The notes beneath the pieces were generated by a model that ran no database searches, was not told the DNA's origin, and saw only the letters and a list, made by a program, of their open reading frames with translations. From the NCBI GenBank assembly GCA_965223185.1, contig OZ244988.1, positions 2,500,613 to 2,564,612 on the forward strand: 64,000 nucleotides of DNA, read 5' to 3'. The position numbers were made by a program, and so were the translations under genes. Positions 1-64,000 of the stretch are shown here, piece after piece. The DNA is from Nitrospirales bacterium (GTDB lineage: Bacteria; Nitrospirota; Nitrospiria; Nitrospirales; UBA8639). Every line of letters begins with the position of its first letter. The stretch's first letter is position 1.

Positions 1-669
1 CGAAAGAAATTGCAATCGATCCTGTAGCCCAAATGATTGAACGTATTCTTCAAAAATCTGGCCGGTGGGCGGGAGATCGAATCCTCCGCCTCGGATGTGA
101 GGATGGGCTAGAGCCACTTGAACCGCCAGTCCCCCTTGAGCCGATCCGATATCGTAAAAGGTTTGGTACTGTGCCCAGGGAAATTGTTGGGCAATGGCTT
201 TGCTGGCTCCCATGCTCAATCCAGTCATGGATTGGAGAAAAATTTTGAGTTTGGCCGGGTCAGCATACAATGTGCCGAAAAAATCTCCGCCTTCCTTGGA
301 CTCGTTTTGTGGAAGACCTGTTTTGAGGCCTTCGGTCAGGGACCCCCAAAATCCATATAATCGGGCGTTCGCCATTTCTAAAAAGCCACCAATATAAGAG
401 GACTTGGCTTTGTCGAGAAATAAATCGGTTTCCGGGGTGTTGGAATAGAGGCCGTTTTGGCGGTCCAACATTCCTAGGGCGACCAAGGCATCGAAAAAAT
501 CACGCGCACTTCGCGGATGTAATCCGAGACGGGTCTGTAAGGCGGCCGCGTCAAGTGGCTGGCAGGTCAGGACGCTAAAGACTCCTAGCTCTACGGCACT
601 GAGAAGGGTTTTGGAACCCCAAAAGGCCATACCTAGTTTCATAATCTGTTCAGGGGATTGATCGCCCAT
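1..669 (-). CDS. O-methyltransferase (class I SAM-dependent, family-2-like); 5' part only, C-terminus lies beyond the window start
   Basis: Not in the ORF track because it runs off the edge. Manual minus-strand translation from ATG at 669 (AGGAGA 7 nt upstream) gives an open 223-codon frame: [34 protein letters not shown]...[31 protein letters not shown]. This matches the dimerisation/winged-helix N-terminus plus SAM-binding loop typical of bacterial O-methyltransferases. Confidence 0.75.
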
Positions 670-709
670 GGTGGTCTCCTGCATCGAAAGGATGGAAAGG
701 GCTTGCCGG

Positions 710-1141
710 CTAATCACCGCCTTGAAAGGCGTCTTCTTCGTGTTCTTCAATCACGTCATCGGTTTCGATGCCTAAGCCCCCCTGAAAAGATTCTCGAATG
801 GCGAGAATATGTTGCTGGGTGGGTGTTCCTTCGATTTTTTGGCCGAACTGTTCGAGAAACCGATTGCAGGCATCCAAGCCGTGTTGGAAATATCGAGCCA
901 ACGGACCTTCCGTGACTTGTTGCCAGGTGATATAAATCAGATATTCTTGGAAGCGTTGAGATTGAGGAAGTTTCTGGCCAAACCCTTGAAGCACCTCAAA
1001 AGCTGCAGTGGCTTTGGGGCCTTGTACCGTAGAGAAGATCTCCTCGGCTTCAAGGATGGCGGTTTCAAAATCTCCCAATTCTCCCTGTTGTTCCGCTTGT
1101 TGAAGCGCGTGGTGTGCCGCGATGGCTGGATCAAAGTTCAT
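710..1141 (-). CDS. Hypothetical acidic protein (143 aa)
   Basis: ATG-initiated ORF, co-directional and tightly spaced between the Cys-cluster gene and the methyltransferase gene. No recognisable motif. Confidence 0.5.
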
Positions 1142-1201
1142 GGCATCCTTTCCAGGTATTCTCTTGGGTTGACTGTGGTGAAATGTCCGACGGTAGGAGA
1201 A

Positions 1202-2002
1202 TCATTTCTCGGTATTCCTGTTAGCAAGGGCTGCTCGTGTGTGTTGGAGAAATGTCCCGAGTCCATCCATTGATTTGTGAAAAAGATCGGATCCTTTCCA
1301 GGTGCGGGTATTGAGATCCTGGTGCTGTTCGGCCCACTCAAACGCAATGGGAAGGGGCATGAGTCGAACGGGTCCTTCGGTGAGATCGCTCCACAAAATG
1401 CTTAGGACTGTGCCCGCCCGAAGAGGAACGTGCAGTTCTTCAATAGGGTTGTTCGCCATATCCTGACATAATTCTGGTGGAGAGGTGACCAAGTGACTTC
1501 TGCACCCCGCTGGTCGATGGGCATAGATCGAACAAACTTCATTTTCGAGAAAGATGCATGGTAAGCGTAAGGCATAATAGGCTCGGTTGAACGATTCCAG
1601 TTCGTCATCTGAATGTTGATGGGGGGAATCAGCCAAGCCTTGCAGAGGGCGTAGAAGTCCGGCGTTCCGCAGTTGGGCTTTTGTGTCATCCAGTTTCTGT
1701 CGGATGCGTCCTTGTCGGTCGGGTGGCAGGCTGTGCAGGCCGTCAATGAGAACAAAGGCTTCTGGGGGTGAGACGGGTATCATCTGCCGGCAGCAGGCTC
1801 CACACCCCTTCTGGCACGAAATGGTTTTTCCGGATTTGAGGGTGTTTGACACTTCCAGGGCCTGCGCTTGCTCCCCTAAGGAGCGGAGCACGGGAACGAT
1901 ATCACTTATAGGGATGAATCCAGTTGGAACATCTACTTGGGCATGCAACTCTCCTGAAGTGGTCTCAATAGAGAGGTTGAGGCGTTCGGAAGACGATGGC
2001 AT
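1202..2002 (-). CDS. YkgJ/UPF0153-type cysteine-cluster (putative Zn/Fe-chelating) protein
   Basis: 266-aa ORF with CQKGCGACCRQ (CxxCxxCC) and later Cys residues (CIFLENEVCSIYAHRPAGCR), typical of the CxxCxxCC family. Confidence 0.65.
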   Translation of the reverse strand: MPSSSERLNLSIETTSGELHAQVDVPTGFIPISDIVPVLRSLGEQAQALEVSNTLKSGKTISCQKGCGACCRQMIPVSPPEAFVLIDGLHSLPPDRQGRIRQKLDDTKAQLRNAGLLRPLQGLADSPHQHSDDELESFNRAYYALRLPCIFLENEVCSIYAHRPAGCRSHLVTSPPELCQDMANNPIEELHVPLRAGTVLSILWSDLTEGPVRLMPLPIAFEWAEQHQDLNTRTWKGSDLFHKSMDGLGTFLQHTRAALANRNTEK

Positions 2003-2076
2003 AGTTATCAGTTCAGCGGCAGATTACGTATCCACTCGGAGAGAATATTTTAACGGTCAGGAGAAAGAATAAGCGA

Positions 2077-3039
2077 ATGTCTACTCAACAATCTAGCCAC
2101 GTTCCTTGCGACTGGAATGGCTTTTGTGATCGACGGAACAAGGACCTGATTGCACTGGCAGAAAAGGTTGAAGAAAGCTTTCTTCGCCGTGACACCGAAC
2201 ACCCCGCGTTCTGTGGGTGTATTGATTGGCATTCCAGTGTGCACGGGGCGTATGCCTTATTAACGGCAGCAAGACTGAGCGGACAATTTCAGTGGGCTGA
2301 GACTGTCGATGCCGCTCTTTCCCATGAGCGCCTCGATGCAGAATTGGCGTCATTTAAAAAGGGGGAACTCCAGCTTGAACTGCCGTATGGCTTTTCGTGG
2401 TTTTTGAAGCTGGCGATAGAACGGGAGCAGGGGTGGGCAAAACAAGACTTGCTGCCCTTGGCCGCAGAAATCGCATTTCAATTAGAAGATTGGATCTTTT
2501 CACTTCGTGCCGGAGAGGTGATTGCCCATTTAAAAAAGAGGGATTATGGCAATGTGTCCTGGGCTCTGTTGAACCTGTGGCAATGGAGCCAATGGCAGGG
2601 TGACCAGGAATTAATGGAAAAACTTCGCGGGTTTACACGGAACTGGGTCGTCCTGCTTGATGAAAGATTACCTCCGACCTATGATCAGGCGACGGATGAA
2701 TTTTTCGCGGCCTCTCTGCAACGAACCCGAGCCATTCTGACCATCCTTCCCAAAGAAGAATCTTTGTCCTGGTATGAATCATATTATCCGGACGGCCTAT
2801 TCATGGAACCTCTGTGCGCCGCGCCCACGCCCCATTCGGCAGGACTCAATTTTAGCCGTGCCTGGTCTTTCTGGACCTTCTTTCAATTTACCCAGGATCT
2901 GAGATTTCGTGACCTCTATGTCAATCATATCGTGACTCATATCAACCTTCCCGATTGTTGGCGCGATGACTATCGCAAACATGCTCACTGGGTGCCGCAG
3001 TTTGGGATTTATGCGATTGCGTTGAGTATGGAGGGATAA
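2077..3039 (+). CDS. Conserved hypothetical protein, DUF2891-like
   Basis: 320-aa ORF with AGGAGA upstream of the ATG. The motif HPAFCGCIDWHSSVHGAYALL resembles the DUF2891 signature as I remember it. The family assignment is from memory only. Confidence 0.6.
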   Translation: MSTQQSSHVPCDWNGFCDRRNKDLIALAEKVEESFLRRDTEHPAFCGCIDWHSSVHGAYALLTAARLSGQFQWAETVDAALSHERLDAELASFKKGELQLELPYGFSWFLKLAIEREQGWAKQDLLPLAAEIAFQLEDWIFSLRAGEVIAHLKKRDYGNVSWALLNLWQWSQWQGDQELMEKLRGFTRNWVVLLDERLPPTYDQATDEFFAASLQRTRAILTILPKEESLSWYESYYPDGLFMEPLCAAPTPHSAGLNFSRAWSFWTFFQFTQDLRFRDLYVNHIVTHINLPDCWRDDYRKHAHWVPQFGIYAIALSMEG

Positions 3040-3058
3040 TGCCTAATAGTCACATTTA

Positions 3059-3236
3059 GGTCATTCCTGCTGTTCCCTGGCAGGAATCTCTCCGATCTCC
3101 GTCATTCCTGTTTTCGCAGCCAGCCTCTGCAAGTGTTTGGCAGGGGGCAGGAATCTATCCCATCTGGGTCATTCCTGTTAGCCTTTGACAGGAATCCTTC
3201 TGTGCGGTCATCCCCGACATCCGCAATCGGGGATCC
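3059..3236 (+). repeat. Array of four REP-like palindromic units (GTCATTCC-YG..loop..CR-GGAATC), forming the left arm of an inverted composite repeat
   Basis: Units read directly: ggtcattcctgctgttccctggcaggaatc; gtcattcctgttttcgc...ggcagggggcaggaatc; gtcattcctgttagcctttgacaggaatc; gtcatccccgacatccgcaatcggggatc. Each can fold as a hairpin. Confidence 0.75.
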
Positions 3237-3600
3237 ATTTTTTCTTTTGGGGTTTCGCCCCCGAACGCCGAGTTATTGCTTGCTGCGTCCTGTAAGGCGC
3301 GACCTTTGTAGTGGAGGCAAAAAGAACCCAAAACCAGTACCGTCCAGTCCGGCCAACTCGGAGGGGATGAACACAAAGAGAAGGGCAGGTCATTTTTTAT
3401 TATCAAATACCTCTTTCATTCTCACCTCAAACGTTTATTTCTTCGTAAAACGCACTCCTGAAAGGGCGAGGGGGTTCTGGAGTGTCTTAGTTGAAAGATA
3501 AAACGCTATAGTCACATATTGAGCCTGCAGGAATTGCCAGAGGTTACAAGGTAGGCTAAACTGATAATTATCAGTAAATCTTCTGTTGAAAGGAGTGTTC

Positions 3601-3894
3601 ATGTTTACCATAGATTCCATTCGGCCTGTTTCAGATTTTAGCAGAAAACCTGCCGAGCATATTAAGCGGCTGAAAAAGACTGGGCGCCCTGAAGTGTTAA
3701 CCGTGAATGGCAAAGCAGAACTGGTCATTCAGGATGCCAGATCGTATGAAGACATGATGAGCCTCTTGCACTCACTCAAACAAATTGCCCAATCCAAAAA
3801 AGAGCATGATACGGGCAAAGGGGTTTCGGCCAAGAAAGCATTTTCCCGCCTCAGCAAAAAACTGGCAAAGTCCTATCCCGATGCAGGTTTTTAA
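3601..3894 (+). CDS. phd: Phd/YefM-family type II antitoxin
   Basis: MFTIDSIRPVSDFSRKPAEHIKRLKKTGRPEVLTVNGKAELVIQDARSYEDMMSLL is a typical Phd/YefM N-terminus. I prefer the ATG at 3601, preceded by AAAGGAG, over the ORF-track start at 3586. It overlaps the downstream toxin gene by 14 nt. Confidence 0.8.
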   Translation: MFTIDSIRPVSDFSRKPAEHIKRLKKTGRPEVLTVNGKAELVIQDARSYEDMMSLLHSLKQIAQSKKEHDTGKGVSAKKAFSRLSKKLAKSYPDAGF

Positions 3895-4183
3895 AATTCA
3901 TATTCCCCCAACTGTTGAAGATGAGATTGAGCATTACGTTCATGAAATCGCGAAGAATTCCGTCACTCATGCCCTGAAATGGTATGGGAGCATTATGGGC
4001 AAAATTTCAACACTAAGTAAATCTCCTGCCCGCTGTCCCTATGCCGATGAAATGGCCTTTCATGATTATGAGATCAGAAATTTAAATTTCGGCAATTATC
4101 GCGTTCTCTTTCACATCAAGGGCCAAACTGTTCAGGTATTGCATGTGAAACATGGCAAGATGAAACGCCGCCCGCTTGAATGA
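3881..4183 (+). CDS. parE: ParE/RelE-family type II toxin
   Basis: The internal ATG at 3881 of ORF 3785..4183 gives a 100-aa protein: MQVFKIHIPPTVEDEIEHYVHEIAKNS...YRVLFHIKGQTVQVLHVKHGKM. It has the ParE/RelE size and C-terminal signature (YR.l..i......v..v.H) and is paired with the upstream antitoxin. Confidence 0.8.
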   Translation: MQVFKIHIPPTVEDEIEHYVHEIAKNSVTHALKWYGSIMGKISTLSKSPARCPYADEMAFHDYEIRNLNFGNYRVLFHIKGQTVQVLHVKHGKMKRRPLE

Positions 4184-4684
4184 TCGCTCCAAGCTCCATT
4201 GCCTAATGAGAGGATCTCTAGGAGGTCTGACAGAAGGTGTCGCTTGGAGTATCTAAGAGCATCCGACCCTTGAATCAACTGGAAGGCGTCAGAAATTAGG
4301 AACTGAACGAAGGTGTTAACCCTAATGGCCGCGCCGCTTGGATATGCCGAAAGGAAGGGCCAAATGGAGAGTTGTCTTTATGCCTAAAAAATGGGCAAAT
4401 TAATTCCAAAGGCCAATTCATGTAACAGATCGCTGTAGTCGGTTACATTTTCGGCTTTGTTCTTGTTGCCCGGTTTCAATGTTCGCTTTGGCAAAAAGCG
4501 ACAATTGAATCAGATATTCGAGGAGTGCGACCGTCGCAAGTCGACCCACAGCGGACGTTTGAACAATTCAATACTGGGGTAAATTGGTCTATCATGTGAT
4601 TCAGCACAATAAATTTTGGTTTGATTGCTAGTAAAAGAAGATGCACCGTCAGCAATAACATCAAGTTCAATTGCATCTTAGGCT

Positions 4685-5671
4685 ATGTCTAATAATATTC
4701 CATTAGATCCCCCGCACGATCCGCTTCTGCATCTCAATGGGATTGATCCCTTACTATCTCTTGGAATCGAAAACATTCCATTAAATACAACGAATCACGA
4801 TCAACTCTTCATGCTATTTCATCGGGGGCTGCGGTCATGCGTCTATATTGGGACGCACCTTTTGGCACATATTCCAAGGAATGCAAATGGTGGGATAGAA
4901 CATGTTCCGGTCCTGATGTTATACCGCCACATCCTAAATTTAGGTGATTCCATCGCCACGCTATTTAGATTTGGTTCCGTATCGGAAATTTCAATTTTGA
5001 TAAGGTCTCTTTTTGAAAGTTGGTTGGCCCTTGAATTTGTTCTGGAAGGAAATTCATTGCAAACGGATCGAGGCTTAGCCTACTGGGCGTATTTCAATAT
5101 TATTAGGTTGAAAACGTTTACACAATATGATCGTAAAACCCCAGAAGGAAGGGAGTTCCATAGAATCTTAGACTCCTGCCCTGAACTAAGTGAGGCTAAT
5201 TTTGGAGGGGAAGACCATTCAACGGTTCGGGGGGAACTTGAAGCACTTTTAAACCAAGATAAGTTCAAACCTTTTTATGATAAGTACAAACCTCCTAAGA
5301 ATAAGAGAAAGCCTAAAAACTGGTACTCACTTTGCTCTGAAATTCAAGATTTAAGGTCATTGGCAAAAAAACTTGGGTATGAAGCAGAGTATGTCATTCT
5401 TTATTCCCGTCTCTCTGAAGTAGCACATGCCTCTGATGTAATTTCCAATAATTTTGAAGTGTCGGACGAGGGGCAAACTTTCATCGCGCCATTAAGGGGT
5501 ATCGCCGATCCGAATCTAAAGCAGTTTGCTGCCACAACAAGTAGGTACCTCTGTAAATGCCATTGTTTAATTATTGAATCCTATTTTCCTCCCAATTACG
5601 CAATGCGAAAAAGGTACGATAATTGGAATATGAATTATGAAAAATTTGATATGTGGCTTCGTGGAGATTGA
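4685..5671 (+). CDS. Hypothetical protein in an AT-rich island (possibly DUF5677-like)
   Basis: 328-aa ATG ORF with visibly AT-rich codon usage compared with flanking genes. The motifs IRSLFESWLALEFVL and YSRLSEVAHAS resemble DUF5677 from memory. This is a weak assignment. Confidence 0.55.
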   Translation: MSNNIPLDPPHDPLLHLNGIDPLLSLGIENIPLNTTNHDQLFMLFHRGLRSCVYIGTHLLAHIPRNANGGIEHVPVLMLYRHILNLGDSIATLFRFGSVSEISILIRSLFESWLALEFVLEGNSLQTDRGLAYWAYFNIIRLKTFTQYDRKTPEGREFHRILDSCPELSEANFGGEDHSTVRGELEALLNQDKFKPFYDKYKPPKNKRKPKNWYSLCSEIQDLRSLAKKLGYEAEYVILYSRLSEVAHASDVISNNFEVSDEGQTFIAPLRGIADPNLKQFAATTSRYLCKCHCLIIESYFPPNYAMRKRYDNWNMNYEKFDMWLRGD

Positions 5672-6269
5672 AGAGAGAGTTAAAACTGCCGAAGAAAATT
5701 CAAAACTTGCTTAACATATCAACGATCTACCTGGCTTCACCAAAGGCCTCCTTAGCTCTGCCGTTTCGTTCAGCGGAAAAAACAGCTTTACCCATTTTCA
5801 TGTCCGCTTTTGGCCGAGTGGGGAAGTCAGGTAAACATAGAAGGAGCGCGTTCTCGCTTCCAGTTTGAATTTTCGCTTTTCCTGAGATAGGCAAGAAAGC
5901 AAAAATTAATCGGATGGTCTGGAACATGGGGAAAACCGTCGGGCCATTCACTCAGAAATTCTCACCCATGCAACCGAATGGCCTATTCTGTTATCTTTTC
6001 AAGGAATCTCAGGTTGTTTCCCGAAAGTAAATTCTTATCAAATCAAGGCCTTGCAAAACCCTGCGTACATTGATGATGGAGGAAAATGAAACAGTTTCCC
6101 TCAGCGAAGTGTTACATGTTCATCATTGTTTGTCTCCTCTTTTGTCCCTTCGTTTTGACCTACAACTAAATTGCCATTCTTGAGCACTTCAACTCTTTCC
6201 TCTTTTCGACGCCTGCTGTCCGGCTCTTGGGCTGAACGCTCTTATTCTTCGGCGGGCCTTGTCTGAGCC

Positions 6270-6540
6270 CTTCGAGAAGCCTCAGGACAAGCTCCGCGAG
6301 TTGGTCCGCCCTCCATCTGGCGTTCGTCCCTTTCAACCTGGCCGGACTGGGCGTCAATGGTTTTGTCCACTTTTGTCGAAACAAAAGTGGCTCGTCGTTC
6401 GGGGGCGAGACCCCGAGGAAGTCAAAATAGATTCCTGCCTACGGCTAGCAGGAATGACGGAGATCGGAAAATTTCCTGTCCCCCTGCCAAATACTTGCAG
6501 GGGCTGGCTCCGTTAGCAGGAATGACAGGGTGGGAATTGT
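6270..6540 (-). repeat. Right arm of the inverted composite repeat (REP-like units plus a conserved element of about 150 nt), an inverted copy of 3059-3390
   Basis: The reverse complement of 6430-6537 aligns by eye with 3070-3160 (caggaatgacggagatcgg..cctgccaaaYacttgcagRggctggct..caggaatgac). The reverse complement of 6280-6425 shares ggggtYtcgcccccgaacgMcgag and ccagtccggcca blocks with 3250-3370. Confidence 0.65.
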
Positions 6541-6554
6541 GATCCTTGAAATTC

Positions 6555-7436
6555 TTATTCCACCCCAATTTTTTGTAGGGCCTCTGTTGCAGAAATTAAA
6601 TTTCGATTCAACCCTACACTTTTAGAATCCATCCCCATGGCGAGGCCGAGGAGTTGGGGGAGGTGAAATATCGGCAAGTCAATTAAGGTGTTGTGCTGAC
6701 TAGCCGCTTGGGACTGCATGCCGTCTAGATTTAAATGACAGAGTGGGCAGGGGGTGACCATGATATCAGCCCCATGAGATTTGGCGTCTTGGGTATGGGT
6801 CGCTACCATGGATAAGGAATTGATTTTGTTGATGGTGAGAATGGGAAAGCCACAGCAGCGGGTTTTGCCGGGAAAGTCCACGACTTGGGCTCCGAGAATT
6901 TCTATGATGCGTTCCAGCGATTTTCCTCTGTCCGGATGTTCTTCGAATCCTAACGCTTCTGTTGGTCGTTGGATATAACAGCCATAAAACGGAGCAGCCC
7001 GAAGGCCGGTCAGTGGCCTCATGATCTTCTGTCGAAGTTTTTCCTCACCCACATCTTCCAATAAGATCCACAGGAAATGTTTTATCGTCGTGGTTCCGTC
7101 ATAGTTGAGCCCTTCCTCATTTAGGATTCTGTTTACTTCTTCGAGGTATTTCGGTGTATTTGTGAGTCGGTGATTGGCTTGGCTCATCACCCCCTGGCAG
7201 GTACTGCAGATGGTCATAATCGGCAAGCCCTGTTGTTCGGCCAATGCGAATGTCCGGGCATTGAGCACATCGCCTAATTTCTCATCCTTCTCTTGCAGAA
7301 CACCGGCGCCGGTGCAGGAGGCGGTCGTCATTTCTTCAAGGTCAATGCCCAGCTTGGGATAGACCTGCATGACGGATTGATAGAGTTCGGGGCAAGCTCC
7401 CTTGGAGACGCATCCGGGGAAGAACGCATATTTCAT
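6555..7436 (-). CDS. Succinate dehydrogenase/fumarate reductase subunit E-type (HdrB-like, two CCG cysteine-rich domains)
   Basis: MKYAFFPGCVSKG... N-terminus, CSTCQG, KTRCCGFP and PCPLCHLNLD motifs, as in HdrB/GlpC/SdhE proteins. Its ATG overlaps the sdhB stop in an ATGA. Confidence 0.8.
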   Translation of the reverse strand: MKYAFFPGCVSKGACPELYQSVMQVYPKLGIDLEEMTTASCTGAGVLQEKDEKLGDVLNARTFALAEQQGLPIMTICSTCQGVMSQANHRLTNTPKYLEEVNRILNEEGLNYDGTTTIKHFLWILLEDVGEEKLRQKIMRPLTGLRAAPFYGCYIQRPTEALGFEEHPDRGKSLERIIEILGAQVVDFPGKTRCCGFPILTINKINSLSMVATHTQDAKSHGADIMVTPCPLCHLNLDGMQSQAASQHNTLIDLPIFHLPQLLGLAMGMDSKSVGLNRNLISATEALQKIGVE

Positions 7437-8392
7437 GTTTTGGATCTCACTCGTTTAAAGAGTCGTTGAATCTGTTGGATACCGGGAATCGGACGATGCA
7501 GCGGACCAGATAATGGGACCTTGCCTCTGAAGACCGATTGCATGACCATTGGAATCATCTCGAGCAAACGTCCCAAATGTTTCAGCCCAAAAGTTCTGAC
7601 TGCCAACATGGGTTCGTCCAGGATGCCTTTATGTTTGATGATGTCGGTAAAGGCTTCTGCATGGCGAGAGCCACACGTAGATGGTACCTTTTGCTCGAGA
7701 CCACGGGAGCGTAAGGCCATGATTCGATCCATAGGCCCCACACCTTTCGGGCAGACTTGTATGCATTCCATACAACGCGTGCAATCCCACATGCCGCTTG
7801 GCTGATTCAGCTTGTTTAATCGAGGACTTGTAGCCGTGTCACGGGGATCGGCGACAAATCGATAGGCTTTTGCCAGCGCGGCCGGGCCTAGAAAAGTTTT
7901 GTCAATTTCCAATACAGTGCAGTCGGAAACGCAGACGCCGCACATGATACAGCTCATGACTCCTGCCAAATGGTTCATTGATTCTGGAGGAGCGAGGTAT
8001 TCGGCAGTCGGTGAGGGTTCAGCCGTTTGGAGCCAGGGTTGTACCTGCCGGATCTTGTTCCAGAATGGGGCCATATCGGTCACTAAATCCTTGATGATTG
8101 GCATATTGTTCATGGGTTCGACTTGAATCGTGCCACCCGGGGGCGAGACGGACACCACTTTGGTCTTACAGGCGAGAGTGGCATGGCCATTTATGCGCAT
8201 GCCGCAGGATCCGCAGATCGCTCCCCGACAAGAGCACCGGAGGGCCAGTGAGTCATCAAGTGTTTCTCGAACTTTGATCAGTCCATCTAAAACCGAATCG
8301 GCCGGATCCAGTTCAAGTTGGTAATCTTCGAAGAAGGAGGAGGGATGTGAGTGTTCAGGATTATAGCGGCGAACGCGCAAGGTCGTAAGCAT
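7433..8392 (-). CDS. sdhB: Succinate dehydrogenase/fumarate reductase iron-sulfur subunit
   Basis: 2Fe-2S motif CSCRGAICGSCGMRINGHATLAC plus ferredoxin-type CIMCGVCVSDC and CTRCMECIQVCPKG. Located between sdhA and the CCG subunit gene. Confidence 0.9.
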   Translation of the reverse strand: MLTTLRVRRYNPEHSHPSSFFEDYQLELDPADSVLDGLIKVRETLDDSLALRCSCRGAICGSCGMRINGHATLACKTKVVSVSPPGGTIQVEPMNNMPIIKDLVTDMAPFWNKIRQVQPWLQTAEPSPTAEYLAPPESMNHLAGVMSCIMCGVCVSDCTVLEIDKTFLGPAALAKAYRFVADPRDTATSPRLNKLNQPSGMWDCTRCMECIQVCPKGVGPMDRIMALRSRGLEQKVPSTCGSRHAEAFTDIIKHKGILDEPMLAVRTFGLKHLGRLLEMIPMVMQSVFRGKVPLSGPLHRPIPGIQQIQRLFKRVRSKT

Positions 8393-8478
8393 AAAAATGG
8401 GAGCTTGGTGCCCTGTATGAAAAAAGGCTTATATACGATTGTAACAAATAGGGACGGCGGGAAATCGACCGGCCTTTG

Positions 8479-10194
8479 CTAATATACGCGAATTTGAGGT
8501 TGCCATTTCGTAATTGTGACGGGAAGAAAGGCTGGGCTTGGTCGTTCGTCTTGCCGATGGTAAAGCAAAATATGTTTCAACCAATCCTCGTCATCACGGT
8601 CTAAATAGTCGGTGCGGAAATGTGCCCCTCGACTTTCTTCCCGAAGGGAAGCTCCCTCGATGATCGCTTCTGCGCAGTCTAACATAAAGCTGAGTTCTAG
8701 AACCGCGATAAGACCGGTATTATACACCTGTCCTTTATCTTGAATCGTGATGCCCGGCCAACGGGATTTGAGTTCTTGGAGACGGAGCTTGGCTTTCTCC
8801 AACCCTTCATGTTCTCGAAACACCGATGCGTAGCGATTCATGAGCGTCCCCAATTCCAGGCGAAGCGTGGCGGCACGCTCTCCGGAATCAGGACGAGTTA
8901 ATAGCTCTCTCATGAGACGTTGATCCGATTCTATAGCAGTCTGAGAGATGGTCGGGGACGGAATGGTGCGAGCATATTCAGCCGCACATTGACCTGCCCG
9001 ACGTCCAAATACAATAGTATCCAGCAAGGAATTGGCTCCAAGTCGATTGCCTCCGTGAAGACTGACGCAGGCTGTTTCACCCGCCGCAAAAAGACCTGGG
9101 AGCCCCTTCCATTGTTGATGAATATCCCAACACCGTCCTTCGGTATCGGTTTTTATCCCACCCATTTGATAATGCATGCCTGGACGAATGGGCAATGGAT
9201 CTTCGGCAAGATCAATATTCGCGAAGGTTTTGGCTTCGGCGTATATTTGCCCAAGACGCTCTTGGAGCATGGTTCGTCCTAAATGGCGGCAATCCAGTAA
9301 TACGCAGCCATTAACACCCCGCCCTTCGTTTATCTCGATTTGTTCTGCACGAGAGACGACGTCCCGCGATGCCAGTTCCAGCATGGTTGGAGCGTAGTGT
9401 TCCATAAACCGATCACCGTGTTTATTCAGAAGGTAGGCCCCCTCTCCTCTTGCTGCTTCGGTGATGAGAAGTCCTTTGCCCTTGAGGGTCGTGGGGTGGT
9501 ATTGCACCATTTCCATATCCATGAGGGGGGCGCCAGCGCGGTAGGCGAGAGCCATGCCGTCCCCCGTACAAATCAAGGCATTGGTGCTGGGTTCGTATAC
9601 GCGCCCTAAGCCCCCGGAAGCCATAATCACCGTTTTGGCCGTAAAGAGCGAAACGTGGCTGGTGCGAATTTCGAAAGCTATCAGCCCGGCACAATGGCCG
9701 TGTTCATTTTTCACTAAGGAGGTGACGAACCATTCCTCATAGACGGGAATCTTGGCCTGCAACATTTGTTCATACAGTACGTGCAGCATGGCTTGGCCTG
9801 TGAAGTCTGACACAAAAAATGTGCGGGCTTTTTTTTGACCTCCAAACCGGCGTGTCCCCAGGCGACCTTCCTCATTTCGATTGAAAATGACCCCCATATG
9901 TTCCAAAGCAATGATGTCTTGTCCAGCTTCTTGGGCAAGGATTTCTATGGCGTCTTGATCACCCAGATAATCGCTGCCCTTCGCGGTTTCATAGGCGTGA
10001 TCTTCCCATTTGTCCCCTCGGTCGGTAAGGGCCGCATTAATTCCACCTTGGGCGGCGTTGGAATGGCTGCGCACCGGATGAACTTTCGTCAGAATGGCAA
10101 CAGAGGCCCCTTGCTGGTGAGCGGAAAGGGCGGCACGCATGCCGGCCAGACCGGCCCCGACAACCAGTACATCATATAGAGGGGGAGACATCAT
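8479..10194 (-). CDS. sdhA: Succinate dehydrogenase/fumarate reductase flavoprotein subunit
   Basis: 571 aa. FAD dinucleotide fold YDVLVVGAGLAGMRAA, covalent-FAD histidine context RSHSNAAQGGINA, HPT and RGEGA motifs, and C-terminal ESRGAHFR. Confidence 0.93.
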   Translation of the reverse strand: MMSPPLYDVLVVGAGLAGMRAALSAHQQGASVAILTKVHPVRSHSNAAQGGINAALTDRGDKWEDHAYETAKGSDYLGDQDAIEILAQEAGQDIIALEHMGVIFNRNEEGRLGTRRFGGQKKARTFFVSDFTGQAMLHVLYEQMLQAKIPVYEEWFVTSLVKNEHGHCAGLIAFEIRTSHVSLFTAKTVIMASGGLGRVYEPSTNALICTGDGMALAYRAGAPLMDMEMVQYHPTTLKGKGLLITEAARGEGAYLLNKHGDRFMEHYAPTMLELASRDVVSRAEQIEINEGRGVNGCVLLDCRHLGRTMLQERLGQIYAEAKTFANIDLAEDPLPIRPGMHYQMGGIKTDTEGRCWDIHQQWKGLPGLFAAGETACVSLHGGNRLGANSLLDTIVFGRRAGQCAAEYARTIPSPTISQTAIESDQRLMRELLTRPDSGERAATLRLELGTLMNRYASVFREHEGLEKAKLRLQELKSRWPGITIQDKGQVYNTGLIAVLELSFMLDCAEAIIEGASLREESRGAHFRTDYLDRDDEDWLKHILLYHRQDERPSPAFLPVTITKWQPQIRVY

Positions 10195-10290
10195 GAAATA
10201 GGATCGACGGCAGGGATTGGATCAATAACTAGCATAACGTAAGGGGTGAAGGGTAAGGGGTAAGCAAAAGCATATCGTCTTCCTCTTACC

Positions 10291-11442
10291 TCACGCCTCA
10301 CGCTTTACGTTAGTTCGCTGGTTGACTGGGTGATAGGGGCGGTTGTGAGGGCCCTCGTAAATTTGGTCTGGGCGAAAAAGATGATTTTCTTGATACTGCT
10401 CAAAGCAATGAGCCAGCCATCCAGCCACACGAGCCATCGCAAATATTGGCGTGAAAAGATCGGTCTCGATGCCTAGCCGATGGTAAATTATCCCTGAATA
10501 AAAATCTACATTGGGTCGAATGCCTTTTGAGCCCACTCGGAGTTCCATGTGTTCCTCCACGGCTCTGGCAAGTGTAAAAAGAGATTGGCTGTCAGCTCCG
10601 ACATCCAATTGTTGAGCCAGATTTTGCATGACGATGGCCCGAGGATCTTTGACTTTATAGATTCGATGGCCAAATCCCATGATCTTTTCTTTTTTCGATA
10701 ATTTGTCGTCGAGATAGGGGGCGATACCGTCTTTTGATGAGATTTCTTCCAACATGTGGATGACTGCTTCATTGGCGCCGCCATGAAGTGGGCCTTCTAA
10801 TGTTCCAATGGCTGACGCAATCACCGTGAAGGGGTCAGCCAGAGTGGAAGCGGTGACCATCCCGCTGAACGTTGACGCATTCATAGTGTGCTCGGCATGC
10901 AGAATCAAGCAGATATCGAAGATGCGGACCAACGTTGGGTCGGGAACCTGTTCGGTTAACATGTAGAGGAAGTTTTCGGTGTAGGAAAGATCGTCGCGGG
11001 GTTGAATAGACGCATCTCCTCGCCGGAGTCGAGCAAAGGCGGCAACAATGGTGGGAAGTTTGGCTATCAATCGGACAGCGGTGAGATACCGAGTCTTCTC
11101 TTCAAGCACATCATGAACGGGATAAAACATCCCCAAAGCCGCAATGGCTGCTTGTAAGGCGTCCATGGGATGGCCCTGCTCCGGAAGCGCCTTCAAGAGA
11201 TCAATGATCCGATATTTAATTCGACGATGCTGGGAGATATCTTGGGTAAATTGATCGAGTTCAAGTTGGCTTGGAAGTCGGTTGAACAATAAAAGAAAGG
11301 CCGTTTCCAAAAACGAACTGTGTTCGGCCAGCTCTTCAACCCGGATTCCCCGGTACTCTAGAATGCCCTTCGCTCCATCTACGAAGCTGATGGAGGATTT
11401 TGCGGCAGGAATTCCTGCTAATCCAGGGAAGAAATCACGCAT
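10291..11442 (-). CDS. gltA: Citrate synthase (small type I / 2-methylcitrate synthase-like, 383 aa)
   Basis: Motifs LILHAEHTMNASTF, GPLHGGANE, GFGHRIYK..DPR and NVDFYSG are diagnostic of citrate synthases. Confidence 0.9.
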   Translation of the reverse strand: MRDFFPGLAGIPAAKSSISFVDGAKGILEYRGIRVEELAEHSSFLETAFLLLFNRLPSQLELDQFTQDISQHRRIKYRIIDLLKALPEQGHPMDALQAAIAALGMFYPVHDVLEEKTRYLTAVRLIAKLPTIVAAFARLRRGDASIQPRDDLSYTENFLYMLTEQVPDPTLVRIFDICLILHAEHTMNASTFSGMVTASTLADPFTVIASAIGTLEGPLHGGANEAVIHMLEEISSKDGIAPYLDDKLSKKEKIMGFGHRIYKVKDPRAIVMQNLAQQLDVGADSQSLFTLARAVEEHMELRVGSKGIRPNVDFYSGIIYHRLGIETDLFTPIFAMARVAGWLAHCFEQYQENHLFRPDQIYEGPHNRPYHPVNQRTNVKREA

Positions 11443-11828
11443 ATTTTTAAAATCTTTACTGGAGGGCTTTATTGAAGACCACAGTATCTAGATTCCCTCC
11501 CTTCATCATAACGGAATTTGCTGGGGTAGTGGGAGACTTTGCACAAAGTTTCCTTGAAAGAATCCTTTGAACTATTTAGGGGATACTTCTCATGTCTCTG
11601 CACTAATCTTCCTACAGCGGTTGTTTGGATATTGTAGGTAAGGCCCTGCATGTTATTCAGGCATTGGCTTCCTCAAAATATCGAGATACTTTCGCAACCC
11701 ATTGGAATTATTTTGGAATTATTTGGTGATGATTGAACGGAACAGCCTTTGCAGAACTAGCTTCAGCATTAATCGAGAATGACCGGATATCCAGTCTTGA
11801 TGGGCATCACATGCAGAGGAGGTTGGCC

Positions 11829-12179
11829 ATGAAACAGATAAGCTCTTTTTGTGTATGGGCGATAATTCTGGGATGCTTCGGAGTCATGCCAAGCTTTGCC
11901 GGAGATACGGATTTGAACAGTGCTCTTCTTCTCAGTAAAAAAGGGATGCAAACGCAATCAGCAGTGTCGGAAGAGGTGCCATCGAAATTTCAAAATGTTC
12001 AAGGAACGCTCAAGGAAATTCAGGGGAATGTCTACGTCGTGGAGGGAGACTCGAGTCAGGAATCAATTCGGGTCGAGATCGGGAGAGACACCGCTTTCCC
12101 TAATGGACATAAGGAACCCGGACAAATGTTGCAAGCCCTCATATCAACCAGCGATGGACATGCATTGATTGTTCGGTAA
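11829..12179 (+). CDS. Small secreted hypothetical protein
   Basis: I prefer the internal ATG at 11829, preceded by GAGGAGG. MKQISSFCVWAIILGCFGVMPSFAGD looks like a Sec signal peptide. The product has no recognisable family. Confidence 0.55.
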   Translation: MKQISSFCVWAIILGCFGVMPSFAGDTDLNSALLLSKKGMQTQSAVSEEVPSKFQNVQGTLKEIQGNVYVVEGDSSQESIRVEIGRDTAFPNGHKEPGQMLQALISTSDGHALIVR

Positions 12180-12550
12180 AAGGTGAAACGAAAGCAGGCA
12201 AGACCGTTATTCACATGCGGGAGGGTCGGACATTTCAGGGAGTTCACTTTGTCACTTGGGGGAGATACAGTGGGAAACCTGAAGTGTTCGGGCCTCCGCT
12301 ATTTTCAGAATGTATCATGTCTGTGACCGAAGGTCTATACAAATAATGAAGTGCGAAACTTGTTTCCATGAATGTACGACTTTTGATTTTGTCACGCTTC
12401 GAAATCTGTGTGAGCATTTGTACTTGGACTCGATTGCTAAAAAACACAACCCATTTCTATCTTGTGACCCCGTAAAGGTTCCCCGCAAAAATGAAGACCA
12501 TGAGTGGTGTTCAAAGTAATCCTCTTCCTTTCCGGCCTTAAGCTCAAAAG

Positions 12551-13465
12551 TCACCCTGCCTCGGACGAAAACTGTTTTTGGGCATGATAAGAACTCCGGA
12601 CCATGGGGCCGGATTCAACATGGTGAAAGCCAAGGGCTAAGCCTTCCTGTCTGAACTCTTCAAATTCCTCAGGCGTGTAATATCGTGCAACTGGTACGTG
12701 CCTAATAGTTGGTTGAAGATACTGACCGAGAGTGAGCATCCGGCATCCGACTGATCGAAGGTCTTTCATGACCATTCGAATTTCTTCCTTTGTTTCTCCC
12801 AATCCTGCCATGAGTCCTGATTTCGTGTGCCCCCCCATTTCTTGAGCCCATTGAAGCACCTGAAGGGACCGGGAGTACTTGCCTTGGGGTCGAATTGTGG
12901 GAAAGAGGCGTGGGACTGTTTCAATATTGTGATTCAGGATGTCCGGTTTTTCGCCCACAATGGTTGTAATATTTTCACGATGGCCTTGAAAGTCTGGAAT
13001 AAGAACTTCCACCGTACATTGAGGATTGGTGTGCCGAATTCTCCTGATGGTTTCTGAAAAAAGCTCTACTCCTCCATCTGGAAGATCATCGCGATTGACT
13101 GATGTAATGACTGCGTGCCGAAGATTTAAGAGCTTGACGGCATTGGCTATCCGTTGTGGCTCTTCGGTGTCCAGGGCCAATGGTCGGCCTGTGGTGACGG
13201 AGCAGTAGTGACAGCGCCTGGTGCAAATTTCTCCAAGAATAAGAAATGTAGCGGTTCGAGCATTCCAACATTCCCATAGATTTGGGCAACGAGCTTCTTC
13301 GCAAATGGTATGGAGGCGATGGGTCTCAGTGAGCTGCCGAAGTTCTTTATAATGGGGGCCTGGTCGTAGTTGAACCTTAAACCAATGGGGGAGGGATGAC
13401 CTTTGAGGAGGAGATTTTGTTGTATGCAGGCTAGACGCAATTGACGTGGTTGGGATAAAAGTCAT
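12551..13465 (-). CDS. lipA: Lipoyl synthase
   Basis: CEEARCPNLWECW plus the radical-SAM motif CTRRCHYCSV, then SGLMAGLGET and the C-terminal VRSSYHA. The ORF-track start at 13528 is a TTG, so I annotate the first ATG at 13465. Confidence 0.9.
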   Translation of the reverse strand: MTFIPTTSIASSLHTTKSPPQRSSLPHWFKVQLRPGPHYKELRQLTETHRLHTICEEARCPNLWECWNARTATFLILGEICTRRCHYCSVTTGRPLALDTEEPQRIANAVKLLNLRHAVITSVNRDDLPDGGVELFSETIRRIRHTNPQCTVEVLIPDFQGHRENITTIVGEKPDILNHNIETVPRLFPTIRPQGKYSRSLQVLQWAQEMGGHTKSGLMAGLGETKEEIRMVMKDLRSVGCRMLTLGQYLQPTIRHVPVARYYTPEEFEEFRQEGLALGFHHVESGPMVRSSYHAQKQFSSEAG

Positions 13466-13646
13466 CGTGTAGGTCGAATTTCCAAAAACTTCAAGAAAAT
13501 CTGTTGGCCAATAGATACTGGTTACCAATTAAGAAGGTCTCATCATAACATGTTGGGTATGGCATGCCTACTTCTACCAAGGTCGTACGCGTGAAAAAAT
13601 ATCTATGAAGGACTTATGAGGTCAGTTTACTCTGGAAAGAGATGCT

Positions 13647-14870
13647 TTAAGAAATCATTGGCGAGAAGTGATTGGCCCATTCAATGGCTTCCAAATAAAA
13701 ATCTCGAATAATAGAGGGGTCTAATTGCAGATGTTTGAGTTTCATCCATTCACCTTCTTCGTAGGCTTTGGCACTAGAAAGAACCAACCCCATCTCTCCC
13801 TTTTCTTCAATCAACGCGTCAAGGATATCCTCAGGTAAAGGAAGTTTTTCAAGAATTTCTTGCATGGGTAATTCGTATAAGGATTCTAAAACGGACAATA
13901 ATCCCATCGTGAAATATTTTTCAGGAGTAGGGCTTCCGAGTCTTTGTCCCAGCCGTTCGCACATTTTGGCGCGAACTAGGGCAATGACCAAAATTTCTGC
14001 CGCTTGATTTTGTCCGCTGGCCATAATAATGAGCGTGGCCCATGTTCGAATGCGGTCAATCCCTACTAGGCATGCGGCGTGCTCGATGGAGTCCACTCGT
14101 TTGGGAAGCCCGACGTAGGCGGAATTGACGTAGCGCAAGACCTTATAGCTCAGCGATAAATCATTGCGGATATGTTCCACGAGGCCTTTAAAGGGAATCT
14201 GTGGGTCTTGAATTTTTCCCATTAATTCCAATAAGGCAATGCGGTTGGCTGGGATCTCTCGGCCTTTAATGATATCGGGGCGAAAAAAGAAAAAGCCTTG
14301 GAAGTAAAAAAACCCGAGCTTGCGACATATTTCATACATTTCTCGAGATTCCACTTTTTCGGCCAGGAGGCGTGTTCGCGAATCCTGTAGCTGGGACACT
14401 TCTTGCTGCAATTGCTGTTCGTTTTTCCCTAAGACATCGATTTTGACAATGTCGGCGACGTTCAGAAATAAGCGGGAGGATTCATTATAGACAAAATCAT
14501 CGAGCGCGATGGTATAGCCTTGTTGTGAAAGTGAGAAAAGCGCTTGGAGGACCTGAGGGGTCGGTTCGACATTTTCAAGAATTTCTAAGACCACTCGATT
14601 TTTGGGGAGTGCTTCACAATAGCGTCCTAATAAAAATTGCTTTGGAATATTCAGAAAAGCCAAATGAGAACCCACGACATGCTCTAGGCCGATATCTAGA
14701 TAAGTATTGAGGAGAACCGTGGCAGTCGCAACCTCTTCGTCACTAAACATGGCCTGTCCAATCTCACAATTTCGATACAAGACTTCATATCCAATTGTTT
14801 TCATGGTTGGGCTGAGAATGGGTTGTCGCCCGACAAACACATCTCCGTACTGGGCGGTGGCAGATTTCAT
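13647..14870 (-). CDS. EAL-like plus HDOD two-domain signalling protein (YuxH/COG3434-type)
   Basis: The N-terminal half has EAL-fold motifs in variant form (GYEVLYRN, ALDDFVYN, IVKIDV, AEKVES). The C-terminal half has an HDOD-like sequence (LSYKVLRYVNSAYVG...). Confidence 0.8.
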   Translation of the reverse strand: MKSATAQYGDVFVGRQPILSPTMKTIGYEVLYRNCEIGQAMFSDEEVATATVLLNTYLDIGLEHVVGSHLAFLNIPKQFLLGRYCEALPKNRVVLEILENVEPTPQVLQALFSLSQQGYTIALDDFVYNESSRLFLNVADIVKIDVLGKNEQQLQQEVSQLQDSRTRLLAEKVESREMYEICRKLGFFYFQGFFFFRPDIIKGREIPANRIALLELMGKIQDPQIPFKGLVEHIRNDLSLSYKVLRYVNSAYVGLPKRVDSIEHAACLVGIDRIRTWATLIIMASGQNQAAEILVIALVRAKMCERLGQRLGSPTPEKYFTMGLLSVLESLYELPMQEILEKLPLPEDILDALIEEKGEMGLVLSSAKAYEEGEWMKLKHLQLDPSIIRDFYLEAIEWANHFSPMIS

Positions 14871-15027
14871 CGTGGTTCTCTATATGATCTGGCTAATGGC
14901 TTGATGCCCATGCATGGTATGACTGGATGAAACATTGAAAAATATAGGAATCATGGTTTCTGCTGGACGAAACCCTCTAGGTGGAATACTGCCCATATTT
15001 TCGGCAGAATCTCCTAGGCAATTAAGA

Positions 15028-15045
15028 TTTCCCAGATCTGGGAAA
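15028..15045. promoter_or_regulatory. Perfect 18-bp palindrome TTTCCCAGATCTGGGAAA, a candidate operator upstream of the EAL-HDOD gene
   Basis: Read directly from the sequence. It lies about 160 bp upstream of the ATG at 14870 (minus strand), in a 450-bp intergenic region. Confidence 0.3.
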
Positions 15046-15077
15046 GGTCATCCTGCAAACCCTGAGAGAATTGTTAG

Positions 15078-15123
15078 TAGAAAACCTGGCCGTTCCCTTT
15101 TGTGGATGTTATGAAGGGAACGG
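15078..15123 (-). terminator. Candidate rho-independent terminator after the REC-GGDEF-EAL gene
   Basis: 10-bp stem ccgttccctt / aagggaacgg (15090-15099 and 15114-15123), followed on the minus strand by ccaggTTTTc. It lies about 200 nt downstream of the stop at 15320. Confidence 0.4.
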
Positions 15124-15319
15124 AGTAAGTAGTGAATGAGGAGAGCGGTTGCTATCGATTACGTTACGTTTTGAGAAGTTAGGTGAAAAGAAGACTTAAA
15201 ATGACTCTGGTCAGGTCAAGCTTGTTGGAATCGAATCAAATGCCAAAAAGGAACTAGAATTGGTAGATGTCGGAAATAACGAATTGACGGTGTCAATGTA
15301 AGAAAGGGGAAAAGCATGC

Positions 15320-17179
15320 TCAGGCCTTCTCGTCCGGTAGGCCAACCTGTTGATTTGTTAGCATCGGAACAAGGTCTGCTGCGCTAACAGGGCGACTAAA
15401 GAAATATCCCTGATATTCTTCGCATTCCAAGTGCAGTAACATTTCAAGCTGCTCTCGTGTTTCGACCCCTTCGGCAACGACCTTGAGCCCGAATTCGTGG
15501 GCAAGAAAAATCATGGCCGCCACTAAGGCTTTGTCTTCTGAATTTTCCGTACTACCCTTCAAAAATGATCGATCGATTTTTAGTTCATGGAGGGGAAATT
15601 GTTTAAGGTAGCTTAACGATGAGTATCCCGTTCCGAAGTCATCCATAGCGATTTTCACTCCTAGACCCATGAGCTGTTTGAGTATTTTAATGGCATGTTC
15701 GGCATTGCCCATCAAAAGAGTTTCGGTCATTTCGAGTGTTAAATATTCTTCCTTCACTCCATGCCTTTTGAGCATTTCCTCCACCAAATACATCAATGTT
15801 TCGTCATGAAATTGTTTGGCGGAGATATTCACGGAAAGGTGAATCCATAGGCCCTGTGCTTGCCAACGGGCTAATTGCGCACAGGCTTCATTGAGTACCC
15901 AATCGCCAATGGGTTTGATCAGGCCGGTATCTTCAGCTAAAGGAATGAAGTAGTCAGGAAATTTGAGTGTGCCATCGGCTTGCTGCCATCGGATCAGGGC
16001 TTCAACTCCCGTTATTTGACCGTGTTTCACATCGACCTTAGGTTGATAGTGCAACAGGAGTTGTTCTCCATTTTTAATAGCATTCCGCAACTCGGCTTCA
16101 AGGGTTAACCGTCCATAGCTTTTCGCATTGAGATCTCGCGAATAAAATTCAAAACTTCCTTTGTCTGTAATTCCAACCTGGTCGCTGGCACCTACAGCAC
16201 ATTGGATCAAATTAGTAACATCACTGGCATCCGTCGGATAGGTGGCAATCCCGATATTGGGGAAGATATGGACAGGAGTGTTATTGGTCTCAAATGAAGG
16301 TTCCATGATTTCAATAATCCGAGAGGCAACCTTTGTAGCATTTTCCGGATTAGACAATTGTGGACACACAATCGTGAATTCTTCTGCACTTACACGAAAG
16401 AGACATGTCATGTCGTACTCATGCATGGATCTCTGACTCATCAGATCTGATTCTCGAATGCAACCTTGAATGCGTTCGGCGATCTGTTTGATGATCTGAT
16501 CGGCCACCTGCGGTCCTAACACCGAGTAGACTCGTTTAAATTGCTGGAGCGTGATATGTAAAATGGCCAGGTTTTGATGGTGGCGTTCGGCCTGTTGAAG
16601 GAACCACCCCAAGCGGTCGAGAAATAACGTACGGTTCGGTAGTTGTGTCAAGGTATCATAGTAGACTAATTGGTTTTGATAGGCTTTTGCTGCTAGCGTA
16701 TTCCGTACACGTAAGGTTAATTCACTGGGATCGACTGGTTTGGCCAGAAAATCGGTGGCCCCATAGTCCAAGGCCTTAAGTTTGGTCTGAGCATCGGAGG
16801 AAGATGTCAGAATAATAATGGGAAGATGAGAGTGCTGGGGATGTGCTCTCACCTGTTCCAAGATTTCGAAGCCATTCACCTCGGGCATCATGAGGTCCAG
16901 CAAGACAATATCGGGCTGAAACTCCTCAATCCGTGCGATGGTCTCTGAGGAATGCTCAATGAGGACGAAACGCTGATAACCGGCCTCTTCCAGAAAGGTT
17001 TGCATTACATCCAGCGTAGTTCCCTCATCGTCTACCATCATAATGGTAGCCTGCGTCAGGGATTCGGTGTTGTTTTTTAATTCATTTGGTAAACAATTAC
17101 CAATAACCATGCTTCTCTCATGAGATGAGGCAGGAGGAAATTGTATAGTATTTTCTGGTGTCAGACTGTTTGGACTCAT
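15320..17179 (-). CDS. Response regulator with REC, degenerate GGDEF (SAEEF) and intact EAL domains; a likely phosphorylation-controlled c-di-GMP phosphodiesterase
   Basis: REC: MMVDDEG...IVLLDLMMPEVNG...KP. GGDEF position reads RVSAEEF. EAL motifs: GVEALIRW, DDFGTGYSSLSYL, ELKIDRSF, AEGVETREQ. Confidence 0.88.
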   Translation of the reverse strand: MSPNSLTPENTIQFPPASSHERSMVIGNCLPNELKNNTESLTQATIMMVDDEGTTLDVMQTFLEEAGYQRFVLIEHSSETIARIEEFQPDIVLLDLMMPEVNGFEILEQVRAHPQHSHLPIIILTSSSDAQTKLKALDYGATDFLAKPVDPSELTLRVRNTLAAKAYQNQLVYYDTLTQLPNRTLFLDRLGWFLQQAERHHQNLAILHITLQQFKRVYSVLGPQVADQIIKQIAERIQGCIRESDLMSQRSMHEYDMTCLFRVSAEEFTIVCPQLSNPENATKVASRIIEIMEPSFETNNTPVHIFPNIGIATYPTDASDVTNLIQCAVGASDQVGITDKGSFEFYSRDLNAKSYGRLTLEAELRNAIKNGEQLLLHYQPKVDVKHGQITGVEALIRWQQADGTLKFPDYFIPLAEDTGLIKPIGDWVLNEACAQLARWQAQGLWIHLSVNISAKQFHDETLMYLVEEMLKRHGVKEEYLTLEMTETLLMGNAEHAIKILKQLMGLGVKIAMDDFGTGYSSLSYLKQFPLHELKIDRSFLKGSTENSEDKALVAAMIFLAHEFGLKVVAEGVETREQLEMLLHLECEEYQGYFFSRPVSAADLVPMLTNQQVGLPDEKA

Positions 17180-17355
17180 CAGATTTTTGGGCTAAATCTA
17201 TGTGTTTCACTAGGTTCCAACTGGTTGTGCCATATGGGAACCTACAGATCCTGGAAAACAATGCACATTCCTCTCCCTTTTTGTCGGTCAGACACAGTTG
17301 AATCCTAAATGAGGGTGGTGAGGGGAAATTACTTTTCCCATAAAATATTTCACAA

Positions 17356-19869
17356 TCACTCTTTGTCTTGGGTTGTGGTGGCGAGTTGAGCGGGAGCAGA
17401 AATTCGTGCTGCAAGGTCGTGAATCATACCCATATGTCGTTCGACATCGGAAAAATCACCCGATTTGGCCGCTAATTCCAATTCATTGGCTGGTTCGACA
17501 AAGACATCGAACCCGACCGTTCCTCCTGCGCCTTTGAGCCAATGGGCCAATTGGGCCAATTCTTTAAAGTCTTTCGCTCGGCAGGCTTCATTCATGGCCG
17601 GTAACTGGTTTTCCAATCGTCCTAAAAAACGGGCAATCACCTTGGCAAACTTGGGATTGTCATGGCCAAGCCTGGAATAAATGGGGCCTGGTTCTGTTTG
17701 TGTAGTGGATGTCGAAGGCAGAGTATTTGATGTGGTTGAATCGGAAACGGGTTCTATGATTGGTTCGGCCCGAAGCCATGAAGCTAATTTTGAGAAAAAC
17801 AAGTCCAGATGAATGGGTTTGGGGATAAAATCGGTGTATCCGGCTATCTCAAGTTCTTCGCCGAATCCTTTCATGGCGTTCGCTGTTAAGGCAATAATCG
17901 GTGTCTGCACACCACGGTCACGTATATTTTTTGTGGCGCTCAAGCCGTCCATTTTTGGCATTTGCACATCCATAAGAATCAGATCGTAATCCGTGGTGGT
18001 GGCCATCTCAATCGCCATCAAACCGTTGTCTGCTTCGTCAATGGTGAGCCCGTATCCTTCCAAGACCGCCCGTACGAATTCTCGATTTTCTGGGCCGTCA
18101 TCGACCACCAAAATGTGAGATTTTGGAAAGATCCAGGTGGAAGATTCTTGAATTTCAGTTTTTTCAGGGGTAGTCATTGCCAGCTCTGGAGTGATCCAGG
18201 CCACACCGTCTGCGCTACCGCCATCGAGCGTGACCATGAATCGGCTACCTTTCCCCCGCTGACTGTCCACGGTGATATCGCCACCCATCGCACGAGCAAA
18301 TTTTCGACTGATTGACAACCCCAGACCGGTTCCTCCGAATTTTCGAGTCGTTGAGGCATCGGCCTGCACGAAATCTTCGAAAATGCGACCAAGAGCATCT
18401 TCATTCATTCCCACTCCGGTGTCTGTAATATCGACATGAAATTGGATGGCTTTCTGTTGGGTTTGTTCGGCATATGCACTCACCGTGACGCCTCCCAATT
18501 CAGTGAATTTGATGGCATTGCCGATAAGGTTCGTGACAATCTGACGGAGTTTTCCCGGATCATTGGTGATGATTTCAGGGACGGTGTCTTGGATCTGAAG
18601 ATCAAGGGTAATGCCTTTCTTTCCTGCCTGAAATCCCAGGACTTTGACGACTTCCAAAATCACTAAATAAGGATTGAAGGGGATTCGTTCGATATCAAGA
18701 CGTCCGGATTCCACTTTGGAAAGGTCTAAGATATCGTTAATCAGTTCTAGAAGGTGGGTTCCGCTGGAATGGATAATTTCTAAATGATTGAGGGTTTGTT
18801 GTGGATCACGGCCGAAATCGCGCTTCAGTAATTCCGTGAACCCTAAGATGGCGTTCATCGGGGTACGGATTTCATGGCTCATGTTGGCCAGAAAGACACT
18901 CTTAGCCTGATTGGCCGATTCAGCGGCTTCCTTGGCGCTCAATAATTCAATTTCGGCTTCCTCCAATTGAGTGATATCATCAAAACTCACGAGGACTCCA
19001 ACATATTGAGCTCCACTTCCCAGAATTGGGGAACAATTGATCATGAATGTCAGTCGAGTATCGGTAGAAATAGTCAGACGAATTCGCTGATTTTTTTGAG
19101 CTTCGCCTGTGATCAAAGCCACATGCCAAGGAAAAGAGTTTGGTTCTAACGATTGTCCTTCCGACATAGACCACTGAAAATCGTTCACTCGTCGACCTAA
19201 CAAAGCTTCCGGTGACGTGTTTAAGTCCTCGGCAAAGGCTCGGTTAGCGAGCAAAATCTGTTCTTTGTTGTCCAACACCAAAAGTCCTTCTGCCATGGTA
19301 TCTAAGGCTGATCGCACTCGTTCAGGAACGGCTTGTGAGGGGTCAAGTTGTTTCAGCATTTTCCCCAAGTACAGATAAAAGCCAAGAAAGCAAAGGAGAC
19401 CGACGAACATAAGCAATTGCGTATGTTGCCCGGTAAGCATCGCTATCCAGTTTTCATCCACCAAAGGACTGAATCGTAATTCAACACGCCCCCATTTACT
19501 CTGCCCTTCCCATATAGAGACCGACAGTTGCGTATTGCCTGAGAGATCAGATTCGTCATCGACCCAATGGGCCTCATGATCGCCAATGGTCACGAGTCGT
19601 TGCCCGGATTCGATGCGAATGGCTGCGGACAGGAGATCCTTATTCCGATTTACAACCAATCCCAGGACACCTTCAAGGCGTTCAAGATCTTTTTGAGTGA
19701 TAAAGATGGAACTATTGGCAGCGATGGCTTCTGCCAAGGCAGCACGACCCTCTCGGGCAGGTGTGATGGGATCAGGCAAAAGGCCGAATAGGCTGGCGGT
19801 CAAAAGAACGCTGGTCAAAAGGCTTACTAATCCAATAGTCAGCCGGGATTTTGTGGAAAGAAAAGTCAT
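17356..19869 (-). CDS. Hybrid sensor histidine kinase: TM, periplasmic domain, TM, PAS, HisKA, HATPase, REC and Hpt
   Basis: H-box MSHEIRTPMNAILGF, N/G boxes NLIGNAIKFT and DTGVGM..GGTGLGLSI, REC LILMDVQMPKMDG, Hpt HWLKGAGGTVG. The ATG overlaps the stop of the upstream giant gene (ATGA at 19866-19869). Confidence 0.9.
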   Translation of the reverse strand: MTFLSTKSRLTIGLVSLLTSVLLTASLFGLLPDPITPAREGRAALAEAIAANSSIFITQKDLERLEGVLGLVVNRNKDLLSAAIRIESGQRLVTIGDHEAHWVDDESDLSGNTQLSVSIWEGQSKWGRVELRFSPLVDENWIAMLTGQHTQLLMFVGLLCFLGFYLYLGKMLKQLDPSQAVPERVRSALDTMAEGLLVLDNKEQILLANRAFAEDLNTSPEALLGRRVNDFQWSMSEGQSLEPNSFPWHVALITGEAQKNQRIRLTISTDTRLTFMINCSPILGSGAQYVGVLVSFDDITQLEEAEIELLSAKEAAESANQAKSVFLANMSHEIRTPMNAILGFTELLKRDFGRDPQQTLNHLEIIHSSGTHLLELINDILDLSKVESGRLDIERIPFNPYLVILEVVKVLGFQAGKKGITLDLQIQDTVPEIITNDPGKLRQIVTNLIGNAIKFTELGGVTVSAYAEQTQQKAIQFHVDITDTGVGMNEDALGRIFEDFVQADASTTRKFGGTGLGLSISRKFARAMGGDITVDSQRGKGSRFMVTLDGGSADGVAWITPELAMTTPEKTEIQESSTWIFPKSHILVVDDGPENREFVRAVLEGYGLTIDEADNGLMAIEMATTTDYDLILMDVQMPKMDGLSATKNIRDRGVQTPIIALTANAMKGFGEELEIAGYTDFIPKPIHLDLFFSKLASWLRAEPIIEPVSDSTTSNTLPSTSTTQTEPGPIYSRLGHDNPKFAKVIARFLGRLENQLPAMNEACRAKDFKELAQLAHWLKGAGGTVGFDVFVEPANELELAAKSGDFSDVERHMGMIHDLAARISAPAQLATTTQDKE

Positions 19870-22800
19870 GGGGAAGGTCGCCGAAACCAGGGGAATAACC
19901 GTGTCCTGAATCTGGCCGAGGTTAATTTTCCGGAGAGCTCGGTTGAATGGCGTTGCTCTTCGAACATAGACTCCAGGGAATCATCTTCTAAGTCTGTGCG
20001 TTCACTCTTGCGAATCTTTTTTGATGGTGATCCCAATACCAGAAGAGGATTCACCAATTGCCAAGCCGGGACTGACGATAAGAGGGCCGTGAGAAGGACA
20101 CCACTTCGCAACAGCCAGATCACATAGCCAATGGACAATCCAGTCGTTGCAGCTATACTGGATGCCAAATAAGTTTTTTCGGTGGCCACGACATTATTGA
20201 GTGAGTCTCTGGCTTGATCGAGTTCTCTGAGAAATCCCGAAGCGTTCCCCAGGAGCGCTTGAACCTCGCTTTTCACATTCGAAAGACTTAATGGCTTTAT
20301 CAATAGGTCAAACACGCCGCTCATGCTGGTCCCATTGCCTTTATGGCTTTTCTGTGATTCAAGCAAAGACAAATTTTGTTCGATTGGTTTCCGAAGAGCA
20401 TCCTCTTTTTCGGGCCCATCGGTCGTCGTGGTCGAAGTGGATTTCGAAGAAAATCCTTGAGATGTAGAGATGAAATTCATGCCAATTACAGGCTGTTCTT
20501 CATCAGGAATCCCCTCGTCTGGAGGCGGCGAAGGGGAGGGAGATGGACTTGGTGAAGGAGGAAGAACAATGACCGGAGCATTGGTCACCGTGACGGCAAG
20601 GGCTTGGGTGTCGATCAATGTGCCATCCGAGGCTTGTACGATCACGTCATAGACATTGTCGGCGCCGACATCGTTTGGCGCGCCAAGGTTTGGCGCGCTG
20701 ATGAAAGACAGAGCCCCTGTATTCGGGTCGATAGAGAACAAGGCTGCATCGGCTCCGCCGGTTATGCTGTAGGTAAGGGTTGCACCTTCTGCATCAAAGG
20801 CATTGACCGTGGTGACAGCGGTATTACCTTCGATGACCGTAGCGGTACCAGTGGTCCCACCTCCATTGGACGTAATGATGGGGGCATCGTTTTGTGGCGT
20901 AATCGTGAGGCTCACGGTCACGGTATTTGAAGTAGCTCCGGCCAGGTCCCTGATCGTATAGGTAAAGCTGTCGGAAAGAGTTTCAGATCCATTGTGGGTG
21001 TATTCCACAGTCCCATTGGTATTGATGTTTGTGATAGCGCCATTGGTGGGCCCTGAGACAATGGTGATACTGGTCAAATCCAATCCGTCGTCAGCATCAG
21101 TATCATTAATTGCCAGATCAAGGGTATTCACAGACCCCTCATTTACGGTCAAAGCATCAGCAACTGCGGTTGGCGGATCATTAACTGGATTGACATTGAT
21201 AGTTGTTCTGGCTGGAGCACTGGGGGCCGTACCGTCGTTGACGGTAACGTCAATCAATCGGTTCCCTCCGGTAGGCGTGGCGGCATCTGTATGTTGGTAT
21301 TGAATTGCCCTGATCAGCGTTTCTGTTTCAATTTCAGTAAAGGTTCCCCCGCCCTGTTTGGTGATAGTCATGGTGGCTGTGCCGGCTCCAGTGGTCAGCA
21401 CCACGCGATAATTCCCTCCACTGGTATTTTGTCCTGCCACCGCTGTGGCCAAGGCGAACACGTCTCCATCCAACAGGAGTGTTTCACTGTTACCATCCAA
21501 TAATCCGGTGATAGCCAGAGTGACGGTGGTAAAGGTGGGACTATCCAAATCGTTCAGGTCAGCATCTGAATCGGCAATGGCGGTGGGTGCGTCCCCTTCG
21601 GTGAACGTGAATTGATAATCATTGCCTGTGGCTCCTGAGCTATCGTTTAAGTCCAAATCGATAGTCGGGATGATCGATGAACTGGCTTCGTATGCTCCGA
21701 TATCCACATTGGCATCACGTGTAGCACCACGTTGATCTACGGTGGGAGCCCCCAAATTGGCACCGGCGTTGATGGCAGGACTTCCGCCCAAAAGGCTATG
21801 TGTCTGAGTTGGTCCGCCGTTGTCGGCCAAGGCCCCTAAAAGCGGGTCCATTCCGTCTAATGGATCTCCCAAACCGGCCGTCCCGTCGCTATCGATGTTA
21901 TTTCCCAGGGAGTTGAGTGTACTGCTGGCATTGCCGCCAGTATTAGAAGCCAAAATAGTGTTTCTGAGGATAGCCGATCCACCGCCGGCTTGATTAATCC
22001 CACCACCATTGCTGGCTGAGTTAAATGCGACTGTGGAGTTGGTCAACGTGACCGTCGATCGTGTGAAAATCCCGCCGCCATTGCTCGAAGCGGAATTTCC
22101 ACTTATGGTGGAATTCGTAACCTGGGTTACCCCTCCGGAACTCAGATTGAGTCCAGCACCCACGTTCGCGCTATTCCCCGAGACCGTGACCCGGTTAAGC
22201 TCTAATGGGCTAGACGTATCAAGGCCGCCACCTTGGGAACCTGCCGTGTTTCCGGTAATGGCCACGTCTCGAAGTGTTACTGTCCCTCCGCCTGATCGGA
22301 TTTGGATTCCTGCCCCTTGGGTGGCACTACCATTTTGAATGGTCAGATCCGAAATAGTGACTGTTTGACCATGAATATCAAGGACCCGATCGGATCCAAG
22401 TCCATCGATGATAGTGGTTTGGGCACCAGCTCCGGTGATGATGACCCCCTGACGAATGTCCAGATCTCCAGTTGCGCCCAAATCTTCTGAGGTTCCTGTC
22501 AACGACAGCGTATAAGTCCCAGCCGGGAGCATGATGGTATCCCCACCTGAGCCTGCGTTTACTTGAATGATGGCTTCGCGGAGCGAGGTCACTCCATCGC
22601 CACCATTAATCACGTCGGCGAAGGTATCGACAGTGATGACCGCCAGTTTCCCCACCCACTTTTCTTGTGTCTCAGCATTGACTGTGACTTGTGTCTCAAT
22701 CGTTCCTGTTCGATATTCCAGGTCCCAATTCCCGTGATATTGAGGGTTGCCGGTGTCATCGATACTGGCGGCGACATCAGTGCCGGTTAATTCAGCTAAG

Positions 22801-23585
22801 AGTGTGGCCGCCGCTTGGCCAATTTCGCCCTTGCCGAAATTGCAGCCGTAGATGAGGAAATCCGCATCATCTGTTAAGGCTTGGTTGATGATGGCGAGAT
22901 CATTGGCGTATTTCTCTTCCATGGATTTTTGAGTGAGAAGCCCTGTGCCTAACCGCAATTCACCTTGATTGCCATGCGAAATTATATGGATGGCGTCAAC
23001 GTCGGTGCGTTCGCTCAAAACTTCTGCAATTTGGTCGACGCCATCTCGCGTGGAATCCAGCAAAACGGCCTCAGCTCCGGAGTCTATTCCGAGTAGTAAG
23101 GTGTGGTAATCCTCGACATTGGTATCGATAAACACGATTTCTTTCCGATCGGAGAGAGGCGGCGTCACTGTCGACAATGCAGCGTAAAGGTCAATGTCGC
23201 CTATCAAAGGGTCTGAAGGGATTTGATCCTCAGCTCCGATTGCTGAAAAGTCTTGATCGAGCGTAGTCATATCTTGTGGGTCTTGTTGCTGGAGAACTTC
23301 GGCCCCGGTGACCAAGGCCGCACCGTCAAACATGATTCTCGGTTCAAGAGCCAGAAGTGTGCCGAGACCACTGGGCCGGGGAAGGGGATATGTTGCTTCG
23401 CCGCGATCGCGCTTGGAGATATGTGGACGGGTGGCCGCTCTTTGTCTTGTTCGATTATTCAAAAGGCGAGTTGATTGGTTGGGGAGAGTGTCTGTGGCTG
23501 ACCCATAAATAGGCCAAGTCGCACTCATCCCCAACAGGGCGATTACGACAGTATTCCCGCCTAGATACACGTATTCCCAGAGCAT
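19866..23585 (-). CDS. Large repetitive surface protein 1 (1239 aa): LEPRIMFDGA motif, DUF4347-like domain, SLREAI right-handed beta-helix, cadherin-like modules, Pro/Ser linker, C-terminal double-TM anchor
   Basis: The ATG at 23585 is preceded by GGAGGAA. Motifs: LLALEPRIMFDGAALVTGAEV; SDRKEIVFIDTNVEDYHTL...IHIISHGNQGELRLG (DUF4347-like); TSLREAIIQVNAG...DIGAYE (beta-helix / choice-of-anchor-Q-like); NDPPTAV and NDAPIITS cadherin-like modules; PPSPSPSPSPSPPP; TGLSIGYVIWLLRSGVLLTALLSSVPAWQLVNPLLVL. Confidence 0.9.
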   Translation of the reverse strand: MLWEYVYLGGNTVVIALLGMSATWPIYGSATDTLPNQSTRLLNNRTRQRAATRPHISKRDRGEATYPLPRPSGLGTLLALEPRIMFDGAALVTGAEVLQQQDPQDMTTLDQDFSAIGAEDQIPSDPLIGDIDLYAALSTVTPPLSDRKEIVFIDTNVEDYHTLLLGIDSGAEAVLLDSTRDGVDQIAEVLSERTDVDAIHIISHGNQGELRLGTGLLTQKSMEEKYANDLAIINQALTDDADFLIYGCNFGKGEIGQAAATLLAELTGTDVAASIDDTGNPQYHGNWDLEYRTGTIETQVTVNAETQEKWVGKLAVITVDTFADVINGGDGVTSLREAIIQVNAGSGGDTIMLPAGTYTLSLTGTSEDLGATGDLDIRQGVIITGAGAQTTIIDGLGSDRVLDIHGQTVTISDLTIQNGSATQGAGIQIRSGGGTVTLRDVAITGNTAGSQGGGLDTSSPLELNRVTVSGNSANVGAGLNLSSGGVTQVTNSTISGNSASSNGGGIFTRSTVTLTNSTVAFNSASNGGGINQAGGGSAILRNTILASNTGGNASSTLNSLGNNIDSDGTAGLGDPLDGMDPLLGALADNGGPTQTHSLLGGSPAINAGANLGAPTVDQRGATRDANVDIGAYEASSSIIPTIDLDLNDSSGATGNDYQFTFTEGDAPTAIADSDADLNDLDSPTFTTVTLAITGLLDGNSETLLLDGDVFALATAVAGQNTSGGNYRVVLTTGAGTATMTITKQGGGTFTEIETETLIRAIQYQHTDAATPTGGNRLIDVTVNDGTAPSAPARTTINVNPVNDPPTAVADALTVNEGSVNTLDLAINDTDADDGLDLTSITIVSGPTNGAITNINTNGTVEYTHNGSETLSDSFTYTIRDLAGATSNTVTVSLTITPQNDAPIITSNGGGTTGTATVIEGNTAVTTVNAFDAEGATLTYSITGGADAALFSIDPNTGALSFISAPNLGAPNDVGADNVYDVIVQASDGTLIDTQALAVTVTNAPVIVLPPSPSPSPSPSPPPDEGIPDEEQPVIGMNFISTSQGFSSKSTSTTTTDGPEKEDALRKPIEQNLSLLESQKSHKGNGTSMSGVFDLLIKPLSLSNVKSEVQALLGNASGFLRELDQARDSLNNVVATEKTYLASSIAATTGLSIGYVIWLLRSGVLLTALLSSVPAWQLVNPLLVLGSPSKKIRKSERTDLEDDSLESMFEEQRHSTELSGKLTSARFRTRLFPWFRRPSP

Positions 23586-24037
23586 CCTATTCCTCCATCT
23601 CCCTTTTCGGATTCTTCAATGACGATCTGGAAACCGTTCATGAAAAAAGGTGATTTCTCGTGATCATTAGTGGCGGTTAGGCGAAGTTGATACCCGATAT
23701 AAAAATACGTGATTGGAAAAGAAATTACTAAAAGGATCAAGGAGTTAATTCCACATCGAAAAAAACCGAAAGACTGGACTGGAGTCCTACCAACCGTGAG
23801 GAAACGAGCGACGTGAGGAGGAGAGGAAGGGTATCTGTGAATGAGGGACCTTTATGCATTGAGGAAATGAAAGATAGAAATGAGTTGAGCAGGGGTCGAT
23901 GAGCCAAGCGCGGTGGGATTCAGGGCTTGGAAAATGTCGGGCTGTGAACGAGGTCGACCACTGGGATGGTGGGTTGTCTGCATGCAATGACAGAATGTGG
24001 ATAGACTCGATCACGTTTGGGTGTATCCAGTACACAT

Positions 24038-25636
24038 ATGGATAAGGCGAAGTTGGAGATTTCAAGAAAAAGACAACGCATCATACAGGCGTTGGGGAGA
24101 GGATTCTTGTGCCTGTTATCAGGGTGTGCGGTGATCCCGGTTCCACTTTCTCCTGAAGACCTTGAAAAGCGGGTAGACCATGATCTGAGTCAACTCACCC
24201 AGTACCAGGAACCGGTAACTCGTCCGATTACCTTATATGAAGCCATGGCCCGGGCGGTTCGGTTTAATCTTGAAGCGCGGGTACAAGGATTGAAAGAAAT
24301 GGTCGCGCATCGTCAATTGGATCTGGCTCATTATGATTTGTTGCCTCAAGTCGTCGCAGATGCGGGCTATGCCGGACGAAACAATTTTAGTGGGGCAAGC
24401 AGTCGTTCCTTAACCACCGGCCGGGAATCTTTGGAAGCTTCCACTTCAGCCGAAAAAAATATTTTTAATGCCAATTTGACCTTGAGCTGGGATGTGCTGG
24501 ATTTTGGATTATCCTATGTGCGGGCTCAACAGGCCTCCAATGATGTGCTGATTGCCGAAGAAGATAAACGTCGTATTGCCAACCGAGTCGTTCAGGAGGT
24601 GCGGTCGGCCTTTTGGAAAGCATTAGGTGCTGAGCGGGTATTGGGGCGCCTGTCGTTTCTCGATGATTGGGTCAATCATGCCCTGACAGAAACACAGCTT
24701 ATTCGTTCCAAGGCGTTAGAGACCCCTCTCACCTCATTACAGTATGAACGAGAATTGTTGCAGGCCCAACAAGAAATTCAGCAACTCCATCAGGAAATGT
24801 CCGTGTCCAGAATTGAATTAGGGGAACTCATGAATTTAGCACCAGGAGAGCCGTATGAACTGGTGCGACCGGAACGGACTCTTCCGGTTTACAAAATTAA
24901 CGCGAAATTAGAGGAATTAGAACGTCGAGCATTGTTAAACCGTCCGGAACTTCGAACGGTGGACTATCAAAAACGGATCAATGCCAAGGAAACCAAGGTG
25001 GCCCTCTTAGAATTGTTGCCGAGTCTCAGTGGGTATTTTGGAGGAAACTGGGATAGCAATAGTTTCCTGTTTAACCAAAATTGGCTGAGTTATGGGGCAA
25101 AAATTAGTTGGAATTTGATGAATGCCTTCCGGTACCCCGTTCGATTGCAAGTGATTGATGCCCAAAAAGAAGTATTGGATATGCAAAGTTTGGCCCTCAC
25201 GATGACGATTATGACCCAAGTTCATGTTGCTGTCGTGCAATATGAAGCGGCGTTGGCCGATGTCAAATTAACTCAACGGTATTTCCAAACCCAGTTGAAA
25301 ATAGCCGACCATGTTCAGCAGTCCTGGGCGTTGGATCGCCTCAGCGAGCATTTGGTGATTCGAGAAAAGGTTCAAGGCCTCCTGGCAGAGCTCCGCTATG
25401 AAATGGCACTCGCGAAACTGGAAATGGCCTATGCCAATGTGTTGGCCGCGATTGGGGAAGATCCGTTCCCGGTTAATATCACGGATGATGAGGTGGAACA
25501 TTTGGCCCAGGAACTTCAGCAGCGTTGGGAATGGCTGGCTCAACAGGCTTCCGTTTCATCATTGTCGCCTGAATTGGGTCAGAGAAAGAAATCTGTGCAG
25601 AGTTCAGCACAAGAAGGAGGGAATGTCCAACCATGA
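24038..25636 (+). CDS. TolC/NodT-like outer-membrane factor lipoprotein
   Basis: The ORF-track start at 24017 is a TTG; the first ATG is at 24038. Lipobox LCLLSGC. Two long coiled-coil/beta repeats typical of OMF proteins (LTLYEAMARAVRFNLEARV..., LNRPELR...). Its stop overlaps the next ATG (ATGA at 25633-25636). Confidence 0.8.
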   Translation: MDKAKLEISRKRQRIIQALGRGFLCLLSGCAVIPVPLSPEDLEKRVDHDLSQLTQYQEPVTRPITLYEAMARAVRFNLEARVQGLKEMVAHRQLDLAHYDLLPQVVADAGYAGRNNFSGASSRSLTTGRESLEASTSAEKNIFNANLTLSWDVLDFGLSYVRAQQASNDVLIAEEDKRRIANRVVQEVRSAFWKALGAERVLGRLSFLDDWVNHALTETQLIRSKALETPLTSLQYERELLQAQQEIQQLHQEMSVSRIELGELMNLAPGEPYELVRPERTLPVYKINAKLEELERRALLNRPELRTVDYQKRINAKETKVALLELLPSLSGYFGGNWDSNSFLFNQNWLSYGAKISWNLMNAFRYPVRLQVIDAQKEVLDMQSLALTMTIMTQVHVAVVQYEAALADVKLTQRYFQTQLKIADHVQQSWALDRLSEHLVIREKVQGLLAELRYEMALAKLEMAYANVLAAIGEDPFPVNITDDEVEHLAQELQQRWEWLAQQASVSSLSPELGQRKKSVQSSAQEGGNVQP

Positions 25637-26490
25637 GATACCGATTTTGGGGGTCTTTAGGTTTTTTAGTCATCAGTTTGGTGCTGATGACAGGAGAGAA
25701 GGGTATCGGAAAAAGTAAGGGTATCCAGTCTTCCGATCTTAATGCCGTTCGTGGGGTTGTGAAACCAACTGAAGAAGCTGTGATCTCGAGCGAATTACAA
25801 GCTCGCGTCAAACGAATGCCTTTTCGTGATGGACAATGGTTCAAAAAGGGAGATCTGTTGGTTGAATTCGATTGTTCGAAATATTGGGCCGAACTGGCCG
25901 CCGCGAAAGCAGAGCTTGAGGCTCGAGAGAAAACCGCAGAAAACAATCAGGCACTCGCCAAACTCAATGGCATTGGGCAATTGGAGGTGGATGTATCCGA
26001 AGCCGAAGTCAAGCAAGCCAAGGCTGCCGTGAGAAGTGCAAGTTTGGCGGTACGGCACTGTAAAATTACGGCACCATTTTCAGGCCGGGTGGTGAAAGGA
26101 CTTGTCAATCCTCATGAAAGTGTGAATCCGTACGATGAGGTCATGAGTGTGTTGAATGATAAGACCTTCGAAATCGAATTGATTCTCCCTTCCTCGTCAT
26201 TGCGATGGGTGACCAAAAAAAGTGTCTTCAAGTTTTATATCGATGAAACCCAGGAGTTGTATCTCGCCGAAGTGGTGGAGATTGGGGCTCGGGTGGATCC
26301 GGTGAGTCAGACGATCCGGGTGTTTGGACAATTCAAGGAGCAACCCAAGCAGGTCCTGGCCGGTATGAGTGGGAGCGCAAGATTTTTGGATCGAACGGTG
26401 AAGGAAGAAACTTCAAAGCCGAAATTTAAACCGAGCACGTCTCCGCAACCGTCAACAGCGGCATCAACGATTCACAGTTCTCTAAAATAG
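25633..26490 (+). CDS. HlyD/membrane-fusion-protein-like periplasmic adaptor (short, 285 aa)
   Basis: N-terminal TM/signal, a barrel-sandwich (biotinyl-lipoyl-like) sequence (VKPTEEAVISSELQARVKRMPFRDGQWFKKGDLLVEFD ... ITAPFSGRVV) and a short coiled-coil insert. Confidence 0.75.
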   Translation: MRYRFWGSLGFLVISLVLMTGEKGIGKSKGIQSSDLNAVRGVVKPTEEAVISSELQARVKRMPFRDGQWFKKGDLLVEFDCSKYWAELAAAKAELEAREKTAENNQALAKLNGIGQLEVDVSEAEVKQAKAAVRSASLAVRHCKITAPFSGRVVKGLVNPHESVNPYDEVMSVLNDKTFEIELILPSSSLRWVTKKSVFKFYIDETQELYLAEVVEIGARVDPVSQTIRVFGQFKEQPKQVLAGMSGSARFLDRTVKEETSKPKFKPSTSPQPSTAASTIHSSLK

Positions 26491-26542
26491 TAGCATCTTG
26501 GAAAGATCTTCATCTCAGAAAGAGAAGTAGACAAACGGCGAT

Positions 26543-28006
26543 ATGAGTCATCCAATGTCGAACGGTCGTCAAGCTTCTGGAGGATCACCGGTCATGGAGC
26601 CTCCCGATGCAAAGACCTCTACCGCTTCTCAAACATCGAGAGAGCCAGCCAGCCAATCCGAAAAAGGAGGGGACATCGATCCCCATCTTTTGGTCGCTCT
26701 CCTTCAATTAGAAAGCCAAGCGCGAACGGCGCAAACGGTCAAGGAGCTATGTTTTCTGCTAGCCAATGAAACCCGGCGTCTCGTCAGTTTTCGCCAGGCC
26801 TGCGTGTTCTCAATGGGTACACAATTGCGAAAGACCTGCCAGGTAGAAGTCGTGTCGAGTGTGGCCGTGGTGGATCGCAAGTCCCCGATGGTGCAATGGA
26901 TTGAAGAGGTCGTATCAAGTCTCTGGGACAATCAGTCCTTACAAGCCCCGTGTCATTTGAATGTTCAACAATGTCCGAAGCATCTTCAAGCCGATTGGAG
27001 GCGATTCGCCTTTCCGCATGTCTTATGGTGTCCGATTATTTGGGGCAATCAACAGGTGTTGGGCGGAATGTGGTTGGCGAGGGAACGCCCCTGGCTGGAA
27101 GGGGAAATCCAACTCATTCGGCGTTTTGCCGAAACGGTGGCGCATGCCTGGAATGCGTTAGGGAAAACGAAAACGTCAGTCAAACATCTGACCATATCCA
27201 AGCGCTGGGTGTGGATGGGTGTGGCGTTGTTGTTTGCCGTCATGTGTTTTCCGGTTCATGTATCAACGTTAGCGCCCGTCGAAGTCGTGGCGCGAGATCC
27301 CATTGTGGTCACCGCACCGCTTGATGGGGTCATTGCGGAAATTTTGGTGCAACCGAATACGGTCGTTCAAGAAGGAAGCACCTTGTTTCGGTATGAGGAC
27401 ACGAAGTTTCGCAATGACTATGAAGTGGCGGAAAAGAATTTAGCCGTGGGATTGATGGAATACCGGAAAGTCACACAAGGGGCCTTTTTTGATGACGAAA
27501 CAGGCGCGGGAATGCCGGTACAGGCTTCCGAAGTCCGCCTAAAAGAGGCCGAGCGTGATTATGCGTGGGAAGTGCTGCAACAGGTGGAAGTCAAATCGAC
27601 TCGACAAGGTATTGTCTTGTTTGGGGATAAATCGGATTGGGTCGGAAAACCCGTGGTGATCGGTGAACGGATTATGGAAGTCGCCGATCCCAAGGAATAT
27701 GAGTTGAAAATTGATCTACCAGTCGAAGATGCAATCGTGCTTCATGAAGGAGCGGACGTTGATGTGTTTCTTGACGCGAATCCTCTGAAGGCCATTCCTG
27801 CGACCCTCACCCATGCCAGTTATCACGCTGAAGTATTGCCGACGAATGAATTCGCCTACCGTGTGAAAGCCGAAATCACCGAGCAACCGGAATCCATCCG
27901 CATTGGCTGGCAGGGGACAGCGAAAATCTATGGAGAACGGGTGTCGTTGTTCTTCTATGTGTTTCGTCGCCCCCTGTCGGTCCTGCGCCAAACGATAGGT
28001 TGGTAA
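26543..28006 (+). CDS. Membrane protein with a cytoplasmic GAF-like N-domain, one TM and an HlyD-like periplasmic adaptor domain
   Basis: TM WVWMGVALLFAVMCFPVHV followed by VVTAPLDGVIAEILVQPNTVVQEGSTLFRYED, the adaptor lipoyl-like motif. The GAF-like call for residues ~60-200 is based on general appearance only. Confidence 0.7.
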   Translation: MSHPMSNGRQASGGSPVMEPPDAKTSTASQTSREPASQSEKGGDIDPHLLVALLQLESQARTAQTVKELCFLLANETRRLVSFRQACVFSMGTQLRKTCQVEVVSSVAVVDRKSPMVQWIEEVVSSLWDNQSLQAPCHLNVQQCPKHLQADWRRFAFPHVLWCPIIWGNQQVLGGMWLARERPWLEGEIQLIRRFAETVAHAWNALGKTKTSVKHLTISKRWVWMGVALLFAVMCFPVHVSTLAPVEVVARDPIVVTAPLDGVIAEILVQPNTVVQEGSTLFRYEDTKFRNDYEVAEKNLAVGLMEYRKVTQGAFFDDETGAGMPVQASEVRLKEAERDYAWEVLQQVEVKSTRQGIVLFGDKSDWVGKPVVIGERIMEVADPKEYELKIDLPVEDAIVLHEGADVDVFLDANPLKAIPATLTHASYHAEVLPTNEFAYRVKAEITEQPESIRIGWQGTAKIYGERVSLFFYVFRRPLSVLRQTIGW

Positions 28007-30138
28007 TGGCACTCAGTCCTCCTCAAGAAGATTTGCCGCTGCCCCCCCTTCGAGATGACTTGCAAATCCTGGCAGGCACACCCACGGCGGAAGGCGTTCC
28101 CACCTGGAATATCTTAGACCCGGTTCGGCATCAATATTTTCAAATAGGCTGGGCCGCGTTTCAATTACTGTCTCAATGGCATCTGGGGTCGGCTGCTCGC
28201 TTGATTGAAGTGGTCTCGAGTTCGACGACCGCCAAGGTCACGCAACGAGATGTCATGGAACTCGTGCAGTTTCTCTACCGTCATAATTTGACTCGCGATG
28301 CGCAAATGGGAGGAAGCAAAGGGCTCTTTGCGCAAGCCGAACAGACCAAACAACATTGGTTGCTGAAACTGCTCCATACCTATCTCTTTTTTAAAATTCC
28401 ATTGTTCAATCCCGATCGTTTTCTGCAACGAACTCTGCCGGTTGTGACTCCATTGTTTACGAAGACGGCCTTGATAGGGGTGGTGACGTTGGGGATCATC
28501 GGATGTATCGGGGTGTTGCGGCAATGGGAATCCTTCGCCAATACATTTTTATATTTTTTCTCCCCACAAGGGCTGATGGCGTATATGGTGGGATTGGCTG
28601 GGATCAAGATATTGCATGAGTTAGGACATGCCTATACGGCGGCGCGATATGGATGTCGGGTCCAAACCATGGGAATCGGGTTCCTCATTATGGTGCCCGT
28701 TTTGTATACGGATACCACGGATTCCTGGAAACTCACATCGCGGAAACAGCGGGCCGCTATCGCGGCGGCAGGAACGGTCGTGGAATTGGGCATGGCCATG
28801 ATCGCCACCTTTTTCTGGCATTTGTCTCCGGATGGCGTCGTCAAGAGTGTGTTGTTTGTCCTGGCCTCTACAAGCTGGATCATGGGCTTGTTGATCAATT
28901 TAAATCCTCTTCTGCGTTTTGATGGGTATTATGTGTTGTCCGATTGGTTGGGGGTTCCCAACCTGCAATCCCGCGCCTTTGCCTTTGGACAATGGAAGAT
29001 GCGTGAATGGCTGTTCGCCTGGGGTGACGATCCACCGGAAGCCCTCCCTCGAACTCGGCAACGCATCCTCACAGGCTATGCTTGGGCGATCTGGGTATAC
29101 CGGGCGTTCATGTTTTTAGGGATTGCGGTCATGGTCTACTATTTCTTCTTCAAAGTGTTGGGACTTCTCTTGTTTGTCGTTGAAATCGGATGGTTCCTGG
29201 CCTGGCCGGTCTATCAAGAAGTGGAGGTATGGTGGAAACGGCGAGAGGAAATCGTGCAATCCTGGCGAGGGCGGGTTGTCGGAGCCATAGTGGTGGTCCT
29301 GCTCCTTTTGGGCCTGATTCCTTTAGATCGAACGGTGGGCCTTCCGGCTGTGTTAGAGGCCCGCGATCGCGCGACCATATTCTCTCCGGTGCCGGCCAAA
29401 ATTACCGAAGTCCGTGTGCATGAAGGGCAACAGGTGGCACAAGGCGATATTTTGATGCTGTTGGAATCTCCAAGCCTGGAGCAGAATATTCATATGGTGG
29501 AAAAACGGTTGGCGGCGTTGGAAACCCGTATGCAGCGTGAAGCCGTCTATCAAGATGATCGCGACGATCACCAAGTATTATGGGAAAGCATCCGGGGGGA
29601 ACGAAAAGAATTGGAAGGGTTGCAGAGAATTCGTGAACAGTTAACCCTGCGCGCGCCGTTTGCGGGAAGGGTGACGGATACGGCGTCCTCGTTACATGAG
29701 GGGCGATGGATTAATTCCGATCTTCCTCTCGTCCATCTCGTCAATCTGGAGCGCATGGTGGTCCAAGCCTATGCCACGGAGGATCAGCAGAATCGTCTTA
29801 TGTCCGGCAATGAAGGTTGGTTCTATGCCGATGATCCGGTCCTTACGGCTCGGCGCAGTCGCGTGCAAGATCTTCGTCAGGTGGATGAATCGCAGTTTAC
29901 GCTGACGTATTTGGCTTCGCTGTATGCCGGCCCTGTGCCCGTTCGACAAGATGAGCACGGGAAAATAAGGCCTGAATCGTCGATCTATCGTGTGACCCTA
30001 GCTGTCGAGGCTGATGAAGAAGAGACCTGGACGCAAGCGGTCCGAGGCATCGTGCATGTCAGAGGAGAATCCCGAAGTATCGTGAAACAACTCTGGGAGC
30101 ACGTCGCTGCCGTGGTCATCCGGGAAAGCGGGATGTGA
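28006..30138 (+). CDS. Polytopic M50 (site-2-protease-like) metalloprotease domain fused to a C-terminal HlyD-like adaptor domain
   Basis: HELGH at 28615-28629 and NPLLRFDG at 28903-28926, the two S2P active-site motifs, sit within hydrophobic helices. Further TM segments follow, then IFSPVPAKITEVRVHEGQQVAQGDILMLLESP, a coiled coil and LRAPFAGRVTD (adaptor-like). The ORF-track start at 28000 is a TTG. The ATG at 28006 overlaps the upstream TAA by 1 nt. Confidence 0.8.
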   Translation: MALSPPQEDLPLPPLRDDLQILAGTPTAEGVPTWNILDPVRHQYFQIGWAAFQLLSQWHLGSAARLIEVVSSSTTAKVTQRDVMELVQFLYRHNLTRDAQMGGSKGLFAQAEQTKQHWLLKLLHTYLFFKIPLFNPDRFLQRTLPVVTPLFTKTALIGVVTLGIIGCIGVLRQWESFANTFLYFFSPQGLMAYMVGLAGIKILHELGHAYTAARYGCRVQTMGIGFLIMVPVLYTDTTDSWKLTSRKQRAAIAAAGTVVELGMAMIATFFWHLSPDGVVKSVLFVLASTSWIMGLLINLNPLLRFDGYYVLSDWLGVPNLQSRAFAFGQWKMREWLFAWGDDPPEALPRTRQRILTGYAWAIWVYRAFMFLGIAVMVYYFFFKVLGLLLFVVEIGWFLAWPVYQEVEVWWKRREEIVQSWRGRVVGAIVVVLLLLGLIPLDRTVGLPAVLEARDRATIFSPVPAKITEVRVHEGQQVAQGDILMLLESPSLEQNIHMVEKRLAALETRMQREAVYQDDRDDHQVLWESIRGERKELEGLQRIREQLTLRAPFAGRVTDTASSLHEGRWINSDLPLVHLVNLERMVVQAYATEDQQNRLMSGNEGWFYADDPVLTARRSRVQDLRQVDESQFTLTYLASLYAGPVPVRQDEHGKIRPESSIYRVTLAVEADEEETWTQAVRGIVHVRGESRSIVKQLWEHVAAVVIRESGM

Positions 30139-30324
30139 TCAAGTTGAAAGGAAGAAGGAAAAAGTGAGAAGTGATGTCATACAGGTTCCAGTGACTTCTC
30201 ATTCTGGTCGACTATCACGTGGAGACCAAGCGATGAATCCGCTCCTTTTGCAGGCCTTTTTGTTGACCTGTTGCGACTTTCCTCCTCTCAGCGGTATGCT
30301 CCTGAATAAGAAAAGGAGAACGCA

Positions 30325-30513
30325 ATGACTACCACAAAACATGACATTCAGTCGCTGTTGGCGAAGCTCCCTGATGATTGTACTCTTGAGGATATTCAGT
30401 ATCATCTCTATGTTGTAGGAAAGATCCAACGAGGGATTGAGCGAGCTCAAACTGAAGGGGGGGTGCCACAGGGGGAGGTCGAACAACGGCTGAGTCAATG
30501 GACCACCGAATAA
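30325..30513 (+). CDS. Small putative antitoxin (62 aa) paired with a ParE/RelE-like gene
   Basis: 62-aa acidic ORF preceded by AAAGGAGAA. It overlaps by 16 nt the start of a ParE/RelE-like reading frame. No family motif recognised. Confidence 0.6.
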   Translation: MTTTKHDIQSLLAKLPDDCTLEDIQYHLYVVGKIQRGIERAQTEGGVPQGEVEQRLSQWTTE

Positions 30514-30806
30514 CGTGGTCGCCTGAAGCGGTTGAAGATCTCGAATCAATCGCAACGTACATCGCGCGCGATTCTACCTATTATGCGAGATCTGTTGTTT
30601 CTAAAATCTTGGAAGTCTAGCGAGAAATTCCCAAATTTCCCTTCATAGGTAGAGTTGTGCCGGAAGTTGGGAATGAGAATATTCGTGAACGGTTCATTTA
30701 TAGCTACAGACTTGTTTATCAGTTAACCCCGCACAACATTATGATTGTAGCCATTATTCACGGTAAGCGTCTTCTTGAACAAGTTGAAGAGCGATTTGAT
30801 CCGTAA
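30498..30806 (+). pseudogene. parE: ParE/RelE-family toxin gene interrupted by an in-frame TAG at codon 41 (30618-30620)
   Basis: Manual translation gives MDHRITWSPEAVEDLESIATYIARDSTYYARSVVSKILEV*REIPKFPFIGRVVPEVGNENIRERFIYSYRLVYQLTPHNIMIVAIIHGKRLLEQVEERFDP. The ParE/RelE signature (fP..GR.vPE...iRE...YRlvY...i.Iv.i.HG.R) continues in the same frame on both sides of the stop. Both halves are under 60 aa, so neither appears in the ORF track. Confidence 0.75.
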
Positions 30807-30858
30807 GTAACCTTTACAAACAGCCCCCTGATCAGTGAGAAGCAAGCTTATTCATTTC

Positions 30859-31149
30859 TCATAAAGGGATGGCTTCTTCAAGCACGCGATTCCGGAGGCG
30901 CGCTTTGAGGCCTCGCTCAGTCACAATATCAACGGAACATCCTAATAATTCCTGTAGGTCCATCAAGAGCCCTCCAAGGTCAAGTAAGCTTTTCCCTGGC
31001 GCCATATCAACGATAAAATCCACATCACTCGCACTGTCTTCCTCTCCTCGTGCAACAGAACCAAATCCCCGAAGGTTTCTGGCACCATGTAATGCGGCAA
31101 GGCGAAGAATGTCTTCGCGTTGGGCCTTAAGACGATCTAATGTAGGCAT
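30859..31149 (-). CDS. Minimal nucleotidyltransferase (MNT/MntA-like antitoxin-type)
   Basis: GSVARGEEDSASDVDFIVD is the GS...DxD nucleotidyltransferase signature. The 96-aa size is typical of MntA. Confidence 0.8.
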   Translation of the reverse strand: MPTLDRLKAQREDILRLAALHGARNLRGFGSVARGEEDSASDVDFIVDMAPGKSLLDLGGLLMDLQELLGCSVDIVTERGLKARLRNRVLEEAIPL

Positions 31150-31314
31150 CAGAAACCATATCCTGTAGATTTGGATTACACATATGCGCTCCTAAAGGGA
31201 ACAACAATTTAGTAGAGGCCGTTTCAAATTGCCAGGCTTGGAAGAAGTAAGGAAGGAAGAGGGAAGTGTGAGGAAAAGATGAGAGACGTAGGAATATTTT
31301 TTCAGTCCCCAGGC

Positions 31315-31716
31315 CTATGACTTCAATAGGGTGAATTCTGAAGATTTGCTGGCTTGACGATCAAAGGTCATGGTGGTGGTGCAATCCCGGCTGCTATTGA
31401 TCCTGCTCAAGAGATGATCGGCAAAATCGGCCTGGTGGTTCCGAAAATCCTCTAGCGCCTGCCAAACCAACTGTGGTTCGTCGACGCGCAGTTGAGCCAC
31501 GCGTAAAATCTGTTCCATGGTGGCTATCAATATTTTCTTTGGCTGGTGGTAGCACCCTTCCAAAACCCACAGGGTCTCGCATAGTACCAGATGGTTGAGA
31601 AATCCTGGGTTCTCCTTCGTGCAGGTACCTTCAATAAATTGGGTAGCTAACTTTGCTTGAGGAGGGTCGTCTTGGACCAAATATCGAACCAGAACATTGG
31701 TGTCGATTCCAATCAC
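31315..31716 (-). CDS. vapC: PIN-domain toxin VapC
   Basis: VIGIDTNVLVRYLVQDD... N-terminus with conserved acidic residues. A GTG start at 31716 overlaps the antitoxin TGA (GTGA). The ORF-track start at 31827 would overlap the antitoxin by more than 100 nt and is rejected. Confidence 0.8.
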   Translation of the reverse strand: MIGIDTNVLVRYLVQDDPPQAKLATQFIEGTCTKENPGFLNHLVLCETLWVLEGCYHQPKKILIATMEQILRVAQLRVDEPQLVWQALEDFRNHQADFADHLLSRINSSRDCTTTMTFDRQASKSSEFTLLKS

Positions 31717-31952
31717 CGGCGCGCACCTCGTTGACGAATAGTAGCTTTCATGGCAGCTAATGTGACCGACCGTCGAGGTTTGGAAATGAGGCCTTTGAGG
31801 GTTGTGACATCTGAGGTCGCCGGGCAAATGGTTATTTGTCCATTCGCTCCCACAAGAAATTCAATGCGATCCCCCGTTTGAACCTGTAATTGGTCTCGTA
31901 TTTCTTTGGGGATAGTAATTTGTCCCTTGCTGGTCAGGGTGGCAACAGGCAT
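31713..31952 (-). CDS. AbrB/MazE/SpoVT-family antitoxin (VapB-like)
   Basis: The internal ATG at 31952 gives MPVATLTSKGQITIPKEIRDQLQVQTGDRIEF, the classic SpoVT-AbrB swapped-hairpin motif. It sits directly upstream of and overlaps vapC. Confidence 0.8.
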   Translation of the reverse strand: MPVATLTSKGQITIPKEIRDQLQVQTGDRIEFLVGANGQITICPATSDVTTLKGLISKPRRSVTLAAMKATIRQRGARR

Positions 31953-32128
31953 AAAAAATTCCTTTCTTTTAAACAGTATCCTTACTATAAAGTAAGGATT
32001 TTTGTCAATGTTTTCCGAGCTCGCATGTGATTTGGTCAATGGGAAATCTCTCCCATCATGGTGGACAACTGTTATTGAGAATCGCATCACGCTGGTCATT
32101 ACCGACATGGGTTATCGTGAAACCATCC

Positions 32129-32290
32129 GGTTATTCCCACAGGCTTCTGGTGGGAATCCTCCCCACGCTGGTCATTCCCGAAGTTGGTTGTCGGGAATCT
32201 CTCCACGCGGGTCATTCCCGAGGTTGGTTGTCGAGAATCTCTCTTGGTTGCCTTGCGAAGAGATCCCTGCCACAAACTTGCAGGGATGAC
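32129..32290 (+). repeat. REP-like palindromic array B (four units), the left copy of a direct repeat
   Basis: ggttattcccacaggcttctggtgggaatc; ggtcattcccgaagttggttgtcgggaatc; ggtcattcccgaggttggttgtcgagaatc; tccctgccacaaacttgcagggatgac. It is repeated in the same order and orientation at 33314-33475. Confidence 0.75.
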
Positions 32291-32390
32291 GGGTAGGGTG
32301 AGACAGATATTGAGGGTAGGGCAACCGGGAAGAAGGTTTGTATCCCTTTTTATCAAAAACAAAAAGTGGGATAAATGGGGAAACGTTCAG

Positions 32391-32810
32391 TTAGGAAGGA
32401 AAGACTGAGGTAACGCCGGCGCGATGTGCCATACTCGCCAAGTGTTGATCAAGTGTAGCAAGACTAGCACCTTTTCGTAAGGCTAACTCCAGATAAACCG
32501 CATCGTAACTAGAAAGGGTAAATTGAGAGGCCACCCGACAAATAGATTCCACGAAATCGAATCCAGAATGAGAGTCGGTGTGAATGGGAAGAGAATCGTA
32601 GGCTCGGAGTAGACGGACATATTGCTCCTCGGTAATTCGTTTTCTCTTCTTTCCCATCGTTAATCCATTGGCAAATTCAATCCACCACAAAGCGGGAACC
32701 CACACTTCTTGCTGAAAGAAACTTCCGGTAAAAAACTTATCGGCGGTGGGGGACTGCTCATCAGGTAATCCCCAAGCCAGGGCCAGACTGCAATCGATGA
32801 CCCATGACAT
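32391..32810 (-). CDS. vapC: PIN-domain toxin VapC (second copy, unrelated in sequence to the first)
   Basis: MSWVIDCSLALAWGLPDE... has PIN-like N-terminal Asp context. 139 aa. It overlaps the upstream antitoxin stop by 1 nt. Confidence 0.75.
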   Translation of the reverse strand: MSWVIDCSLALAWGLPDEQSPTADKFFTGSFFQQEVWVPALWWIEFANGLTMGKKRKRITEEQYVRLLRAYDSLPIHTDSHSGFDFVESICRVASQFTLSSYDAVYLELALRKGASLATLDQHLASMAHRAGVTSVFPS

Positions 32811-33067
32811 TATTTTCGACGACCTTCTTCAATGAGTTTCCGGACATTGACTGAGCCAGGTATCTCTTTCCGAATGGATTGCAGAGTTTGGTGAATCTCC
32901 CCCAGATTCAGATCTTTATTGGCCCCGGGAGGGGGGCCCAGCCAGGCCACGGGTTTTCCCCGTCGATGTATTACGAATGACTGTCCCTTTTCAGTCTTAC
33001 GCAATAAAGCGGACAAATGGGTTTTGGCATTAAAGGCACTCACTTCTTTAGCTGCTGTTGGTTTCAT
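32810..33067 (-). CDS. Phd/YefM-like antitoxin
   Basis: VSAFNAKTHLSALLRKTEKGQSFVIHRRGKPVAWLGP resembles prevent-host-death antitoxins. 85 aa, upstream of a PIN toxin gene. Confidence 0.75.
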   Translation of the reverse strand: MKPTAAKEVSAFNAKTHLSALLRKTEKGQSFVIHRRGKPVAWLGPPPGANKDLNLGEIHQTLQSIRKEIPGSVNVRKLIEEGRRK

Positions 33068-33131
33068 CGGGCCCCTCTCGGGTGTTGTGTTCTGCCTAAC
33101 GAATTGTTAGGAACGAGAACTCTCGATTTAT

Positions 33132-33156
33132 TAAACTAGTTTAACAGACTAGTTTA
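33132..33156. promoter_or_regulatory. Candidate operator: two direct copies of ACTAGTTTAA spaced 13 bp apart, upstream of the phd-vapC operon
   Basis: The sequence reads aaACTAGTTTAAcagACTAGTTTAAttaa and lies 65-90 bp upstream of the antitoxin ATG at 33067 (minus strand). Type II TA operons are commonly autoregulated at such repeats. Confidence 0.35.
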
Positions 33157-33313
33157 ATTAATCCAATCTTGTTTAACGGCCTAGGGGAATCTTTTTGGGG
33201 GTGGGAGGAAAAACTGAGTTCTTGATCCTCGCGAGCATTAAATCGAAAGCAAAAGAATAAGAAGTTCCTTCTTCTGCTGATTTTCCCCTGCGGTTTCCGG
33301 GGAAATTGTATCC

Positions 33314-33475
33314 CGTCATTCTCACAGGATACTGGTGGGTCGTTTTCCCACTCTGGTCATTCCCGAGGTTGGTTGTCCGGACTCTCACCACTCAGGTCAT
33401 TCCCGAAGTTTGTTGTCGGGAATCTCTCTTGGTTTCCTTGCGGAGAGCTCCCTGCCACCAACCTGCAGGGATGAC
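33314..33475 (+). repeat. REP-like palindromic array B', the right copy of the direct repeat
   Basis: cgtcattctcacaggatactggtgggtcg; ggtcattcccgaggttggttgtccggactc; ggtcattcccgaagtttgttgtcgggaatc; tccctgccaccaacctgcagggatgac. It is colinear with 32129-32290. Confidence 0.75.
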
Positions 33476-33766
33476 TGAAGGGGGGATGCCTGCTACCGGC
33501 ACGCGGGGATAATGGAGGGGGGAGGGGGCTTTGCGCTATTTTTATCCTCACCAACATCAAAACAGCAATCACAAGACGACAAAACCTTTATCAACTGTCA
33601 CCATTCACAAAATAACGCGGAAGAAGCTTCCATATTTAGCGTCAAGAGATTGGTGAATTGGACGACAAAAGAATAGGGGATTTTCCCCCATAGAGGGAGT
33701 GGTGTTTGCCGTGATATTCGCATCGACCCCTATCGGACTAGAGAAGATGCATCAAGGAATCGTGTG

Positions 33767-36700
33767 ATGAATAAGATGATGTGCAAGCCTGCCACGCTGG
33801 ATGCCGTGAAAGAGAAGAAAGCCGATACGGCGAAGACTAAATCCGGCACCCCAAAAAAGAATAAAGCCAAAGCCCAACAAGAAGAAGCCGAACCCGTGAG
33901 CGGCATCGGGCTTCTGGTCGCACTCGAGCCGCGCATCATGTTCGATGGCGCGGCGTTGGCCACCGGAGCCGAAGTCATCCAAGACACCACGACCCAAGAC
34001 CAAACGGAAATCCCCGGCATCGACGGGGAGACCGCCACCGATACCACTTCGACTGACTCCTCTGACAGCGAGGCCCTCTGGTCATCTGGCCTCTCGCTGT
34101 CTGCCCCATCCGATCGCAAAGAAATTGTGTTCATTGACACTGCAGTTGATGATTATCAGACACTCATGGAAGGCATCGACCCCAATGCCGAAGTCATCCT
34201 TTTAGATCCTACTCGGGACGGCATCGAACAAATTGCAGAGATTCTTGGAGACCGCTCGGATATTGATGCCGTCCATATTATTTCACATGGAGATCCCGGG
34301 GAACTGCAACTTGGAACGGGCACGCTTAGCTTCGCGTCGATGCAAGAGGAGTATGCCGACGAACTGGCCACTATCAGCCAAGCCCTTTCCCAAGAGGCTG
34401 ACCTGCTGGTCTATGGCTGTAATTTCGGAGAAGGCGGCTCTGGTACGGAAGCGGCTAATTTATTGGCGGCACTCACAGGGGCAGATGTTGCGGCGAGTAG
34501 TGATCTGACCGGAGCAGAGGCGCTGGGCGGCGACTGGGACCTCGAAATGCAAACCGGCACGATTGAGACAGACGTGATCGTGGATGAGCAAGCCCAAGAA
34601 GTTTTTACCGGCGTGTTAGATATCACGACGGGCTTAGTAGCGGACTGGACATTTGATGCGGATGCTACTGACTCAAGCGGCAATAGTTATGACGGGACCT
34701 TAACGGGTGATGCGTCAATTGATACCGCAGATGCCACAGACATCGTCGGGGAGGGAAAACTTTCATTGGATGGCACTGGAGATTATGTCGATCTGGATGC
34801 GCATATCTCTGCGTTTAGTGGACTAACCGAAGGCACCATTGCAGGATGGGTCAAAGTCACCGATTCGGGAGAAAATATTCTCTTCGGCATTTCAGATTCC
34901 GGCGACTCCCTTAGTCTTGCAAAGTTTGGCATTGAGGCCGGGGGACAAGTGAAATGGCTGATTGGTGAAGGTGGAGGAATTGATGTCCTGGCGTATAGTA
35001 ACCAAACGGTCAATGATGGGGCCTGGCATCATATCGCCATTACCGTCAATTCCAGTGGTACGACCATGTATATTGATGGACAAGTGGCCAGCGTGACGTA
35101 CTCGGGTGGAAGTGCGTCTTCGACGAATTTCTTTTCCACAATTAATGACATTGATGCTGCGGACATTGGACGCTCTTTGCGTGGAGGGGTGTCTGAGGCT
35201 GAATTCAATGGCTTGGCTGATAACGTGAAGATCTATGATCGTGCTCTGAGTTTAGGAGATATTCAAGAACTCGTGGCTCAGGCCCCAACATCATACGGTG
35301 AAATTGGGCATTGGACCTTTGATGCAGATGCCACGGATTCGAGCGGGAACAACTACGATGGCACACTCACCAACGGAGCTATTATTGATACGACCGATAC
35401 GACGGATCAAGTTGGTGGCGCCAAACTGTCGTTGGATGGGACGAATGATTACGTGGATCTCTCGAGCCACGTGTCCAATTTTAGCAGTCTCAATGAAGGG
35501 ACGATTTCGGGATGGATCAACACCACCGGGACCTATGAAACAATCTTTTCAATCTCAAGTACGGCTGATGCGAATAGCTATGCCACCTTATTCGTAGGGG
35601 CTTCGGGATACCTCACGTTTGAAGTGTATGAAAATGGCTCTCCAATTTTGGCCGTCTACAATGGCAATGGGGACACGATTAATGATGGTACGTGGCACCA
35701 CGTGTCGATCTCAATGAGTGCGACAGGAAATAGTCTCTACATAGATGGACAACTGATTGCACCAGGCGATCTCATCTACGATACAGGGTCAGCATCCACC
35801 AGTGCGTTCTTTAATGATGTCTCTGGATTGGACGCTATGGCGGTCGGTCGCAATGAAAACTCGAGTGGAGGACGCTGGTATACCAGCGGATTGATTGATG
35901 ATGTTCGCGTACATAATCGAGCATTAAGTACGGCAGTTATCGCTCAGTTAGCGCAAGAAGCGCCTGTTGCCAATGACGATACGGCCACCACCACGGCGGG
36001 CACGCCGGTGACGATAGACGTGAAGTCGAATGACACCGACCTGGACAGTGAAACCATCACCGTCCTGGATGTCGGTAATCCTACCAACGGTATCGTGGTC
36101 AACAACGAAGACGGCACGGTCACCTACACTGCGAATGGAAACTACACCGGGTCCGATAGTTTTAGCTACCTCACAGCCGATCTGGACGATACCATCAGCT
36201 ATTGGCGGCTGGATGGGGATGCCACTGATGCGGTGGGCAGTAATGACGGAACCATCACCGGAACGACCACCGTCGAAGGCGCGTATGGAGACGCCTTGAG
36301 CTTCGATGAAGTCGATGATAAGGTGGTCATCTCCGACTTCTCCTACGGGAATGAATTCAGCCTGTCGTTTAAAATCAAGATCGATGACAACAGTGGGTCC
36401 TCATTCCAGTACATCTACAGTCATGGGGATATCAACTCTGCCAATAGTTTGAATGTTTTTCTCGGGGAAACTTCATCGGGTGCATCAAATCTCCTCCGCA
36501 CCGTTATTCGAGACACCAACGATACCCTAGAAAATTCTGCCTTGGACTTCGATGTCAGCAGCATCATCGGGGATGGTCAATGGCATACCTACACGCTAAC
36601 AGTCGCGAATGGGGTAGGATCGAAAGTGTATTTGGATGGGGTCCTGAAGAATACCGATACGCGTGGCGGGGAGGCCTTTGATCCTGGAACGGATCTCTAT

Positions 36701-39700
36701 CTAGGTGCGCGGCAAGATTTAGACGCCAATCGGTATTTTGGCGGTTCTCTCGACAGCGTCCAACTCTTCAACCGGGCCCTCAGTGAGTCGGAAGTCGAAG
36801 ATACACACACCGGCGGCAATTCCTTAGGGACGGTCAATGTCACCGTCACCACGGATAGCGCGCCGGTGAATTCCGTACCAGGCAGCCAAACCACCAACGA
36901 AGACACGACGCTCACGTTTAATACTGCGAACAGCAATCTCATCTCTATCACCGATGATGCCGGCGATACCTTAGTGGTCACCTTGTCGGTCAATAACGGG
37001 ACTGCCACACTCTCCGGCACGAGCGGGTTGACGTTTACTACCGGAGACGGGACCGCAGATGCCACCATGACCTTCTCGGGTACGGTGGAAGATATCAATA
37101 CCGCGTTGGACGGTCTTCAATACGATCCCACTACGGACTACTCAGGCAGCGATACGCTCACTCTCACAAGTTACGATCAAATTCTCTACTCCTTAGACTT
37201 TGATGCCAATCTGCAAGGGTACTATCAATTTGACAGCGGCGATCCCGGCAACGACAGCAGTCCCGGCGGGACCTTGGACGGCACGCTTAATGGAGATGCG
37301 GCTGTCATTACAGATGGAACGCGAGGAGATGTGCTGTCTCTCGATGGGACCGGTGACTATGTGGAGATTGCAGGAACTTTATCAAATCCCACCAACGTCA
37401 CGTTGTCAGCCTGGGTGAAATACTCCTCCGCGCCCGCCAACGGGGGTGAAGTGATCTCCATCGGCAACGATATCGCGTTACGAGTCGATGATTGGACTCA
37501 GGGGGTGACAGGATTTTTCTATGATGGAACTACTCATCAATTTATCGGCAGTAGTGTCAGTTTGGCCGATAATAATTGGCATCACATCGCCTTCACCTTT
37601 GATGATGGGGCGAATACTCAAAGTCTCTACATTGATGGGACTTTAGTTGCTTCAGGCAACTTTACCTCTTCCATCACCTATACCGGCTGGTTTCCCCAGA
37701 CGACGATCGGAACCCACGCGGATTTGGGCGACTCGAGTTTTGACTTCAGTGGGTTGATCGATGATGCCCGAATTTACGATCGGGCCTTGTCGGCCAGCGA
37801 AATCCAGGGGATGGCGTCGGCCCCGGTGACGGCTAGCGACACCGATACGGTGGCTCTGACTGTGACTTCGGTGAATGATGATCCGGTCATCTCCAGCGAT
37901 GGCGGAGGAGCCACGGCGAATATCAATGTGGCTGAAAACACGACGGCAGTTACTACCGTTACTTCCACGGATGTGGATGGCGGCACGGCGATCTATTCCA
38001 TTAGCGGTGGGCTTGATGCGGCGAAATTCAGCATTAATAGTTCAACCGGGGAACTGGTCTTCCAGGCCGCGCCGGACTATGAAACCCCGACCGATTCCAA
38101 TGGCGACAATGTCTATGAAGTTATCGTTCTGGTCTCGGATGGCAACGGCGGGACGGATACGCAGACCATCAATGTGACGGTTACGGATGTAGCCAATACG
38201 CTGACGGTCACGACGACAGCCGATAACAACGACAGCGGCATCGTCGCTGGCGATGGCAACTATGACATCGAATGGTTGAATGCCAATTTGGGGGCAGACT
38301 CCTCCATCTCCTTGCGTGAAGCGATTATCGCGGCCAATAACACCACCGGCACCGATACGATTTCCTTCAACATCTCCGATCCATTGGTGAGCGGGGCGCA
38401 CACCATCGACGTCCTTTCGGCCTTGCCCGATATTACCGACTCGATCATCATCGACGGGACGACAGAACCGGATTTTGCCGGCACACCCATCATTGAATTA
38501 GATGGATCGAGTGCCGGGGCCGGGGTTGATGGGCTGCGTCTGATTTCCGGCAGTGACGGCAGTACCATTCGTGGCTTAGTCATCAATCAATTTAGTTCGC
38601 AGGGGATTGAAATTAATAATTCCGATGGGAATACCATTGCCGGCAATTATATTGGAACGGATGTGACGGGAACGGTGGATTTGGGAAATGGCAGTGCGGG
38701 GATTTATCTTTTCAGCGCGCAGAACAATACCATTGGTGGCACAACCGCCGCCGATCGAAACCTGATTTCCGGCAATCAAGGGAGTGGAATTTTGCGGCAA
38801 GGCTCCAATGGGGGCAACCTTATTCAAGGCAATTACATCGGAACAGATGTCACGGGAACGCTCGATCTTGGCAATACGCAAAATGGGATTGCCTTCGCGG
38901 GATCTGGAGCGGATACCATTGGAGGGTCGGTGGCAGGAGCTGGCAATGTGATTTCGGGCAACAATATGTCTGGTATCTCCATCGGCGTAGGGGCGGATGG
39001 TGTCACGATTCAAGGCAATATTATTGGGTTAAATGCCGCTGGGACTGGGATAATTGCCAATACAGGAGATGGGATCGCGCTAAGCAGTGACAATAATCAA
39101 GTTGGGGGCACGACGGCTGCGGCCCGCAATATTATTTCCGGTAATACCAGCGATGGGATTGCCTTAGACGGAGATAATAATATTGTTCAAGGCAATTATA
39201 TTGGAACAGACATCACGGGCACGGTGGATCTCGGAAATACGGATGATGGAATTGATATTTCCGGTGCCACGAATACGATTGGTGGAACGACTGCTGGGGC
39301 GCGAAACATTATTTCTGGGAATGACCAGGATGGGATTGAAATCGGTAATGCGACGGCAACCGGCAATATTGTGCAAGGGAACTATATTGGAACCGATGTC
39401 ACAGGGACCCTGGATTTGGGCAATAGTGATGATGGCATCCAAATTTTTAACGGCGCCACGTTTAATACCATTGGTGGTACGACGGCGAGTGCCAGAAATG
39501 TCATTTCTGGAAATGATGGTCGTGGCATAGATATTTTTGACGCTGCTACGACGAATAACTCGATCCTCGGCAATTATATTGGGTTAAATGCTGCAGGGAC
39601 GGCAGATTTAGGGAATACTTTAGAAGGGATCCAAATTGATACCAATGCGGCGGGAAATACCATTGGGGGAGCCGTGGCAGGAGCCGGGAATGTGATTTCT

Positions 39701-42700
39701 GGCAATGATGCCGGTGGGATCATCATTGGAACTGGTGCTGATAATACCACGATCCAAGGTAATACGATTGGCCTGAATGCGGCGGGAACCGGTATCGTCG
39801 CCAATACAGGTCATGGCATCACGATTAATGCGAACAATACGCAAATTGGAGGCACCACGGCGCTCGCGCGAAATGTCATTTCAGGTAACTCCCAAGATGG
39901 TATTTATGTGTCGAGTGCCTCTGGGACGACGATTGAAGGCAATTATATTGGGACAGATGTGACCGGAACCGTCGATTTGGGAAACAGTCGGTATGGGATC
40001 TATTTGTTGAGTGCCACGAACACGATCATTGGGGGCTCAGTCGTTGGGGCGCGGAATGTGATTGCGGGAAATACCAATTCTGGAATTCGTGATCAAAGCT
40101 CTTCAGGCACCACGATACAAGGGAATTACATAGGCGTGGACTCAACTGGGACGACGGCGATGGGTAATTCCCAGGGCATTCAAGTCTGGAGTTCCACCAA
40201 TGGCACGATTGGGGGTTCAGGAGCCAATGAAGGTAATGTCATTGGTGGAAATACCAATCAAGGAATTCTGTTTTACGGATCTTCAGGGTATACGGCGCAG
40301 GGGAACTATATTGGGACGGATGCGACAGGAACCGTAGATTTGGGGAATGGTGGTCATGGAATCGTGTTCTCTAGTACGGCCTCAAATTTTGTGATTGGTG
40401 GAACAAGTGCCGGAGAAGGTAATGTTATTGCCTTTAATGCTCTTGATGGGATTAGTGCCCCGAGTACAGCAAGCGATATTTCAATACTGGGCAATCAAAT
40501 CTATTCTAATACCGGCCTCGGGATTGACTTGGTTGGGGGCACAGAAGATGGAGCAGGTGTCACTGCTAATGATGCTGGGGATGCTGATACGGGTGCGAAT
40601 GGGCTTCAGAACTATCCGGTCCTAACTGCAGTTAATACGACAGGAAGTTCAGTCAGTATTACCGGGTCGTTGAATAGCACGGCTAGCACGACCTTCCGTA
40701 TCGAGTTTTATGCGAGTGCTGCAGCCGATGGGTCGGGATACGGGGAAGCCGAACGGTATTTAGGCTATGCCACGGTGACAACGGATGGGAGCGGCAATTG
40801 CACGATGAATCTCACGGAATCCTGGGCGGTGGCCTCCGGGGAATATGTCACGGCGACTGCCACCGTGATAACCGATGCTGGACAAGTCGGTGTCGATGAT
40901 GCGCTGGCCTATGGTAATACCTCCGAGTTCTCGCAAAATGTGGTGGCCAATACCGGACCGGTGAATACCGTGCCGGGGGCTCAAGTGGTCAATGAAGATA
41001 CAGTGTTGGCCATCAGTGGCATTTCTGTCGCCGATTCCAATAGCAATCTTTCAACAGTCCAATTATCGGTCACCAATGGCGCGTTGACGGTCACATTGAG
41101 TGGTGGAGCCACCATCAGTGCTGGGACCAATGGAACAAGTACCCTCACCATTTCAGGAACACAAGCAGATATTAATGCCACCTTAGCCAGTCTGACCTAC
41201 CAAGGGGATCTCAATTTCAATGGCAGTGACACGCTCACGATTCTGAGTACGGATGCAGGTGCTTTAACGGATACGGACACCGTTGACATCACCGTGAACG
41301 CAGTGAATGATGCGCCGGTGAACACGGTGCCGGGGGCGCAAGTGGTTCTCGAGGATACGGCATTGAACATCACCGGTATTTCCGTGAATGACGTGGATGG
41401 CAACCTGTCCACGGTCCAACTCTCTGTCACGAACGGGACGCTGAATGTAACGTTGAGTGGTGCGGCCACGATTAGTGCAGGGGCTAACGGGACGAACACC
41501 TTGACCTTGAGTGGCTCCCAAGCCGACATCAACGCGACCTTGGCGAGCCTGACTTACCAGGGTACCCTCAATTATGTGGGAAGCGATACCCTGACCGTGC
41601 TTTCGACTGACACGAATTCCGCGACCGATTCTGACACCGTTTCCATTACAGTCAATCAAGACAATGATGCGCCAGTTGTTACGGCTAGTGGTGGTGCCAC
41701 CAGTTATACGGAACAAGCGACCGCCACGGTAATTGATAACGCTCTCACGCTCGTTGACCCCGATGGCTTTGATGGGACAGACCCCTCCGATCAGTATGTG
41801 GGTGTGGTTCAAATCACAGGAAATTATGAGGCAGCAGATATCCTAGGTTTTACCAACACCTCAAAGATTCAGGGAAATCTATCCGGTGATACCTTGACTC
41901 TCACGGTTATTGGAGGGCAGACGGCGACGGTCGCGGAGTTTGAGGCGGCTTTGCGCACAGTGACCTTCTATAGTGGTAGTGATACACCCAGCGAGTTGGA
42001 TCGAACCATCACTTTTAGTTTTGATGACGGCGTGGATAGCTCCAACTCCTCTACGAAGACGGTGCAAGTGACGGCTGTCAATGATCAGGCCATCGCGGAT
42101 CTTAATGGGGCGGATGGGGGAGGCAATAATTTTTCCACGACCTTTATGGAAGGATCCGGTGCCCTCAATGTTACTGATACGGATGCCACCCTGAGCGATG
42201 TCGATCACTCCACGTACGATTCCCTCGGGATCAATTTGTCCGGCTTTGTTGATGGGACCAATGAAAAGATCACCATCGCTGGCTATACCTTCACCTTTGG
42301 CACTGCAGAAACTGTTGTCCGAACGGTCGGGGCCACGGATTTTGAGATCGACTTTGATGGGAGTGGCTTTTCTATACAAAAAAATATCAGTGGCGAAATG
42401 CCGGAGGCAGACCTGCAAACGCTTCTTCGTGGCATCACGTACGAAAATATTTCAGAAAACCCGACTATTGGGAACCGTACCATCGATTTTATTCCCCAAG
42501 ATGGTGATGCCTTGGTCGGACAGACCTCTACCAGCACCATCACGGTAGCCGCTACCAATGATGCTCCTGTCATTACAAATCTAGGTGGCGATGCACTCGC
42601 CTACACGGAAGGGGACGGCGCGCAAGTCGAGCAAAGTGCGGATGCCGCCGTCAGTGATGTCGATTCCACGAATTTTGACACGGGGACCCTAACAGTATCC

Positions 42701-45700
42701 TTCCAAGCGGGAAGTGATTCCGCCGAAGATATCTTGAGTCTTCGTAACCAGGGCACGGGCACTGGCCAGATTGGGGTTTCCGGTTCGACCGTCACGTATC
42801 AAGGCGTCACGATTGGGACCTTTACTGGTGGCACAGGCGGCACCGATTTGGTCATTACGTTCAATGCTAGTGCTGATGCGACAGCCGTTAGCGCCCTAAT
42901 CCAAAATATCACCTATGAGAATACCGACACGGACAACCCAACGACAGGCGCCCGAATGGTGCGCTATGTATTGACCGATGGTGATGGCGGCACCAGTGCC
43001 AACTACGACACCACCATCACGGTGAGCAACGTGAACGACGCGCCGGTGAACACGGTGCCGGGGGCGCAAGCCGCGACCGAGGATACGCCCTTGGCCATCA
43101 GCGGCGTGAGTGTCAGTGACGTCGATGACAACCTGAGCACGGTGCAACTGGCGGTGACCAACGGGACGGTGAATGTGACCTTGAGTGGCGGGGCCACCAT
43201 CAGTGCGGGGGCCAACGGCAGCAATACCCTGACGCTCTCCGGCAGCCAAGCCGACATCAACGCCACGTTAGCCAGCTTGAGCTACCAAGGGACCTTGAAC
43301 TATACGGGCAGCGACACGCTGACCATCACGAGCACGGATGCCAATAGTGCCACGGATGTGGATACGGTGGCCATCACGGTGAGCAACGTGAACGACGCGC
43401 CGGTGAACACGGTGCCGGGGGCGCAAGCCGCGACCGAGGATACGCCCTTGGCCATCAGCGGCGTGAGTGTCAGTGACGTCGATGACAACCTGAGCACGGT
43501 GCAACTGGCGGTGACCAACGGGACGGTGAATGTGACCTTGAGTGGCGGGGCCACCATCAGTGCGGGGGCCAACGGCAGCAATACCCTGACGCTCTCCGGC
43601 AGCCAAGCCGACATCAACGCCACGTTAGCCAGCTTGAGCTACCAAGGGACCTTGAACTATACGGGCAGCGACACGCTGACCATCACGAGCACGGATGCCA
43701 ATAGTGCCACGGATGTGGATACGGTGGCCATCACGGTGAGCAACGTGAACGACGCGCCGGTGAACACGGTGCCGGGGGCGCAAGCCGCGACCGAGGATAC
43801 GCCCTTGGCCATCAGCGGCGTGAGTGTCAGTGACGTCGATGACAACCTGAGCACGGTGCAACTGGCGGTGACCAACGGGACGGTGAATGTGACCTTGAGT
43901 GGCGGGGCCACCATCAGTGCGGGGGCCAACGGCAGCAATACCCTGACGCTCTCCGGCAGCCAAGCCGACATCAACGCCACGTTAGCCAGCTTGAGCTACC
44001 AAGGGACCTTGAACTATACGGGCAGCGACACGCTGACCATCACGAGCACGGATGCCAATAGTGCCACGGATGTGGATACGGTGGCCATCACGGTGAGCAA
44101 CGTGAACGACGCGCCGGTGAACACGGTGCCGGGGGCGCAAGCCGCGACCGAGGATACGCCCTTGGCCATCAGCGGCGTGAGTGTCAGTGACGTCGATGAC
44201 AACCTGAGCACGGTGCAACTGGCGGTGACCAACGGGACGGTGAATGTGACCTTGAGTGGCGGGGCCACCATCAGTGCGGGGGCCAACGGCAGCAATACCC
44301 TGACGCTCTCCGGCAGCCAAGCCGACATCAACGCCACGTTAGCCAGCTTGAGCTACCAAGGGACCTTGAACTATACGGGCAGCGACACGCTGACCATCAC
44401 GAGCACGGATGCCAATAGTGCCACGGATGTGGATACGGTGGCCATCACGGTGAGCAACGTGAACGACGCGCCGGTGAACACGGTGCCGGGGGCGCAAGCC
44501 GCGACCGAGGATACGCCCTTGGCCATCAGCGGCGTGAGTGTCAGTGACGTCGATGACAACCTGAGCACGGTGCAACTGGCGGTGACCAACGGGACGGTGA
44601 ATGTGACCTTGAGTGGCGGGGCCACCATCAGTGCGGGGGCCAACGGCAGCAATACCCTGACGCTCTCCGGCAGCCAAGCCGACATCAACGCCACGTTAGC
44701 CAGCTTGAGCTACCAAGGGACCTTGAACTATACGGGCAGCGACACGCTGACCATCACGAGCACGGATGCCAATAGTGCCACGGATGTGGATACGGTGGCC
44801 ATCACGGTGAGCAACGTGAACGACGCGCCGGTGAACACGGTGCCGGGGGCGCAAGCCGCGACCGAGGATACGCCCTTGGCCATCAGCGGCGTGAGTGTCA
44901 GTGACGTCGATGACAACCTGAGCACGGTGCAACTGGCGGTGACCAACGGGACGGTGAATGTGACCTTGAGTGGCGGGGCCACCATCAGTGCGGGGGCCAA
45001 CGGCAGCAATACCCTGACGCTCTCCGGCAGCCAAGCCGACATCAACGCCACGTTAGCCAGCTTGAGCTACCAAGGGACCTTGAACTATACGGGCAGCGAC
45101 ACGCTGACCATCACGAGCACGGATGCCAATAGTGCCACGGATGTGGATACGGTGGCCATCACGGTGAGCAACGTGAACGACGCGCCGGTGAACACGGTGC
45201 CGGGGGCGCAAGCCGCGACCGAGGATACGCCCTTGGCCATCAGCGGCGTGAGTGTCAGTGACGTCGATGACAACCTGAGCACGGTGCAACTGGCGGTGAC
45301 CAACGGGACGGTGAATGTGACCTTGAGTGGCGGGGCCACCATCAGTGCGGGGGCCAACGGCAGCAATACCCTGACGCTCTCCGGCAGCCAAGCCGACATC
45401 AACGCCACGTTAGCCAGCTTGAGCTACCAAGGGACCTTGAACTATACGGGCAGCGACACGCTGACCATCACGAGCACGGATGCCAATAGTGCCACGGATG
45501 TGGATACGGTGGCCATCACGGTGAGCAACGTGAACGACGCGCCGGTGAACACGGTGCCGGGGGCGCAAGCCGCGACCGAGGATACGCCCTTGGCCATCAG
45601 CGGCGTGAGTGTCAGTGACGTCGATGACAACCTGAGCACGGTGCAACTGGCGGTGACCAACGGGACGGTGAATGTGACCTTGAGTGGCGGGGCCACCATC

Positions 45701-48664
45701 AGTGCGGGGGCCAACGGCAGCAATACCCTGACGCTCTCCGGCAGCCAAGCCGACATCAACGCCACGTTAGCCAGCTTGAGCTACCAAGGGACCTTGAACT
45801 ATACGGGCAGCGACACGCTGACCATCACGAGCACGGATGCCAATAGTGCCACGGATGTGGATACGGTGGCCATCACGGTGAGCAACGTGAACGACGCGCC
45901 GGTGAACACGGTGCCGGGGGCGCAAGCCGCGACCGAGGATACGCCCTTGGCCATCAGCGGCGTGAGTGTCAGTGACGTCGATGACAACCTGAGCACGGTG
46001 CAACTGGCGGTGACCAACGGGACGGTGAATGTGACCTTGAGTGGCGGGGCCACCATCAGTGCGGGGGCCAACGGCAGCAATACCCTGACGCTCTCCGGCA
46101 GCCAAGCCGACATCAACGCCACGTTAGCCAGCTTGAGCTACCAAGGGACCTTGAACTATACGGGCAGCGACACGCTGACCATCACGAGCACGGATGCCAA
46201 TAGTGCCACGGATGTGGATACGGTGGCCATCACGGTGAGCAACGTGAACGACGCGCCGGTGAACACGGTGCCGGGGGCGCAAGCCGCGACCGAGGATACG
46301 CCCTTGGCCATCAGCGGCGTGAGTGTCAGTGACGTCGATGACAACCTGAGCACGGTGCAACTGGCGGTGACCAACGGGACGGTGAATGTGACCTTGAGTG
46401 GCGGGGCCACCATCAGTGCGGGGGCCAACGGCAGCAATACCCTGACGCTCTCCGGCAGCCAAGCCGACATCAACGCCACGTTAGCCAGCTTGAGCTACCA
46501 AGGGACCTTGAACTATACGGGCAGCGACACGCTGACCATCACGAGCACGGATGCCAATAGTGCCACGGATGTGGATACGGTGGCCATCACGGTGAGCAAC
46601 GTGAACGACGCGCCGGTGAACACGGTGCCGGGGGCGCAAGCCGCGACCGAGGATACGCCCTTGGCCATCAGCGGCGTGAGTGTCAGTGACGTCGATGACA
46701 ACCTGAGCACGGTGCAACTGGCGGTGACCAACGGGACGGTGAATGTGACCTTGAGTGGCGGGGCCACCATCAGTGCGGGGGCCAACGGCAGCAATACCCT
46801 GACGCTCTCCGGCAGCCAAGCCGACATCAACGCCACGTTAGCCAGCTTGAGCTACCAAGGGACCTTGAACTATACGGGCAGCGACACGCTGACCATCACG
46901 AGCACGGATGCCAATAGTGCCACGGATGTGGATACGGTGGCCATCACGGTGAGCAACGTGAACGACGCGCCGGTGAACACGGTGCCGGGGGCGCAAGCCG
47001 CGACCGAGGATACGCCCTTGGCCATCAGCGGCGTGAGTGTCAGTGACGTCGATGACAACCTGAGCACGGTGCAACTGGCGGTGACCAACGGGACGGTGAA
47101 TGTGACCTTGAGTGGCGGGGCCACCATCAGTGCGGGGGCCAACGGCAGCAATACCCTGACGCTCTCCGGCAGCCAAGCCGACATCAACGCCACGTTAGCC
47201 AGCTTGAGCTACCAAGGGACCTTGAACTATACGGGCAGCGACACGCTGACCATCACGAGCACGGATGCCAATAGTGCCACGGATGTGGATACGGTGGCCA
47301 TCACGGTGAGCAACGTGAACGACGCGCCGGTGGCTGCCAACGATTCATATACGACTTCAGAAGATATTCCGATTACTACCACGCTTGGTACAGGCGTATT
47401 GGCTAATGATTTCGATTTGGATGGAGATACCCTAACCGTTACTACTACGCCGATTGTGGGCGTGTCGAACGGGACGTTAGTTTTGAATGCGGATGGCACC
47501 TTCACTTACACCCCCAATAGCGGGTGGAGTGGGGTGGATACCTTCACCTATCAGGTGACGGATGGGAATGGAGGTAATGCGCAAGCGACAGTGACACTTA
47601 CGGTCGTTAGTGTGAATGACGCGCCGGTGATCACGAGTCATGGGGGCGGTGGGAATGCGGCCCTTTCGATGGCGGAAAATTTGATGGGGGTGACCACCAT
47701 GGCTGCGACGGATGCTGATGGTGATCCGTTGACCTATAGCATTGTTGGTGGGGTCGATGCCGCACGATTTATGATTGATGCGAACAGTGGGGTTCTGAGT
47801 TTCGTCGGGGCACCTGACTTTGAAAATCCTACAGACCTGGGTGGCGATAATGTGTATGACGTACAGATCCAAGTGAGTGATGGACAAGGGGGAACCGACA
47901 TTCAAGCCCTGTCAATCACAGTGACCGACGTGTTGGAAGGGGGAGGTGCGCCACTTCCTACGCCTGATCCTACTCCTGAACCAGAACCTGAGCCAACGCC
48001 TGAGCCTACCCCCGAACCTGAGCCCGATCCTGTCTTGTCGGGTGCCCCCTCTCCCGTTTCGAATCCTATGGAGACCGGTATGGGGTTATTAGATGAAAGT
48101 GACATGGGCAGCCGTGGTATTGAGGATGAGCCTCATCAAATAGGGCACCAGGAGCCGGTCAATGTTTTAGATTTACCCCCATTGCTGCGCCCAGCTTCCT
48201 GGGCGACGACATCTGATCAAATTCGTGCGTATTATCCTGATCCTTTGGATATGAACAACACGGGGCTCTCTCCGGAAGTTCTTCAGCAGTTAACCCAATT
48301 TTCCGATGAATTAGGGCAGACTATGGAGGAACAGGTCGATGATCGTTCCTGGTTCATCAATACGGTCAAGGGCGCTGGACTTTCTTTATCAGCCGGCTTT
48401 GTGGCCTGGATGGTGCGAGGAGGGGCTTTAGTAGCTGGGTTGATGGCCTCGCTTCCCGCATGGAGACATTTTGACCCGGTGCCTATTTTGAGTATGGATA
48501 AAAAAGGTAAAGAAGACTGGACGCGGCGGGTGACAGAAGCCACCAAGTTGGAAGCGCATGAACATCAAGGCTTAGAAAAGATTTTAGGAGGATCTCAATC
48601 GAAGGGTCCGGAGTCTCTCTCTCAAAATCCTGTTGACCCACCCGCATCCCCCCCTCTCCCATGA
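33767..48664 (+). CDS. Giant repetitive surface protein 2 (about 4965 aa): Lys-rich N-terminus, LEPRIMFDGA motif, DUF4347-like domain, four LamG/ConA-like modules, cadherin-like modules, a long right-handed beta-helix, at least 15 NDAPVN-type 119-aa repeats (12 identical), Pro/Thr/Glu linker, C-terminal double-TM anchor
   Basis: A single uninterrupted 14.9-kb frame. I prefer the ATG at 33767 (AAGGAA 8 nt upstream) over the adjacent GTG at 33764. Motifs: LVALEPRIMFDGAALATGAEV; SDRKEIVFIDTAVDDYQTL...IHIISHGDPGELQLG; four W.FD.DATDSSGN.YDGTL ... DD/N.(K/R)IY.RALS modules (LamG_3-like); SLREAIIAANN followed by many N.I.GNYIGTDVTGT.DLGN coils; NDAPVNTVPGAQ repeats; PTPDPTPEPEPEPTPEPTPEPEPDP; GLSLSAGFVAWMVRGGALVAGLMASLPAWRHFDPVPIL. 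No GGxGxD RTX repeats were seen. Confidence 0.93.
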   Translation: MNKMMCKPATLDAVKEKKADTAKTKSGTPKKNKAKAQQEEAEPVSGIGLLVALEPRIMFDGAALATGAEVIQDTTTQDQTEIPGIDGETATDTTSTDSSDSEALWSSGLSLSAPSDRKEIVFIDTAVDDYQTLMEGIDPNAEVILLDPTRDGIEQIAEILGDRSDIDAVHIISHGDPGELQLGTGTLSFASMQEEYADELATISQALSQEADLLVYGCNFGEGGSGTEAANLLAALTGADVAASSDLTGAEALGGDWDLEMQTGTIETDVIVDEQAQEVFTGVLDITTGLVADWTFDADATDSSGNSYDGTLTGDASIDTADATDIVGEGKLSLDGTGDYVDLDAHISAFSGLTEGTIAGWVKVTDSGENILFGISDSGDSLSLAKFGIEAGGQVKWLIGEGGGIDVLAYSNQTVNDGAWHHIAITVNSSGTTMYIDGQVASVTYSGGSASSTNFFSTINDIDAADIGRSLRGGVSEAEFNGLADNVKIYDRALSLGDIQELVAQAPTSYGEIGHWTFDADATDSSGNNYDGTLTNGAIIDTTDTTDQVGGAKLSLDGTNDYVDLSSHVSNFSSLNEGTISGWINTTGTYETIFSISSTADANSYATLFVGASGYLTFEVYENGSPILAVYNGNGDTINDGTWHHVSISMSATGNSLYIDGQLIAPGDLIYDTGSASTSAFFNDVSGLDAMAVGRNENSSGGRWYTSGLIDDVRVHNRALSTAVIAQLAQEAPVANDDTATTTAGTPVTIDVKSNDTDLDSETITVLDVGNPTNGIVVNNEDGTVTYTANGNYTGSDSFSYLTADLDDTISYWRLDGDATDAVGSNDGTITGTTTVEGAYGDALSFDEVDDKVVISDFSYGNEFSLSFKIKIDDNSGSSFQYIYSHGDINSANSLNVFLGETSSGASNLLRTVIRDTNDTLENSALDFDVSSIIGDGQWHTYTLTVANGVGSKVYLDGVLKNTDTRGGEAFDPGTDLYLGARQDLDANRYFGGSLDSVQLFNRALSESEVEDTHTGGNSLGTVNVTVTTDSAPVNSVPGSQTTNEDTTLTFNTANSNLISITDDAGDTLVVTLSVNNGTATLSGTSGLTFTTGDGTADATMTFSGTVEDINTALDGLQYDPTTDYSGSDTLTLTSYDQILYSLDFDANLQGYYQFDSGDPGNDSSPGGTLDGTLNGDAAVITDGTRGDVLSLDGTGDYVEIAGTLSNPTNVTLSAWVKYSSAPANGGEVISIGNDIALRVDDWTQGVTGFFYDGTTHQFIGSSVSLADNNWHHIAFTFDDGANTQSLYIDGTLVASGNFTSSITYTGWFPQTTIGTHADLGDSSFDFSGLIDDARIYDRALSASEIQGMASAPVTASDTDTVALTVTSVNDDPVISSDGGGATANINVAENTTAVTTVTSTDVDGGTAIYSISGGLDAAKFSINSSTGELVFQAAPDYETPTDSNGDNVYEVIVLVSDGNGGTDTQTINVTVTDVANTLTVTTTADNNDSGIVAGDGNYDIEWLNANLGADSSISLREAIIAANNTTGTDTISFNISDPLVSGAHTIDVLSALPDITDSIIIDGTTEPDFAGTPIIELDGSSAGAGVDGLRLISGSDGSTIRGLVINQFSSQGIEINNSDGNTIAGNYIGTDVTGTVDLGNGSAGIYLFSAQNNTIGGTTAADRNLISGNQGSGILRQGSNGGNLIQGNYIGTDVTGTLDLGNTQNGIAFAGSGADTIGGSVAGAGNVISGNNMSGISIGVGADGVTIQGNIIGLNAAGTGIIANTGDGIALSSDNNQVGGTTAAARNIISGNTSDGIALDGDNNIVQGNYIGTDITGTVDLGNTDDGIDISGATNTIGGTTAGARNIISGNDQDGIEIGNATATGNIVQGNYIGTDVTGTLDLGNSDDGIQIFNGATFNTIGGTTASARNVISGNDGRGIDIFDAATTNNSILGNYIGLNAAGTADLGNTLEGIQIDTNAAGNTIGGAVAGAGNVISGNDAGGIIIGTGADNTTIQGNTIGLNAAGTGIVANTGHGITINANNTQIGGTTALARNVISGNSQDGIYVSSASGTTIEGNYIGTDVTGTVDLGNSRYGIYLLSATNTIIGGSVVGARNVIAGNTNSGIRDQSSSGTTIQGNYIGVDSTGTTAMGNSQGIQVWSSTNGTIGGSGANEGNVIGGNTNQGILFYGSSGYTAQGNYIGTDATGTVDLGNGGHGIVFSSTASNFVIGGTSAGEGNVIAFNALDGISAPSTASDISILGNQIYSNTGLGIDLVGGTEDGAGVTANDAGDADTGANGLQNYPVLTAVNTTGSSVSITGSLNSTASTTFRIEFYASAAADGSGYGEAERYLGYATVTTDGSGNCTMNLTESWAVASGEYVTATATVITDAGQVGVDDALAYGNTSEFSQNVVANTGPVNTVPGAQVVNEDTVLAISGISVADSNSNLSTVQLSVTNGALTVTLSGGATISAGTNGTSTLTISGTQADINATLASLTYQGDLNFNGSDTLTILSTDAGALTDTDTVDITVNAVNDAPVNTVPGAQVVLEDTALNITGISVNDVDGNLSTVQLSVTNGTLNVTLSGAATISAGANGTNTLTLSGSQADINATLASLTYQGTLNYVGSDTLTVLSTDTNSATDSDTVSITVNQDNDAPVVTASGGATSYTEQATATVIDNALTLVDPDGFDGTDPSDQYVGVVQITGNYEAADILGFTNTSKIQGNLSGDTLTLTVIGGQTATVAEFEAALRTVTFYSGSDTPSELDRTITFSFDDGVDSSNSSTKTVQVTAVNDQAIADLNGADGGGNNFSTTFMEGSGALNVTDTDATLSDVDHSTYDSLGINLSGFVDGTNEKITIAGYTFTFGTAETVVRTVGATDFEIDFDGSGFSIQKNISGEMPEADLQTLLRGITYENISENPTIGNRTIDFIPQDGDALVGQTSTSTITVAATNDAPVITNLGGDALAYTEGDGAQVEQSADAAVSDVDSTNFDTGTLTVSFQAGSDSAEDILSLRNQGTGTGQIGVSGSTVTYQGVTIGTFTGGTGGTDLVITFNASADATAVSALIQNITYENTDTDNPTTGARMVRYVLTDGDGGTSANYDTTITVSNVNDAPVNTVPGAQAATEDTPLAISGVSVSDVDDNLSTVQLAVTNGTVNVTLSGGATISAGANGSNTLTLSGSQADINATLASLSYQGTLNYTGSDTLTITSTDANSATDVDTVAITVSNVNDAPVNTVPGAQAATEDTPLAISGVSVSDVDDNLSTVQLAVTNGTVNVTLSGGATISAGANGSNTLTLSGSQADINATLASLSYQGTLNYTGSDTLTITSTDANSATDVDTVAITVSNVNDAPVNTVPGAQAATEDTPLAISGVSVSDVDDNLSTVQLAVTNGTVNVTLSGGATISAGANGSNTLTLSGSQADINATLASLSYQGTLNYTGSDTLTITSTDANSATDVDTVAITVSNVNDAPVNTVPGAQAATEDTPLAISGVSVSDVDDNLSTVQLAVTNGTVNVTLSGGATISAGANGSNTLTLSGSQADINATLASLSYQGTLNYTGSDTLTITSTDANSATDVDTVAITVSNVNDAPVNTVPGAQAATEDTPLAISGVSVSDVDDNLSTVQLAVTNGTVNVTLSGGATISAGANGSNTLTLSGSQADINATLASLSYQGTLNYTGSDTLTITSTDANSATDVDTVAITVSNVNDAPVNTVPGAQAATEDTPLAISGVSVSDVDDNLSTVQLAVTNGTVNVTLSGGATISAGANGSNTLTLSGSQADINATLASLSYQGTLNYTGSDTLTITSTDANSATDVDTVAITVSNVNDAPVNTVPGAQAATEDTPLAISGVSVSDVDDNLSTVQLAVTNGTVNVTLSGGATISAGANGSNTLTLSGSQADINATLASLSYQGTLNYTGSDTLTITSTDANSATDVDTVAITVSNVNDAPVNTVPGAQAATEDTPLAISGVSVSDVDDNLSTVQLAVTNGTVNVTLSGGATISAGANGSNTLTLSGSQADINATLASLSYQGTLNYTGSDTLTITSTDANSATDVDTVAITVSNVNDAPVNTVPGAQAATEDTPLAISGVSVSDVDDNLSTVQLAVTNGTVNVTLSGGATISAGANGSNTLTLSGSQADINATLASLSYQGTLNYTGSDTLTITSTDANSATDVDTVAITVSNVNDAPVNTVPGAQAATEDTPLAISGVSVSDVDDNLSTVQLAVTNGTVNVTLSGGATISAGANGSNTLTLSGSQADINATLASLSYQGTLNYTGSDTLTITSTDANSATDVDTVAITVSNVNDAPVNTVPGAQAATEDTPLAISGVSVSDVDDNLSTVQLAVTNGTVNVTLSGGATISAGANGSNTLTLSGSQADINATLASLSYQGTLNYTGSDTLTITSTDANSATDVDTVAITVSNVNDAPVNTVPGAQAATEDTPLAISGVSVSDVDDNLSTVQLAVTNGTVNVTLSGGATISAGANGSNTLTLSGSQADINATLASLSYQGTLNYTGSDTLTITSTDANSATDVDTVAITVSNVNDAPVAANDSYTTSEDIPITTTLGTGVLANDFDLDGDTLTVTTTPIVGVSNGTLVLNADGTFTYTPNSGWSGVDTFTYQVTDGNGGNAQATVTLTVVSVNDAPVITSHGGGGNAALSMAENLMGVTTMAATDADGDPLTYSIVGGVDAARFMIDANSGVLSFVGAPDFENPTDLGGDNVYDVQIQVSDGQGGTDIQALSITVTDVLEGGGAPLPTPDPTPEPEPEPTPEPTPEPEPDPVLSGAPSPVSNPMETGMGLLDESDMGSRGIEDEPHQIGHQEPVNVLDLPPLLRPASWATTSDQIRAYYPDPLDMNNTGLSPEVLQQLTQFSDELGQTMEEQVDDRSWFINTVKGAGLSLSAGFVAWMVRGGALVAGLMASLPAWRHFDPVPILSMDKKGKEDWTRRVTEATKLEAHEHQGLEKILGGSQSKGPESLSQNPVDPPASPPLP
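38590..40500 (+). repeat. Degenerate in-frame coil repeats of the parallel beta-helix region (about 22-aa coils in roughly 65-aa super-repeats)
   Basis: The protein shows recurring I.GNYIGTDVTGT.DLGN...GI.......N.IGG......RN.ISGN...GI blocks. The DNA copies are clearly diverged. Confidence 0.7.
40960..41670 (+). repeat. Two diverged copies of the NDAPVN-type 119-aa repeat, older paralogues of the amplified unit
   Basis: GPVNTVPGAQVVNEDTVLAISGISVADSNSNLSTVQLSVTNGALTVTLSGG... and NDAPVNTVPGAQVVLEDTALNITGISVNDVDGNLSTVQLSVTNGTLNVTLSGA... align along their whole length with the amplified unit but differ at many nucleotide positions. Confidence 0.85.
43021..47304 (+). repeat. 12 head-to-tail, apparently identical copies of a 357-bp (119-codon) in-frame tandem repeat
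   Basis: Unit starts fall every 357 nt: 43021, 43378, 43735, 44092, 44449, 44806, 45163, 45520, 45877, 46234, 46591 and 46948. The sense translation and two antisense ORF series (112 aa and 107 aa) are letter-identical in every copy. Partial identity extends to about 43012 and 47331. Confidence 0.97.
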
Positions 48665-50181
48665 ACCGTTCCACTCCCTTGCTTTGGATCAGCTTTGGAC
48701 TGGTCTCTCTCACTCTGAGTATTTTGCTCATGAGTGATCTGGCCGTGGATTTAGTCCCTAATCAAGCTAAAGAAATTTTTGAATACCGGCAAAAATACAG
48801 TGAAGCGTTGGCTGTTCAATATTCCCTACTGGCGGAAAATGGGGATAGCCGAGCTATTCAGGAGGCCTTTGACCTTTTAATTGAACGGAATGATGACATC
48901 CTATCTGCTTCTGTGATTTTAGCCAATGGTGAGACCTTGGCTGTTTCTGGTCGACACCATCAACTCTGGAAGCAACCTTCAGGAGACTCGTCCACCCCCG
49001 ATCATATTCAGGTCCCAATTTATAATAGCCGCGAGCGGTGGGGAACGGTTCAATTACGATTTCGATCTCTTGAGAATAAAGGGTGGCTCGATTGGTTGAG
49101 GGATCCATGGATTCAGTTTTTGGGTCTGGTCGTGGGGTCTGGGTTTATGGGTTATTTTTTGTATATGAAACGCACATTACATCAACTGGATCCCAGCTCA
49201 GTAGTTCCTTTACGTGTGAAAGCGGCATTTGATGTGCTGACAGAAAGTGTGGTGCTGCTCGATAATGGTGAACGGATTGTTCTTGCTAATCGAGCTTTTG
49301 GAGGTGTGGTCGGAAAGAATCCTAATGAGCTCGTTGGTACACGACTTGATGAATATCACTGGAATTCGGTTTCTCCCGCTCCACTCATGACCATCTTTCC
49401 GTGGAAGACGGCGCGCAAGGAAAAATGCGTGGAATTGGATTGTCCTATGAGCCTCACCGACGTTTCGGGAAAAGTGTTAAAGTTTCGGGTGAATTGTACG
49501 CCAATTCTTAATGATCGCGAACTTGTCCAAGGTGTGTTGGTTTCCTTTGATGATGTGACCAGGTTGGAAGAAACGATTTTGGAACTTGAATCATCCAAAA
49601 TGGAAATGGAAAGTCTCGCAATGCGGGATCCGCTTACGGGCATTTTCAATCGACGTGCTTTATTTGAGGCGTTTGAGGATCTTCATCAAGTGAGTATTGC
49701 AGAGTTGGGGGATTATGGCTGCATCATGTGTGATATTGATCATTTTAAATCGTTTAACGATCGTTTTGGTCATGCGGTTGGGGATCAGGTGATTCAAGTC
49801 GTTGGCAAAATTCTTTCCACCACGATTCGGCCAACCGATATCATTGGTCGATACGGAGGTGAAGAGTTTTGCATTTTATTACCTGGTCAAGGTCCGGAGG
49901 AGACGGCCATTGCCGCTGAACGTCTACGTCTTGCTATTTCGGCTCGTGCCAGCCAAGCCATACGCACGACAGGAGATAACCGTATTACCATGAGCTTTGG
50001 AACGTCCTGTTTATCTTTGGGCGCCTCTGACCCTTTGGAATTGGTCGATCAGGCGGATAAGGCTTTGTATGTTGCAAAACAAGCTGGCCGGAACCAGGTG
50101 GGACAATGGACTTCCGAAGGTCCCCAAGCCGGTCTTCCTATTACATTAGAAGTAGAGAGTTTTGCAGGGTCAGTCGACTAG
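48661..50181 (+). CDS. Membrane sensor diguanylate cyclase: TM, periplasmic domain, TM, PAS and GGDEF
   Basis: Active-site RYGGEEF with an RPTD (RxxD I-site) five residues upstream, plus DIDHFKSFND. The first ~310 aa are paralogous to the N-terminus of the hybrid kinase at 17356-19869. The ATG overlaps the giant gene stop (ATGA at 48661-48664). Confidence 0.9.
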   Translation: MNRSTPLLWISFGLVSLTLSILLMSDLAVDLVPNQAKEIFEYRQKYSEALAVQYSLLAENGDSRAIQEAFDLLIERNDDILSASVILANGETLAVSGRHHQLWKQPSGDSSTPDHIQVPIYNSRERWGTVQLRFRSLENKGWLDWLRDPWIQFLGLVVGSGFMGYFLYMKRTLHQLDPSSVVPLRVKAAFDVLTESVVLLDNGERIVLANRAFGGVVGKNPNELVGTRLDEYHWNSVSPAPLMTIFPWKTARKEKCVELDCPMSLTDVSGKVLKFRVNCTPILNDRELVQGVLVSFDDVTRLEETILELESSKMEMESLAMRDPLTGIFNRRALFEAFEDLHQVSIAELGDYGCIMCDIDHFKSFNDRFGHAVGDQVIQVVGKILSTTIRPTDIIGRYGGEEFCILLPGQGPEETAIAAERLRLAISARASQAIRTTGDNRITMSFGTSCLSLGASDPLELVDQADKALYVAKQAGRNQVGQWTSEGPQAGLPITLEVESFAGSVD

Positions 50182-50231
50182 ACCTAATGGAAGGAGTACC
50201 GAATCCACTCATTAAGGGCTCAAGGGCAACG

Positions 50232-50981
50232 TTAGTTCTTGGATTTCATGGCCTGATGGAGCGTATCGGTGATCCACAGTTTAAAAAATCGTTGAGCAGA
50301 TTTGTGGTAAGTCTTGAGTCTTTCCGGCACCTCTTTCATGGAGAATTGGCCATCCACGAAGAAGTCGTGATCGATGAGGTAGCCCATTTCTTGAACTGGT
50401 TGAGCTACAGGTAGCAAACCATGGCGTACGCAGACCATGTCTTGCCCACCATTTAATCCCATCAACACTTCACTATGTGTAGCTTTCAAATCTCCGGCCG
50501 TTCCTGCCCAAGCCAGGTCGCTGGTCCATTGGTGGTGGAGGAGTTGGTTCCATTCTTTATCGGTGACACCTAAAGCTGATTTGCGAACGATGTTGCGAAA
50601 TCGTAATCCGATGCGCAATAGAAATTGTGGAGGGTATTCTTGTTCTAAGGCCGTCATCGCGCTTTGTATATGTTTGGAAAAGTTCTTCCATTCATCATAC
50701 TGTCTGGCTACCAGAGTCAGAGATCCTTTGCCCAAGACGGCTTGCCATCGTTGATCTGTGCTGAGGAAATTATAAGCTGTTTTATCCTGTGTCAACGAAA
50801 AAAGAGGAAATAGATTTTTAATTTTATCTTGAAATCCAACTGGTGGAGCTGCGGAAATTTTTAAGTTCTGTGGAAACGTTAATTGGCAGGTAACATCCAG
50901 TAAAGGTGTATTGGCATAGCTAGCTGTCGGGGTATCGGTCTGTGTCATGCTTGGGTTTCCTTGTTTCCGTTTTTCCATCAT
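50232..50981 (-). CDS. Conserved hypothetical protein, TIGR04255-like
   Basis: 249-aa ORF. The N-terminal YANTPLLDVTCQLTFPQ resembles the start of the TIGR04255 family as I remember it. Coordinates are taken from the ORF track. Confidence 0.5.
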   Translation of the reverse strand: MMEKRKQGNPSMTQTDTPTASYANTPLLDVTCQLTFPQNLKISAAPPVGFQDKIKNLFPLFSLTQDKTAYNFLSTDQRWQAVLGKGSLTLVARQYDEWKNFSKHIQSAMTALEQEYPPQFLLRIGLRFRNIVRKSALGVTDKEWNQLLHHQWTSDLAWAGTAGDLKATHSEVLMGLNGGQDMVCVRHGLLPVAQPVQEMGYLIDHDFFVDGQFSMKEVPERLKTYHKSAQRFFKLWITDTLHQAMKSKN

Positions 50982-51077
50982 TCGATTTCTTTTCTGGAAT
51001 TTTTTTTGTTGACGAGATTTTTGTCTTTTTTCTTTTCAGAATCGAGAGTGGGCATCTTTCTGTTGGGCTTCATGCCT

Positions 51078-51944
51078 TTATGCTACACGAGATTGGGCTT
51101 CTTCCATGAGATCCAGCATGGAGGAAAGTTGTTTGCCTGCTTCGACCATACATATTTTAATGCTGTCTTCATCAAGGCTGGTGAGGGTCCATGATTCTGG
51201 AGCAACTAAAATTTCCCAATTGCCTTGTCCATTTGGTGATTGGAAACCTTCTGTGAGTGCGCCGGCGATGTTGAGTAATGCGGCTTCGAATTGATAGTCC
51301 GGTGTGCTACTTGGATGATGTTGATTTCGGATGGCTTCGCCCAAATTTTTTGGTAGTTGCCAGGCGTCCACAAGTGCTTTTCCCACTTGGGTATAATTGA
51401 ATCCTATGAGTTTTTCTTCAGTGATATAAATGGCTTCCCCTGAAGAGGCGGAAATTTTCATGGCCTCTTCGGCTTGTTCCGGAAGGTGTTGGTAGAGTAA
51501 GAGGTGTCCAAGATCTCGAAGCAATCCCTCCACGAACATTCGCTCGCTATCTACCAAAAAACATTTTCTGGCTAATTCTCGTGCCGCTAATCCGCTAAAG
51601 AAACTGTTGGCCCAAAAAATACTCATATTCATGACTTGTTGCGAGAGACCGGAAAAAGCTTTTGTGACGGAGACGGCTAACACCAAGTCATGGAGGGGCT
51701 GCATGCCTAAAATTCCAACGGCTCGCGATATAGTTTCTACTTTTCGTGGCATACCATAAAAGGCACTGTTGACGAGTTTTAACACTATTGCGGTCATGCC
51801 GGGGTCGATACTGATGGCGGCCGATAGATCGGCCATCGTGGATTCAGGATTATCGATGACCTTTTTGACTTGGAGATACACCTCGGGCAGTGTGACAAGA
51901 GAGGAGCACTGTTCAACGAGTTCTTCTGCGCTATTCATAATCAC
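51078..51944 (-). CDS. HDOD-domain signalling protein
   Basis: LPEVYLQVKKVIDNPESTMADLSAAISIDPGMTAIVLKLVNSAFYG and the downstream HD-like region (LLRDLGHLLLYQ) are typical of HDOD proteins. Confidence 0.8.
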   Translation of the reverse strand: MIMNSAEELVEQCSSLVTLPEVYLQVKKVIDNPESTMADLSAAISIDPGMTAIVLKLVNSAFYGMPRKVETISRAVGILGMQPLHDLVLAVSVTKAFSGLSQQVMNMSIFWANSFFSGLAARELARKCFLVDSERMFVEGLLRDLGHLLLYQHLPEQAEEAMKISASSGEAIYITEEKLIGFNYTQVGKALVDAWQLPKNLGEAIRNQHHPSSTPDYQFEAALLNIAGALTEGFQSPNGQGNWEILVAPESWTLTSLDEDSIKICMVEAGKQLSSMLDLMEEAQSRVA

Positions 51945-52103
51945 CCTTTATGCTGCTAATACTGAGCATGAGGCACACATTTTGTGCTTTATTTCTTTTC
52001 GGTTATTGTATTTGCGACCTTTAAGACCAAGTCTTTTTTAGTGGAATATGTATAATATTACCTAATGTTAGTTTTCTGGGCACAGTGGTTTTAAGGGAAG
52101 AGC

Positions 52104-53501
52104 TTACGGTGTGTGTGGTGGATCGGACTCGGAATGAGACTTGTGGCTGGGAAAGTTCTTGTGAATGCGTTCTTTTCCCCATTTAATGAGGCCAAATGAT
52201 AGAGCCAATGCAATGGGCACAAATAAACCAGAAGCCAGCGTATAACTCGGAAGCCAACCTAGGTCATGAATGGCCTTAAACAGATAATTAGCTAACCCGC
52301 TGAGATAGTAGGCAATGACAATCACGGAAAGCCCTTCGACCGTTTGTTGGAGAATGGCCTGGCTTTTGGTGGTTTGATCGACACTGGCTAAAAGTTTCAT
52401 ATTTTGATCTTGTTGAGCTAGGTTTTGTTCTTGTAGAACGAGTTCTACTTTCGTTCGCAGGACGGCAATAGTTCCTTCGAAATCTTGTTCTAACGCATGA
52501 ATTCGGTTAATCAATTGTTGGTACCCATCAGCCACTCCTGTAATTTTCCAATAAATATAATCCGTTAGGGTGCGATACGAGGGGAGGGCATGTTCCTGGA
52601 GTGCTCGGGCATTGCTGTGGACGATTCGGTCATACGGAACCGAGGCCGATAAGCGAAATCTCATAGAATCTGCCAGACGTCCCACTTCTAAGAAATCTTG
52701 TGTCAGTCCCCCAAGCCATTGTTGTAGACGTTCAGGCGTGGCTTCTTTGAGTTCCTTTGTGATCACGCTTCGTTGGTAAAGATGGCGTTGTTCATAGATT
52801 TGAACGTGATCCACTGATCGGGAAAAAGCTTTGTATGGCAAAAGAATGAGATGGGTATAGTTTTCCAATGTAATAAGGATATCAATTAAACGTGAAAGTT
52901 TGGGGAGCAGACGTGAGCCATCTGGTGCCCAAATCAGATAACGTTCCCGCCCATGCTCATCGGGCGTGAAGCTGGTGGCGACGGAGATATTCTCTTCGAG
53001 CACTTGGCTGGCATAAATCTGCGGACCCGGTAAGAGGGTCCCCAAAGCTTCTTGGTCGTAAGATTGTGATGGCGTGATGACGATATCGAGGGCATTGACT
53101 TCTAACCCCAATGGGGAAAAAGGAAAAACATAGTCGGGGAAAGTTAGAGGCCCAAATCCCAATGGGCCATTGTTTGGGCTTGGGATGTGCCAAATTTGAT
53201 AGCTGTAATATTCTGTATGGGCTTCCCATTTGGCAAGTAAGCGATCTCCATTTTTGGCTGTTTTCACCCCAAAACCCACTTTGTCATCAAGAACCGTTTG
53301 AGAGGAATCAATGGCGAGGCAGATAAGAAGTTGCTGAAACTCTTTTCGGCTTTGCGGACGTTCTAGGGCTGGATTGGCCATGCGTCGTGCCGTGTGGTGA
53401 ATGTGTGCTGGGGCCGTCAACCATCCTTCCAAATATTGCTCTTGCGCTTTGTGCAGGTGTTGAAGAATTCCTTTTTCTGGAGAAGTCGGTTTGAGACTCA
53501 T
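52104..53501 (-). CDS. DUF3422-like membrane-anchored protein
   Basis: 465 aa. KWEAHTEYYSYQIW resembles the W.(E/R)HTEF motif of DUF3422. A coiled-coil segment and two C-terminal TM helices follow. The family call is from memory. Confidence 0.55.
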   Translation of the reverse strand: MSLKPTSPEKGILQHLHKAQEQYLEGWLTAPAHIHHTARRMANPALERPQSRKEFQQLLICLAIDSSQTVLDDKVGFGVKTAKNGDRLLAKWEAHTEYYSYQIWHIPSPNNGPLGFGPLTFPDYVFPFSPLGLEVNALDIVITPSQSYDQEALGTLLPGPQIYASQVLEENISVATSFTPDEHGRERYLIWAPDGSRLLPKLSRLIDILITLENYTHLILLPYKAFSRSVDHVQIYEQRHLYQRSVITKELKEATPERLQQWLGGLTQDFLEVGRLADSMRFRLSASVPYDRIVHSNARALQEHALPSYRTLTDYIYWKITGVADGYQQLINRIHALEQDFEGTIAVLRTKVELVLQEQNLAQQDQNMKLLASVDQTTKSQAILQQTVEGLSVIVIAYYLSGLANYLFKAIHDLGWLPSYTLASGLFVPIALALSFGLIKWGKERIHKNFPSHKSHSESDPPHTP

Positions 53502-53636
53502 GAGATCTTGATGTTTGGTAGATAGACGAAATGAATATTATTCACAATTCTATTTGAAGCTGGTTCTACCGCAGTTACCCCTGGGGCCGCAAGTTCAAGG
53601 CTCAGAGTATTAGAAATCGAACCGTTTCTTTTATTT

Positions 53637-54635
53637 TTACGCATCAGATGCGCGGGCCCTCTGAATTTGAATCCATTCGACGATACGGTTTTCTGCCCAA
53701 AATGGATCTTCTTCTTTCCGGCGTGCTTGGAAAAATCCACAATGCCCCCCAAACTTAGTCGAAATCAACTGGATAGCGGAGTTGTTTCTTAATGAAGGTT
53801 GATTGAAAATGGTTGTTGGAATAAAGGGGTCGTCTTGTGCCGTCACGATGAGAGTAGGGATAGCGATGGTATGAAGGAAATTGTTCGCGGCACTCTGTGT
53901 ATAATAGTCTTCCGCATTGGAGAATCCCCCATCTGGAGCGGTGTACAGATTATCGAATTCCCACATGGTATGTATGTGTGGAAGGTGTGAAAGATCCCAT
54001 TTGCCGGGGTAGAGTTGGTTTTTTCGACGTAATTTGGCTTTTAGGCTTCGTAAAAAGTATTGATGATAAATCCAATTTGAGGGGTGTTGAAGGGCCCGCA
54101 CACATAAGGCTGGTTGAATGTTAGGACAGACAGCCGCAACTCCTTGAAGTGAGGGAAGTGTATTTCTAATTTCTCCGGCTAGTTTCAGGGCCAGATTGCC
54201 ACCCATTGAATAGCCGATAAGCCAAATATCTCCGCAGTGATCGTGTTCAGTGAGGTCCAGAATAATTTGTCGATAGTCATGGCTTAAGCCATTATGATAC
54301 AGGGTCGGGGTGAGATGCTCTGAATTGCCACAATTTCGTTGGTTAATGCGGATACAATTCCACCCCTTTGCCCAAATTTTGTGAGCGAGGCCGATCATAT
54401 AATGGGATTCTGTACATCCTTCAAGCCCATGAAGGAGCAAAACGGTTGGTTTGTCCTTGGGTGAAGGTTGCCAATGACATTTAGCGAGGAGCTTGGTTTC
54501 CGGTGTGACTTGAAAGGTTCGAGGGAGGGTACCCATGGTGGGTGAATCCTTTCCCCGTGGCCACCAACGTGGGAGAAGAGTCATCCGATGTGGATTGCGT
54601 AAAAGGCGATGAGGGTAAAAGGGAAGAAAATCCAC
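53637..54635 (-). CDS. Alpha/beta hydrolase, YheT/ABHD1-3-like
   Basis: LLLHGLEGCTESHY (oxyanion region), nucleophile elbow GYSMGGN, and later Asp/His positions (AQDDPF, GGHCGF). Confidence 0.8.
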   Translation of the reverse strand: MDFLPFYPHRLLRNPHRMTLLPRWWPRGKDSPTMGTLPRTFQVTPETKLLAKCHWQPSPKDKPTVLLLHGLEGCTESHYMIGLAHKIWAKGWNCIRINQRNCGNSEHLTPTLYHNGLSHDYRQIILDLTEHDHCGDIWLIGYSMGGNLALKLAGEIRNTLPSLQGVAAVCPNIQPALCVRALQHPSNWIYHQYFLRSLKAKLRRKNQLYPGKWDLSHLPHIHTMWEFDNLYTAPDGGFSNAEDYYTQSAANNFLHTIAIPTLIVTAQDDPFIPTTIFNQPSLRNNSAIQLISTKFGGHCGFFQARRKEEDPFWAENRIVEWIQIQRARASDA

Positions 54636-54907
54636 GTTTAGGGAGCTTTTCCCCTCTTGAAATCATTGGGCGGCATGATCATGTTGGCATATGCTGAAAT
54701 AGTGAGAAGAGGCGATGCAGGGCTAGAAGAAACATTATCTTAAAAGAGAATCTGGGTACTCAAGCCTGCTACGTAAAAGTTTAACACTCGTTATTGACAG
54801 GCTATCCGAAAGTTCGGTAGAGGAGCCAGAAAGGCATTTTGTATGGTCTTGAGTTTATTTGTTCCATCGCCACTATTTGATTCTACAAAATCATCCTAAG
54901 ATGGTAT

Positions 54908-55450
54908 ATGAGTAAAACGAACAAGCCCAAACCTTCTGGTGGGAAAGAAAGTTTTTTAATTTTTATGGTGGTAGGTTGCGGTATTCTGGCTACTTTATCA
55001 TTGAATCCATTGACGAAGTCTAAGGCGCCTCAAGGCGGAGAGGGTCGTTCAACGGAGGTTATACCGTCACAACCGGAGACTTCCTCAATAAAAAACAATC
55101 AGGTATCGTTGTTGGATGTGCCATTAGCTACAGGCGATGAACCTCTTGATAAATTATTTGTGCAATCTGGGTGCGCCGTTTGTCATACCATTCCGGGAAT
55201 CGATCCGGCCATGGGTCGCCAGGGCCCCAAGTTGGTTTTAGGAACCAATGGGCCCAAACGGTTGGCCGACCCAAATTATCAGGGAACGGCTGAAAGTGTG
55301 CGGGAATATATTCAGGAGTCCATCTTAAGCCCAGGAGCCTATATTGTCCCAGGTTATTCCGATCGGGTGATGCCCCAATGGTATGGAAAGCGGCTCAATG
55401 CGAGGGCCTTAGACCGAATTTCAGGCTATCTGGAGGGCATAAAGGAGTAG
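54908..55450 (+). CDS. Membrane-anchored mono-haem c-type cytochrome
   Basis: N-terminal TM FLIFMVVGCGILATLSL, the haem-binding motif CAVCH, and a distal Met candidate (RVMPQW). Confidence 0.75.
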   Translation: MSKTNKPKPSGGKESFLIFMVVGCGILATLSLNPLTKSKAPQGGEGRSTEVIPSQPETSSIKNNQVSLLDVPLATGDEPLDKLFVQSGCAVCHTIPGIDPAMGRQGPKLVLGTNGPKRLADPNYQGTAESVREYIQESILSPGAYIVPGYSDRVMPQWYGKRLNARALDRISGYLEGIKE

Positions 55451-55491
55451 AATGAACAGCCTTTAGGGGAACTTGGCCCTTTTGGGTATTG

Positions 55492-56019
55492 TCAGGGGTG
55501 AAAGCGAAATCCAAATAAGAGGCCAATATTGAAGTTGTCACTATTTTTTCGATTATCAAAATCAAGATCTTGAAAGGTAAACAGAAGGGTGCTTGCTAAC
55601 GAAATGGTTCGGCTAATATGAAAAGCTGCCGTGGCTCCAAATGGGAAAATATAACTTGCATCATTATCGTCACTTCGTCCGCGTTCATAATCCCCGTAGA
55701 CAAATCCTAGTCCTCCAAAAGGAATCAAAGAAATCGCCCCAAGGGGAATGTGATACCTGGCAACACCTGCAAAGGTAATTTGGGTTAAATCTCCACCGGG
55801 CGTGATTAAGAGTTGCGGCCCTATGGAGAACTCCGAGTCTAGGTAGTAATCACCTTGGAAGCTCAAAGTAAAGACCGTGTCATCTGCTGTGTCAGCGAGA
55901 AACCCAACATCCGTGCCAAAGCCCCAGGGATTCTCAGCCCAGACTGGTGGGCTCACAAATGCGAGGAACATCAACAGAGCGAGAATGGCCAAAATCGTTT
56001 TAATCCATTTATCTACCAT
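55492..56019 (-). CDS. Small outer-membrane beta-barrel protein (OmpA-beta-barrel/OmpX-like)
   Basis: Signal peptide ending VWA, alternating hydrophobic beta-strand pattern, aromatic-rich C-terminal strand GLLFGFRF. Confidence 0.65.
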   Translation of the reverse strand: MVDKWIKTILAILALLMFLAFVSPPVWAENPWGFGTDVGFLADTADDTVFTLSFQGDYYLDSEFSIGPQLLITPGGDLTQITFAGVARYHIPLGAISLIPFGGLGFVYGDYERGRSDDNDASYIFPFGATAAFHISRTISLASTLLFTFQDLDFDNRKNSDNFNIGLLFGFRFHP

Positions 56020-56256
56020 ATGGGGAAATTTCCATTAATTTTCTGAAAATGTGAATGAATAGAAAGCTATGTTGGCTTGATTAAGAATATACCGTATTTC
56101 CCATTGGGATTTCACTGTCTCAATGATGAAAATTGAAAAAACTTTGTTGCTTTATTGAAATTCAAATGTATTCACCCAATTCTATCCCATAAACCTCGTA
56201 GAGATCCCCTTTTCAGTTTTGGTTTAGACGGGCATTGTGGGACCGTCACTCCTGCT

Positions 56257-56583
56257 TTAATCTTTTAACCCGACAGCTTCAGAAGCCGATTCGCCAGCAT
56301 TTGTGAGAGCTTCCCCTGTGGTTTCAGCCGCCTCTTTCATGGCTTCACCGGTATCTTCCATGCTTTCAGTTATGGCTTCGCCTGCATCTTTTGCTGCATC
56401 CGTAATAGCGTCACTGGTATTTTTCATGGCGTCACTCACAGACTCGGTTGCATTTTCAACTGCTTTGTCAATGGTCTTCCCAGCTTTTTGAGCCGGTCCT
56501 TCCGATTCACCACACCCAGCAAGGAATAAACCTGCCATACACATAGCCAACATAAGCCCTCGAAATGTTTCGAAGAATTTCAT
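56257..56583 (-). CDS. Acidic lipoprotein built from six tandem 11-residue repeats
   Basis: Lipobox LFLAGC. Repeats: AVENATESVSD AMKNTSDAITD AAKDAGEAITE SMEDTGEAMKE AAETTGEALTN AGESASEAVGL. Confidence 0.65.
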   Translation of the reverse strand: MKFFETFRGLMLAMCMAGLFLAGCGESEGPAQKAGKTIDKAVENATESVSDAMKNTSDAITDAAKDAGEAITESMEDTGEAMKEAAETTGEALTNAGESASEAVGLKD

Positions 56584-57008
56584 GGTCCAAACCTCCTGTT
56601 AAAAGATTGTTGGCCAATGGGCCTCCATCCAATTAAATATGGATGTTTTGGGGGGCTTCACACTTGGCGTGGGGGAAATCTGGAACATTGGGAGTTCAAC
56701 CTTTCCCCTATTTTTAAAAAACTATTACTATTGTAACGCAATTAGAAAAAAGAGCAATCCCTTTCGTGCTATGTTGATTCGAAGGGAAACATCTCATTTC
56801 GCGCTTGACATGACCAATCCAAATAAATTGGCGTAACGTAAAGGGAGGGAGGATGCCTCCTGGGAGACACGGGTTGAGGAATATTCCCCTTGAATGGGGT
56901 TTCCAGATTTTTTGCCTAAACTTTTTCTGTAACTCGTCGATAAGTTCCAGTACATACCTTTAATGATAACTCTTTTGAGATCCACAATTTTAAGAAGTTG
57001 AGGGTGTT

Positions 57009-57686
57009 ATGGCAAAACCGGTTGGAAAGCTAAAAAAAATTAATCTGACAGAAGTGTGGGCTAATGAAGTAGATGGCTTTGCTTCCTGGTTACAACAGGA
57101 TGAGATTTTGGAAATGTTAGGAGAAGCGCTGGAAGTATCCCTGAAGCCAGCTGGGGGCGACATTCCGTTAGATACATTGCCGGGTGCCACCTTAGCAAAA
57201 GATGCCAAGCGTGGAAATTATGTGCTTGTATTTGGTCATTTGGATGGGATCAGCCATGAATCCTTTGGAAAGCTTATCATGTATGCCGCTGGTTTGGAGG
57301 CCAAGGCCATTGTCTGTGTCGGACAAGAAATTGCTGCCGAAATTCGTCAGAGCTTGGATTGGCTCAATATGGTGTCCCGTGATGATGTGAATTTTTATGC
57401 AACCGAATTAGAATTGTGGCGAATTGATGATTCCGTCCCGGCTCCAAACTTCAATGTGGTGTGTGAGCCAAATATGTGGGCGAGACAGTTGAAAGCGGGT
57501 CAAGATGATGGCGAATCAGGGAGTGAGGTTAAGTCAAAAGATCATACTGAGCCCAAGCCAAAAAAAGATGAACCGGCAAAAGGAACTAAAGACAAAAACG
57601 TTGCTCCACAAGGCAAAGTCAACCCAAATTCTAAAGATGGGGTATCTGTTCGTCAGAACTTTGTGTATACGAAGACCTTTTCTTAA
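57009..57686 (+). CDS. Hypothetical protein resembling a degenerate PD-(D/E)xK-nuclease-like family, with a Lys-rich tail
   Basis: The N-terminus KLKKINLTEVWANEVDGFASWLQ, plus GKLIMYAAG and LDWLN, matches a widespread nuclease-like family I recall (IENQL..TDH.HLGK..TYA). The expected acidic/Gln motif is replaced here by VFGHL. Confidence 0.45.
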   Translation: MAKPVGKLKKINLTEVWANEVDGFASWLQQDEILEMLGEALEVSLKPAGGDIPLDTLPGATLAKDAKRGNYVLVFGHLDGISHESFGKLIMYAAGLEAKAIVCVGQEIAAEIRQSLDWLNMVSRDDVNFYATELELWRIDDSVPAPNFNVVCEPNMWARQLKAGQDDGESGSEVKSKDHTEPKPKKDEPAKGTKDKNVAPQGKVNPNSKDGVSVRQNFVYTKTFS

Positions 57687-57982
57687 AGATTATATGAGTC
57701 TGAAAAAAATCGGGAGTCAAATTCCCTCCCATATCGGTTTTCTTCTTTGCCTTTCTATAGTCAAATCTCAAATGTGGTCTTCCAAATGTTCGGCTAATGG
57801 GTTCTTAAGATTTGTAGTCTAAAAATTGCCAGTTATGGATTGGTGTTAGATTACGACCTTCCTTTCGGATTTTTGATCTTGTTATTCTAAAAAATGGGCA
57901 TTCGTGTCTTTCGAGGCTCTCTTAGTTCTCGGGCTTCTAGACAGGATGTATAGCATTCGGTATCCTTATCTTCCTTTCATTT

Positions 57983-59671
57983 ATGTCTTCTTCCGAACAC
58001 ATGGCGCCCGTAGATTTTATTCGATCTGTGATCATTGCTGATCTGGATTCTGGTCGATTCTCTAAACGGGTGCATACCCGATTTCCTCCGGAACCCAATG
58101 GGCATCTGCACATCGGCCATGCCAAATCTATTTGCCTTAATTTTGGTATTGCTCAGGAGTTTGGGGGTCTTTGTAATTTACGGCTAGATGATACCAATCC
58201 AACCAAAGAACATAGGGAGTATGTTGAATCCATACAAGAAGACGTTCGCTGGCTCGGATTTGATTGGGGAGATAGATTGTATTATGCCTCAGACTATTTT
58301 GAGTCTTTGTATGAGTTTGCCGTTAAGCTTATTCGTAGAGAAAAAGCCTATGTCGATAGTTTGACGGCAGATGAAATTCGAGAATGTCGTGGTACGTTAA
58401 CCGAGCCTGGAAGGGAAAGTCCGTACCGTGGCCGAAGTCGTGAAGAGAATCTTGACTTATTTGCCAGAATGCGATCAGGAGAATTTGAAGAAGGGGCTCA
58501 TGTCTTGCGTGCCAAAATCGATATGGCCTCTCCAAATATCAATTTGCGGGATCCGGCATTATATCGGATACGAAAAGCCACTCATTATCGAACTGGTGAT
58601 GCGTGGTGTATTTATCCAACGTATGATTTTGCCCATCCACTTTCGGATGCGCTGGAAAGCATTACCTATTCTTTGTGCACGTTGGAATTTGAAGACCATC
58701 GACCCTTGTACGATTGGGTTCTACGAGAATGCGAGGTTTCCTGCCCTTCCCAGCAAATTGAGTTTGCCCGGTTGAATCTGACCCAGACAGTGATGAGTAA
58801 ACGGAAACTCCTTCAACTTGTCGAGGAAAAACATGTACAAGGATGGGATGATCCTCGTATGCCGACCATAAAAGGATTGCGTCGACGTGGGTATACTCCA
58901 GCGTCGGTTAAAAATTTTTGTGAGCGTGTTGGTGTGGCGAAACGGGATAGTGTTATTGAACTGGGTCAGTTAGAACATGCGATTCGGGAAGACTTAAATC
59001 GCTCTGCACCTCGGGTGATGGTGGTGCTTCATCCGGTGAAAGTGATTATTGATAATTATCCAGAAGGGCAAACAGAAGAGTTGGAGGCGGTTAATAATCC
59101 TGAAGACGCGACACAAGGAACCCGTCGGCTTCCGTTTTCGCGTGAACTCTATATCGAATATGACGATTTCCGGGAGGATCCTCCCCACAAGTTTTTTCGA
59201 TTGTCTCCGGGGAAGGAAGTTCGTCTCCGGTATGCTTATATTATTCGTTGTGTGGGAGTAGAAAAAGATGAACAGACTGGGGTCATCACGGCCATTCGAT
59301 GTACTTTTGATCCGGATACGAAGCGTGGAGGTTTTCAGGCCGGTCGCAAGGTAAAAGGAACGATTCATTGGGTTTCTGCCAACCATGCCATGCCTGTTGA
59401 AGTGCGTTTATATGAGCCCTTATTAGAGTCCTCGCCCTCAAAAATTGCTAGTCAGTCGGATGAATCTCAAGTGTTGCTTAACCCTTGTTCTTTTCAAATC
59501 CTATCGGATTGCTGGGCTGAGCCCAGCCTAAAAGGGGCTGTAGTGGGTAGCCGTTTTCAGTTTGAGCGACAAGGGTATTTTTGTTTAGATCCCGACACAA
59601 AAGATCAGAAGCTTGTGTTTAACCGAACGGTATCCCTTAGAGATTCTTGGGCGAAAATTGAAAAGAAATAA
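57983..59671 (+). CDS. glnS: Glutamine--tRNA ligase
   Basis: Class I motifs [11 protein letters not shown] (HIGH) and VMSKRKL (KMSKS). The NFIR-like N-terminus DFIRSVI, 562-aa length and C-terminal anticodon-binding beta-barrel pattern fit GlnRS. Confidence 0.92.
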
Positions 59672-60470
59672 GACGAAATAGTTGGTGAGAAACACCGTCG
59701 TCGTCTCCTCCTCAATTCTTGGTATGCGATCTAAAACCGAAATGTTTAGCTTGAGAATTTAACGGTGGAAAATGTTTTAGCCTAGATTGAATGCCTAGCG
59801 GATTTCATACTTTCCAATTAAGAAGAATATCCTGTGGTAGGGACTCCATGTCAGTAAATTTCCTAAAATTTTGGAAACTCTCTAAGCGAGCATGTAGATT
59901 GAAATGGTTTCTATTTGAATTCTTAGGAATCCATAATGCCGCATGAATTGATTGTTTGAGGTTTGCCGATAACTAAGTAGAATTCTGGATAGGAAATATT
60001 TGCCGTTTCCGTGTACCATTTGTTTTACTCGTTCTTCATAAGTCTGAGTATTTTAATATACTGGCCAGAGTAAAGACTGGCCAGGTTCCTGCCGATATAT
60101 TCTATAGATGGCAGGAATGAAGAACCGCTTCCTTGGGGGGTCTTCTGCATGTTAGGAAAAGCGTGTTTTGTTATGGCCATGGTCTTTTTAGCCTGTTGCG
60201 TGGCCGTTCTCTCATGGTTTGGGTGGGTCCATGGAATATCATGGTCTCAGCGCAGAACCAGTTTTCCTACCCACATGTAATTCCCTTTTTCGGTTGTCCT
60301 ACCTGCCAGTTCGATTCAATTCAGGTTGTTTTCGAAAATCTTGATTTTTGTCAAGTCGTGTCTTGCGGGTAATACATGGCAAGACGGGCAATAAAAAAAT
60401 TATCTTTCCCTCTGGATAGAATAAAGACTGTTTAAAATTGCTTTCTTTGAATTAATGAAAGTGGTGGGAT

Positions 60471-61211
60471 ATGCGTGACAGTGACCGTTCCTTCCAAGGC
60501 ATGAATGGGCAATTAGCCTTCATCGGAAATGAGCCCAATTGGGTCGATGGTGAGACATACCCGCAACCAGAAAGTTTGAATGATACATTTTGGCGATGGG
60601 AGTTCCTTCGACGTAGAGCGGATTATCGACAGGATTGGGAAAAGTATTATCAATCCACCTATGAATATGACGTGGCCTGTGCGAATGATCCCAAATACCC
60701 TACGCGTTACCGGAAAAAAGTGGTGGCACCGGATCATCCTGCATTTAAAGCCCGTATGCCTAATTCTTTAGAGAAGTATCATTTGAGTGGTCTTCCCAAT
60801 CCAGCGATTGCAAAACCATGGATGCTATCGTTTGACTCAAATTATGGACGAATTTATTTTGGCCAAGGTCCGGATTGGTTAGGAGGGGGAGAGGAAATCA
60901 GTTTATGTCTTTCTGAATGGAGTGTGGCTGCGGTGTTTGATCTCAAAAAACCCTTGGCACCTCAATTGGATAAAGTGAAGGTAGACCTCTTGGAATGGCA
61001 AGATCATCAGGTTGGTCGAAATTTAGATAGGCGAAAATCCCGTGATGAATGGCCGTTGTATTTACGAATATTAGACGCAGTGGAGCTGGGTGTATCCTTT
61101 CGAGAGATTGGACGAAAGATTTTGGGACTTCAGGAAGATGATGTTGCTGAGGCTCGCATTGCTCAATTGTATAAACAAGCTTGTCAAATAAGTCAGCACT
61201 TTCCGGGATAG
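60471..61211 (+). CDS. WEFLRR-motif (DUF6499-like) protein with a C-terminal HTH-like region
   Basis: FWRWEFLRRRADYRQDWEKY matches the WEFLRRN..Y motif seen at the N-terminus of DUF2285/FseA-type regulators on mobile elements. The C-terminus LRILDAVELGVSFREIGRKIL looks like an HTH. Confidence 0.55.
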   Translation: MRDSDRSFQGMNGQLAFIGNEPNWVDGETYPQPESLNDTFWRWEFLRRRADYRQDWEKYYQSTYEYDVACANDPKYPTRYRKKVVAPDHPAFKARMPNSLEKYHLSGLPNPAIAKPWMLSFDSNYGRIYFGQGPDWLGGGEEISLCLSEWSVAAVFDLKKPLAPQLDKVKVDLLEWQDHQVGRNLDRRKSRDEWPLYLRILDAVELGVSFREIGRKILGLQEDDVAEARIAQLYKQACQISQHFPG

Positions 61212-61308
61212 AACAAATGGTTGAGGCAAGGTGTGTGAATATTGAACTCAGGTAGCTCTAAACCTTGAGGGTCGTCTAAGGGAAGAAACGTGGAGCGTTG
61301 AGGAAAAC

Positions 61309-63885
61309 ATGAGTAAATTAATTGATGCATTAAATCGGCTGCAAACTTTAAACGATAAAGCTCCTAAAGTTTTACCCAAGACTCCGGAAACAGTGACGCC
61401 AGAGGTCGCATCGGTTTCACCGTCTCTCACGGAATCTGAGCCAGCGCGACAGAAGAGAACCTCTAAGGCATCCGTTTGTGCGGAGAAGCCACTGTTCAAT
61501 ATGGTTGTCAACGATTGGCTCGGTGTCCTTGAACAAGATTATTTAAGAAATTTTGTTCGAGAAGGTGGCGGGGCAATCAAAGTTGCCGTTTTTCCTGATC
61601 AGAATTCTTTGCAAGATTGTCAGAAGGCATTAGGGTCTTTGGCCCAGGAACAAGCCTATGTTTTTGCAAAAGTAGATGCCCGATTTACCAAAATGCATAT
61701 GGTGGAGCGGTTATTTCATAAAATTGCCAAGCAGATCGATTGGGATGATTTGGCTTATCGGTTTGTACTCAGGTTGTTAGAAGAACATGGGTATCACATT
61801 CCGTCAAAACGCAATGATTTTTCGTTGAGGCAGGTGGCTGCGTTAAATGAGCGAAAAGAGCCCATGCTGCGTCGTGACGTTCAGACCTGGTTGGAAAAGT
61901 CCATTGAAGGGGACATGGGCCTCTGTCGCGAATTTCGCATGGCCATGATCCATTTATGCTTGGCACAATTTGATGCTGGTGATTCTGATCGAGTGTTAGC
62001 GACGTCAGTGAAAGAATGGCTTTGCGGAGACCTTCGTCTTGTTTCAAGAGTCAAAAAGGCTCTGATCTATCAAAAGGTTGCTCGCCACAATGCCCGTCAT
62101 ATGTTGACCTCCTTAACCAGGTGGCTGCGGTTAACTGGAAAGGGTGGGCTCATTCTGACTCTCGATATATCCCGATATTTTGGTAATCGTCAAGAATCTC
62201 TAACCGATAGCTCATTGACTTTTACCCCGTCAGCCACAATGGATTTGTTTGAATTGCTCCGTCAATTTTTAGACGCGGCGGATGAAATTGAAGGCTTGTT
62301 GATGGTGGTCTTGGCTCCAGAAGAATTTTTGACCGATTCTCGTCGAGGTGTTGATCGTTATGAGGCGTTGAAATTGCGAGTCTGGGATGATATTCGACCA
62401 AAGCATAGACAGAACCCCCTTGCTTCTTTGGTGAGACTTCAGGGATCGGAACTCAAAAATGATGGGTTGATATCATTGGCTCCTCCACAGGTTCAGGGGC
62501 ATAACATGGTGCCAGATGTAGAAGCCCGGCGTGTGGTCGAAGGTCTCCGAGCCGGGGTGCCCAATAAGTCTGTTGTCACGGCCTTAGGTTGTTTGCAGCC
62601 TGAGGTGGAAGGGCGGTTTCGACGACTGTTGGAAGCGACCCAACAAAACATAACGTCTAGTGCCTGTCCCCGAGGCATGATACTGGAGGGAGATTTTGGG
62701 AGTGGAAAATCGCATGTACTTGAGTATTTACAGCACTTAGCCTTAGATGCCAATTTTATCTGTAGTCGTATTGTTATTAGTAAGGAAACTCCACTCTACC
62801 ATCCTGTCCGACTCTTTTATTCAGCGATTGAATCGGCAGTGGTTCCGAATAAACAAGGTGAGGTATTTGCTGAAATTGCCGGAGAGTGTGATGTGTGGAC
62901 TCCTCGATATAAAGAGCTCGTCGCGTGGGTCAATGACCCGGCTAATCACGTTGATGCGCGATTTGCGGCAACCCTCTTACTCTACGAACGGATGAGTTCA
63001 GATATGGAGTTAGGTCATCGGATGGCCAGATTTTGGACCGGTGATCCCATTGGGGTTGGTGAATTAAAACGATTTCTGCAAGAGGCTGGTTTTGGTGGCC
63101 ACTATATATTCGGTCGAGTGGCCGCTTCCGACTTGGCCTTGCAACGGTTCCAATTTGCCGCTCGCCTAATGCAGGCGGCTGGTTATGCCGGATGGATTCT
63201 TTTGATAGATGAGGCCGAACTGATTGGTCGCTATTCAGTCAATCAACGTGCGAAGTCCTATGCAGAAGTGGCCAGATTGATGAATATGGTTGATGGGCAA
63301 AGACTTCCCGGGCTCGGGACGGTTATGGCGTTAACGAATGATTTCCGCGATGAAATTTTGGAGAAAAAAGGCGATAGGGTAAAATTGTTAGAGAAACTCC
63401 GAAATACCCAAGCTGAAAAAGATCGAGTCCTAGCCGACAAAGCTGAAACGGGAATGAACCTACTCCAATCGCAACGTATTCCCCTTGGCCTGCCCTCTTC
63501 AGAAACCATTCAAGAGGTCTTTCATATTGTTCGCGGGTTGCATCTCAAGGGGCATGGCTGGCATATGTGGGAACAAGGTATTGAGGAGTCAGCAAAAATT
63601 GTGACCGGAACAAGTATGAGAAAATACGTGAAAACCTGGGTTACGGAATGGGACCTTTTACGACTCTATCCAGGCGAAGAATGTGAAATTGAAGCTTCCT
63701 CATGGAAACCCTCGTTAGAGGAGCCCCAGGATCATTCGAATAGACCTGTGGTTGAGTCAAGTCAATCTGAATTAGCGAGTGATGTTCCTACAGAAATCAG
63801 AGTCACACCTGAAGAGCGAGCTGAATTAATGGCTCCTGCCATGGCGACAGAGGGCACATCTTCCGATACACCTTCTTCTTCATAA
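61309..63885 (+). CDS. Large P-loop NTPase, BrxD/DUF2791-like in its C-terminal half
   Basis: Walker A GDFGSGKSH and Walker B ILLIDEAE. The preceding VEGLRAGVPNKSVVTALGCLQPEVEGRFRRLL matches my recollection of the DUF2791 (BrxD) layout. The N-terminal ~400 aa are unassigned. Confidence 0.6.
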   Translation: MSKLIDALNRLQTLNDKAPKVLPKTPETVTPEVASVSPSLTESEPARQKRTSKASVCAEKPLFNMVVNDWLGVLEQDYLRNFVREGGGAIKVAVFPDQNSLQDCQKALGSLAQEQAYVFAKVDARFTKMHMVERLFHKIAKQIDWDDLAYRFVLRLLEEHGYHIPSKRNDFSLRQVAALNERKEPMLRRDVQTWLEKSIEGDMGLCREFRMAMIHLCLAQFDAGDSDRVLATSVKEWLCGDLRLVSRVKKALIYQKVARHNARHMLTSLTRWLRLTGKGGLILTLDISRYFGNRQESLTDSSLTFTPSATMDLFELLRQFLDAADEIEGLLMVVLAPEEFLTDSRRGVDRYEALKLRVWDDIRPKHRQNPLASLVRLQGSELKNDGLISLAPPQVQGHNMVPDVEARRVVEGLRAGVPNKSVVTALGCLQPEVEGRFRRLLEATQQNITSSACPRGMILEGDFGSGKSHVLEYLQHLALDANFICSRIVISKETPLYHPVRLFYSAIESAVVPNKQGEVFAEIAGECDVWTPRYKELVAWVNDPANHVDARFAATLLLYERMSSDMELGHRMARFWTGDPIGVGELKRFLQEAGFGGHYIFGRVAASDLALQRFQFAARLMQAAGYAGWILLIDEAELIGRYSVNQRAKSYAEVARLMNMVDGQRLPGLGTVMALTNDFRDEILEKKGDRVKLLEKLRNTQAEKDRVLADKAETGMNLLQSQRIPLGLPSSETIQEVFHIVRGLHLKGHGWHMWEQGIEESAKIVTGTSMRKYVKTWVTEWDLLRLYPGEECEIEASSWKPSLEEPQDHSNRPVVESSQSELASDVPTEIRVTPEERAELMAPAMATEGTSSDTPSSS

Positions 63886-64000
63886 CCAGATGGGTTTGGC
63901 AATAAGCGCAATTTCTGTGCTAGGCTAAATCTGTAGTCCTGTAAATTTTTCTACTACCTAAGATTTCCAGGTATCCTCAAATTCTTTTTTCTAACCTTAA

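What the first reader, a model, noticed from the sequence alone, without database searches (positions are those of the whole stretch)
13647..19869. Paralogous sensor input modules wired to opposite c-di-GMP outputs (phosphorelay to an EAL phosphodiesterase versus a direct GGDEF cyclase)
The first ~310 aa of the hybrid kinase (17356..19869) and of the cyclase (48661..50181) align throughout. Both have TM1, a periplasmic segment of about 120 aa ending in ..(S/R)(K/E)(W)G(R/T)V(E/Q)LRF(S/R)(P/S)L, TM2, LDPS..VP.RV..A.D, and a PAS-like block ..NC(S/T)PIL...GVLVSFDD(I/V)T(Q/R)LEE. After that point they diverge into HisKA-HATPase-REC-Hpt and GGDEF respectively.

Downstream of the kinase, on the same strand, lie a REC-(SAEEF)-EAL response regulator (15320..17179) and an EAL-like/HDOD protein (13647..14870).

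Inference: the same kind of stimulus, possibly the state of the cognate giant protein, is read by two paralogues. One drives c-di-GMP synthesis. The other, through phosphotransfer, drives c-di-GMP hydrolysis. That would make a push-pull circuit.

The periplasmic segment reminds me of the LapD/MoxY N-terminal domain. That is recollection, not a verified hit.
Basis: partly seen in the sequence, partly recalled or inferred. Interest (0 to 1): 0.7.

Follow-up and report, generated by a model that had tools for sequence, protein, structure and literature searches.

The report
Giant-protein-coupled sensors with opposite c-di-GMP outputs

Summary
The first ~310 aa of the hybrid kinase (17356..19869, -) and the cyclase (48661..50181, +) align at 36% identity, E=6e-58. 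The periplasmic part alone gives E=6e-19.

Both have TM, a ~120-aa periplasmic PAS/PDC-like domain, TM, an LDPS..VP.RVR linker and a PAS domain. They then diverge into HisKA-HATPase-REC-Hpt or GGDEF.

- Each sensor overlaps (ATGA) the stop codon of a DUF4347 giant gene. This giant-then-sensor order holds in 71/74 kinase-type and 46/50 cyclase-type loci from many phyla.
- The two sensors are not a local duplication. They represent two old subfamilies: one tree split separates 94/95 kinase-type from 0/68 cyclase-type.
- The kinase type is followed by a REC-GGDEF*-EAL regulator with intact EAL residues in 68/73 loci, against 2/23 for the cyclase type.

The outputs found in the family are hybrid kinase, GGDEF, GGDEF-EAL and GGDEF-HD-GYP.

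"Opposite enzymatic outputs" is well supported. "Same stimulus", phosphotransfer and the sign of regulation remain inference. The LapD_MoxY_N recollection fails HMM tests, and only a weak fold match to a LapD orthologue exists. No literature describes the system.

The parts
17356..19869 (-). Sensor hybrid histidine kinase, 837 aa. TM1 is about aa 10-30, the periplasmic PAS/PDC-like domain about 31-150, TM2 about 150-172, followed by the LDPSQAVPERVRSALD linker. PAS is 183-306, HisKA 323-389 (H-box SHEIRTP at 331), HATPase 437-549, REC 586-691 (MDVQMP at 633) and Hpt 744-823 (HWLKGAGG at 776).
   Evidence: Pfam; motif positions; AF2 model pLDDT 85
19324..19869 (-). Kinase input module (aa 1-182: TM, periplasmic domain, TM, start of LDPS linker). 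Not covered by any Pfam or NCBIfam model.
   Evidence: AF2; Foldseek; family size 1398 cluster representatives at E<=1e-3
48661..50181 (+). Sensor diguanylate cyclase, 506 aa. Same input module (aa 1-183) and PAS (185-303), then GGDEF 320-479 with GGEEF at 399 and an RPTD I-site at 390.
15320..17179 (-). Response regulator REC (46-158) - degenerate GGDEF (SAEEF) - EAL (362-597). EAL, N, ExxE, DDFGTG, KxD, EGVE and QG residues are intact. Predicted phosphodiesterase and phosphorelay target.
   Evidence: orthologue motif conservation; synteny 61/65 and 7/8 kinase-type loci
13647..14870 (-). Divergent EAL-like domain (EVL, DDFVYN, EKVES) fused to HDOD. Found only in Nitrospirales versions of the cassette.
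   Evidence: present in 15/61 loci, all titled Nitrospirales, Nitrospira or Nitrospirae
19866..23585 (-). Giant protein 1, 1239 aa. LEPRIMFDGAA motif, DUF4347, choice-of-anchor Q, cadherin-like/Big_9 repeats, Pro-rich spacer and a conserved C-terminal hydrophobic module. Its stop codon overlaps the kinase start (ATGA).
33764..48664 (+). Giant protein 2, 4966 aa. Same N-terminal motif plus DUF4347, a long repeat array, a PEPEPTPEP spacer and the same type of C-terminal module. Its stop codon overlaps the cyclase start (ATGA).
24017..30138 (+). Putative export genes shared by the two giants: OEP/TolC-like (24017..25636), HlyD-type adaptor (25633..26490), GAF-HlyD (26543..28006) and M50 intramembrane-metalloprotease-HlyD fusion (28000..30138). 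No ABC ATPase.
   Evidence: co-located with the cassette in related loci
51078..51944 (-). Stand-alone HDOD protein near the cyclase. Recurs near cyclase-type sensors in other loci.
   Evidence: HDOD within 10 kb in L002 and in L084, L085, L087-L089, L108, L120, L130

Best explanation
The window holds two copies of a conserved cassette: a DUF4347 giant surface protein followed by a membrane sensor dedicated to c-di-GMP.

Shared layout. Each sensor gene is translationally coupled to the 3' end of its giant gene. Each sensor carries the same undescribed input: TM, a PAS/PDC-like periplasmic domain, TM, an LDPS linker and a cytoplasmic PAS.

Cyclase type. In the sensor after giant 2, the input directly controls a GGDEF cyclase that has an I-site.

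Kinase type. In the sensor after giant 1, the input controls a hybrid kinase. Its His-Asp-His relay most likely ends on the adjacent REC-GGDEF*-EAL regulator, which is a phosphodiesterase.

Net effect. One giant-sensor line makes c-di-GMP and the other removes it.

What is shown: homology of the inputs, the domain and catalytic-motif content, the gene overlap, the cross-phylum synteny, and the finding that only c-di-GMP-related outputs occur in this family.

What is inferred:
- Each sensor reads the state of its own giant (export, anchoring, cleavage or load at the inner-membrane C-terminal module).
- Hpt phosphorylates the neighbouring REC.
- Phosphorylation switches the EAL domain on.
- The two arms are antagonistic in vivo.
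For: - Input homology: E=6e-58 overall, and E=6e-19 for the periplasmic part alone.
- Gene overlap: a 4-nt ATGA overlap of giant stop and sensor start for both pairs. In 146 related loci the gap is exactly -4 in 48 and within +/-20 nt in 104.
- Giant upstream: the giant C-terminal module lies directly upstream in 71/74 kinase-type genome loci. In metagenome loci the figures are 46/50 cyclase-type and 12/12 kinase-type.
- Regulator downstream: REC-GGDEF-EAL lies downstream of the kinase type in 61/65 and 7/8 loci, but of the cyclase type in only 2/23.
- Regulator chemistry: across 72 orthologues the EAL catalytic motifs and REC Asp are conserved. The GGDEF motif is canonical in 17/72.
- Cyclase chemistry: GGEEF plus RxxD. 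The kinase has H, N, G1 and G2 boxes, the REC Asp and the Hpt His.
- Subfamily age: an NJ tree of 165 input modules separates 94/95 kinase-type from 0/68 cyclase-type in one split.
- Pairing with the giant: the giant C-terminus type follows the sensor type, 85/87 and 54/57.
- Shared ligand surface: the same periplasmic residues (P32, R42, E47, A50, R75, S81, R85, H98, W102, W126, G127, E130, F133) are >=85% conserved in both clades.
- Outputs: among the top 150 cluster representatives the only outputs are hybrid kinase, GGDEF, GGDEF-(GGDEF*)-EAL and GGDEF-HD-GYP.
- Both types together elsewhere: L054 (Betaproteobacteria MAG) and L061 (Spirochaetaceae MAG) carry both in one locus.
- Weak co-variation: distances of the giant C-module track the sensor's periplasmic and TM parts after controlling for PAS (partial r 0.40-0.57) slightly better than the reverse (0.27-0.35).
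Against: - No experiment or co-folding links the sensor's periplasmic domain to the giant.
- Co-inheritance of adjacent genes would by itself produce the C-terminus/sensor-type correlation and much of the mirror-tree signal.
- PDC-like periplasmic domains usually bind small molecules.
- Some loci have giant-giant-sensor (L001, L012), so the C-terminal module is not strictly one per sensor.
- The kinase-to-regulator gap here is 176 nt, so they are not overlapping genes.
- The direction in which the stimulus moves kinase, phosphatase or cyclase activity is unknown. So is the effect of REC phosphorylation on the EAL domain.
- 17/72 regulator orthologues keep a canonical GGDEF and could be bifunctional.
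Confidence: 0.55

Rival explanations
1. The sensors are ordinary environmental sensors. The PDC-like periplasmic domain or the cytoplasmic PAS binds a small molecule or senses a physical cue. The c-di-GMP output then controls expression, export or retention of the adjacent giant proteins. On this view the gene linkage marks the regulatory target, not the source of the signal.
For: - After the LapD orthologue, the closest folds are generic ligand-binding PDC/PAS sensor domains: 3cwf, 3lie, WalK 4ywz at TM 0.63, and Tlp3.
- Invariant polar and aromatic residues (R42, E47, R75, R85, H98, W102, W126, E130) could line a ligand pocket.
- A GAF domain on one HlyD adaptor and the EAL-like-HDOD and HDOD proteins could be downstream effectors.
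Against: - Stop/start overlap with the giant gene is unusually tight and conserved.
- Sensor subfamily and giant C-terminus type co-segregate almost perfectly.
- A free-standing environmental sensor would be expected to occur in other genomic contexts. Here it does so in only 3/74 and 4/50 loci.
Confidence: 0.25
2. The two arms are not antagonistic. REC phosphorylation may inhibit the EAL domain. The kinase may act mainly as a phosphatase under stimulus. The regulator may act as a c-di-GMP or GTP sensor or scaffold. In any of these cases both lines would push c-di-GMP the same way, or act on separate local pools with no push-pull.
For: - The sign of regulation cannot be read from sequence.
- 17/72 regulator orthologues retain canonical GGDEF.
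- Single-chain relatives carry GGDEF together with EAL or HD-GYP. Synthesis and breakdown can therefore sit behind one input and be switched reciprocally within one protein, without a second sensor.
Against: - EAL catalytic residues are near-invariant while GGDEF decays. Selection therefore acts on hydrolysis in the kinase arm.
- From my own knowledge, known REC-EAL regulators such as RocR, PvrR, VieA and RavR are generally activated, or at least controlled, as phosphodiesterases by their kinases.
Confidence: 0.15
3. The module is a true LapD-type domain working inside-out. The periplasmic domain would be an output that captures a periplasmic protease, or the giant itself, according to the cytoplasmic state. 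This is the mechanism of LapD/LapG/LapA.
For: - The best Foldseek hit of the periplasmic model is the output domain of the Legionella LapD orthologue CdgS9 (4u64, E=1.3e-3, TM 0.54/0.51).
- The topology is the same (alpha-alpha-beta-beta-(alpha)-beta-beta) and the span is nearly the same (31-150 against 22-151).
- Conserved Trp residues sit in similar places: H98xxxW102 and W126-G127 by the beta3-beta4 turn, against PxWF 103-106 and GWxQ 124-127 in LapD (PMC3032553).
Against: - Neither LapD_MoxY_N nor the full-length LapD equivalog HMM aligns to the module.
- A 30-sequence profile of the module finds no LapD chain in PDB at E<=10.
- There is no HAMP and no c-di-GMP-binding degenerate EAL receptor in the sensors.
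- No LapG-like protease or ABC exporter was seen among the window proteins scanned.
- The cytoplasmic domains are enzymes that emit signals, not receptors.
Confidence: 0.05

Closest known systems
LapD/LapG/LapA system (Pseudomonas fluorescens; CdgS9 in Legionella)
   Same: - A giant surface protein is tied to a dedicated inner-membrane c-di-GMP signalling protein.
- That protein has TM, a ~130-aa PDC-like periplasmic domain and a second TM.
- The periplasmic fold is the top structural match.
- Conserved Trp residues sit at comparable positions.
   Different: - LapD is a receptor (HAMP plus degenerate GGDEF-EAL) that signals inside-out to a protease. Here the cytoplasmic parts are an active-looking kinase or cyclase, so signalling is presumably outside-in.
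- No HMM-level similarity.
- No LapG and no ABC-type T1SS.
- The giants are DUF4347 proteins with a C-terminal hydrophobic module, not LapA-type RTX adhesins.
Two-component control of EAL phosphodiesterases (RocS1/RocR, PvrS/PvrR, VieS/VieA, RavS/RavR; ArrS/ArrR, PMC11841396)
   Same: A (hybrid) histidine kinase is paired with a REC-containing EAL or GGDEF*-EAL regulator, so that phosphorylation governs c-di-GMP breakdown. The regulator here scores 196.7 bits against the PvrR model, below its 580-bit cut-off.
   Different: The input module is different and undescribed. The pair is embedded in a giant-protein cassette and is matched by a paralogous direct cyclase. No equivalog cut-off is reached for any named system.
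PDC/Cache-type extracytoplasmic sensor domains of histidine kinases (CitA/DcuS, WalK, vpHK1S-Z8)
   Same: An alpha-helical N-terminus followed by an antiparallel sheet, inserted between two TM helices. TM-scores are 0.54-0.63.
   Different: Foldseek E-values are only 1e-2 to 1e-1. The module has four strands, not the usual five. There are no Cache, PDC or PAS Pfam hits on residues 1-180.
Bifunctional GGDEF-EAL / GGDEF-HD-GYP sensor proteins
   Same: Relatives of the cyclase-type sensor carry GGDEF plus (GGDEF*)-EAL or HD-GYP behind the same input (L108, L152, L115; 11 of the top 150 representatives). One input thus governs both synthesis and breakdown.
   Different: In this window the two activities are split between two paralogous sensors, and one of them acts through a phosphorelay.

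Membership tests
LapD_MoxY_N (Pfam PF16448) / LapD periplasmic output domain | Significant match to the family HMM | tested here: not met
   There is no hit to residues 1-190 of either sensor at E<=10. The full-length LapD equivalog NF045673 aligns only to the GGDEF region of the cyclase. Profile A6 finds no LapD chain in PDB sequences at E<=10.
LapD_MoxY_N (Pfam PF16448) / LapD periplasmic output domain | PDC-like alpha-alpha-beta-beta/beta-beta fold between two TM helices, with a conserved Trp at the beta3-beta4 loop | tested here: inconclusive
   The AF2 model has this topology. The top Foldseek hit is 4u64, a LapD orthologue, but at E=1.3e-3, TM about 0.5 and rmsd 8 A, and generic PDC domains score similarly. 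W126-G127 lies next to the beta3-beta4 turn, against GWxQ 124-127 in LapD.
LapD-type c-di-GMP receptor system | HAMP plus degenerate GGDEF-EAL receptor, LapG protease and an ABC T1SS in the locus | tested here: not met
   No HAMP, LapG-like or ABC transporter hit appears in the window proteins scanned.
Hybrid histidine kinase (HisKA family) with Hpt | H-box His, N/G1/G2 ATP-binding boxes, REC Asp and Hpt HxxKG | tested here: met
   Pfam HisKA 3.7e-21, HATPase_c 2e-27, REC 5.6e-27, Hpt 8.2e-11. Motifs SHEIRTP 331, NLIGNAIKF 447, DTGVGM 483, GGTGLGL 512, MDVQMP 633 and HWLKGAGG 776 are present.
Active diguanylate cyclase (GGDEF) | GG(D/E)EF active site; RxxD I-site optional | tested here: met
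   GGDEF 6.4e-43. GGEEF at 399 and RPTD at 390. Enzyme activity was not assayed.
Active EAL phosphodiesterase (regulator 15320..17179) | EAL, catalytic Asn, ExxE, DDFGTG, KxD, EGVE and Q residues | tested here: met
   EAL 4.2e-75. All motifs are present and conserved in 72 orthologues. Enzyme activity was not assayed.
Cognate two-component pair (kinase Hpt to REC of the GGDEF*-EAL protein) | Specific phosphotransfer | not testable with these tools
   Only genomic evidence is available: same strand, and adjacent in 61/65 and 7/8 kinase-type loci against 2/23 cyclase-type loci.
Type I secretion giant adhesin (LapA/RTX type) | ABC transporter plus MFP plus OMP, and a C-terminal RTX secretion signal | tested here: not met
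   OMP and three HlyD-type adaptors are present, but there is no ABC ATPase. One adaptor is fused to an M50 protease and one to GAF. The giants end in a hydrophobic module, not RTX repeats.

The most novel reading that the evidence does not exclude
The conserved C-terminal membrane module of DUF4347 giants would form a stoichiometric inner-membrane complex with the sensor's TM-periplasmic-TM input. That module consists of a TonB-like Pro-rich spacer, the TGLSVGYVxWLLRsGVLLsSLLSSlPAW..DPLPVL motif and a charged tail. The cell would then read export, cleavage (by the M50-HlyD protease) or mechanical load of each giant surface protein directly as c-di-GMP synthesis or breakdown. This would be an outside-in counterpart of LapD, built on an ABC-less export apparatus and spread over more than a thousand protein clusters in many phyla.
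Probability: 0.3. Interest if true: 0.85.

Novelty: new variant of a known kind. Interest (0 to 1): 0.6.

Why it matters
c-di-GMP control of giant adhesins is understood mainly through the inside-out LapD/LapG/LapA paradigm.

This locus points to a different, widespread arrangement. An undescribed membrane input domain is welded genetically to DUF4347 giant proteins. Among the relatives examined it is wired only to c-di-GMP-making or c-di-GMP-breaking outputs. The family has 1398 cluster representatives at 50% identity, found in Nitrospirota, Gamma- and Betaproteobacteria, Desulfobacterota, Planctomycetota and other phyla.

If the sensors read the state of their giants, this would be a direct feedback from surface-protein deployment or adhesion to second-messenger level. 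It would also give a handle on the unknown function of DUF4347 proteins and their unusual export genes.

Cultured hosts exist that carry the kinase-type cassette, so the hypothesis is testable: Marinobacter spp., Psychromonas arctica DSM 14288, Amphritea balenae, Dasania phycosphaerae and Nitrospira sp. T9.

Taken alone, one input domain fused to different outputs is common in bacterial signalling and would not be remarkable.

Tried and rejected
- Pfam and NCBIfam scans of the N-terminal 190 aa at E<=10 gave only noise: Rnk_N at 0.03 and SMP_2 at 0.019.
- A profile search of the input module against PDB sequences returned only coiled-coil noise.
- Foldseek with the whole 310-aa model was dominated by the cytoplasmic PAS domain. 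It had to be repeated with the periplasmic part alone.
Narrower alignments A2 and A5 worked.
- The exact-sequence lookup of the window's cyclase found nothing on record.
- Rfam found no c-di-GMP riboswitch or any other RNA family in the window. A riboswitch-closed feedback loop is therefore not supported.
- Literature searches for DUF4347, for M50/HlyD/cadherin/cyclase and for giant protein/c-di-GMP/Nitrospira found no description of this system.
- A mirror-tree test of giant C-module against sensor parts gave only a weak excess for the membrane and periplasmic parts. It is not decisive.
- I could not measure how often both sensor types occur in one genome. The single genome scan kept only the 80 best loci, all kinase-type.
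- Chance similarity is rejected.
- A recent local duplication is rejected. The two modules are about as far from each other as from the other subfamily in other phyla, and the tree splits by output.

Full report
**1. Checking the observation**

BLASTP of the 837-aa product of 17356..19869 (-) against the 506-aa product of 48661..50181 (+) gives a single collinear HSP. It covers residues 10-318 of both proteins at 36% identity with two gaps, E=6e-58.

The similarity does not come only from the generic PAS domain.
- The TM-periplasmic-TM part (1-180) scores E=4e-31.
- The periplasmic segment alone (31-150) scores E=6e-19.
- Its Smith-Waterman score is 161, against 28.5 +/- 5.2 for 500 shuffles.

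Pfam finds PAS, HisKA, HATPase_c, REC and Hpt in the first protein. It finds PAS and GGDEF in the second.

Downstream of the kinase on the same strand lie two genes.
- A REC-GGDEF-EAL protein at 15320..17179, whose GGDEF motif reads SAEEF.
- A protein with a partial, divergent EAL domain plus HDOD at 13647..14870.

The one exception is the recollection about LapD/MoxY (section 3).

**2. What surrounds the sensors**

Both sensors start with an ATG that overlaps, as ATGA, the stop codon of a very large gene.
- Giant 1 is 19866..23585 (-), 1239 aa.
- Giant 2 is 33764..48664 (+), 4966 aa.

The giants share several features.
- An N-terminal motif LEPRIMFDGAA followed by DUF4347.
- Long cadherin-like/Big_9 repeat arrays.
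- A Pro-rich spacer.
- A conserved C-terminal hydrophobic module that no Pfam or NCBIfam model covers. Its consensus is TGLSVGYVxWLLRsGVLLsSLLSSlPAWxfxDPLPVL, followed by a charged tail.

Between the giants lie four genes:
- an OEP/TolC-like gene;
- a HlyD-type adaptor;
- a GAF-HlyD fusion;
- an M50 (site-2-protease-like)-HlyD fusion.

There is no ABC ATPase. The best relatives place the window in Nitrospirales.

**3. The input module**

No Pfam or NCBIfam model covers residues 1-180. This holds even at E<=10, and the full-length LapD equivalog does not align there.

AlphaFold2 with a 68-sequence alignment gives a confident model, with mean pLDDT 85 for residues 1-310 and 79 for the periplasmic part alone. 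The layout is as follows.
- TM1.
- Two periplasmic helices.
- Two strands, a short helix, then two more strands.
- TM2.
- A short, highly conserved linker (LDPS..VP.RVR.A.D).
- A canonical PAS domain.

Foldseek of the periplasmic model against PDB has as its top hit the periplasmic output domain of the Legionella LapD orthologue CdgS9 (4u64). The match is weak, at E=1.3e-3, TM 0.54/0.51 and rmsd 8 A. Generic PDC/PAS-like sensor domains follow closely: 3cwf, 3lie, and WalK 4ywz at TM 0.63.

The LapD paper describes its output domain (PMC3032553).
- It spans residues 22-151 and is PDC-like.
- It has a PxWF motif at 103-106.
- It has a strictly conserved GWxQ at 124-127, in the beta3-beta4 loop.

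The module here spans 31-150. It has near-invariant H98...W102, and W126-G127 next to the beta3-beta4 turn.

That positional parallel is suggestive. However, a 30-sequence profile of the module finds no LapD chain in PDB sequences at E<=10. Membership in LapD_MoxY_N is therefore not supported. A distant relationship remains open.

**4. Distribution and synteny**

An exhaustive phmmer search with residues 1-182 finds 1398 cluster representatives at E<=1e-3 and 935 at E<=1e-10. A scan of one genome per species found at least 445 relatives. Record and source names cover these groups:
- Nitrospirota;
- many Gammaproteobacteria, including cultured Marinobacter, Psychromonas arctica, Amphritea balenae and Dasania;
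- Betaproteobacteria;
- Desulfobacterota and Myxococcota;
- Entotheonella;
- Rhodothermales;
- Planctomycetota.

I surveyed 80 kinase-type genome loci and 80 metagenome loci, the latter fetched with a cyclase-type alignment. The survey used tblastn with the window's own proteins.

| Feature | Kinase-type loci | Cyclase-type loci |
|---|---|---|
| Giant C-terminal module directly upstream, same strand | 71/74 and 12/12 | 46/50 |
| REC-GGDEF-EAL gene downstream | 61/65 and 7/8 | 2/23 |

Other survey results:
- The giant-to-sensor gap is exactly -4 nt in 48 of 146 loci, and within +/-20 nt in 104.
- The EAL-like-HDOD gene is present in 15/61 loci. All of them are titled Nitrospirales, Nitrospira or Nitrospirae.
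- A DUF4347 N-domain lies within 10 kb upstream in 35/43 loci with enough flank. The M50-HlyD gene lies within +/-10 kb in 21/43.

The giant-then-sensor cassette is therefore an old, conserved unit and not a peculiarity of this genome.

**5. Two old subfamilies, not a local duplication**

A neighbour-joining tree of 165 input modules has one split with 94 of 95 kinase-type and none of 68 cyclase-type sequences on one side.

The window's kinase module is 85% identical to Nitrospirales orthologues. Its cyclase module is 82% identical to a metagenomic orthologue. The two window modules are about 36-41% identical to each other.

The type of giant C-terminus follows the sensor type. 85/87 kinase-type loci match giant 1's C-terminus better, and 54/57 cyclase-type loci match giant 2's. 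Both sensor types also occur together in single loci from a Betaproteobacteria MAG (L054) and a Spirochaetaceae MAG (L061).

The periplasmic residues conserved at >=85% are the same in both subfamilies: P32, R42, E47, A50, R75, S81, R85, G96, H98, W102, S110, V117, W126, G127, E130 and F133. This fits recognition of the same kind of ligand or partner.

**6. Outputs**

- **Cyclase.** It has GGEEF (399) and an RxxD I-site (RPTD, 390).
- **Kinase.** It has the H, N, G1 and G2 boxes, the REC Asp and the Hpt HxxKG.
- **Regulator.** Across 72 orthologues the REC acidic pocket, Thr/Ser and Lys are conserved. So are all EAL signature residues (EAL, N, ExxE, DDFGTG, KxD, EGVE, QG). The GGDEF motif is canonical in only 17/72. 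Selection therefore preserves hydrolysis, not synthesis, in the kinase arm.
- **Range of outputs in the family.** Among the best 150 cluster representatives the only outputs are hybrid kinase (about 55 full-length), GGDEF (13), GGDEF-(GGDEF*)-EAL (6) and GGDEF-HD-GYP (5).

Among the relatives examined, the input is thus always coupled to c-di-GMP turnover. In some relatives one input sits in front of both a synthesising and a degrading domain.

**7. Most likely mechanism**

Shown:
- Two homologous inputs.
- Opposite enzymatic chemistry at the ends of the two pathways.
- Tight, conserved genetic coupling of each sensor to a giant gene.

Inferred:
- Each sensor monitors its own giant at the inner membrane and converts that state into c-di-GMP synthesis (giant 2 line) or hydrolysis (giant 1 line). 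The likely point of contact is the giant's C-terminal module.
- Hydrolysis in the giant 1 line would run through the relay His, Asp, His, then Asp of the REC-GGDEF*-EAL protein.

A mirror-tree test gives only weak support. Giant C-module distances correlate with sensor periplasmic and TM distances after controlling for PAS (partial r 0.40-0.57). The reverse gives somewhat less (0.27-0.35).

Caveats:
- Adjacent genes co-inherit anyway.
- Some loci carry two giants before one sensor (L001, L012).
- The kinase-to-regulator gap here is 176 nt.
- The sign of every regulatory step is unknown.

**8. Rivals**

- **Environmental sensor (0.25).** The periplasmic PDC-like domain binds a small molecule, and the giants are targets and not signals.
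- **No antagonism (0.15).** The arms are not antagonistic in vivo.
- **LapD-type inside-out (0.05).** The module is a true LapD-type output domain. The HMM results, the lack of HAMP, receptor EAL, LapG and ABC, and the enzymatic nature of the cytoplasmic domains all argue against this.
- **Chance or local duplication.** Both are rejected.

**9. Comparison with known systems and novelty**

The logic resembles the Lap system, in which a giant adhesin is paired with a dedicated inner-membrane c-di-GMP protein. It also resembles kinase-controlled EAL regulators: RocS1/RocR, PvrS/PvrR, VieS/VieA, RavS/RavR (from my own knowledge) and ArrS/ArrR (PMC11841396).

The differences are these.
- The input domain is undescribed.
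- The presumed information flow is outside-in.
- The giants are DUF4347 proteins with a C-terminal hydrophobic module.
- The export genes lack an ABC transporter.
- The cassette comes in kinase and cyclase flavours that can coexist.

Full-text searches found no functional work on DUF4347 or on this arrangement.

I classify it as a new variant of a known kind. Interest is moderate to high (0.6). The bare fact that one input is fused to two outputs is ordinary. The conserved welding of a c-di-GMP-dedicated sensor family to giant surface-protein genes is not described, and it is experimentally approachable.

Noticed in passing
window 19866..23585 (-) aa ~80 and 33764..48664 (+) aa ~54; related loci L001-L163: Both giants carry the motif LEPRIMFDGAA just before DUF4347 and have no obvious signal peptide. 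A strict regex (LE.R.[ML][FLM][DS][GA]) finds it upstream of DUF4347 in 32/57 related loci. It could be an export or leader-cleavage signal.
   Followed up: partly
window ~19866..20260 (-) and ~48270..48664 (+): The giants share an unannotated C-terminal module: a TonB-like Pro-rich spacer, about 100 aa, a conserved hydrophobic motif (TGLSVGYVxWLLRsGVLLsSLLSSlPAW..DPLPVL) with a central Arg and Ser/Pro helix-breakers, then a charged tail. Its topology and role (anchor, sorting signal, M50 substrate) are unknown.
   Followed up: partly
window 24017..30138 (+): This is an unusual putative export set: OEP plus three HlyD-type adaptors. One adaptor is fused to a GAF domain. Another is fused to an M50 intramembrane metalloprotease, which has a sub-threshold hit to daptide_HExxH at 1.7e-45. 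There is no ABC ATPase in the window. The same trio follows a cyclase-type sensor in a Nitrosomonas contig (L002).
   Followed up: partly
window 30160..33100: A cluster of small toxin-antitoxin-like genes sits between the export genes and giant 2. They are PIN 31315..31827 (Pfam PIN), with an AbrB-like ORF at 31713..32108; a second PIN-like ORF at 32391..32810, with a Phd-like ORF at 32810..33067; and a nucleotidyltransferase-like ORF at 30859..31149. Apart from the first PIN, these labels are my reading of the ORF translations and were not scanned.
   Followed up: no
L108, L152, L115 (metagenome loci); P0218, P0234, P0208, P0246 and others: The same input module occurs in single chains with GGDEF-GGDEF*-EAL (about 1035 aa) or GGDEF-HD-GYP (about 830 aa). 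Both synthesis and breakdown then sit behind one input.
   Followed up: partly
L118: This is the one kinase-output sensor whose input module groups with the cyclase clade. It may represent a second, independent output swap.
   Followed up: no
window 50232..50981 (-) and 51078..51944 (-): A TIGR04255-family protein and a stand-alone HDOD protein lie just downstream of the cyclase. Both recur next to the closest cyclase-type orthologues (L085, L086 for TIGR04255; L084, L085 and others for HDOD).
   Followed up: partly
window 61309..63885 (+): An 858-aa protein matches BrxC/BrxD (BREX ATP-binding protein) at 9.8e-33. It is a possible defence gene at the window edge.
   Followed up: no
window 1..64000: No Rfam family reaches threshold anywhere in the window. 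In particular there is no c-di-GMP riboswitch near the giant or export genes.
   Followed up: yes

Follow-up and report, generated by a model that had tools for sequence, protein, structure and literature searches.

An ABC-less module of GAF-HlyD, Peptidase_M50-HlyD and HlyD proteins (sometimes with an OEP) together with a secondary SecA_DEAD ATPase has been known from comparative genomics since 2015 (Kamneva, Poudel and Ward, PLoS One, PMC4452313). Nitrospirae are among the phyla listed for this GAF-HlyD/M50-HlyD locus, and its biological role was called completely unknown (PMC4452313). Other points of reference are the Lap system of Pseudomonas, which consists of the LapA adhesin, the LapBCE T1SS, the LapG protease and the LapD c-di-GMP receptor, and the bacteriocin/RiPP peptidase exporters (C39-ABC "PCAT"; RRE-dependent daptide or YydH-type M50).

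The locus presented here belongs to a marine Nitrospira-like bacterium and was read in a 64-kb stretch of DNA, referred to below as the window. Its gene set combines a TolC-based export machine that has no ABC pump, giant surface proteins (G1 and G2), and membrane sensors coupled to the giants, and it is widespread beyond the host genome. The region is probably one conserved functional system, in which a T1SS-like TolC/MFP envelope machine works without an ABC transporter and is devoted to giant adhesin-like proteins. Its features are as follows (evidence in parentheses).

15320..17179, minus strand: response regulator, REC, degenerate GGDEF and EAL (Pfam Response_reg, GGDEF, EAL)
17356..19869, minus strand: module 1 sensor, a hybrid histidine kinase of 837 aa (Pfam)
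19866..23585, minus strand: giant G1, 1239 aa (Pfam, NCBIfam, sequence)
20031..20144, minus strand: G1 membrane anchor TGLSIGYVIWLLRSGVLLTALLSSVPAWQLVNPLLVL, followed by a basic cluster (anchor alignment, TM prediction)
22650..23138, minus strand: G1 DUF4347, aa 150-312, with HIISHG and YGCNFG (Pfam, E 5e-53)
23316..23357, minus strand: G1 leader motif LLALEPRIMFDGAA, aa 77-90 (sequence, N-terminal alignment)
24017..25636, plus strand: TolC-family outer-membrane factor (Pfam OEP twice, E 2e-30)
25633..26490, plus strand: short periplasmic adaptor MFP, 285 aa (HlyD_3; RND_mfp, 120 bits, above cut-off)
26543..28006, plus strand: GAF-MFP, with a cytoplasmic GAF (aa 68-202), one TM (223-241) and a periplasmic MFP
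28000..30138, plus strand: M50-MFP (Pfam Peptidase_M50 and HlyD)
33764/33767..48664, plus strand: giant G2, 4966 aa (Pfam, NCBIfam, sequence)
33923..33955, plus strand: G2 leader motif LEPRIMFDGAA, aa 54-64 (sequence, motif in relatives)
34124..34618, plus strand: G2 DUF4347, aa 121-285, with H171, H175-G176 and C219 (Pfam, E 6e-58)
43014..47332, plus strand: perfect tandem repeat in G2, 357 bp x 12.1, encoding identical 119-aa cadherin-like units
48374..48487, plus strand: G2 membrane anchor GLSLSAGFVAWMVRGGALVAGLMASLPAWRHFDPVPIL (anchor alignment, TM prediction)
48661..50181, plus strand: module 2 sensor, PAS-GGDEF with a 2-TM input module of the module 1 type (Pfam)

Domains were called with Pfam and NCBIfam on the window's 28 main ORFs. 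These searches uphold the domain calls of a preliminary description made from the sequence, and the ORFs of the hybrid kinase, G1, the TolC-like to M50-MFP genes, G2 and PAS-GGDEF lie where it placed them. ABC_tran, HemolysinCabind/RTX, LapG, LapD-type and autotransporter/TPS domains have no match in the 28 ORFs, which agrees with its claim that the 64 kb encode no ABC transporter, RTX, LapG/LapD or T5SS domain; nor did this search turn up an ATPase or any other protein for energy coupling. Tested for membership among classical T1SS, Lap, T5SS and sortase-type systems, the locus failed in every case, in keeping with the misfit to these paradigms noted earlier.

The export machine would comprise a TolC lipoprotein and three adaptors: the short MFP, the GAF-TM-MFP and an RRE-M50 protease-MFP. 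The TolC-family protein is probably a lipoprotein, as it has an LSGC lipobox in its N-terminal sequence. Its gene is kept in 66 of the 80 fetched loci on which operon synteny was scored; the short MFP, whose start overlaps the stop of the TolC gene, is present in 72, and GAF-MFP, also found in distant loci, in 74-76. The M50-MFP protein consists of an RRE-like N-domain (aa ~20-95), a polytopic M50/S2P metalloprotease (aa ~140-440) and an MFP region (aa ~445-712). Its S2P motifs are intact (HELGH, 206-210; NLNPLLRFDG, 300-309), alignments A1 and A6 show no variation in HExxH or NxxPxxxxDG, and its AF2 model matches the S2P structure 3b4r in Foldseek (prob 1.0). The best NCBIfam match of the protein is the RiPP leader protease daptide_HExxH (156 bits, below its cut-off), and the closest curated relatives of its M50 domain in NCBIfam are the RiPP leader proteases daptide and YydH/LiaK. 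The N-domain, beta3-alpha3 in topology in the AF2 model, finds two leader-binding RREs in Foldseek, TbiB1 (prob 1.0, TM 0.67) and CteB, with weak E-values (0.3-1.3); Pfam PqqD has no match to the 14 M50-MFP homologues tested. The modelled fold is RRE-like, of the type that binds leader peptides. To our knowledge, the M50 fold is not a protein-conducting channel.

The candidate cargo is a giant whose N-terminal basic leader motif is followed by DUF4347. In G1, the basic leader and its motif and DUF4347 precede a beta-helix/choice-of-anchor-Q region, cadherin-like domains, a Pro-rich linker, the C-terminal TM anchor and a charged tail. The order in G2 is leader with LEPR motif, DUF4347, four LamG domains, a beta-helix, about 17 cadherin-like/tandem-95 repeats, a PEPT-rich linker, the C-terminal anchor and a tail. 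Adhesin-type domains are present in the giants; a Sec-like signal peptide and RTX are absent. The two are paralogous at both ends, as proposed earlier: 280 aa at their N-termini align with 51% identity (E 1e-75), and their C-terminal regions, TM/PAW segment included, can be aligned. A basic leader with the LExR-MFDGA motif occurs in all 42 visible related N-termini (consensus L-x-x-LE(P/S/Q)R(I/L)MFD(G/A)A). For DUF4347, the AF2 model of the G2 domain (pLDDT above 90) matches 9qpe_G, legumain and caspases in Foldseek; the domain is modelled as a caspase/legumain-like fold with His and Cys, and the fold evidence for G1 is drawn from this paralogue. Since 14 of 42 homologues have another residue in place of the "SHG" histidine, protease activity of DUF4347 is uncertain.

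We infer that the cytoplasmic RRE-like domain of M50-MFP binds the giant's leader. By analogy with the leader-cleaving peptidase of bacteriocin/RiPP exporters, the intramembrane M50 site would then remove or process the leader, and the giant would exit N-terminus first via the MFP/TolC duct. S2P proteases cut type II (N-in) segments, which fits the orientation of the leader and not that of the anchor. The leader could also be read as an atypical Sec signal-anchor, with SecYEG/SecA (or a SecA-like paralogue) translocating the giant, the C-terminal TM acting as a stop-transfer, the MFP/TolC proteins merely capturing the periplasmic N-terminus (cf. MacAB-TolC) and passing it outward, and M50 serving as a signal-peptide peptidase, much as RseP and other S2P enzymes clear signal peptides. 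The N-in leader does combine a basic n-region with a short hydrophobic stretch, Pfam/NCBIfam reveal no evident inner-membrane channel protein in the operon, and the SecA-like ATPase encoded in relatives includes a preprotein-binding domain. However, the hydrophobic core spans no more than ~8 residues with E-P-R breaking it up, an AxA site is lacking, the cytoplasmic RRE-like domain favours dedicated leader recognition, and a SecA-like gene is missing from both the window (28 ORFs searched) and one distant locus (L116), so that the Sec route seems unlikely.

At the other end of the giants, the anchor segment is conserved across relatives. It defines a family of thousands of members that is new here (4721 clusters at E<=1e-3, 1861 at E<=1e-10); the top matches are all located at the extreme C-terminus, and 27 of the 31 long members have the LEPR and DUF4347 N-terminus. 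The linker before the anchor is ~150-190 aa long, Pro/Glu-rich and unstructured. By the positive-inside rule, the anchor is predicted to be N-out/C-in (type I), and the TM with its basic cluster would stay behind to tether the giant to the inner membrane. M50 might conversely cut this anchor within the membrane (regulated intramembrane proteolysis), freeing the giant, with the cut also releasing the cytoplasmic tail or altering the sensor, which would report shedding. S2P substrates typically require helix-destabilising residues, and such residues (R-S/G-G, S-x-P-A-W) are conserved in the anchor family-wide; the sensor, moreover, strictly adjoins the anchor. Yet a type I anchor is the wrong way round for the S2P family, the RRE-like domain indicates the N-terminal leader as ligand, and proteobacterial M50-MFPs are kept although their giants have no anchor, all of which makes anchor cleavage quite improbable.

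Each giant is followed by its sensor at an ATGA junction, where stop and start overlap by 4 nt. The module 1 sensor consists of a 2-TM N-terminal input module (aa 1-180; TM segments 12-30 and 151-169), PAS, HisKA (H-box HEIRTP), HATPase, REC and Hpt. The GGDEF domain of the module 2 sensor is of the active type by sequence (RxxD I-site and GGEEF). The shared ATGA and the paralogy of the sensors over their first ~310 aa, both pointed out previously, are confirmed, the latter at 36% identity (E 6e-58). The REC-GGDEF-EAL gene, just downstream of the kinase, is assigned to module 1 on the basis of conserved synteny; its product has EALIR and DDFGTG motifs, lacks GG[DE]EF, and probably serves as the output of that module, a c-di-GMP phosphodiesterase controlled by phosphorylation. 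Each translationally coupled 2-TM sensor would be made beside the anchor and report its state, module 1 lowering c-di-GMP through the hybrid kinase and REC-EAL, and module 2 raising it through the active GGDEF.

Relatives of M50-MFP occur in the genomes of at least 586 species (Nitrospirota and Alpha-, Beta-, Gamma- and Zetaproteobacteria). Of the 80 fetched loci, 66-80 preserve the synteny of TolC, MFP, GAF-MFP and M50-MFP, and 37 have a DUF4347 N-terminus within 10 kb, mostly in the next gene after M50-MFP; in 14 further loci, a cadherin/VCBS giant ends just before TolC. A LEPR-leader/DUF4347 giant adjoins the operon in essentially all Nitrospirota loci with sufficient flank. The sensor directly follows the anchor in nine genome loci and, among the 29 metagenome loci that could be evaluated, in 28; the 4-nt ATGA overlap is seen in 22 loci. 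Distant loci have the order GAF-MFP, M50(-like) protein (~715 aa), often a SecA-like ATPase (SecA_DEAD), MFP, giant, hybrid kinase and REC-GGDEF-EAL. The last three are arranged as in module 1 in seven of eight distant relatives, with REC-GGDEF-EAL split into REC-GGDEF plus EAL in L115. Because SecA_DEAD is present in related loci and missing here, the motor may be encoded elsewhere; in relatives, the operon includes a SecA-like ATPase.

The preliminary description had proposed that these genes form a unit, with co-occurrence across genomes as its decisive test, and the survey links the components across phyla, beyond the host genome. The sensor downstream of the giant is not universal: it is absent after two anchor-type giants in genome loci and from the proteobacterial versions, which retain M50-MFP and have giants without an anchor. 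One anchor-type giant stands by itself, and at about 20 M50-MFP loci the sequence available on either side shows no giant. Such loci, the RiPP leader-protease affinity of the M50 domain and the lack of a motor in the window would suit an operon that exports a small peptide, RiPP or metabolite, beside giants taking another route and sensors that are ordinary nearby regulators. This arrangement is highly improbable, given that M50-MFP and DUF4347 giants are adjacent across phyla in differing gene orders, that the ATGA coupling is conserved, and that the fetched loci have no conserved genes for RiPP precursors or RiPP modification.

The earlier interpretation is, as a whole, partly supported. Its claim of an undescribed system does not hold for the ABC-less GAF-HlyD/M50-HlyD/HlyD (+OEP) core, known since 2015, and stands for the cargo, anchor and sensors. 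Like the window, the 2015 locus has a GAF-MFP, an M50-MFP, a short HlyD/biotin-lipoyl MFP, sometimes an OEP, and no ABC transporter; with its SecA_DEAD, which the window lacks, it is the exact setting of the giants' distant relatives. That report (PMC4452313) names no substrate, DUF4347/LEPR giant, C-terminal anchor, coupled sensor or REC-GGDEF-EAL. The RRE-like N-domain and intact S2P motifs of the M50 protein, not reported there, are new here, as is the modelled fold of DUF4347.

Lap and the window share a giant repeat adhesin in a TolC-type conduit, a system protease and accompanying c-di-GMP enzymes. Unlike Lap, the window has no ABC transporter, RTX/C-terminal secretion signal, LapG (C93) or LapD; the targeting element of its giants is N-terminal, retention would fall to a C-terminal TM in the inner membrane, where Lap uses an N-terminal plug, and its sensors have kinase or cyclase outputs in place of a c-di-GMP receptor. 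The bacteriocin/RiPP exporters likewise combine a leader-recognition domain, a leader protease and an export apparatus. Their cargo is a peptide, whereas that of the window has 1,200-5,000 aa; the protease of the window is joined to an MFP and not to an ABC transporter; and RiPP modification enzymes are absent at window-type loci. Clan CD cysteine proteases (MARTX/TcdB CPD, caspases, legumain) share the modelled fold of the G2 DUF4347, with a His...Cys pair after consecutive strands. Its top structural match is the T6SS effector Tce1 (PA0256, DUF4347; PDB 9qpe), a putative cysteine protease resembling TcdB CPD (PMC13323088). In Tce1, DUF4347 is a small T6SS cargo, whereas the giant envelope proteins of the window carry it as their N-terminal module.

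The locus comprises two giant-protein genes, each followed by a membrane sensor gene, and a four-gene operon, and lies on a 4.01-Mb chromosome whose nearest relatives are marine or sediment Nitrospirales/Nitrospirota. An ORF map reproduced to the base the gene coordinates of the preliminary description:

15320..17179 (-): REC-GGDEF-EAL protein, added here to module 1 by conserved synteny
17356..19869 (-): hybrid kinase, sensor of module 1
19866..23585 (-): G1, the 1239-aa giant of module 1
24017..25636 (+): TolC-like protein
25633..26490 (+): short MFP
26543..28006 (+): GAF-MFP
28000..30138 (+): M50-MFP
33764/33767..48664 (+): G2, the 4966-aa giant of module 2
48661..50181 (+): PAS-GGDEF sensor of module 2

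At both giant/sensor junctions, the TGA of the giant overlaps the ATG of the sensor in the tetranucleotide ATGA, as had been claimed. The proposed paralogies also hold. The giants show 51% identity across their N-terminal ~280 aa (E 1e-75) and align again over the final ~100 aa, which include a common C-terminal anchor; the sensors share an N-terminal stretch of 310 aa with 36% identity (E 6e-58). The shared stretch of the sensors consists of a two-TM input module and a PAS domain, beyond which the module 1 sensor continues as HisKA-HATPase-REC-Hpt and the module 2 sensor as GGDEF. The TolC-like, MFP, GAF-MFP, and M50-MFP genes form the expected divergent cluster, head-to-head with module 1. 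Promoter and terminator consensus scans (15-34 kb) are uninformative on operon structure because site counts were below, or no higher than, those in shuffled sequence. An Rfam scan of the whole window gave zero matches, with no c-di-GMP riboswitch ahead of the giants.

Co-occurrence across genomes strongly supports the earlier proposal that these genes form a single functional unit; tested beyond the host genome, M50-MFP proteins, giants, anchors, and sensors were found together repeatedly across phyla. An alignment-based genome scan with the M50-MFP reached at least 586 species, from which 80 loci were fetched. The TolC/MFP/GAF-MFP/M50-MFP operon is syntenic in nearly all 80, and a DUF4347 N-terminus lies within 10 kb of the operon in 37. 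The giant is the gene right after the M50-MFP in essentially every Nitrospirota locus with enough flank, as well as in several proteobacterial loci (L032, L058, L068, L074, L075). An additional DUF4347 giant lies upstream and divergent, like module 1, in L001-L004 and L080, and L002, L003, and L004 have the complete two-module layout of the window. In 14 more proteobacterial loci, a cadherin/VCBS giant stops just before the TolC gene, with its N-terminus beyond the locus edge; the upstream giant of L078 is complete, with leader and DUF4347 and without an anchor. A basic leader followed by L-x-x-LE(P/S/Q)R(I/L)MFD(G/A)A is present in all 42 visible N-termini. About 20 M50-MFP loci contain no giant in the available sequence.

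Surveys from the sensor and from the anchor lead to the same genes. A metagenome scan seeded with a narrow sensor alignment (A5) gave 34 loci; an anchor is encoded directly upstream of the sensor, on the same strand, in 28 of the 29 loci having at least 400 bp of upstream sequence. Giant and sensor overlap by ATGA in 22 metagenome loci and are separated by gaps of at most 27 nt in the others. These sensors join a constant input module to a variable output (GGDEF, plain histidine kinase, hybrid histidine kinase, or GGDEF-EAL); a word-indexed homologue search with the input module returned 10 fragments only. A full HMMER scan of 1.84 billion representatives placed 4721 clusters in the anchor family at E<=1e-3 and 1861 at E<=1e-10. 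The best 150 matches all lie at the extreme C-terminus, and among the matches listed, 27 of the 31 members of at least 1000 aa carry an LEPR-type leader and DUF4347. Of eight distant giants examined on their contigs, one stands alone, and behind each of the other seven come a PAS-HisKA-HATPase-REC-Hpt hybrid kinase and, next, REC-GGDEF-EAL; upstream, where visible, are a GAF-MFP, an M50(-like) protein of ~715 aa, often SecA_DEAD, and a short MFP. By this conserved order, module 1 plus the divergent operon is the canonical system, and module 2, whose output is a cyclase, is its paralogue. Coincidental adjacency of giants and operon is rejected because the linkage recurs across phyla and in differing gene orders. 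The M50-MFP accompanies LEPR/DUF4347 giants with or without an anchor; the sensor follows the anchor only and never accompanies anchor-less giants. Two anchor-type giants occur without a sensor (the second copy in L003 and that of Ca. N. defluvii).

Related loci vary in two further respects. In L121, one of the distant anchor-family loci, REC-GGDEF-EAL is directly followed by the beginnings of another MFP-like gene and another DUF4347 gene (18337-20437), so tandem multi-cargo arrangements exist outside Nitrospirales too. In eight proteobacterial loci (L037, L045, L049, L051, L054, L057, L060, L067), an anchor-less giant just upstream of TolC has another conserved C-terminal domain (...DG(S/T)PLP(D/G/E/S)W(I/M)(R/K)..., ~100 aa before the end); this domain may serve the same machine as a different module for retention or secretion.

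Each giant opens with a run of basic sequence and the motif LLALEPRIMFDGAA; Pfam DUF4347 comes next (E 5e-53 in G1 and 6e-58 in G2). The name LEPR-XLL N-terminal domain is used by NCBI for very large proteins that start with a motif of the LEPR...LL(S/F) type. The leader variant LEPRIMFDGAA occurs in the window, in G2, and anchor-family relatives have LEPRLLFSAD and LERRLLLSAD, the classical forms; neither G1 nor G2 is matched at E<=0.01 by a LEPR model of NCBIfam. By Pfam and NCBIfam, the middle of the giants contains adhesin-type domains (LamG, parallel beta-helix, cadherin-like/Big_9/tandem-95), which a Pro/Glu-rich linker separates from the hydrophobic anchor segment. The anchor consensus, GLSLSAGFVAW(L/M)(L/V)R(S/G)GxLLxxLLxSxPAW(R/Q)xx(D/N)P, is followed by a basic cluster and then by a charged tail of 50-90 aa. 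By the positive-inside rule, most of the protein would lie outside and the tail in the cytoplasm. Neither the anchor nor the sensor input module has a model in Pfam-A or NCBIfam, and the CTERM models of these databases do not match the giants.

An AlphaFold2 model of the G2 DUF4347 domain, built on 42 homologues, has a caspase-like alpha/beta fold with pLDDT >90 throughout the domain. Among PDB structures, Foldseek ranks Tce1 (9qpe_G, from the Hcp3-Tce1 complex) first and places legumain and caspases 3, 6, and 7 after it. Tce1 is itself a DUF4347 protein; a 2026 paper (PMC13323088) calls it a putative cysteine protease and notes its resemblance to the TcdB/MARTX autoprocessing domain. In the model, a His-Gly pair and a Cys come after consecutive strands. 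Of the 42 homologues, 41 have the Cys and 28 have the His that precedes Gly; G1 and G2 keep both residues. Fold and residues together place a clan-CD-like domain, predicted to be a putative peptidase, directly behind the giants' leader.

The machine proteins include a site-2 protease fused to an adaptor. The M50-MFP motifs HELGH (206-210) and NLNPLLRFDG (300-309) are invariant in 48 homologues, and motifs of these types are the two signature motifs of site-2 proteases. Peptidase_M50 scores 39.3 bits (Pfam cut-off 27.2), and Foldseek pairs a model of aa 1-430 (mean pLDDT 81) with the M. jannaschii S2P (3b4r) at probability 1.00. Among curated families, the daptide leader proteases come nearest in sequence (156 bits, under the family's cut-off). 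The AlphaFold2 model of the N-domain has strands 22-25, 36-40, and 45-49 followed by helices 51-58, 65-75, and 82-94, a beta3-alpha3 arrangement. This domain matches leader-bound TbiB1 (5v1v/5v1u) with Foldseek probability 1.0 and TM 0.67 over 89 columns at a weak E of 0.3, and the CteB RRE with probability 0.84-0.87; E-values of these short RRE matches are weak throughout (0.3-1.3). It is thus a probable RRE (RiPP recognition element), a PqqD-like winged-helix fold of three strands and three helices known for leader-peptide binding. Pfam PqqD had no match in 14 M50-MFP homologues (alignment A1) even at E<=1, so the assignment draws on the fold; one distant homologue has a weak precomputed PqqD match. 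The GAF-MFP is laid out as a cytoplasmic GAF domain, a single TM segment, and an MFP. HlyD_3/RND_mfp matches assign three window proteins as MFPs, and the TolC-family OMF has two OEP domains (Pfam) and a lipobox. Sequence searches of the PDB with M50-MFP and GAF-MFP turned up a single match, a MacA/MexA adaptor (E 5e-4), and no closely related structure.

ABC_tran and ABC_membrane occur in none of the main ORFs of the 64-kb window. All-against-all clustering of the 80 M50-centred loci found no conserved ATPase, with an ABC half-transporter in only 3-4 loci, and SecA_DEAD was found neither there nor in the window. SecA_DEAD is encoded in the related loci L115, L117, L118, and L121, which were reached from the anchor family.

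The output genes point to c-di-GMP. The module 2 sensor has an intact RxxD-GGEEF, and the gene after the module 1 kinase (15320-17179) encodes REC, a degenerate GGDEF, and an intact EAL, so the two modules plausibly have opposing effects on c-di-GMP. An EAL(partial)-HDOD protein (13647-14870, minus strand) is encoded just outside module 1 and a stand-alone HDOD protein (51078-51944, minus strand) just outside module 2; both may be additional c-di-GMP-related accessories.

Orientation, conservation, and architecture favour a model in which the leader is recognized and processed at the inner membrane, the giant exits through MFPs and TolC, its C-terminus remains as a tether, and the anchor is coupled to the sensor. 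Site-2 proteases cut N-in segments; the leader would be N-in, the orientation such enzymes cut, and the anchor N-out. By analogy, an RRE-like binder, a leader-type protease, and an MFP in one protein would follow the logic of a peptidase-containing exporter. Cleavage of the giants' C-terminal anchor as the conserved role of the M50 domain was considered and ranked low because the anchor has the wrong orientation for a site-2 protease and anchor-less giants still have an M50-MFP. In the favoured model of leader processing and tethered export, the main gap is the motor, which may be a SecA-like ATPase encoded elsewhere in the host genome, the housekeeping Sec system, or extracellular folding and Ca2+-driven ratcheting.

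A more far-reaching reading, which we offer tentatively and consider rather doubtful as a whole, is that the locus represents a mechanistically distinct class of envelope-spanning protein secretion system. The RRE-S2P-protease-MFP fusion, the GAF-MFP, and the short MFP would dock on TolC, and a SecA-like ATPase rather than an ABC transporter would power the assembly in many lineages. The machine would recognize and clip the N-terminal LEPR-type leader, and the giant adhesins would be threaded outward, N-terminus first, while the C-terminal inner-membrane anchor would keep them tethered through the whole envelope. The co-translated sensor would directly read the state of the anchor (load, occupancy, or shedding) and set c-di-GMP, so that anchor and sensor would act as a built-in surface or mechanical sensor.

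Between M50-MFP and G2, the window contains a 3.6-kb toxin-antitoxin gene insertion (30325-33067) with the following features:

30498-30617 and 30657-30803: ParE toxin, frameshift-split
30859-31149: MNT-type nucleotidyltransferase
31315-31955: PIN + MazE/AbrB
32391-33067: PIN + Phd

In relatives the giant begins 0.1-1.7 kb beyond the M50-MFP, so co-transcription of G2 with the operon may be broken here. Two copies of a 177-nt element (32088-32301 and 33310-33486; 82% identical, each with 40-nt sub-repeats) flank the PIN/Phd pair and may be a small mobile or REP-like element. Within G2, 43014-47332 holds 12.1 copies of a 357-bp unit at 100% identity, with a GC content of ~0.60-0.63 versus ~0.48 nearby; the repeats are either a very recent expansion or gene conversion, or else a copy-number assembly artefact. 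A phage-defence island is suggested at the right edge of the window by an 858-aa protein (61309-63885, plus strand) that has a match to the BREX BrxC/BrxD ATPase family. On the other side, the minus strand carries a cluster (6555-11442) of genes for citrate synthase and for the flavoprotein, Fe-S, and CCG-domain subunits of succinate dehydrogenase/fumarate reductase; a radical SAM gene resembling lipoyl synthase lies beyond it (12551-13528, minus strand). The cluster is consistent with Nitrospira-type central metabolism.

Giant LEPR/DUF4347 proteins are among the largest bacterial genes and are common in environmental bacteria, and we know of no export route for them. The ABC-less M50/GAF/HlyD locus has been without a known cargo or role since 2015, and the link between locus and giants provides both with a testable function. 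Should the model prove true, it would describe a secretion mechanism in which a leader-binding intramembrane protease replaces the ABC transporter, a new way to hold an adhesin across both membranes, and an adhesin anchor wired directly to c-di-GMP control. It would bear on how nitrifiers form biofilms, as Nitrospira does, with its flocs and biofilms, in marine systems and water treatment, and on bacterial sensing of attachment.

The preliminary description considered the locus a candidate undescribed system and at odds with classical T1SS, Lap, T5SS, and sortase-type sorting. The second point stands, as defining features of each are absent: Pfam and NCBIfam searches of the eight proteins and 20 flanking ORFs found no ABC transporter, RTX repeat, LapG, LapD-type receptor, or T5SS domain. 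Classical T1SS shares an MFP and a TolC-family OMF with the window but has a dedicated ABC motor; its substrates have an uncleaved C-terminal signal, usually with RTX nonapeptides, whereas the window giants have no HemolysinCabind match and end in a TM segment and charged tail. For type V secretion, Pfam found no C-terminal beta-barrel, N-terminal TPS domain, or TpsB partner in the giants or their neighbours. Sortase, exosortase, and rhombosortase signals place motif, TM segment, and basic cluster at the extreme C-terminus, whereas the TM segment of the window giants precedes a 50-90-aa tail; no sortase-like enzyme was found within the window or as a conserved gene of related loci. PCAT/RiPP exporters somewhat resemble the proposed system in leader binding and cleavage at the exporter and differ in their defining features. 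Lap, again somewhat similar to the proposed system, retains a giant adhesin under c-di-GMP control, but through LapG, a periplasmic cysteine protease, and LapD, a HAMP-GGDEF-EAL c-di-GMP receptor, neither of which Pfam or NCBIfam assigned in the window (the LapD model touches generic GGDEF only, at 45 bits against a cut-off of 1020). As to novelty, the core had been noted: a 2015 comparative-genomics paper (PMC4452313) described an ABC-less GAF/M50/HlyD(+OEP)+SecA_DEAD locus and called its role completely unknown. That locus co-encodes GAF-HlyD, Peptidase_M50-HlyD, and HlyD/biotin-lipoyl proteins, as in the window, and also a secondary SecA_DEAD, which the window lacks. A full-text literature search found no paper linking it to DUF4347/LEPR giants, the anchor, or the sensors, and no functional work on the system; the searchable literature offers no precedent for the cargo, for its anchor and sensor coupling, for the RRE-like domain, or for assigning DUF4347 of the giants to the clan-CD fold. 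Overall, the locus is rated as belonging with the TolC/MFP-dependent giant-adhesin systems.

Follow-up and report, generated by a model that had tools for sequence, protein, structure and literature searches.

Closest Described Systems

The nearest described relative of the genes considered here is a module of GAF-MFP and M50-MFP proteins (MFPs being periplasmic adaptors) accompanied by a SecA-like ATPase, as described bioinformatically in 2015 (Kamneva, Poudel & Ward; PMC4452313). That module was called SecA_DEAD-associated and 'T1SS-related', with no substrate tied to it (PMC4452313). A second relative is MpaP, the leader peptidase of daptides, which is an RRE (RiPP-recognition element) fused N-terminally to an intramembrane site-2 protease (S2P), and the leader which MpaP removes carries a conserved N-terminal motif (bioRxiv 10.1101/2023.03.08.531785).

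The subject here is a SecA-less variant that is linked instead to giant proteins bearing a 'LEPR' motif, a variant which is undescribed in the literature searched. It is found in what we call the window, that is, the whole 64,000-nucleotide stretch of Nitrospirales DNA that was analysed.

The Four-Gene Set

Positions 24017-30138 of the window hold, with ORF coordinates checked, four co-directional ORFs:

24017..25636, + strand: OMF, a TolC-like lipoprotein of 539 aa (matched over two stretches by Pfam OEP, E=2.3e-30)
25633..26490, + strand: MFP1, a plain periplasmic adaptor of 285 aa carrying a signal anchor at its N-terminus (HlyD_3, E=1.5e-14)
26543..28006, + strand: GAF-MFP, 487 aa, with a cytoplasmic GAF domain, one TM and a periplasmic adaptor (HlyD_3, E=1.9e-15)
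28000 (or ATG 28006)..30138, + strand: M50-MFP, 712/710 aa, i.e., an RRE-like domain, a 7-TM M50/S2P protease and an MFP

A sequence-only reading of this DNA had proposed just this combination of lipoprotein OMF, 285-aa adaptor, GAF adaptor and S2P-adaptor fusion, and both ORFs and domain profiles bear it out, with the HMM scan which that reading suggested as a check matching all of Peptidase_M50, HlyD_3, Biotin_lipoyl_2 and OEP. The fusion, there given as 711 aa, is indeed a polytopic S2P-adaptor protein, but of 710-712 aa. The OMF has its lipobox, LLSGC, at residue 36, and the Met at 24038 may be its true start. MFP1, whose first 4 nt lie within the end of the OMF gene, scores 120.5 bits against NCBIfam RND_mfp (cutoff 94.9). 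The GAF domain of GAF-MFP (residues 68-202, about 26744-27148) passes its gathering score of 22.4 with 24.8 bits, the GAF match being stronger in the SecA-linked sister module (E=1.4e-14); hydropathy places the single TM at residues 223-241. M50-MFP matches Peptidase_M50 at 39.3 bits (gathering score 27.2), as well as Biotin_lipoyl_2 and HlyD_3.

The window's ORFs were scanned down to a length of 150 aa, and no ABC, RND, MFS or SecA-like protein was found. The earlier statement that the operon has no Walker motif or transporter-like protein stands as regards pumps and ATPases, but not as regards the motif: Residues 21-28 of MFP1, directly behind its signal anchor, read GEKGIGKS, which is Walker-A-like, though profile scans gave no NTPase family match to it.

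The Protease and Its Leader-Peptidase Kinship

Within M50-MFP the following can be distinguished:

28063..28281, + strand: putative RiPP-recognition-element (PqqD-like) peptide-binding domain, residues 22-94, cytoplasmic, beta3-alpha3
28615..28629, + strand: HELGH zinc-binding catalytic motif, residues 206-210, in TM2 near its cytoplasmic end
28903..28926, + strand: NPLLRFDG, the second S2P motif, residues 302-309, with third zinc ligand Asp308
29326..30135, + strand: adaptor moiety, in the AF2 model a lipoyl domain, a short alpha-hairpin (H491-515, H524-546) and a beta-barrel

Both catalytic motifs are intact where they had been reported, and their residues are invariant in homologues. That is, H206, E207, H210, N300, F307, D308 and G309 do not vary over alignments of 17, 27 and 72 homologues, while P303 is invariant in two of the three and nearly so in the third. 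The SecA-linked paralogue too retains HELGH and NPLLRFDG, and HELGH is intact as well in a copy found on an E. coli plasmid.

Residues 38-395 match NCBIfam daptide_HExxH (NF041824, MpaP) at E=1.7e-45 over model positions 20-357, at a score of 155.8, which is under the equivalog cutoff of 300; other matches are to YydH/LiaK (1.7e-6) and RseP (0.008). By this profile alignment the N-terminal half of M50-MFP is homologous to MpaP. The alignment, beginning at residue 38, covers most of the beta3-alpha3 domain, for which the AF2 model (pLDDT 80.9) gives the elements E22-25, E36-40, E45-49, H51-58, H65-75 and H82-94. Pfam PqqD is weakly matched by a paralogue (E=9e-4), with direct tests for PqqD in M50-MFP itself negative. 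The adaptor moiety is closest by Foldseek to MacA (3fpp/5nik) and EmrA (8zal), at E about 1e-13, and is similar also to MexA; a PDB profile search likewise retrieves MFPs.

The Neighbouring Giants

Flanking the set are two very large proteins along with signalling genes:

19866..23585, - strand: giant 1 (1239 aa), transcribed divergently from the OMF gene, with LEPR-XLL, DUF4347, beta-helix, cadherin and C-terminal anchor
23319-23351, - strand: LEPR-XLL of giant 1 (NF012209, 18.9 bits, cutoff 17)
22653-23141, - strand: DUF4347 of giant 1 (Pfam, E=5.1e-53)
20061-20132, - strand: C-terminal anchor of giant 1
33764..48664, + strand: giant 2, presumed substrate, 4966 aa, with LEPR-XLL, DUF4347, LamG, cadherin/Big_9 repeats and C-terminal anchor
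33923..33955, + strand: LEPRIMFDGAA, the signal motif in the N-terminus of giant 2 (NF012209 LEPR-XLL, 16.1 bits, slightly under cutoff 17)
34124..34618, + strand: DUF4347 domain of giant 2, caspase/legumain-like (clan CD) in predicted fold, with a His/Cys pair
48395..48466, + strand: C-terminal hydrophobic anchor of giant 2, GFVAWMVRGGALVAGLMASLPAWR
48661..50181, + strand: PAS-GGDEF diguanylate cyclase (GGDEF, E=6.4e-43)
13647..19869, - strand: signalling genes downstream of giant 1, by Pfam matches, comprising the next three
17356-19869, - strand: hybrid histidine kinase, overlapping giant 1 at 19866-19869
15320-17179, - strand: RR-GGDEF-EAL
13647-14870, - strand: EAL-HDOD

Both giants had been credited with an N-terminal LEPR region and a C-terminal TM anchor, and both do possess LEPRIMFDGAA and a hydrophobic segment towards the C-terminus. 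Giant 2, whose DUF4347 is matched at E=1.2e-58 and which matches also Laminin_G_3 and Cadherin, has a counterpart in the same position in loci L001, L004, L005 and L006. The start of PAS-GGDEF overlaps the giant 2 stop, which makes it a probable regulatory partner, and this arrangement is repeated in L004.

Every giant with a visible N-terminus displays L-E-P-R-x-M-F-D-G-A (NCBIfam LEPR-XLL) and then DUF4347, the motif being present in 49/49 DUF4347 ORFs. Its consensus over loci is L-E-[PSQ]-R-x-[ML]-F-D-[GA]-A, with column counts of 65/66 for L, 66/66 for both E and R, and 68/68 for D. At times it lies 4-16 residues from the Met, and in some giants just 3-15 residues stand before it, so any 'leader' cut would fall downstream of the motif. 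Whereas the classical S2P substrate is a TM helix, the LEPR segment is none. The anchor of both window giants is Gly/Pro-rich, conserved and about 85-95 residues before the end. Homologous segments are found only in giants of Nitrospirota and at one Nitrosomonas locus; giants of Proteobacteria, SAR11 and E. coli lack a C-terminal TM segment, those of Proteobacteria having a conserved C-terminal tail motif.

DUF4347, as modelled by AF2 (pLDDT >90), is caspase/legumain-like, with Foldseek matches to 9qpe_G Tce1, legumain and caspase-3/6/7. Over its homologues C180 and G137 are conserved in 68/68, H132 in 67/68 and H136 in 59/68. DUF4347 proteins occur also apart from the module (L007), and one of them is a T6SS effector; a further DUF4347 locus, L008, runs into the end of its contig and so says nothing as to the module.

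Distribution and Synteny

Clustered at 50% identity, the M50-MFP family comprises 12,908 clusters at E<1e-3, falling to 3,692 at E<1e-30, with nearly all of the best 150 clusters full length. Related loci were located at no fewer than 600 (≥600) places in species-representative genomes, 80 of which were fetched, from Nitrospirota, Alpha-, Beta-, Gamma- and Zetaproteobacteria, Desulfobacterota, Planctomycetota (Scalindua), Magnetococcales and SAR11/Pelagibacteraceae. As a unit the set is kept across phyla. Of 87 loci, 51 show the order OMF-MFP-GAF-MFP-M50-MFP, with the OMF in the same position, the others being mostly cut by contig ends or having the OMF elsewhere; the N-terminal domain of GAF-MFP is present in 81 loci.

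Of the 52 loci with at least 3 kb available to both sides, 50 have a giant or DUF4347 protein no more than 5 kb from the set, conserved synteny which strongly backs the proposed functional link between set and giants. The pump-less state also extends to relatives, that is, over the 80 loci, from many phyla, there is neither a conserved pump gene in the operon nor a transporter as conserved neighbour. ABC ATPase matches near loci are to unrelated importers, at varying distances. The sole recurrent extra genes are those for PAS/GGDEF/EAL proteins (15 loci). E. coli IncF plasmids possess the same five-gene unit, i.e., set plus giant, flanked by IS elements, with the giant's N-terminus reading ...ALESRQLFDGAA. 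The unit is thus mobile and self-contained; elsewhere the plasmid has a diguanylate cyclase, and it has no ATPase or pump.

Possible Function

Found beside LEPR-tagged giants in many phyla and never beside a pump, the set is probably a widespread, so far uncharacterised means by which giant adhesins are processed, exported or displayed. We give roughly even odds to a more specific version, read from sequence and synteny, in which the four genes would be an envelope-spanning apparatus that recognises and clips leaders, dedicated to export or display of the adjacent LEPR-XLL/DUF4347 giants. By analogy with MpaP, the cytoplasmic beta3-alpha3 domain would bind the N-terminal LEPR motif, and the S2P site, near the cytoplasmic end of TM2, would clip that N-terminal signal while the polypeptide passes to an MFP/OMF conduit. 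The logic would be similar to that of peptidase-containing ABC exporters, with S2P replacing C39 and no ABC domain. From their context, the GAF domain and flanking c-di-GMP enzymes may gate adhesin display or release. Candidate energy sources are proton-motive force, an extracellular folding/Ca2+ ratchet of the cadherin-like repeats, or SecA supplied in trans, whether the housekeeping protein or a paralogue. Counting against such an export apparatus, none of its parts belongs to a known translocase, and protein conduction is not known for S2P proteases. The sub-cutoff MpaP score, the negative PqqD tests, the non-TM nature of the LEPR segment, the few residues ahead of it in some giants and the DUF4347 proteins found apart from the module weigh in the same direction.

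The conserved C-terminal features of the giants, tail motif and anchor, would fit instead with C-terminus-first export as in T1SS. Should giants leave so by another route, then the LEPR-DUF4347 end might lodge in the MFP/OMF, with the S2P cutting this tether upon a GAF/c-di-GMP dispersal signal, as a Lap-like form of retention and release. A folded N-terminal alpha/beta domain could plug in the manner of LapA-type retention modules, and c-di-GMP enzymes are coupled to both window giants, recur among loci and include one on the E. coli plasmid. Nonetheless we view this as unlikely: Neither the 80 loci nor the E. coli plasmid has a linked T1SS ABC transporter, LapG/LapD homologues were not seen among conserved neighbours, a dedicated OMF plus three MFPs exceed the needs of a tether, and the M50 homology is to a leader peptidase rather than to a release protease.

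Canonical S2P substrates of the M50 family are TM helices with helix-breaking residues, which the Gly/Pro-rich anchors of both window giants resemble, so the S2P might cut the anchor, thereby freeing giants from the inner membrane during or after export. That we consider quite improbable, as M50-MFP keeps its catalytic residues where giants have no C-terminal TM; anchor cleavage would be at most a lineage-specific addition. Given LEPR in every visible N-terminus, homology to RRE-dependent leader peptidases, and the anchor's narrow distribution, the LEPR region is favoured over the anchor as the putative cleavage site. M50 proteases are best known for RIP signalling (RseP, SpoIVFB), the adaptors carry the PGAP name 'efflux RND transporter periplasmic adaptor subunit', and MFP1 exceeds its RND_mfp subfamily cutoff, all as might be expected of a RIP signalling device, or of a small-molecule efflux pump with its transporter encoded elsewhere, the giants then adjoining by coincidence. 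We regard this as very improbable. Neither a sigma/anti-sigma pair nor an RND, ABC or MFS gene is conserved nearby, giants adjoin across phyla and travel with the unit onto E. coli plasmids, and the M50 part is far nearer to RiPP leader peptidases than to RseP, for which similarity is marginal. The RIP device offered by the sequence-only reading is thus unsupported, and leader clipping with export or display is the reading retained.

Comparison With Known Systems

With T1SS and tripartite efflux pumps the set shares its periplasm-spanning part, an OMF plus MFPs, and with T1SS including LapA/LapBCE/LapD/LapG it shares giant repeat adhesins (cadherin/Big) as presumed cargo within a c-di-GMP context. 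It differs from these in having no ABC, RND or MFS component, in having three different MFPs and, as regards T1SS and Lap, in that the conserved signal of its giants is N-terminal (LEPR). Peptidase-containing ABC exporters similarly couple protease to exporter, but here an S2P takes the place of C39 or LapG. DUF4347 resembles clan CD peptidases (caspases, legumain, GPI transamidase) and the T6SS effector Tce1 (PDB 9qpe) in predicted fold (Foldseek probability 0.97-1.0) and in His-Gly and Cys ending consecutive strands, yet at only 8-23% identity, with TM-scores of just 0.25-0.42, and as the N-terminus of a giant adhesin.

MpaP has in common with M50-MFP the HExxH core and N-terminal beta3-alpha3 domain, and acts on a substrate with a conserved N-terminal recognition motif. 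It lacks the C-terminal MFP, whereas near the window locus there are neither genes for daptide biosynthesis nor short precursors, and the presumed substrates, within a diderm envelope, are proteins of 1,200-5,000 aa.

The Kamneva module is similar in its GAF-MFP, its M50-MFP fusion with HELGH and NPLLRFDG kept, its further HlyD-type protein, sometimes an OEP protein and, in the example examined, a giant ORF upstream. The sequence-only interpretation was to this extent overstated, a paralogous SecA-bearing module having been published in 2015 (PMC4452313), though both set and pump absence are real. Distinguishing the two, a truncated SecA (DEAD, PP_bind, P-loop) immediately follows the sister M50-MFP but is absent from the window and 80 orthologous loci, the fusion proteins are merely about 25% identical, and the first 360 residues of the example giant have no LEPR motif. 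Ca. Nitrospira defluvii possesses both module types, LEPR-linked and SecA-linked, such that the SecA paralogue could possibly serve as a trans-acting motor. The SecA gene following the sister M50-MFP, with a giant upstream, suggests that this scaffold originally served polypeptide translocation.

The Four-Gene Module

The region 24017-30138 of the window is occupied by four co-directional ORFs on the + strand, that is, by a gene for an outer-membrane factor (OMF) followed by genes for three periplasmic membrane-fusion adaptors (MFPs), the last of which is joined to a site-2 protease (S2P). Collectively these genes are described here as the module:

24017-25636, + strand: OMF, 539 aa; Pfam OEP (E=2.3e-30); lipobox LLSGC
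25633-26490, + strand: MFP1, 285 aa; HlyD_3; NCBIfam RND_mfp above cutoff; start overlapping the OMF stop by 4 nt
26543-28006, + strand: GAF-MFP, 487 aa; cytoplasmic GAF, one TM, HlyD_3 adaptor
28000/28006-30138, + strand: M50-MFP, 712/710 aa; Peptidase_M50 in the N-terminal half, Biotin_lipoyl_2/HlyD_3 in the C-terminal part

By its Pfam match the OMF belongs to the TolC/OEP family, i.e., as seen with tripartite exporters and T1SS, and HlyD_3/HlyD_D23 matches in three module proteins identify these as periplasmic MFPs. The GAF match of GAF-MFP barely exceeds the Pfam gathering score, and the stop of this gene is overlapped by the M50-MFP start. The sequence-only reading had described this same four-gene set, and had described it as pump-less. 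All four ORFs indeed are found at the positions which that reading had assigned, with their domains matched by HMM scan, and no ABC, RND, MFS, or SecA-like proteins are present among the scanned window ORFs of at least 150 aa. The sequence GEKGIGKS in MFP1 was considered as a Walker A motif and rejected, as it occupies a periplasmic linker position and is associated with no NTPase family match. Between 23400 and 33900, promoter-like sites occur at the level seen upon shuffling, and terminator-like sites number 18 versus 10.7 ± 3.2 with shuffled sequence, with none marking operon boundaries.

The Fusion Protein M50-MFP

M50-MFP carries an RRE-like domain, an S2P, and an adaptor within one polypeptide. 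It is an M50 family protein (PF02163, 39.3 bits versus a gathering score of 27.2) and, by its conserved catalytic residues, a predicted protease. The HELGH motif, residues 206-210 (28615-28629), and NPLLRFDG, residues 302-309 (28903-28926), both lie where they had earlier been claimed to lie, and they supply what is seen with M50 proteins generally, namely HExxH within a TM helix along with a downstream Asp in an NxxPxxxxDG-type motif. The zinc ligands and catalytic residues H206, E207, H210, and D308 show no variation across sets of 17, 27, and 72 aligned homologues, extending down to 34% identity. The core is polytopic, with helices in the AF2 model (pLDDT 80.9) spanning residues 139-439, approximately seven TM, hydropathy being concordant, and with HELGH close to the cytoplasmic end of TM2. 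Ahead of this core the model places a cytoplasmic beta3-alpha3 domain (residues 22-94), while the C-terminal adaptor is, by AF2 and Foldseek, MacA/EmrA-like with a short hairpin. Foldseek searching using the full-length model returned adaptor structures only, and so was uninformative regarding the protease and N-terminal domain; no PDB structure was found for the M50-MFP family.

Over residues 38-395 the closest curated family is that of the daptide leader peptidase MpaP, an intramembrane metalloprotease (NF041824, E=1.7e-45), other curated matches being YydH/LiaK (E=1.7e-6) and RseP (E=0.008). At 155.8 bits versus a curated cutoff of 300, M50-MFP is, on sequence grounds, homologous to MpaP but not its equivalog. 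MpaP itself consists of an RRE fused N-terminally to an intramembrane S2P, and cleaves off a leader possessing a conserved N-terminal motif (bioRxiv 10.1101/2023.03.08.531785). As the alignment to the MpaP model takes in the beta3-alpha3 domain from residue 38 onward, the N-terminal domain of M50-MFP is described here as a putative RRE. That assignment is made because of MpaP homology and predicted topology, direct PqqD tests having been negative: Pfam scanning of 27 family members detected no PqqD in this domain, a PDB profile search gave no match to it, and hhalign against an approximate PqqD sequence gave a probability of 0.2. A weak Pfam PqqD match (E=9e-4, below the gathering score) is seen at the corresponding position of an M50-MFP paralogue.

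Conservation of the Module Without a Pump

The M50-MFP family is large. With a word-indexed search, the homologues numbered more than 3,798; those from Nitrospirota scored best, which places the source of the window among the Nitrospirales. Exhaustive HMMER searching of 1.84 billion cluster representatives yielded 12,908 clusters when the threshold was E<1e-3 and 3,692 when it was E<1e-30, with nearly all of the best 150 being full-length, i.e., about 700 aa. Five Nitrospirota contigs with precomputed Pfam assignments display the same four genes, with DUF4347 giants before or after (47-78% identity). When each species was represented by a single genome, at least 600 related places were detected, of which the best 80 were fetched with 10-kb flanks and their ORFs classified using HMMs made from the window proteins. 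These 80 loci are distributed among Nitrospirota, Alpha-, Beta-, Gamma- and Zetaproteobacteria, Desulfobacterota, Ca. Scalindua, Magnetococcales, and Pelagibacteraceae.

The order OMF, MFP, GAF-MFP, M50-MFP is retained in 51 of 87 loci, most of the remainder either being cut by a contig end or having their OMF beyond the giant. Where at least 3 kb was available to both sides, 50 of 52 loci have, no farther than 5 kb away, either a DUF4347 protein or a long ORF (900 aa or more). Clustering of all unclassified ORFs from related loci yielded no further conserved partner. The recurrent extras are 5'-truncated giants, PAS/GGDEF/EAL proteins (15 loci), and unrelated importer ATPases; in Azospirillum brasilense Sp7, PGAP gives the name ‘DUF4347 domain-containing protein’ to a giant like those truncated in fetched loci. 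No energized transporter (ABC, RND, or MFS) is a conserved member in the 80 related loci, and the pump-less character claimed for the window holds for the whole orthologous group. The OMF, the three MFPs, and the S2P are a unit conserved without a pump and tied to LEPR/DUF4347 giants.

Two ATPases were considered as components and set aside. An ABC ATPase cluster (11 loci) consists of oligopeptide or other importer ATPases found at varying distances, and an AAA ATPase located three genes downstream is not conserved, occurring in only three Rhizobiaceae-group loci. In this latter clade (L023, L032, and L033) the genes downstream of M50-MFP specify two proteins of unknown type (~362 and ~391 aa; 5 loci), then the AAA ATPase (636 aa), DUF6638, and DUF2333 (3 loci). 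In six Pseudomonas loci (L063, L073, L075, L077, L080, and L087) a GNAT acetyltransferase gene is found directly 3' of M50-MFP, and the OMF gene follows the giant rather than preceding the MFPs.

The Giants and Their Neighbors

Flanking the module are two large proteins, the presumed substrates, each with a LEPR-XLL motif and DUF4347:

19866-23585, - strand: giant 1, 1239 aa; LEPRIMFDGAA then Pfam DUF4347 (E=5.1e-53) at 22653-23141; 18.9 bits to NF012209
33764-48664, + strand: giant 2, 4966 aa; LEPRIMFDGAA then Pfam DUF4347 (E=1.2e-58) at 34124-34618; 16.1 bits to NF012209

Given a cutoff of 17 for NF012209 (LEPR-XLL), giant 1 falls above and giant 2 just below, despite an identical 11-residue motif. 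Among DUF4347 ORFs of related loci, all 49 of 49 display L-E-[PSQ]-R-x-[ML]-F-D-[GA]-A near their N-terminus, in some only 4-16 residues from the Met. In a 68-sequence alignment the D is present in 68/68 and the F in 62/68, with L, E, and R nearly or fully invariant where the position is present.

The giants are conserved at both ends. Both window giants possess a conserved hydrophobic C-terminal segment, an anchor which is found in Nitrospirota plus one Nitrosomonas locus only. Many proteobacterial LEPR giants share instead a tail, [KR]P[GSA][LF][ST]xQ[LVM], about 30-37 residues before the end (L030, L044, L049, L058, L064, L070, L077, L082, L085, L089, and L090), while a tail related to it, PLxxQL...YG, is seen with SAR11 and Colwellia giants. 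Such tails may act as an additional signal for recognition or retention. Neighborhoods seeded by DUF4347 fragments were one pseudogenized region and one contig end, and so were uninformative.

Giant 2 contains an internal array (43014-47332) in which a 357-bp unit recurs 12.1 times in tandem with 100% identity, i.e., twelve identical 119-aa cadherin-like modules, with a GC of 0.58-0.63 compared with approximately 0.48 across the window. These features indicate that the array expanded, or underwent gene conversion, very recently, and assembly collapse is also a risk.

Directly behind the signal is the DUF4347 domain, the AF2 model of which has a pLDDT above 90. Foldseek against the PDB ranks Tce1 (9qpe), legumain, caspases 3/6/7, and GPI transamidase, in that order, Tce1 being a DUF4347 T6SS effector solved with Hcp3 and the sole solved relative. 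In an arrangement shared with clan CD peptidases, H136-G137 comes after one strand and C180 after the next, and the alignment shows no variation at C180 or G137, with H136 present in 59/68 and H132 in 67/68. A caspase/legumain-like (clan CD) fold is predicted for DUF4347, and from that fold, along with the placement and conservation of His-Gly and Cys, the giants would probably carry a cysteine protease or transpeptidase domain.

Signaling genes adjoin the giants. The stop of giant 1 and the start of a gene for a hybrid histidine kinase share 19866-19869, and the stop of giant 2 and the start of a PAS-GGDEF cyclase gene share 48661-48664, both overlaps being read as translational coupling; giant-to-GGDEF coupling recurs in one related locus (L004). 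Genes for RR-GGDEF-EAL, EAL-HDOD, and HDOD proteins also are close to the giants. Between M50-MFP and giant 2 (30199-33067) are three inserted toxin-antitoxin pairs, HepT/MNT, PIN/MazE-AbrB, and PIN/Phd-YefM, with part of this set found at the same site in L001 and L002. At the window edge (61309-63885) is an 858-aa protein with similarity to BREX BrxC/BrxD-like ATPases.

A Mobile Version in E. coli

On E. coli IncF plasmids a giant, a TolC-like gene, and three MFPs are found between IS elements. On NZ_CP081687.1 (L089/L091/L095) this five-gene unit is flanked by ISKpn26 and IS1B, the plasmids being IncFIA/FIB. Among 5426 complete E. coli genomes, 24 contain the island. In its giant (4459 aa) the opening sequence MTTIKNRRLRPRAHRFALESRQLFDGAA precedes a DUF4347-like domain. 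The 69-kb plasmid shows no candidate for a pump or ATPase, and elsewhere encodes a diguanylate cyclase. E. coli is not known to have a SecA paralogue, and the island, if functional there, would rely solely on housekeeping functions.

What the Module Might Do

Tentatively, and with somewhat less than even confidence, the module can be viewed as part of an unrecognized diderm secretion or display system, one in which a three-MFP hetero-oligomer together with a TolC-like channel exports LEPR giants, with their signal RRE-read and S2P-cut, and without a dedicated ATPase or pump (PMF, a folding ratchet, or host SecA instead providing the drive). Such a system would be widespread, i.e., in nitrifiers, SAR11, pseudomonads, rhizobia, and E. 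coli plasmids. The RRE-like domain would read the LEPR motif of the giant, with GLLVALEPRIMFDGAALATGAEV a candidate LEPR peptide for M50-MFP residues 1-135; the S2P would clip this signal during the giant's entry into the MFP/OMF conduit; and GAF along with c-di-GMP signaling would control the module.

The sequence-only reading had proposed the giants as substrates, cleaved at either the N-terminal LEPR region or the C-terminal anchor. Comparative genomics supports well the first part of this, and as to the site the N-terminal one is favored, because the LEPR motif alone matches the catalytic residues in universality, the C-terminal anchor having the confined distribution described above. Also proposed had been a device for signaling by regulated intramembrane proteolysis bridged to the outer membrane, and that idea fares poorly, as no neighboring gene supports it; small-molecule efflux similarly finds no supporting neighbor gene. 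A different role for the same pairing of module and giant is Lap-like, that is, the module may be an anchor-and-release device for the giant instead of an exporter.

Biofilms, attachment to particles, and colonization of hosts are all influenced by giant adhesins, the known routes for which, T1SS, T5SS, and Lap-type systems, all use an ATPase or Sec/Bam. The module family is very large and ecologically prominent, and is contrary to the energized transporter that is usual in tripartite systems. Were export as proposed to be the case, then thousands of lineages would possess an envelope machine whose sole polytopic inner-membrane part is a peptide-recognizing intramembrane protease, including lineages that are environmentally dominant (Nitrospira, Nitrosomonas, SAR11) and ones that are tractable (E. 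coli plasmids, Pseudomonas, Azospirillum). S2P proteases would gain a secretion function, a pathway would be supplied for the LEPR-XLL signal and the DUF4347 domain, both unexplained, and leader recognition of the RRE type, seen with small RiPPs, would apply to proteins of 5,000 residues as well. The question of energy would be directly testable, given the five-gene mobile island in E. coli.

Comparison with Known Systems

With MpaP, short precursor peptides and Mpa modification enzymes adjoin the protease gene, whereas in the window the M50-MFP neighbors are OMF, MFPs, giants, and toxin-antitoxin genes. A Lap-type system consists of the LapBCE ABC-type T1SS plus LapG and LapD, whereas the window has no ABC exporter; related loci have no conserved neighbors beyond the module, giants, and PAS/GGDEF/EAL proteins. 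A weak, sub-threshold match to the LapD model in the window was discounted as stemming from generic GGDEF/EAL domains.

No literature was found on the SecA-less variant, its link to LEPR-XLL/DUF4347, or experiments with it, nor any functional study of DUF4347, LEPR-XLL, K16922, or SecA-like proteins with S2P, or one citing Kamneva 2015. That paper (PMC4452313) describes GAF-HlyD, Peptidase_M50-HlyD, HlyD, and sometimes OEP proteins encoded around a secondary SecA_DEAD gene in Planctomycetes, Verrucomicrobia, Proteobacteria, one Chlorobi, and one Nitrospirae, and proposes a T1SS-related machine with SecA_DEAD as ATPase and M50 as possible membrane pore. GAF-MFP, M50-MFP, and an HlyD-type protein are co-encoded there as in the window. 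The secondary SecA_DEAD gene, however, is found in that module and in a SecA-linked paralogous locus (L092), but not in the window and 80 orthologous loci. One locus of this SecA_DEAD type, verified on a Rhodobacteraceae plasmid, has, in order, a giant ORF (4212 aa), GAF-MFP, M50-MFP, and SecA (DEAD, PP_bind, P-loop), its M50-MFP being ~25% identical to the window protein and retaining HELGH and NPLLRFDG. The Nitrospirae species of PMC4452313 is Ca. N. defluvii, with a SecA_DEAD-linked module at NIDE2719-2723 (S2 Table), and the same organism also has a SecA-less, DUF4347-linked module (FP929003.1, 3088684-3110804; L011). The two therefore are paralogous systems which are able to coexist, and the window module is a variant of an uncharacterized, bioinformatically noted kind of T1SS-like module.
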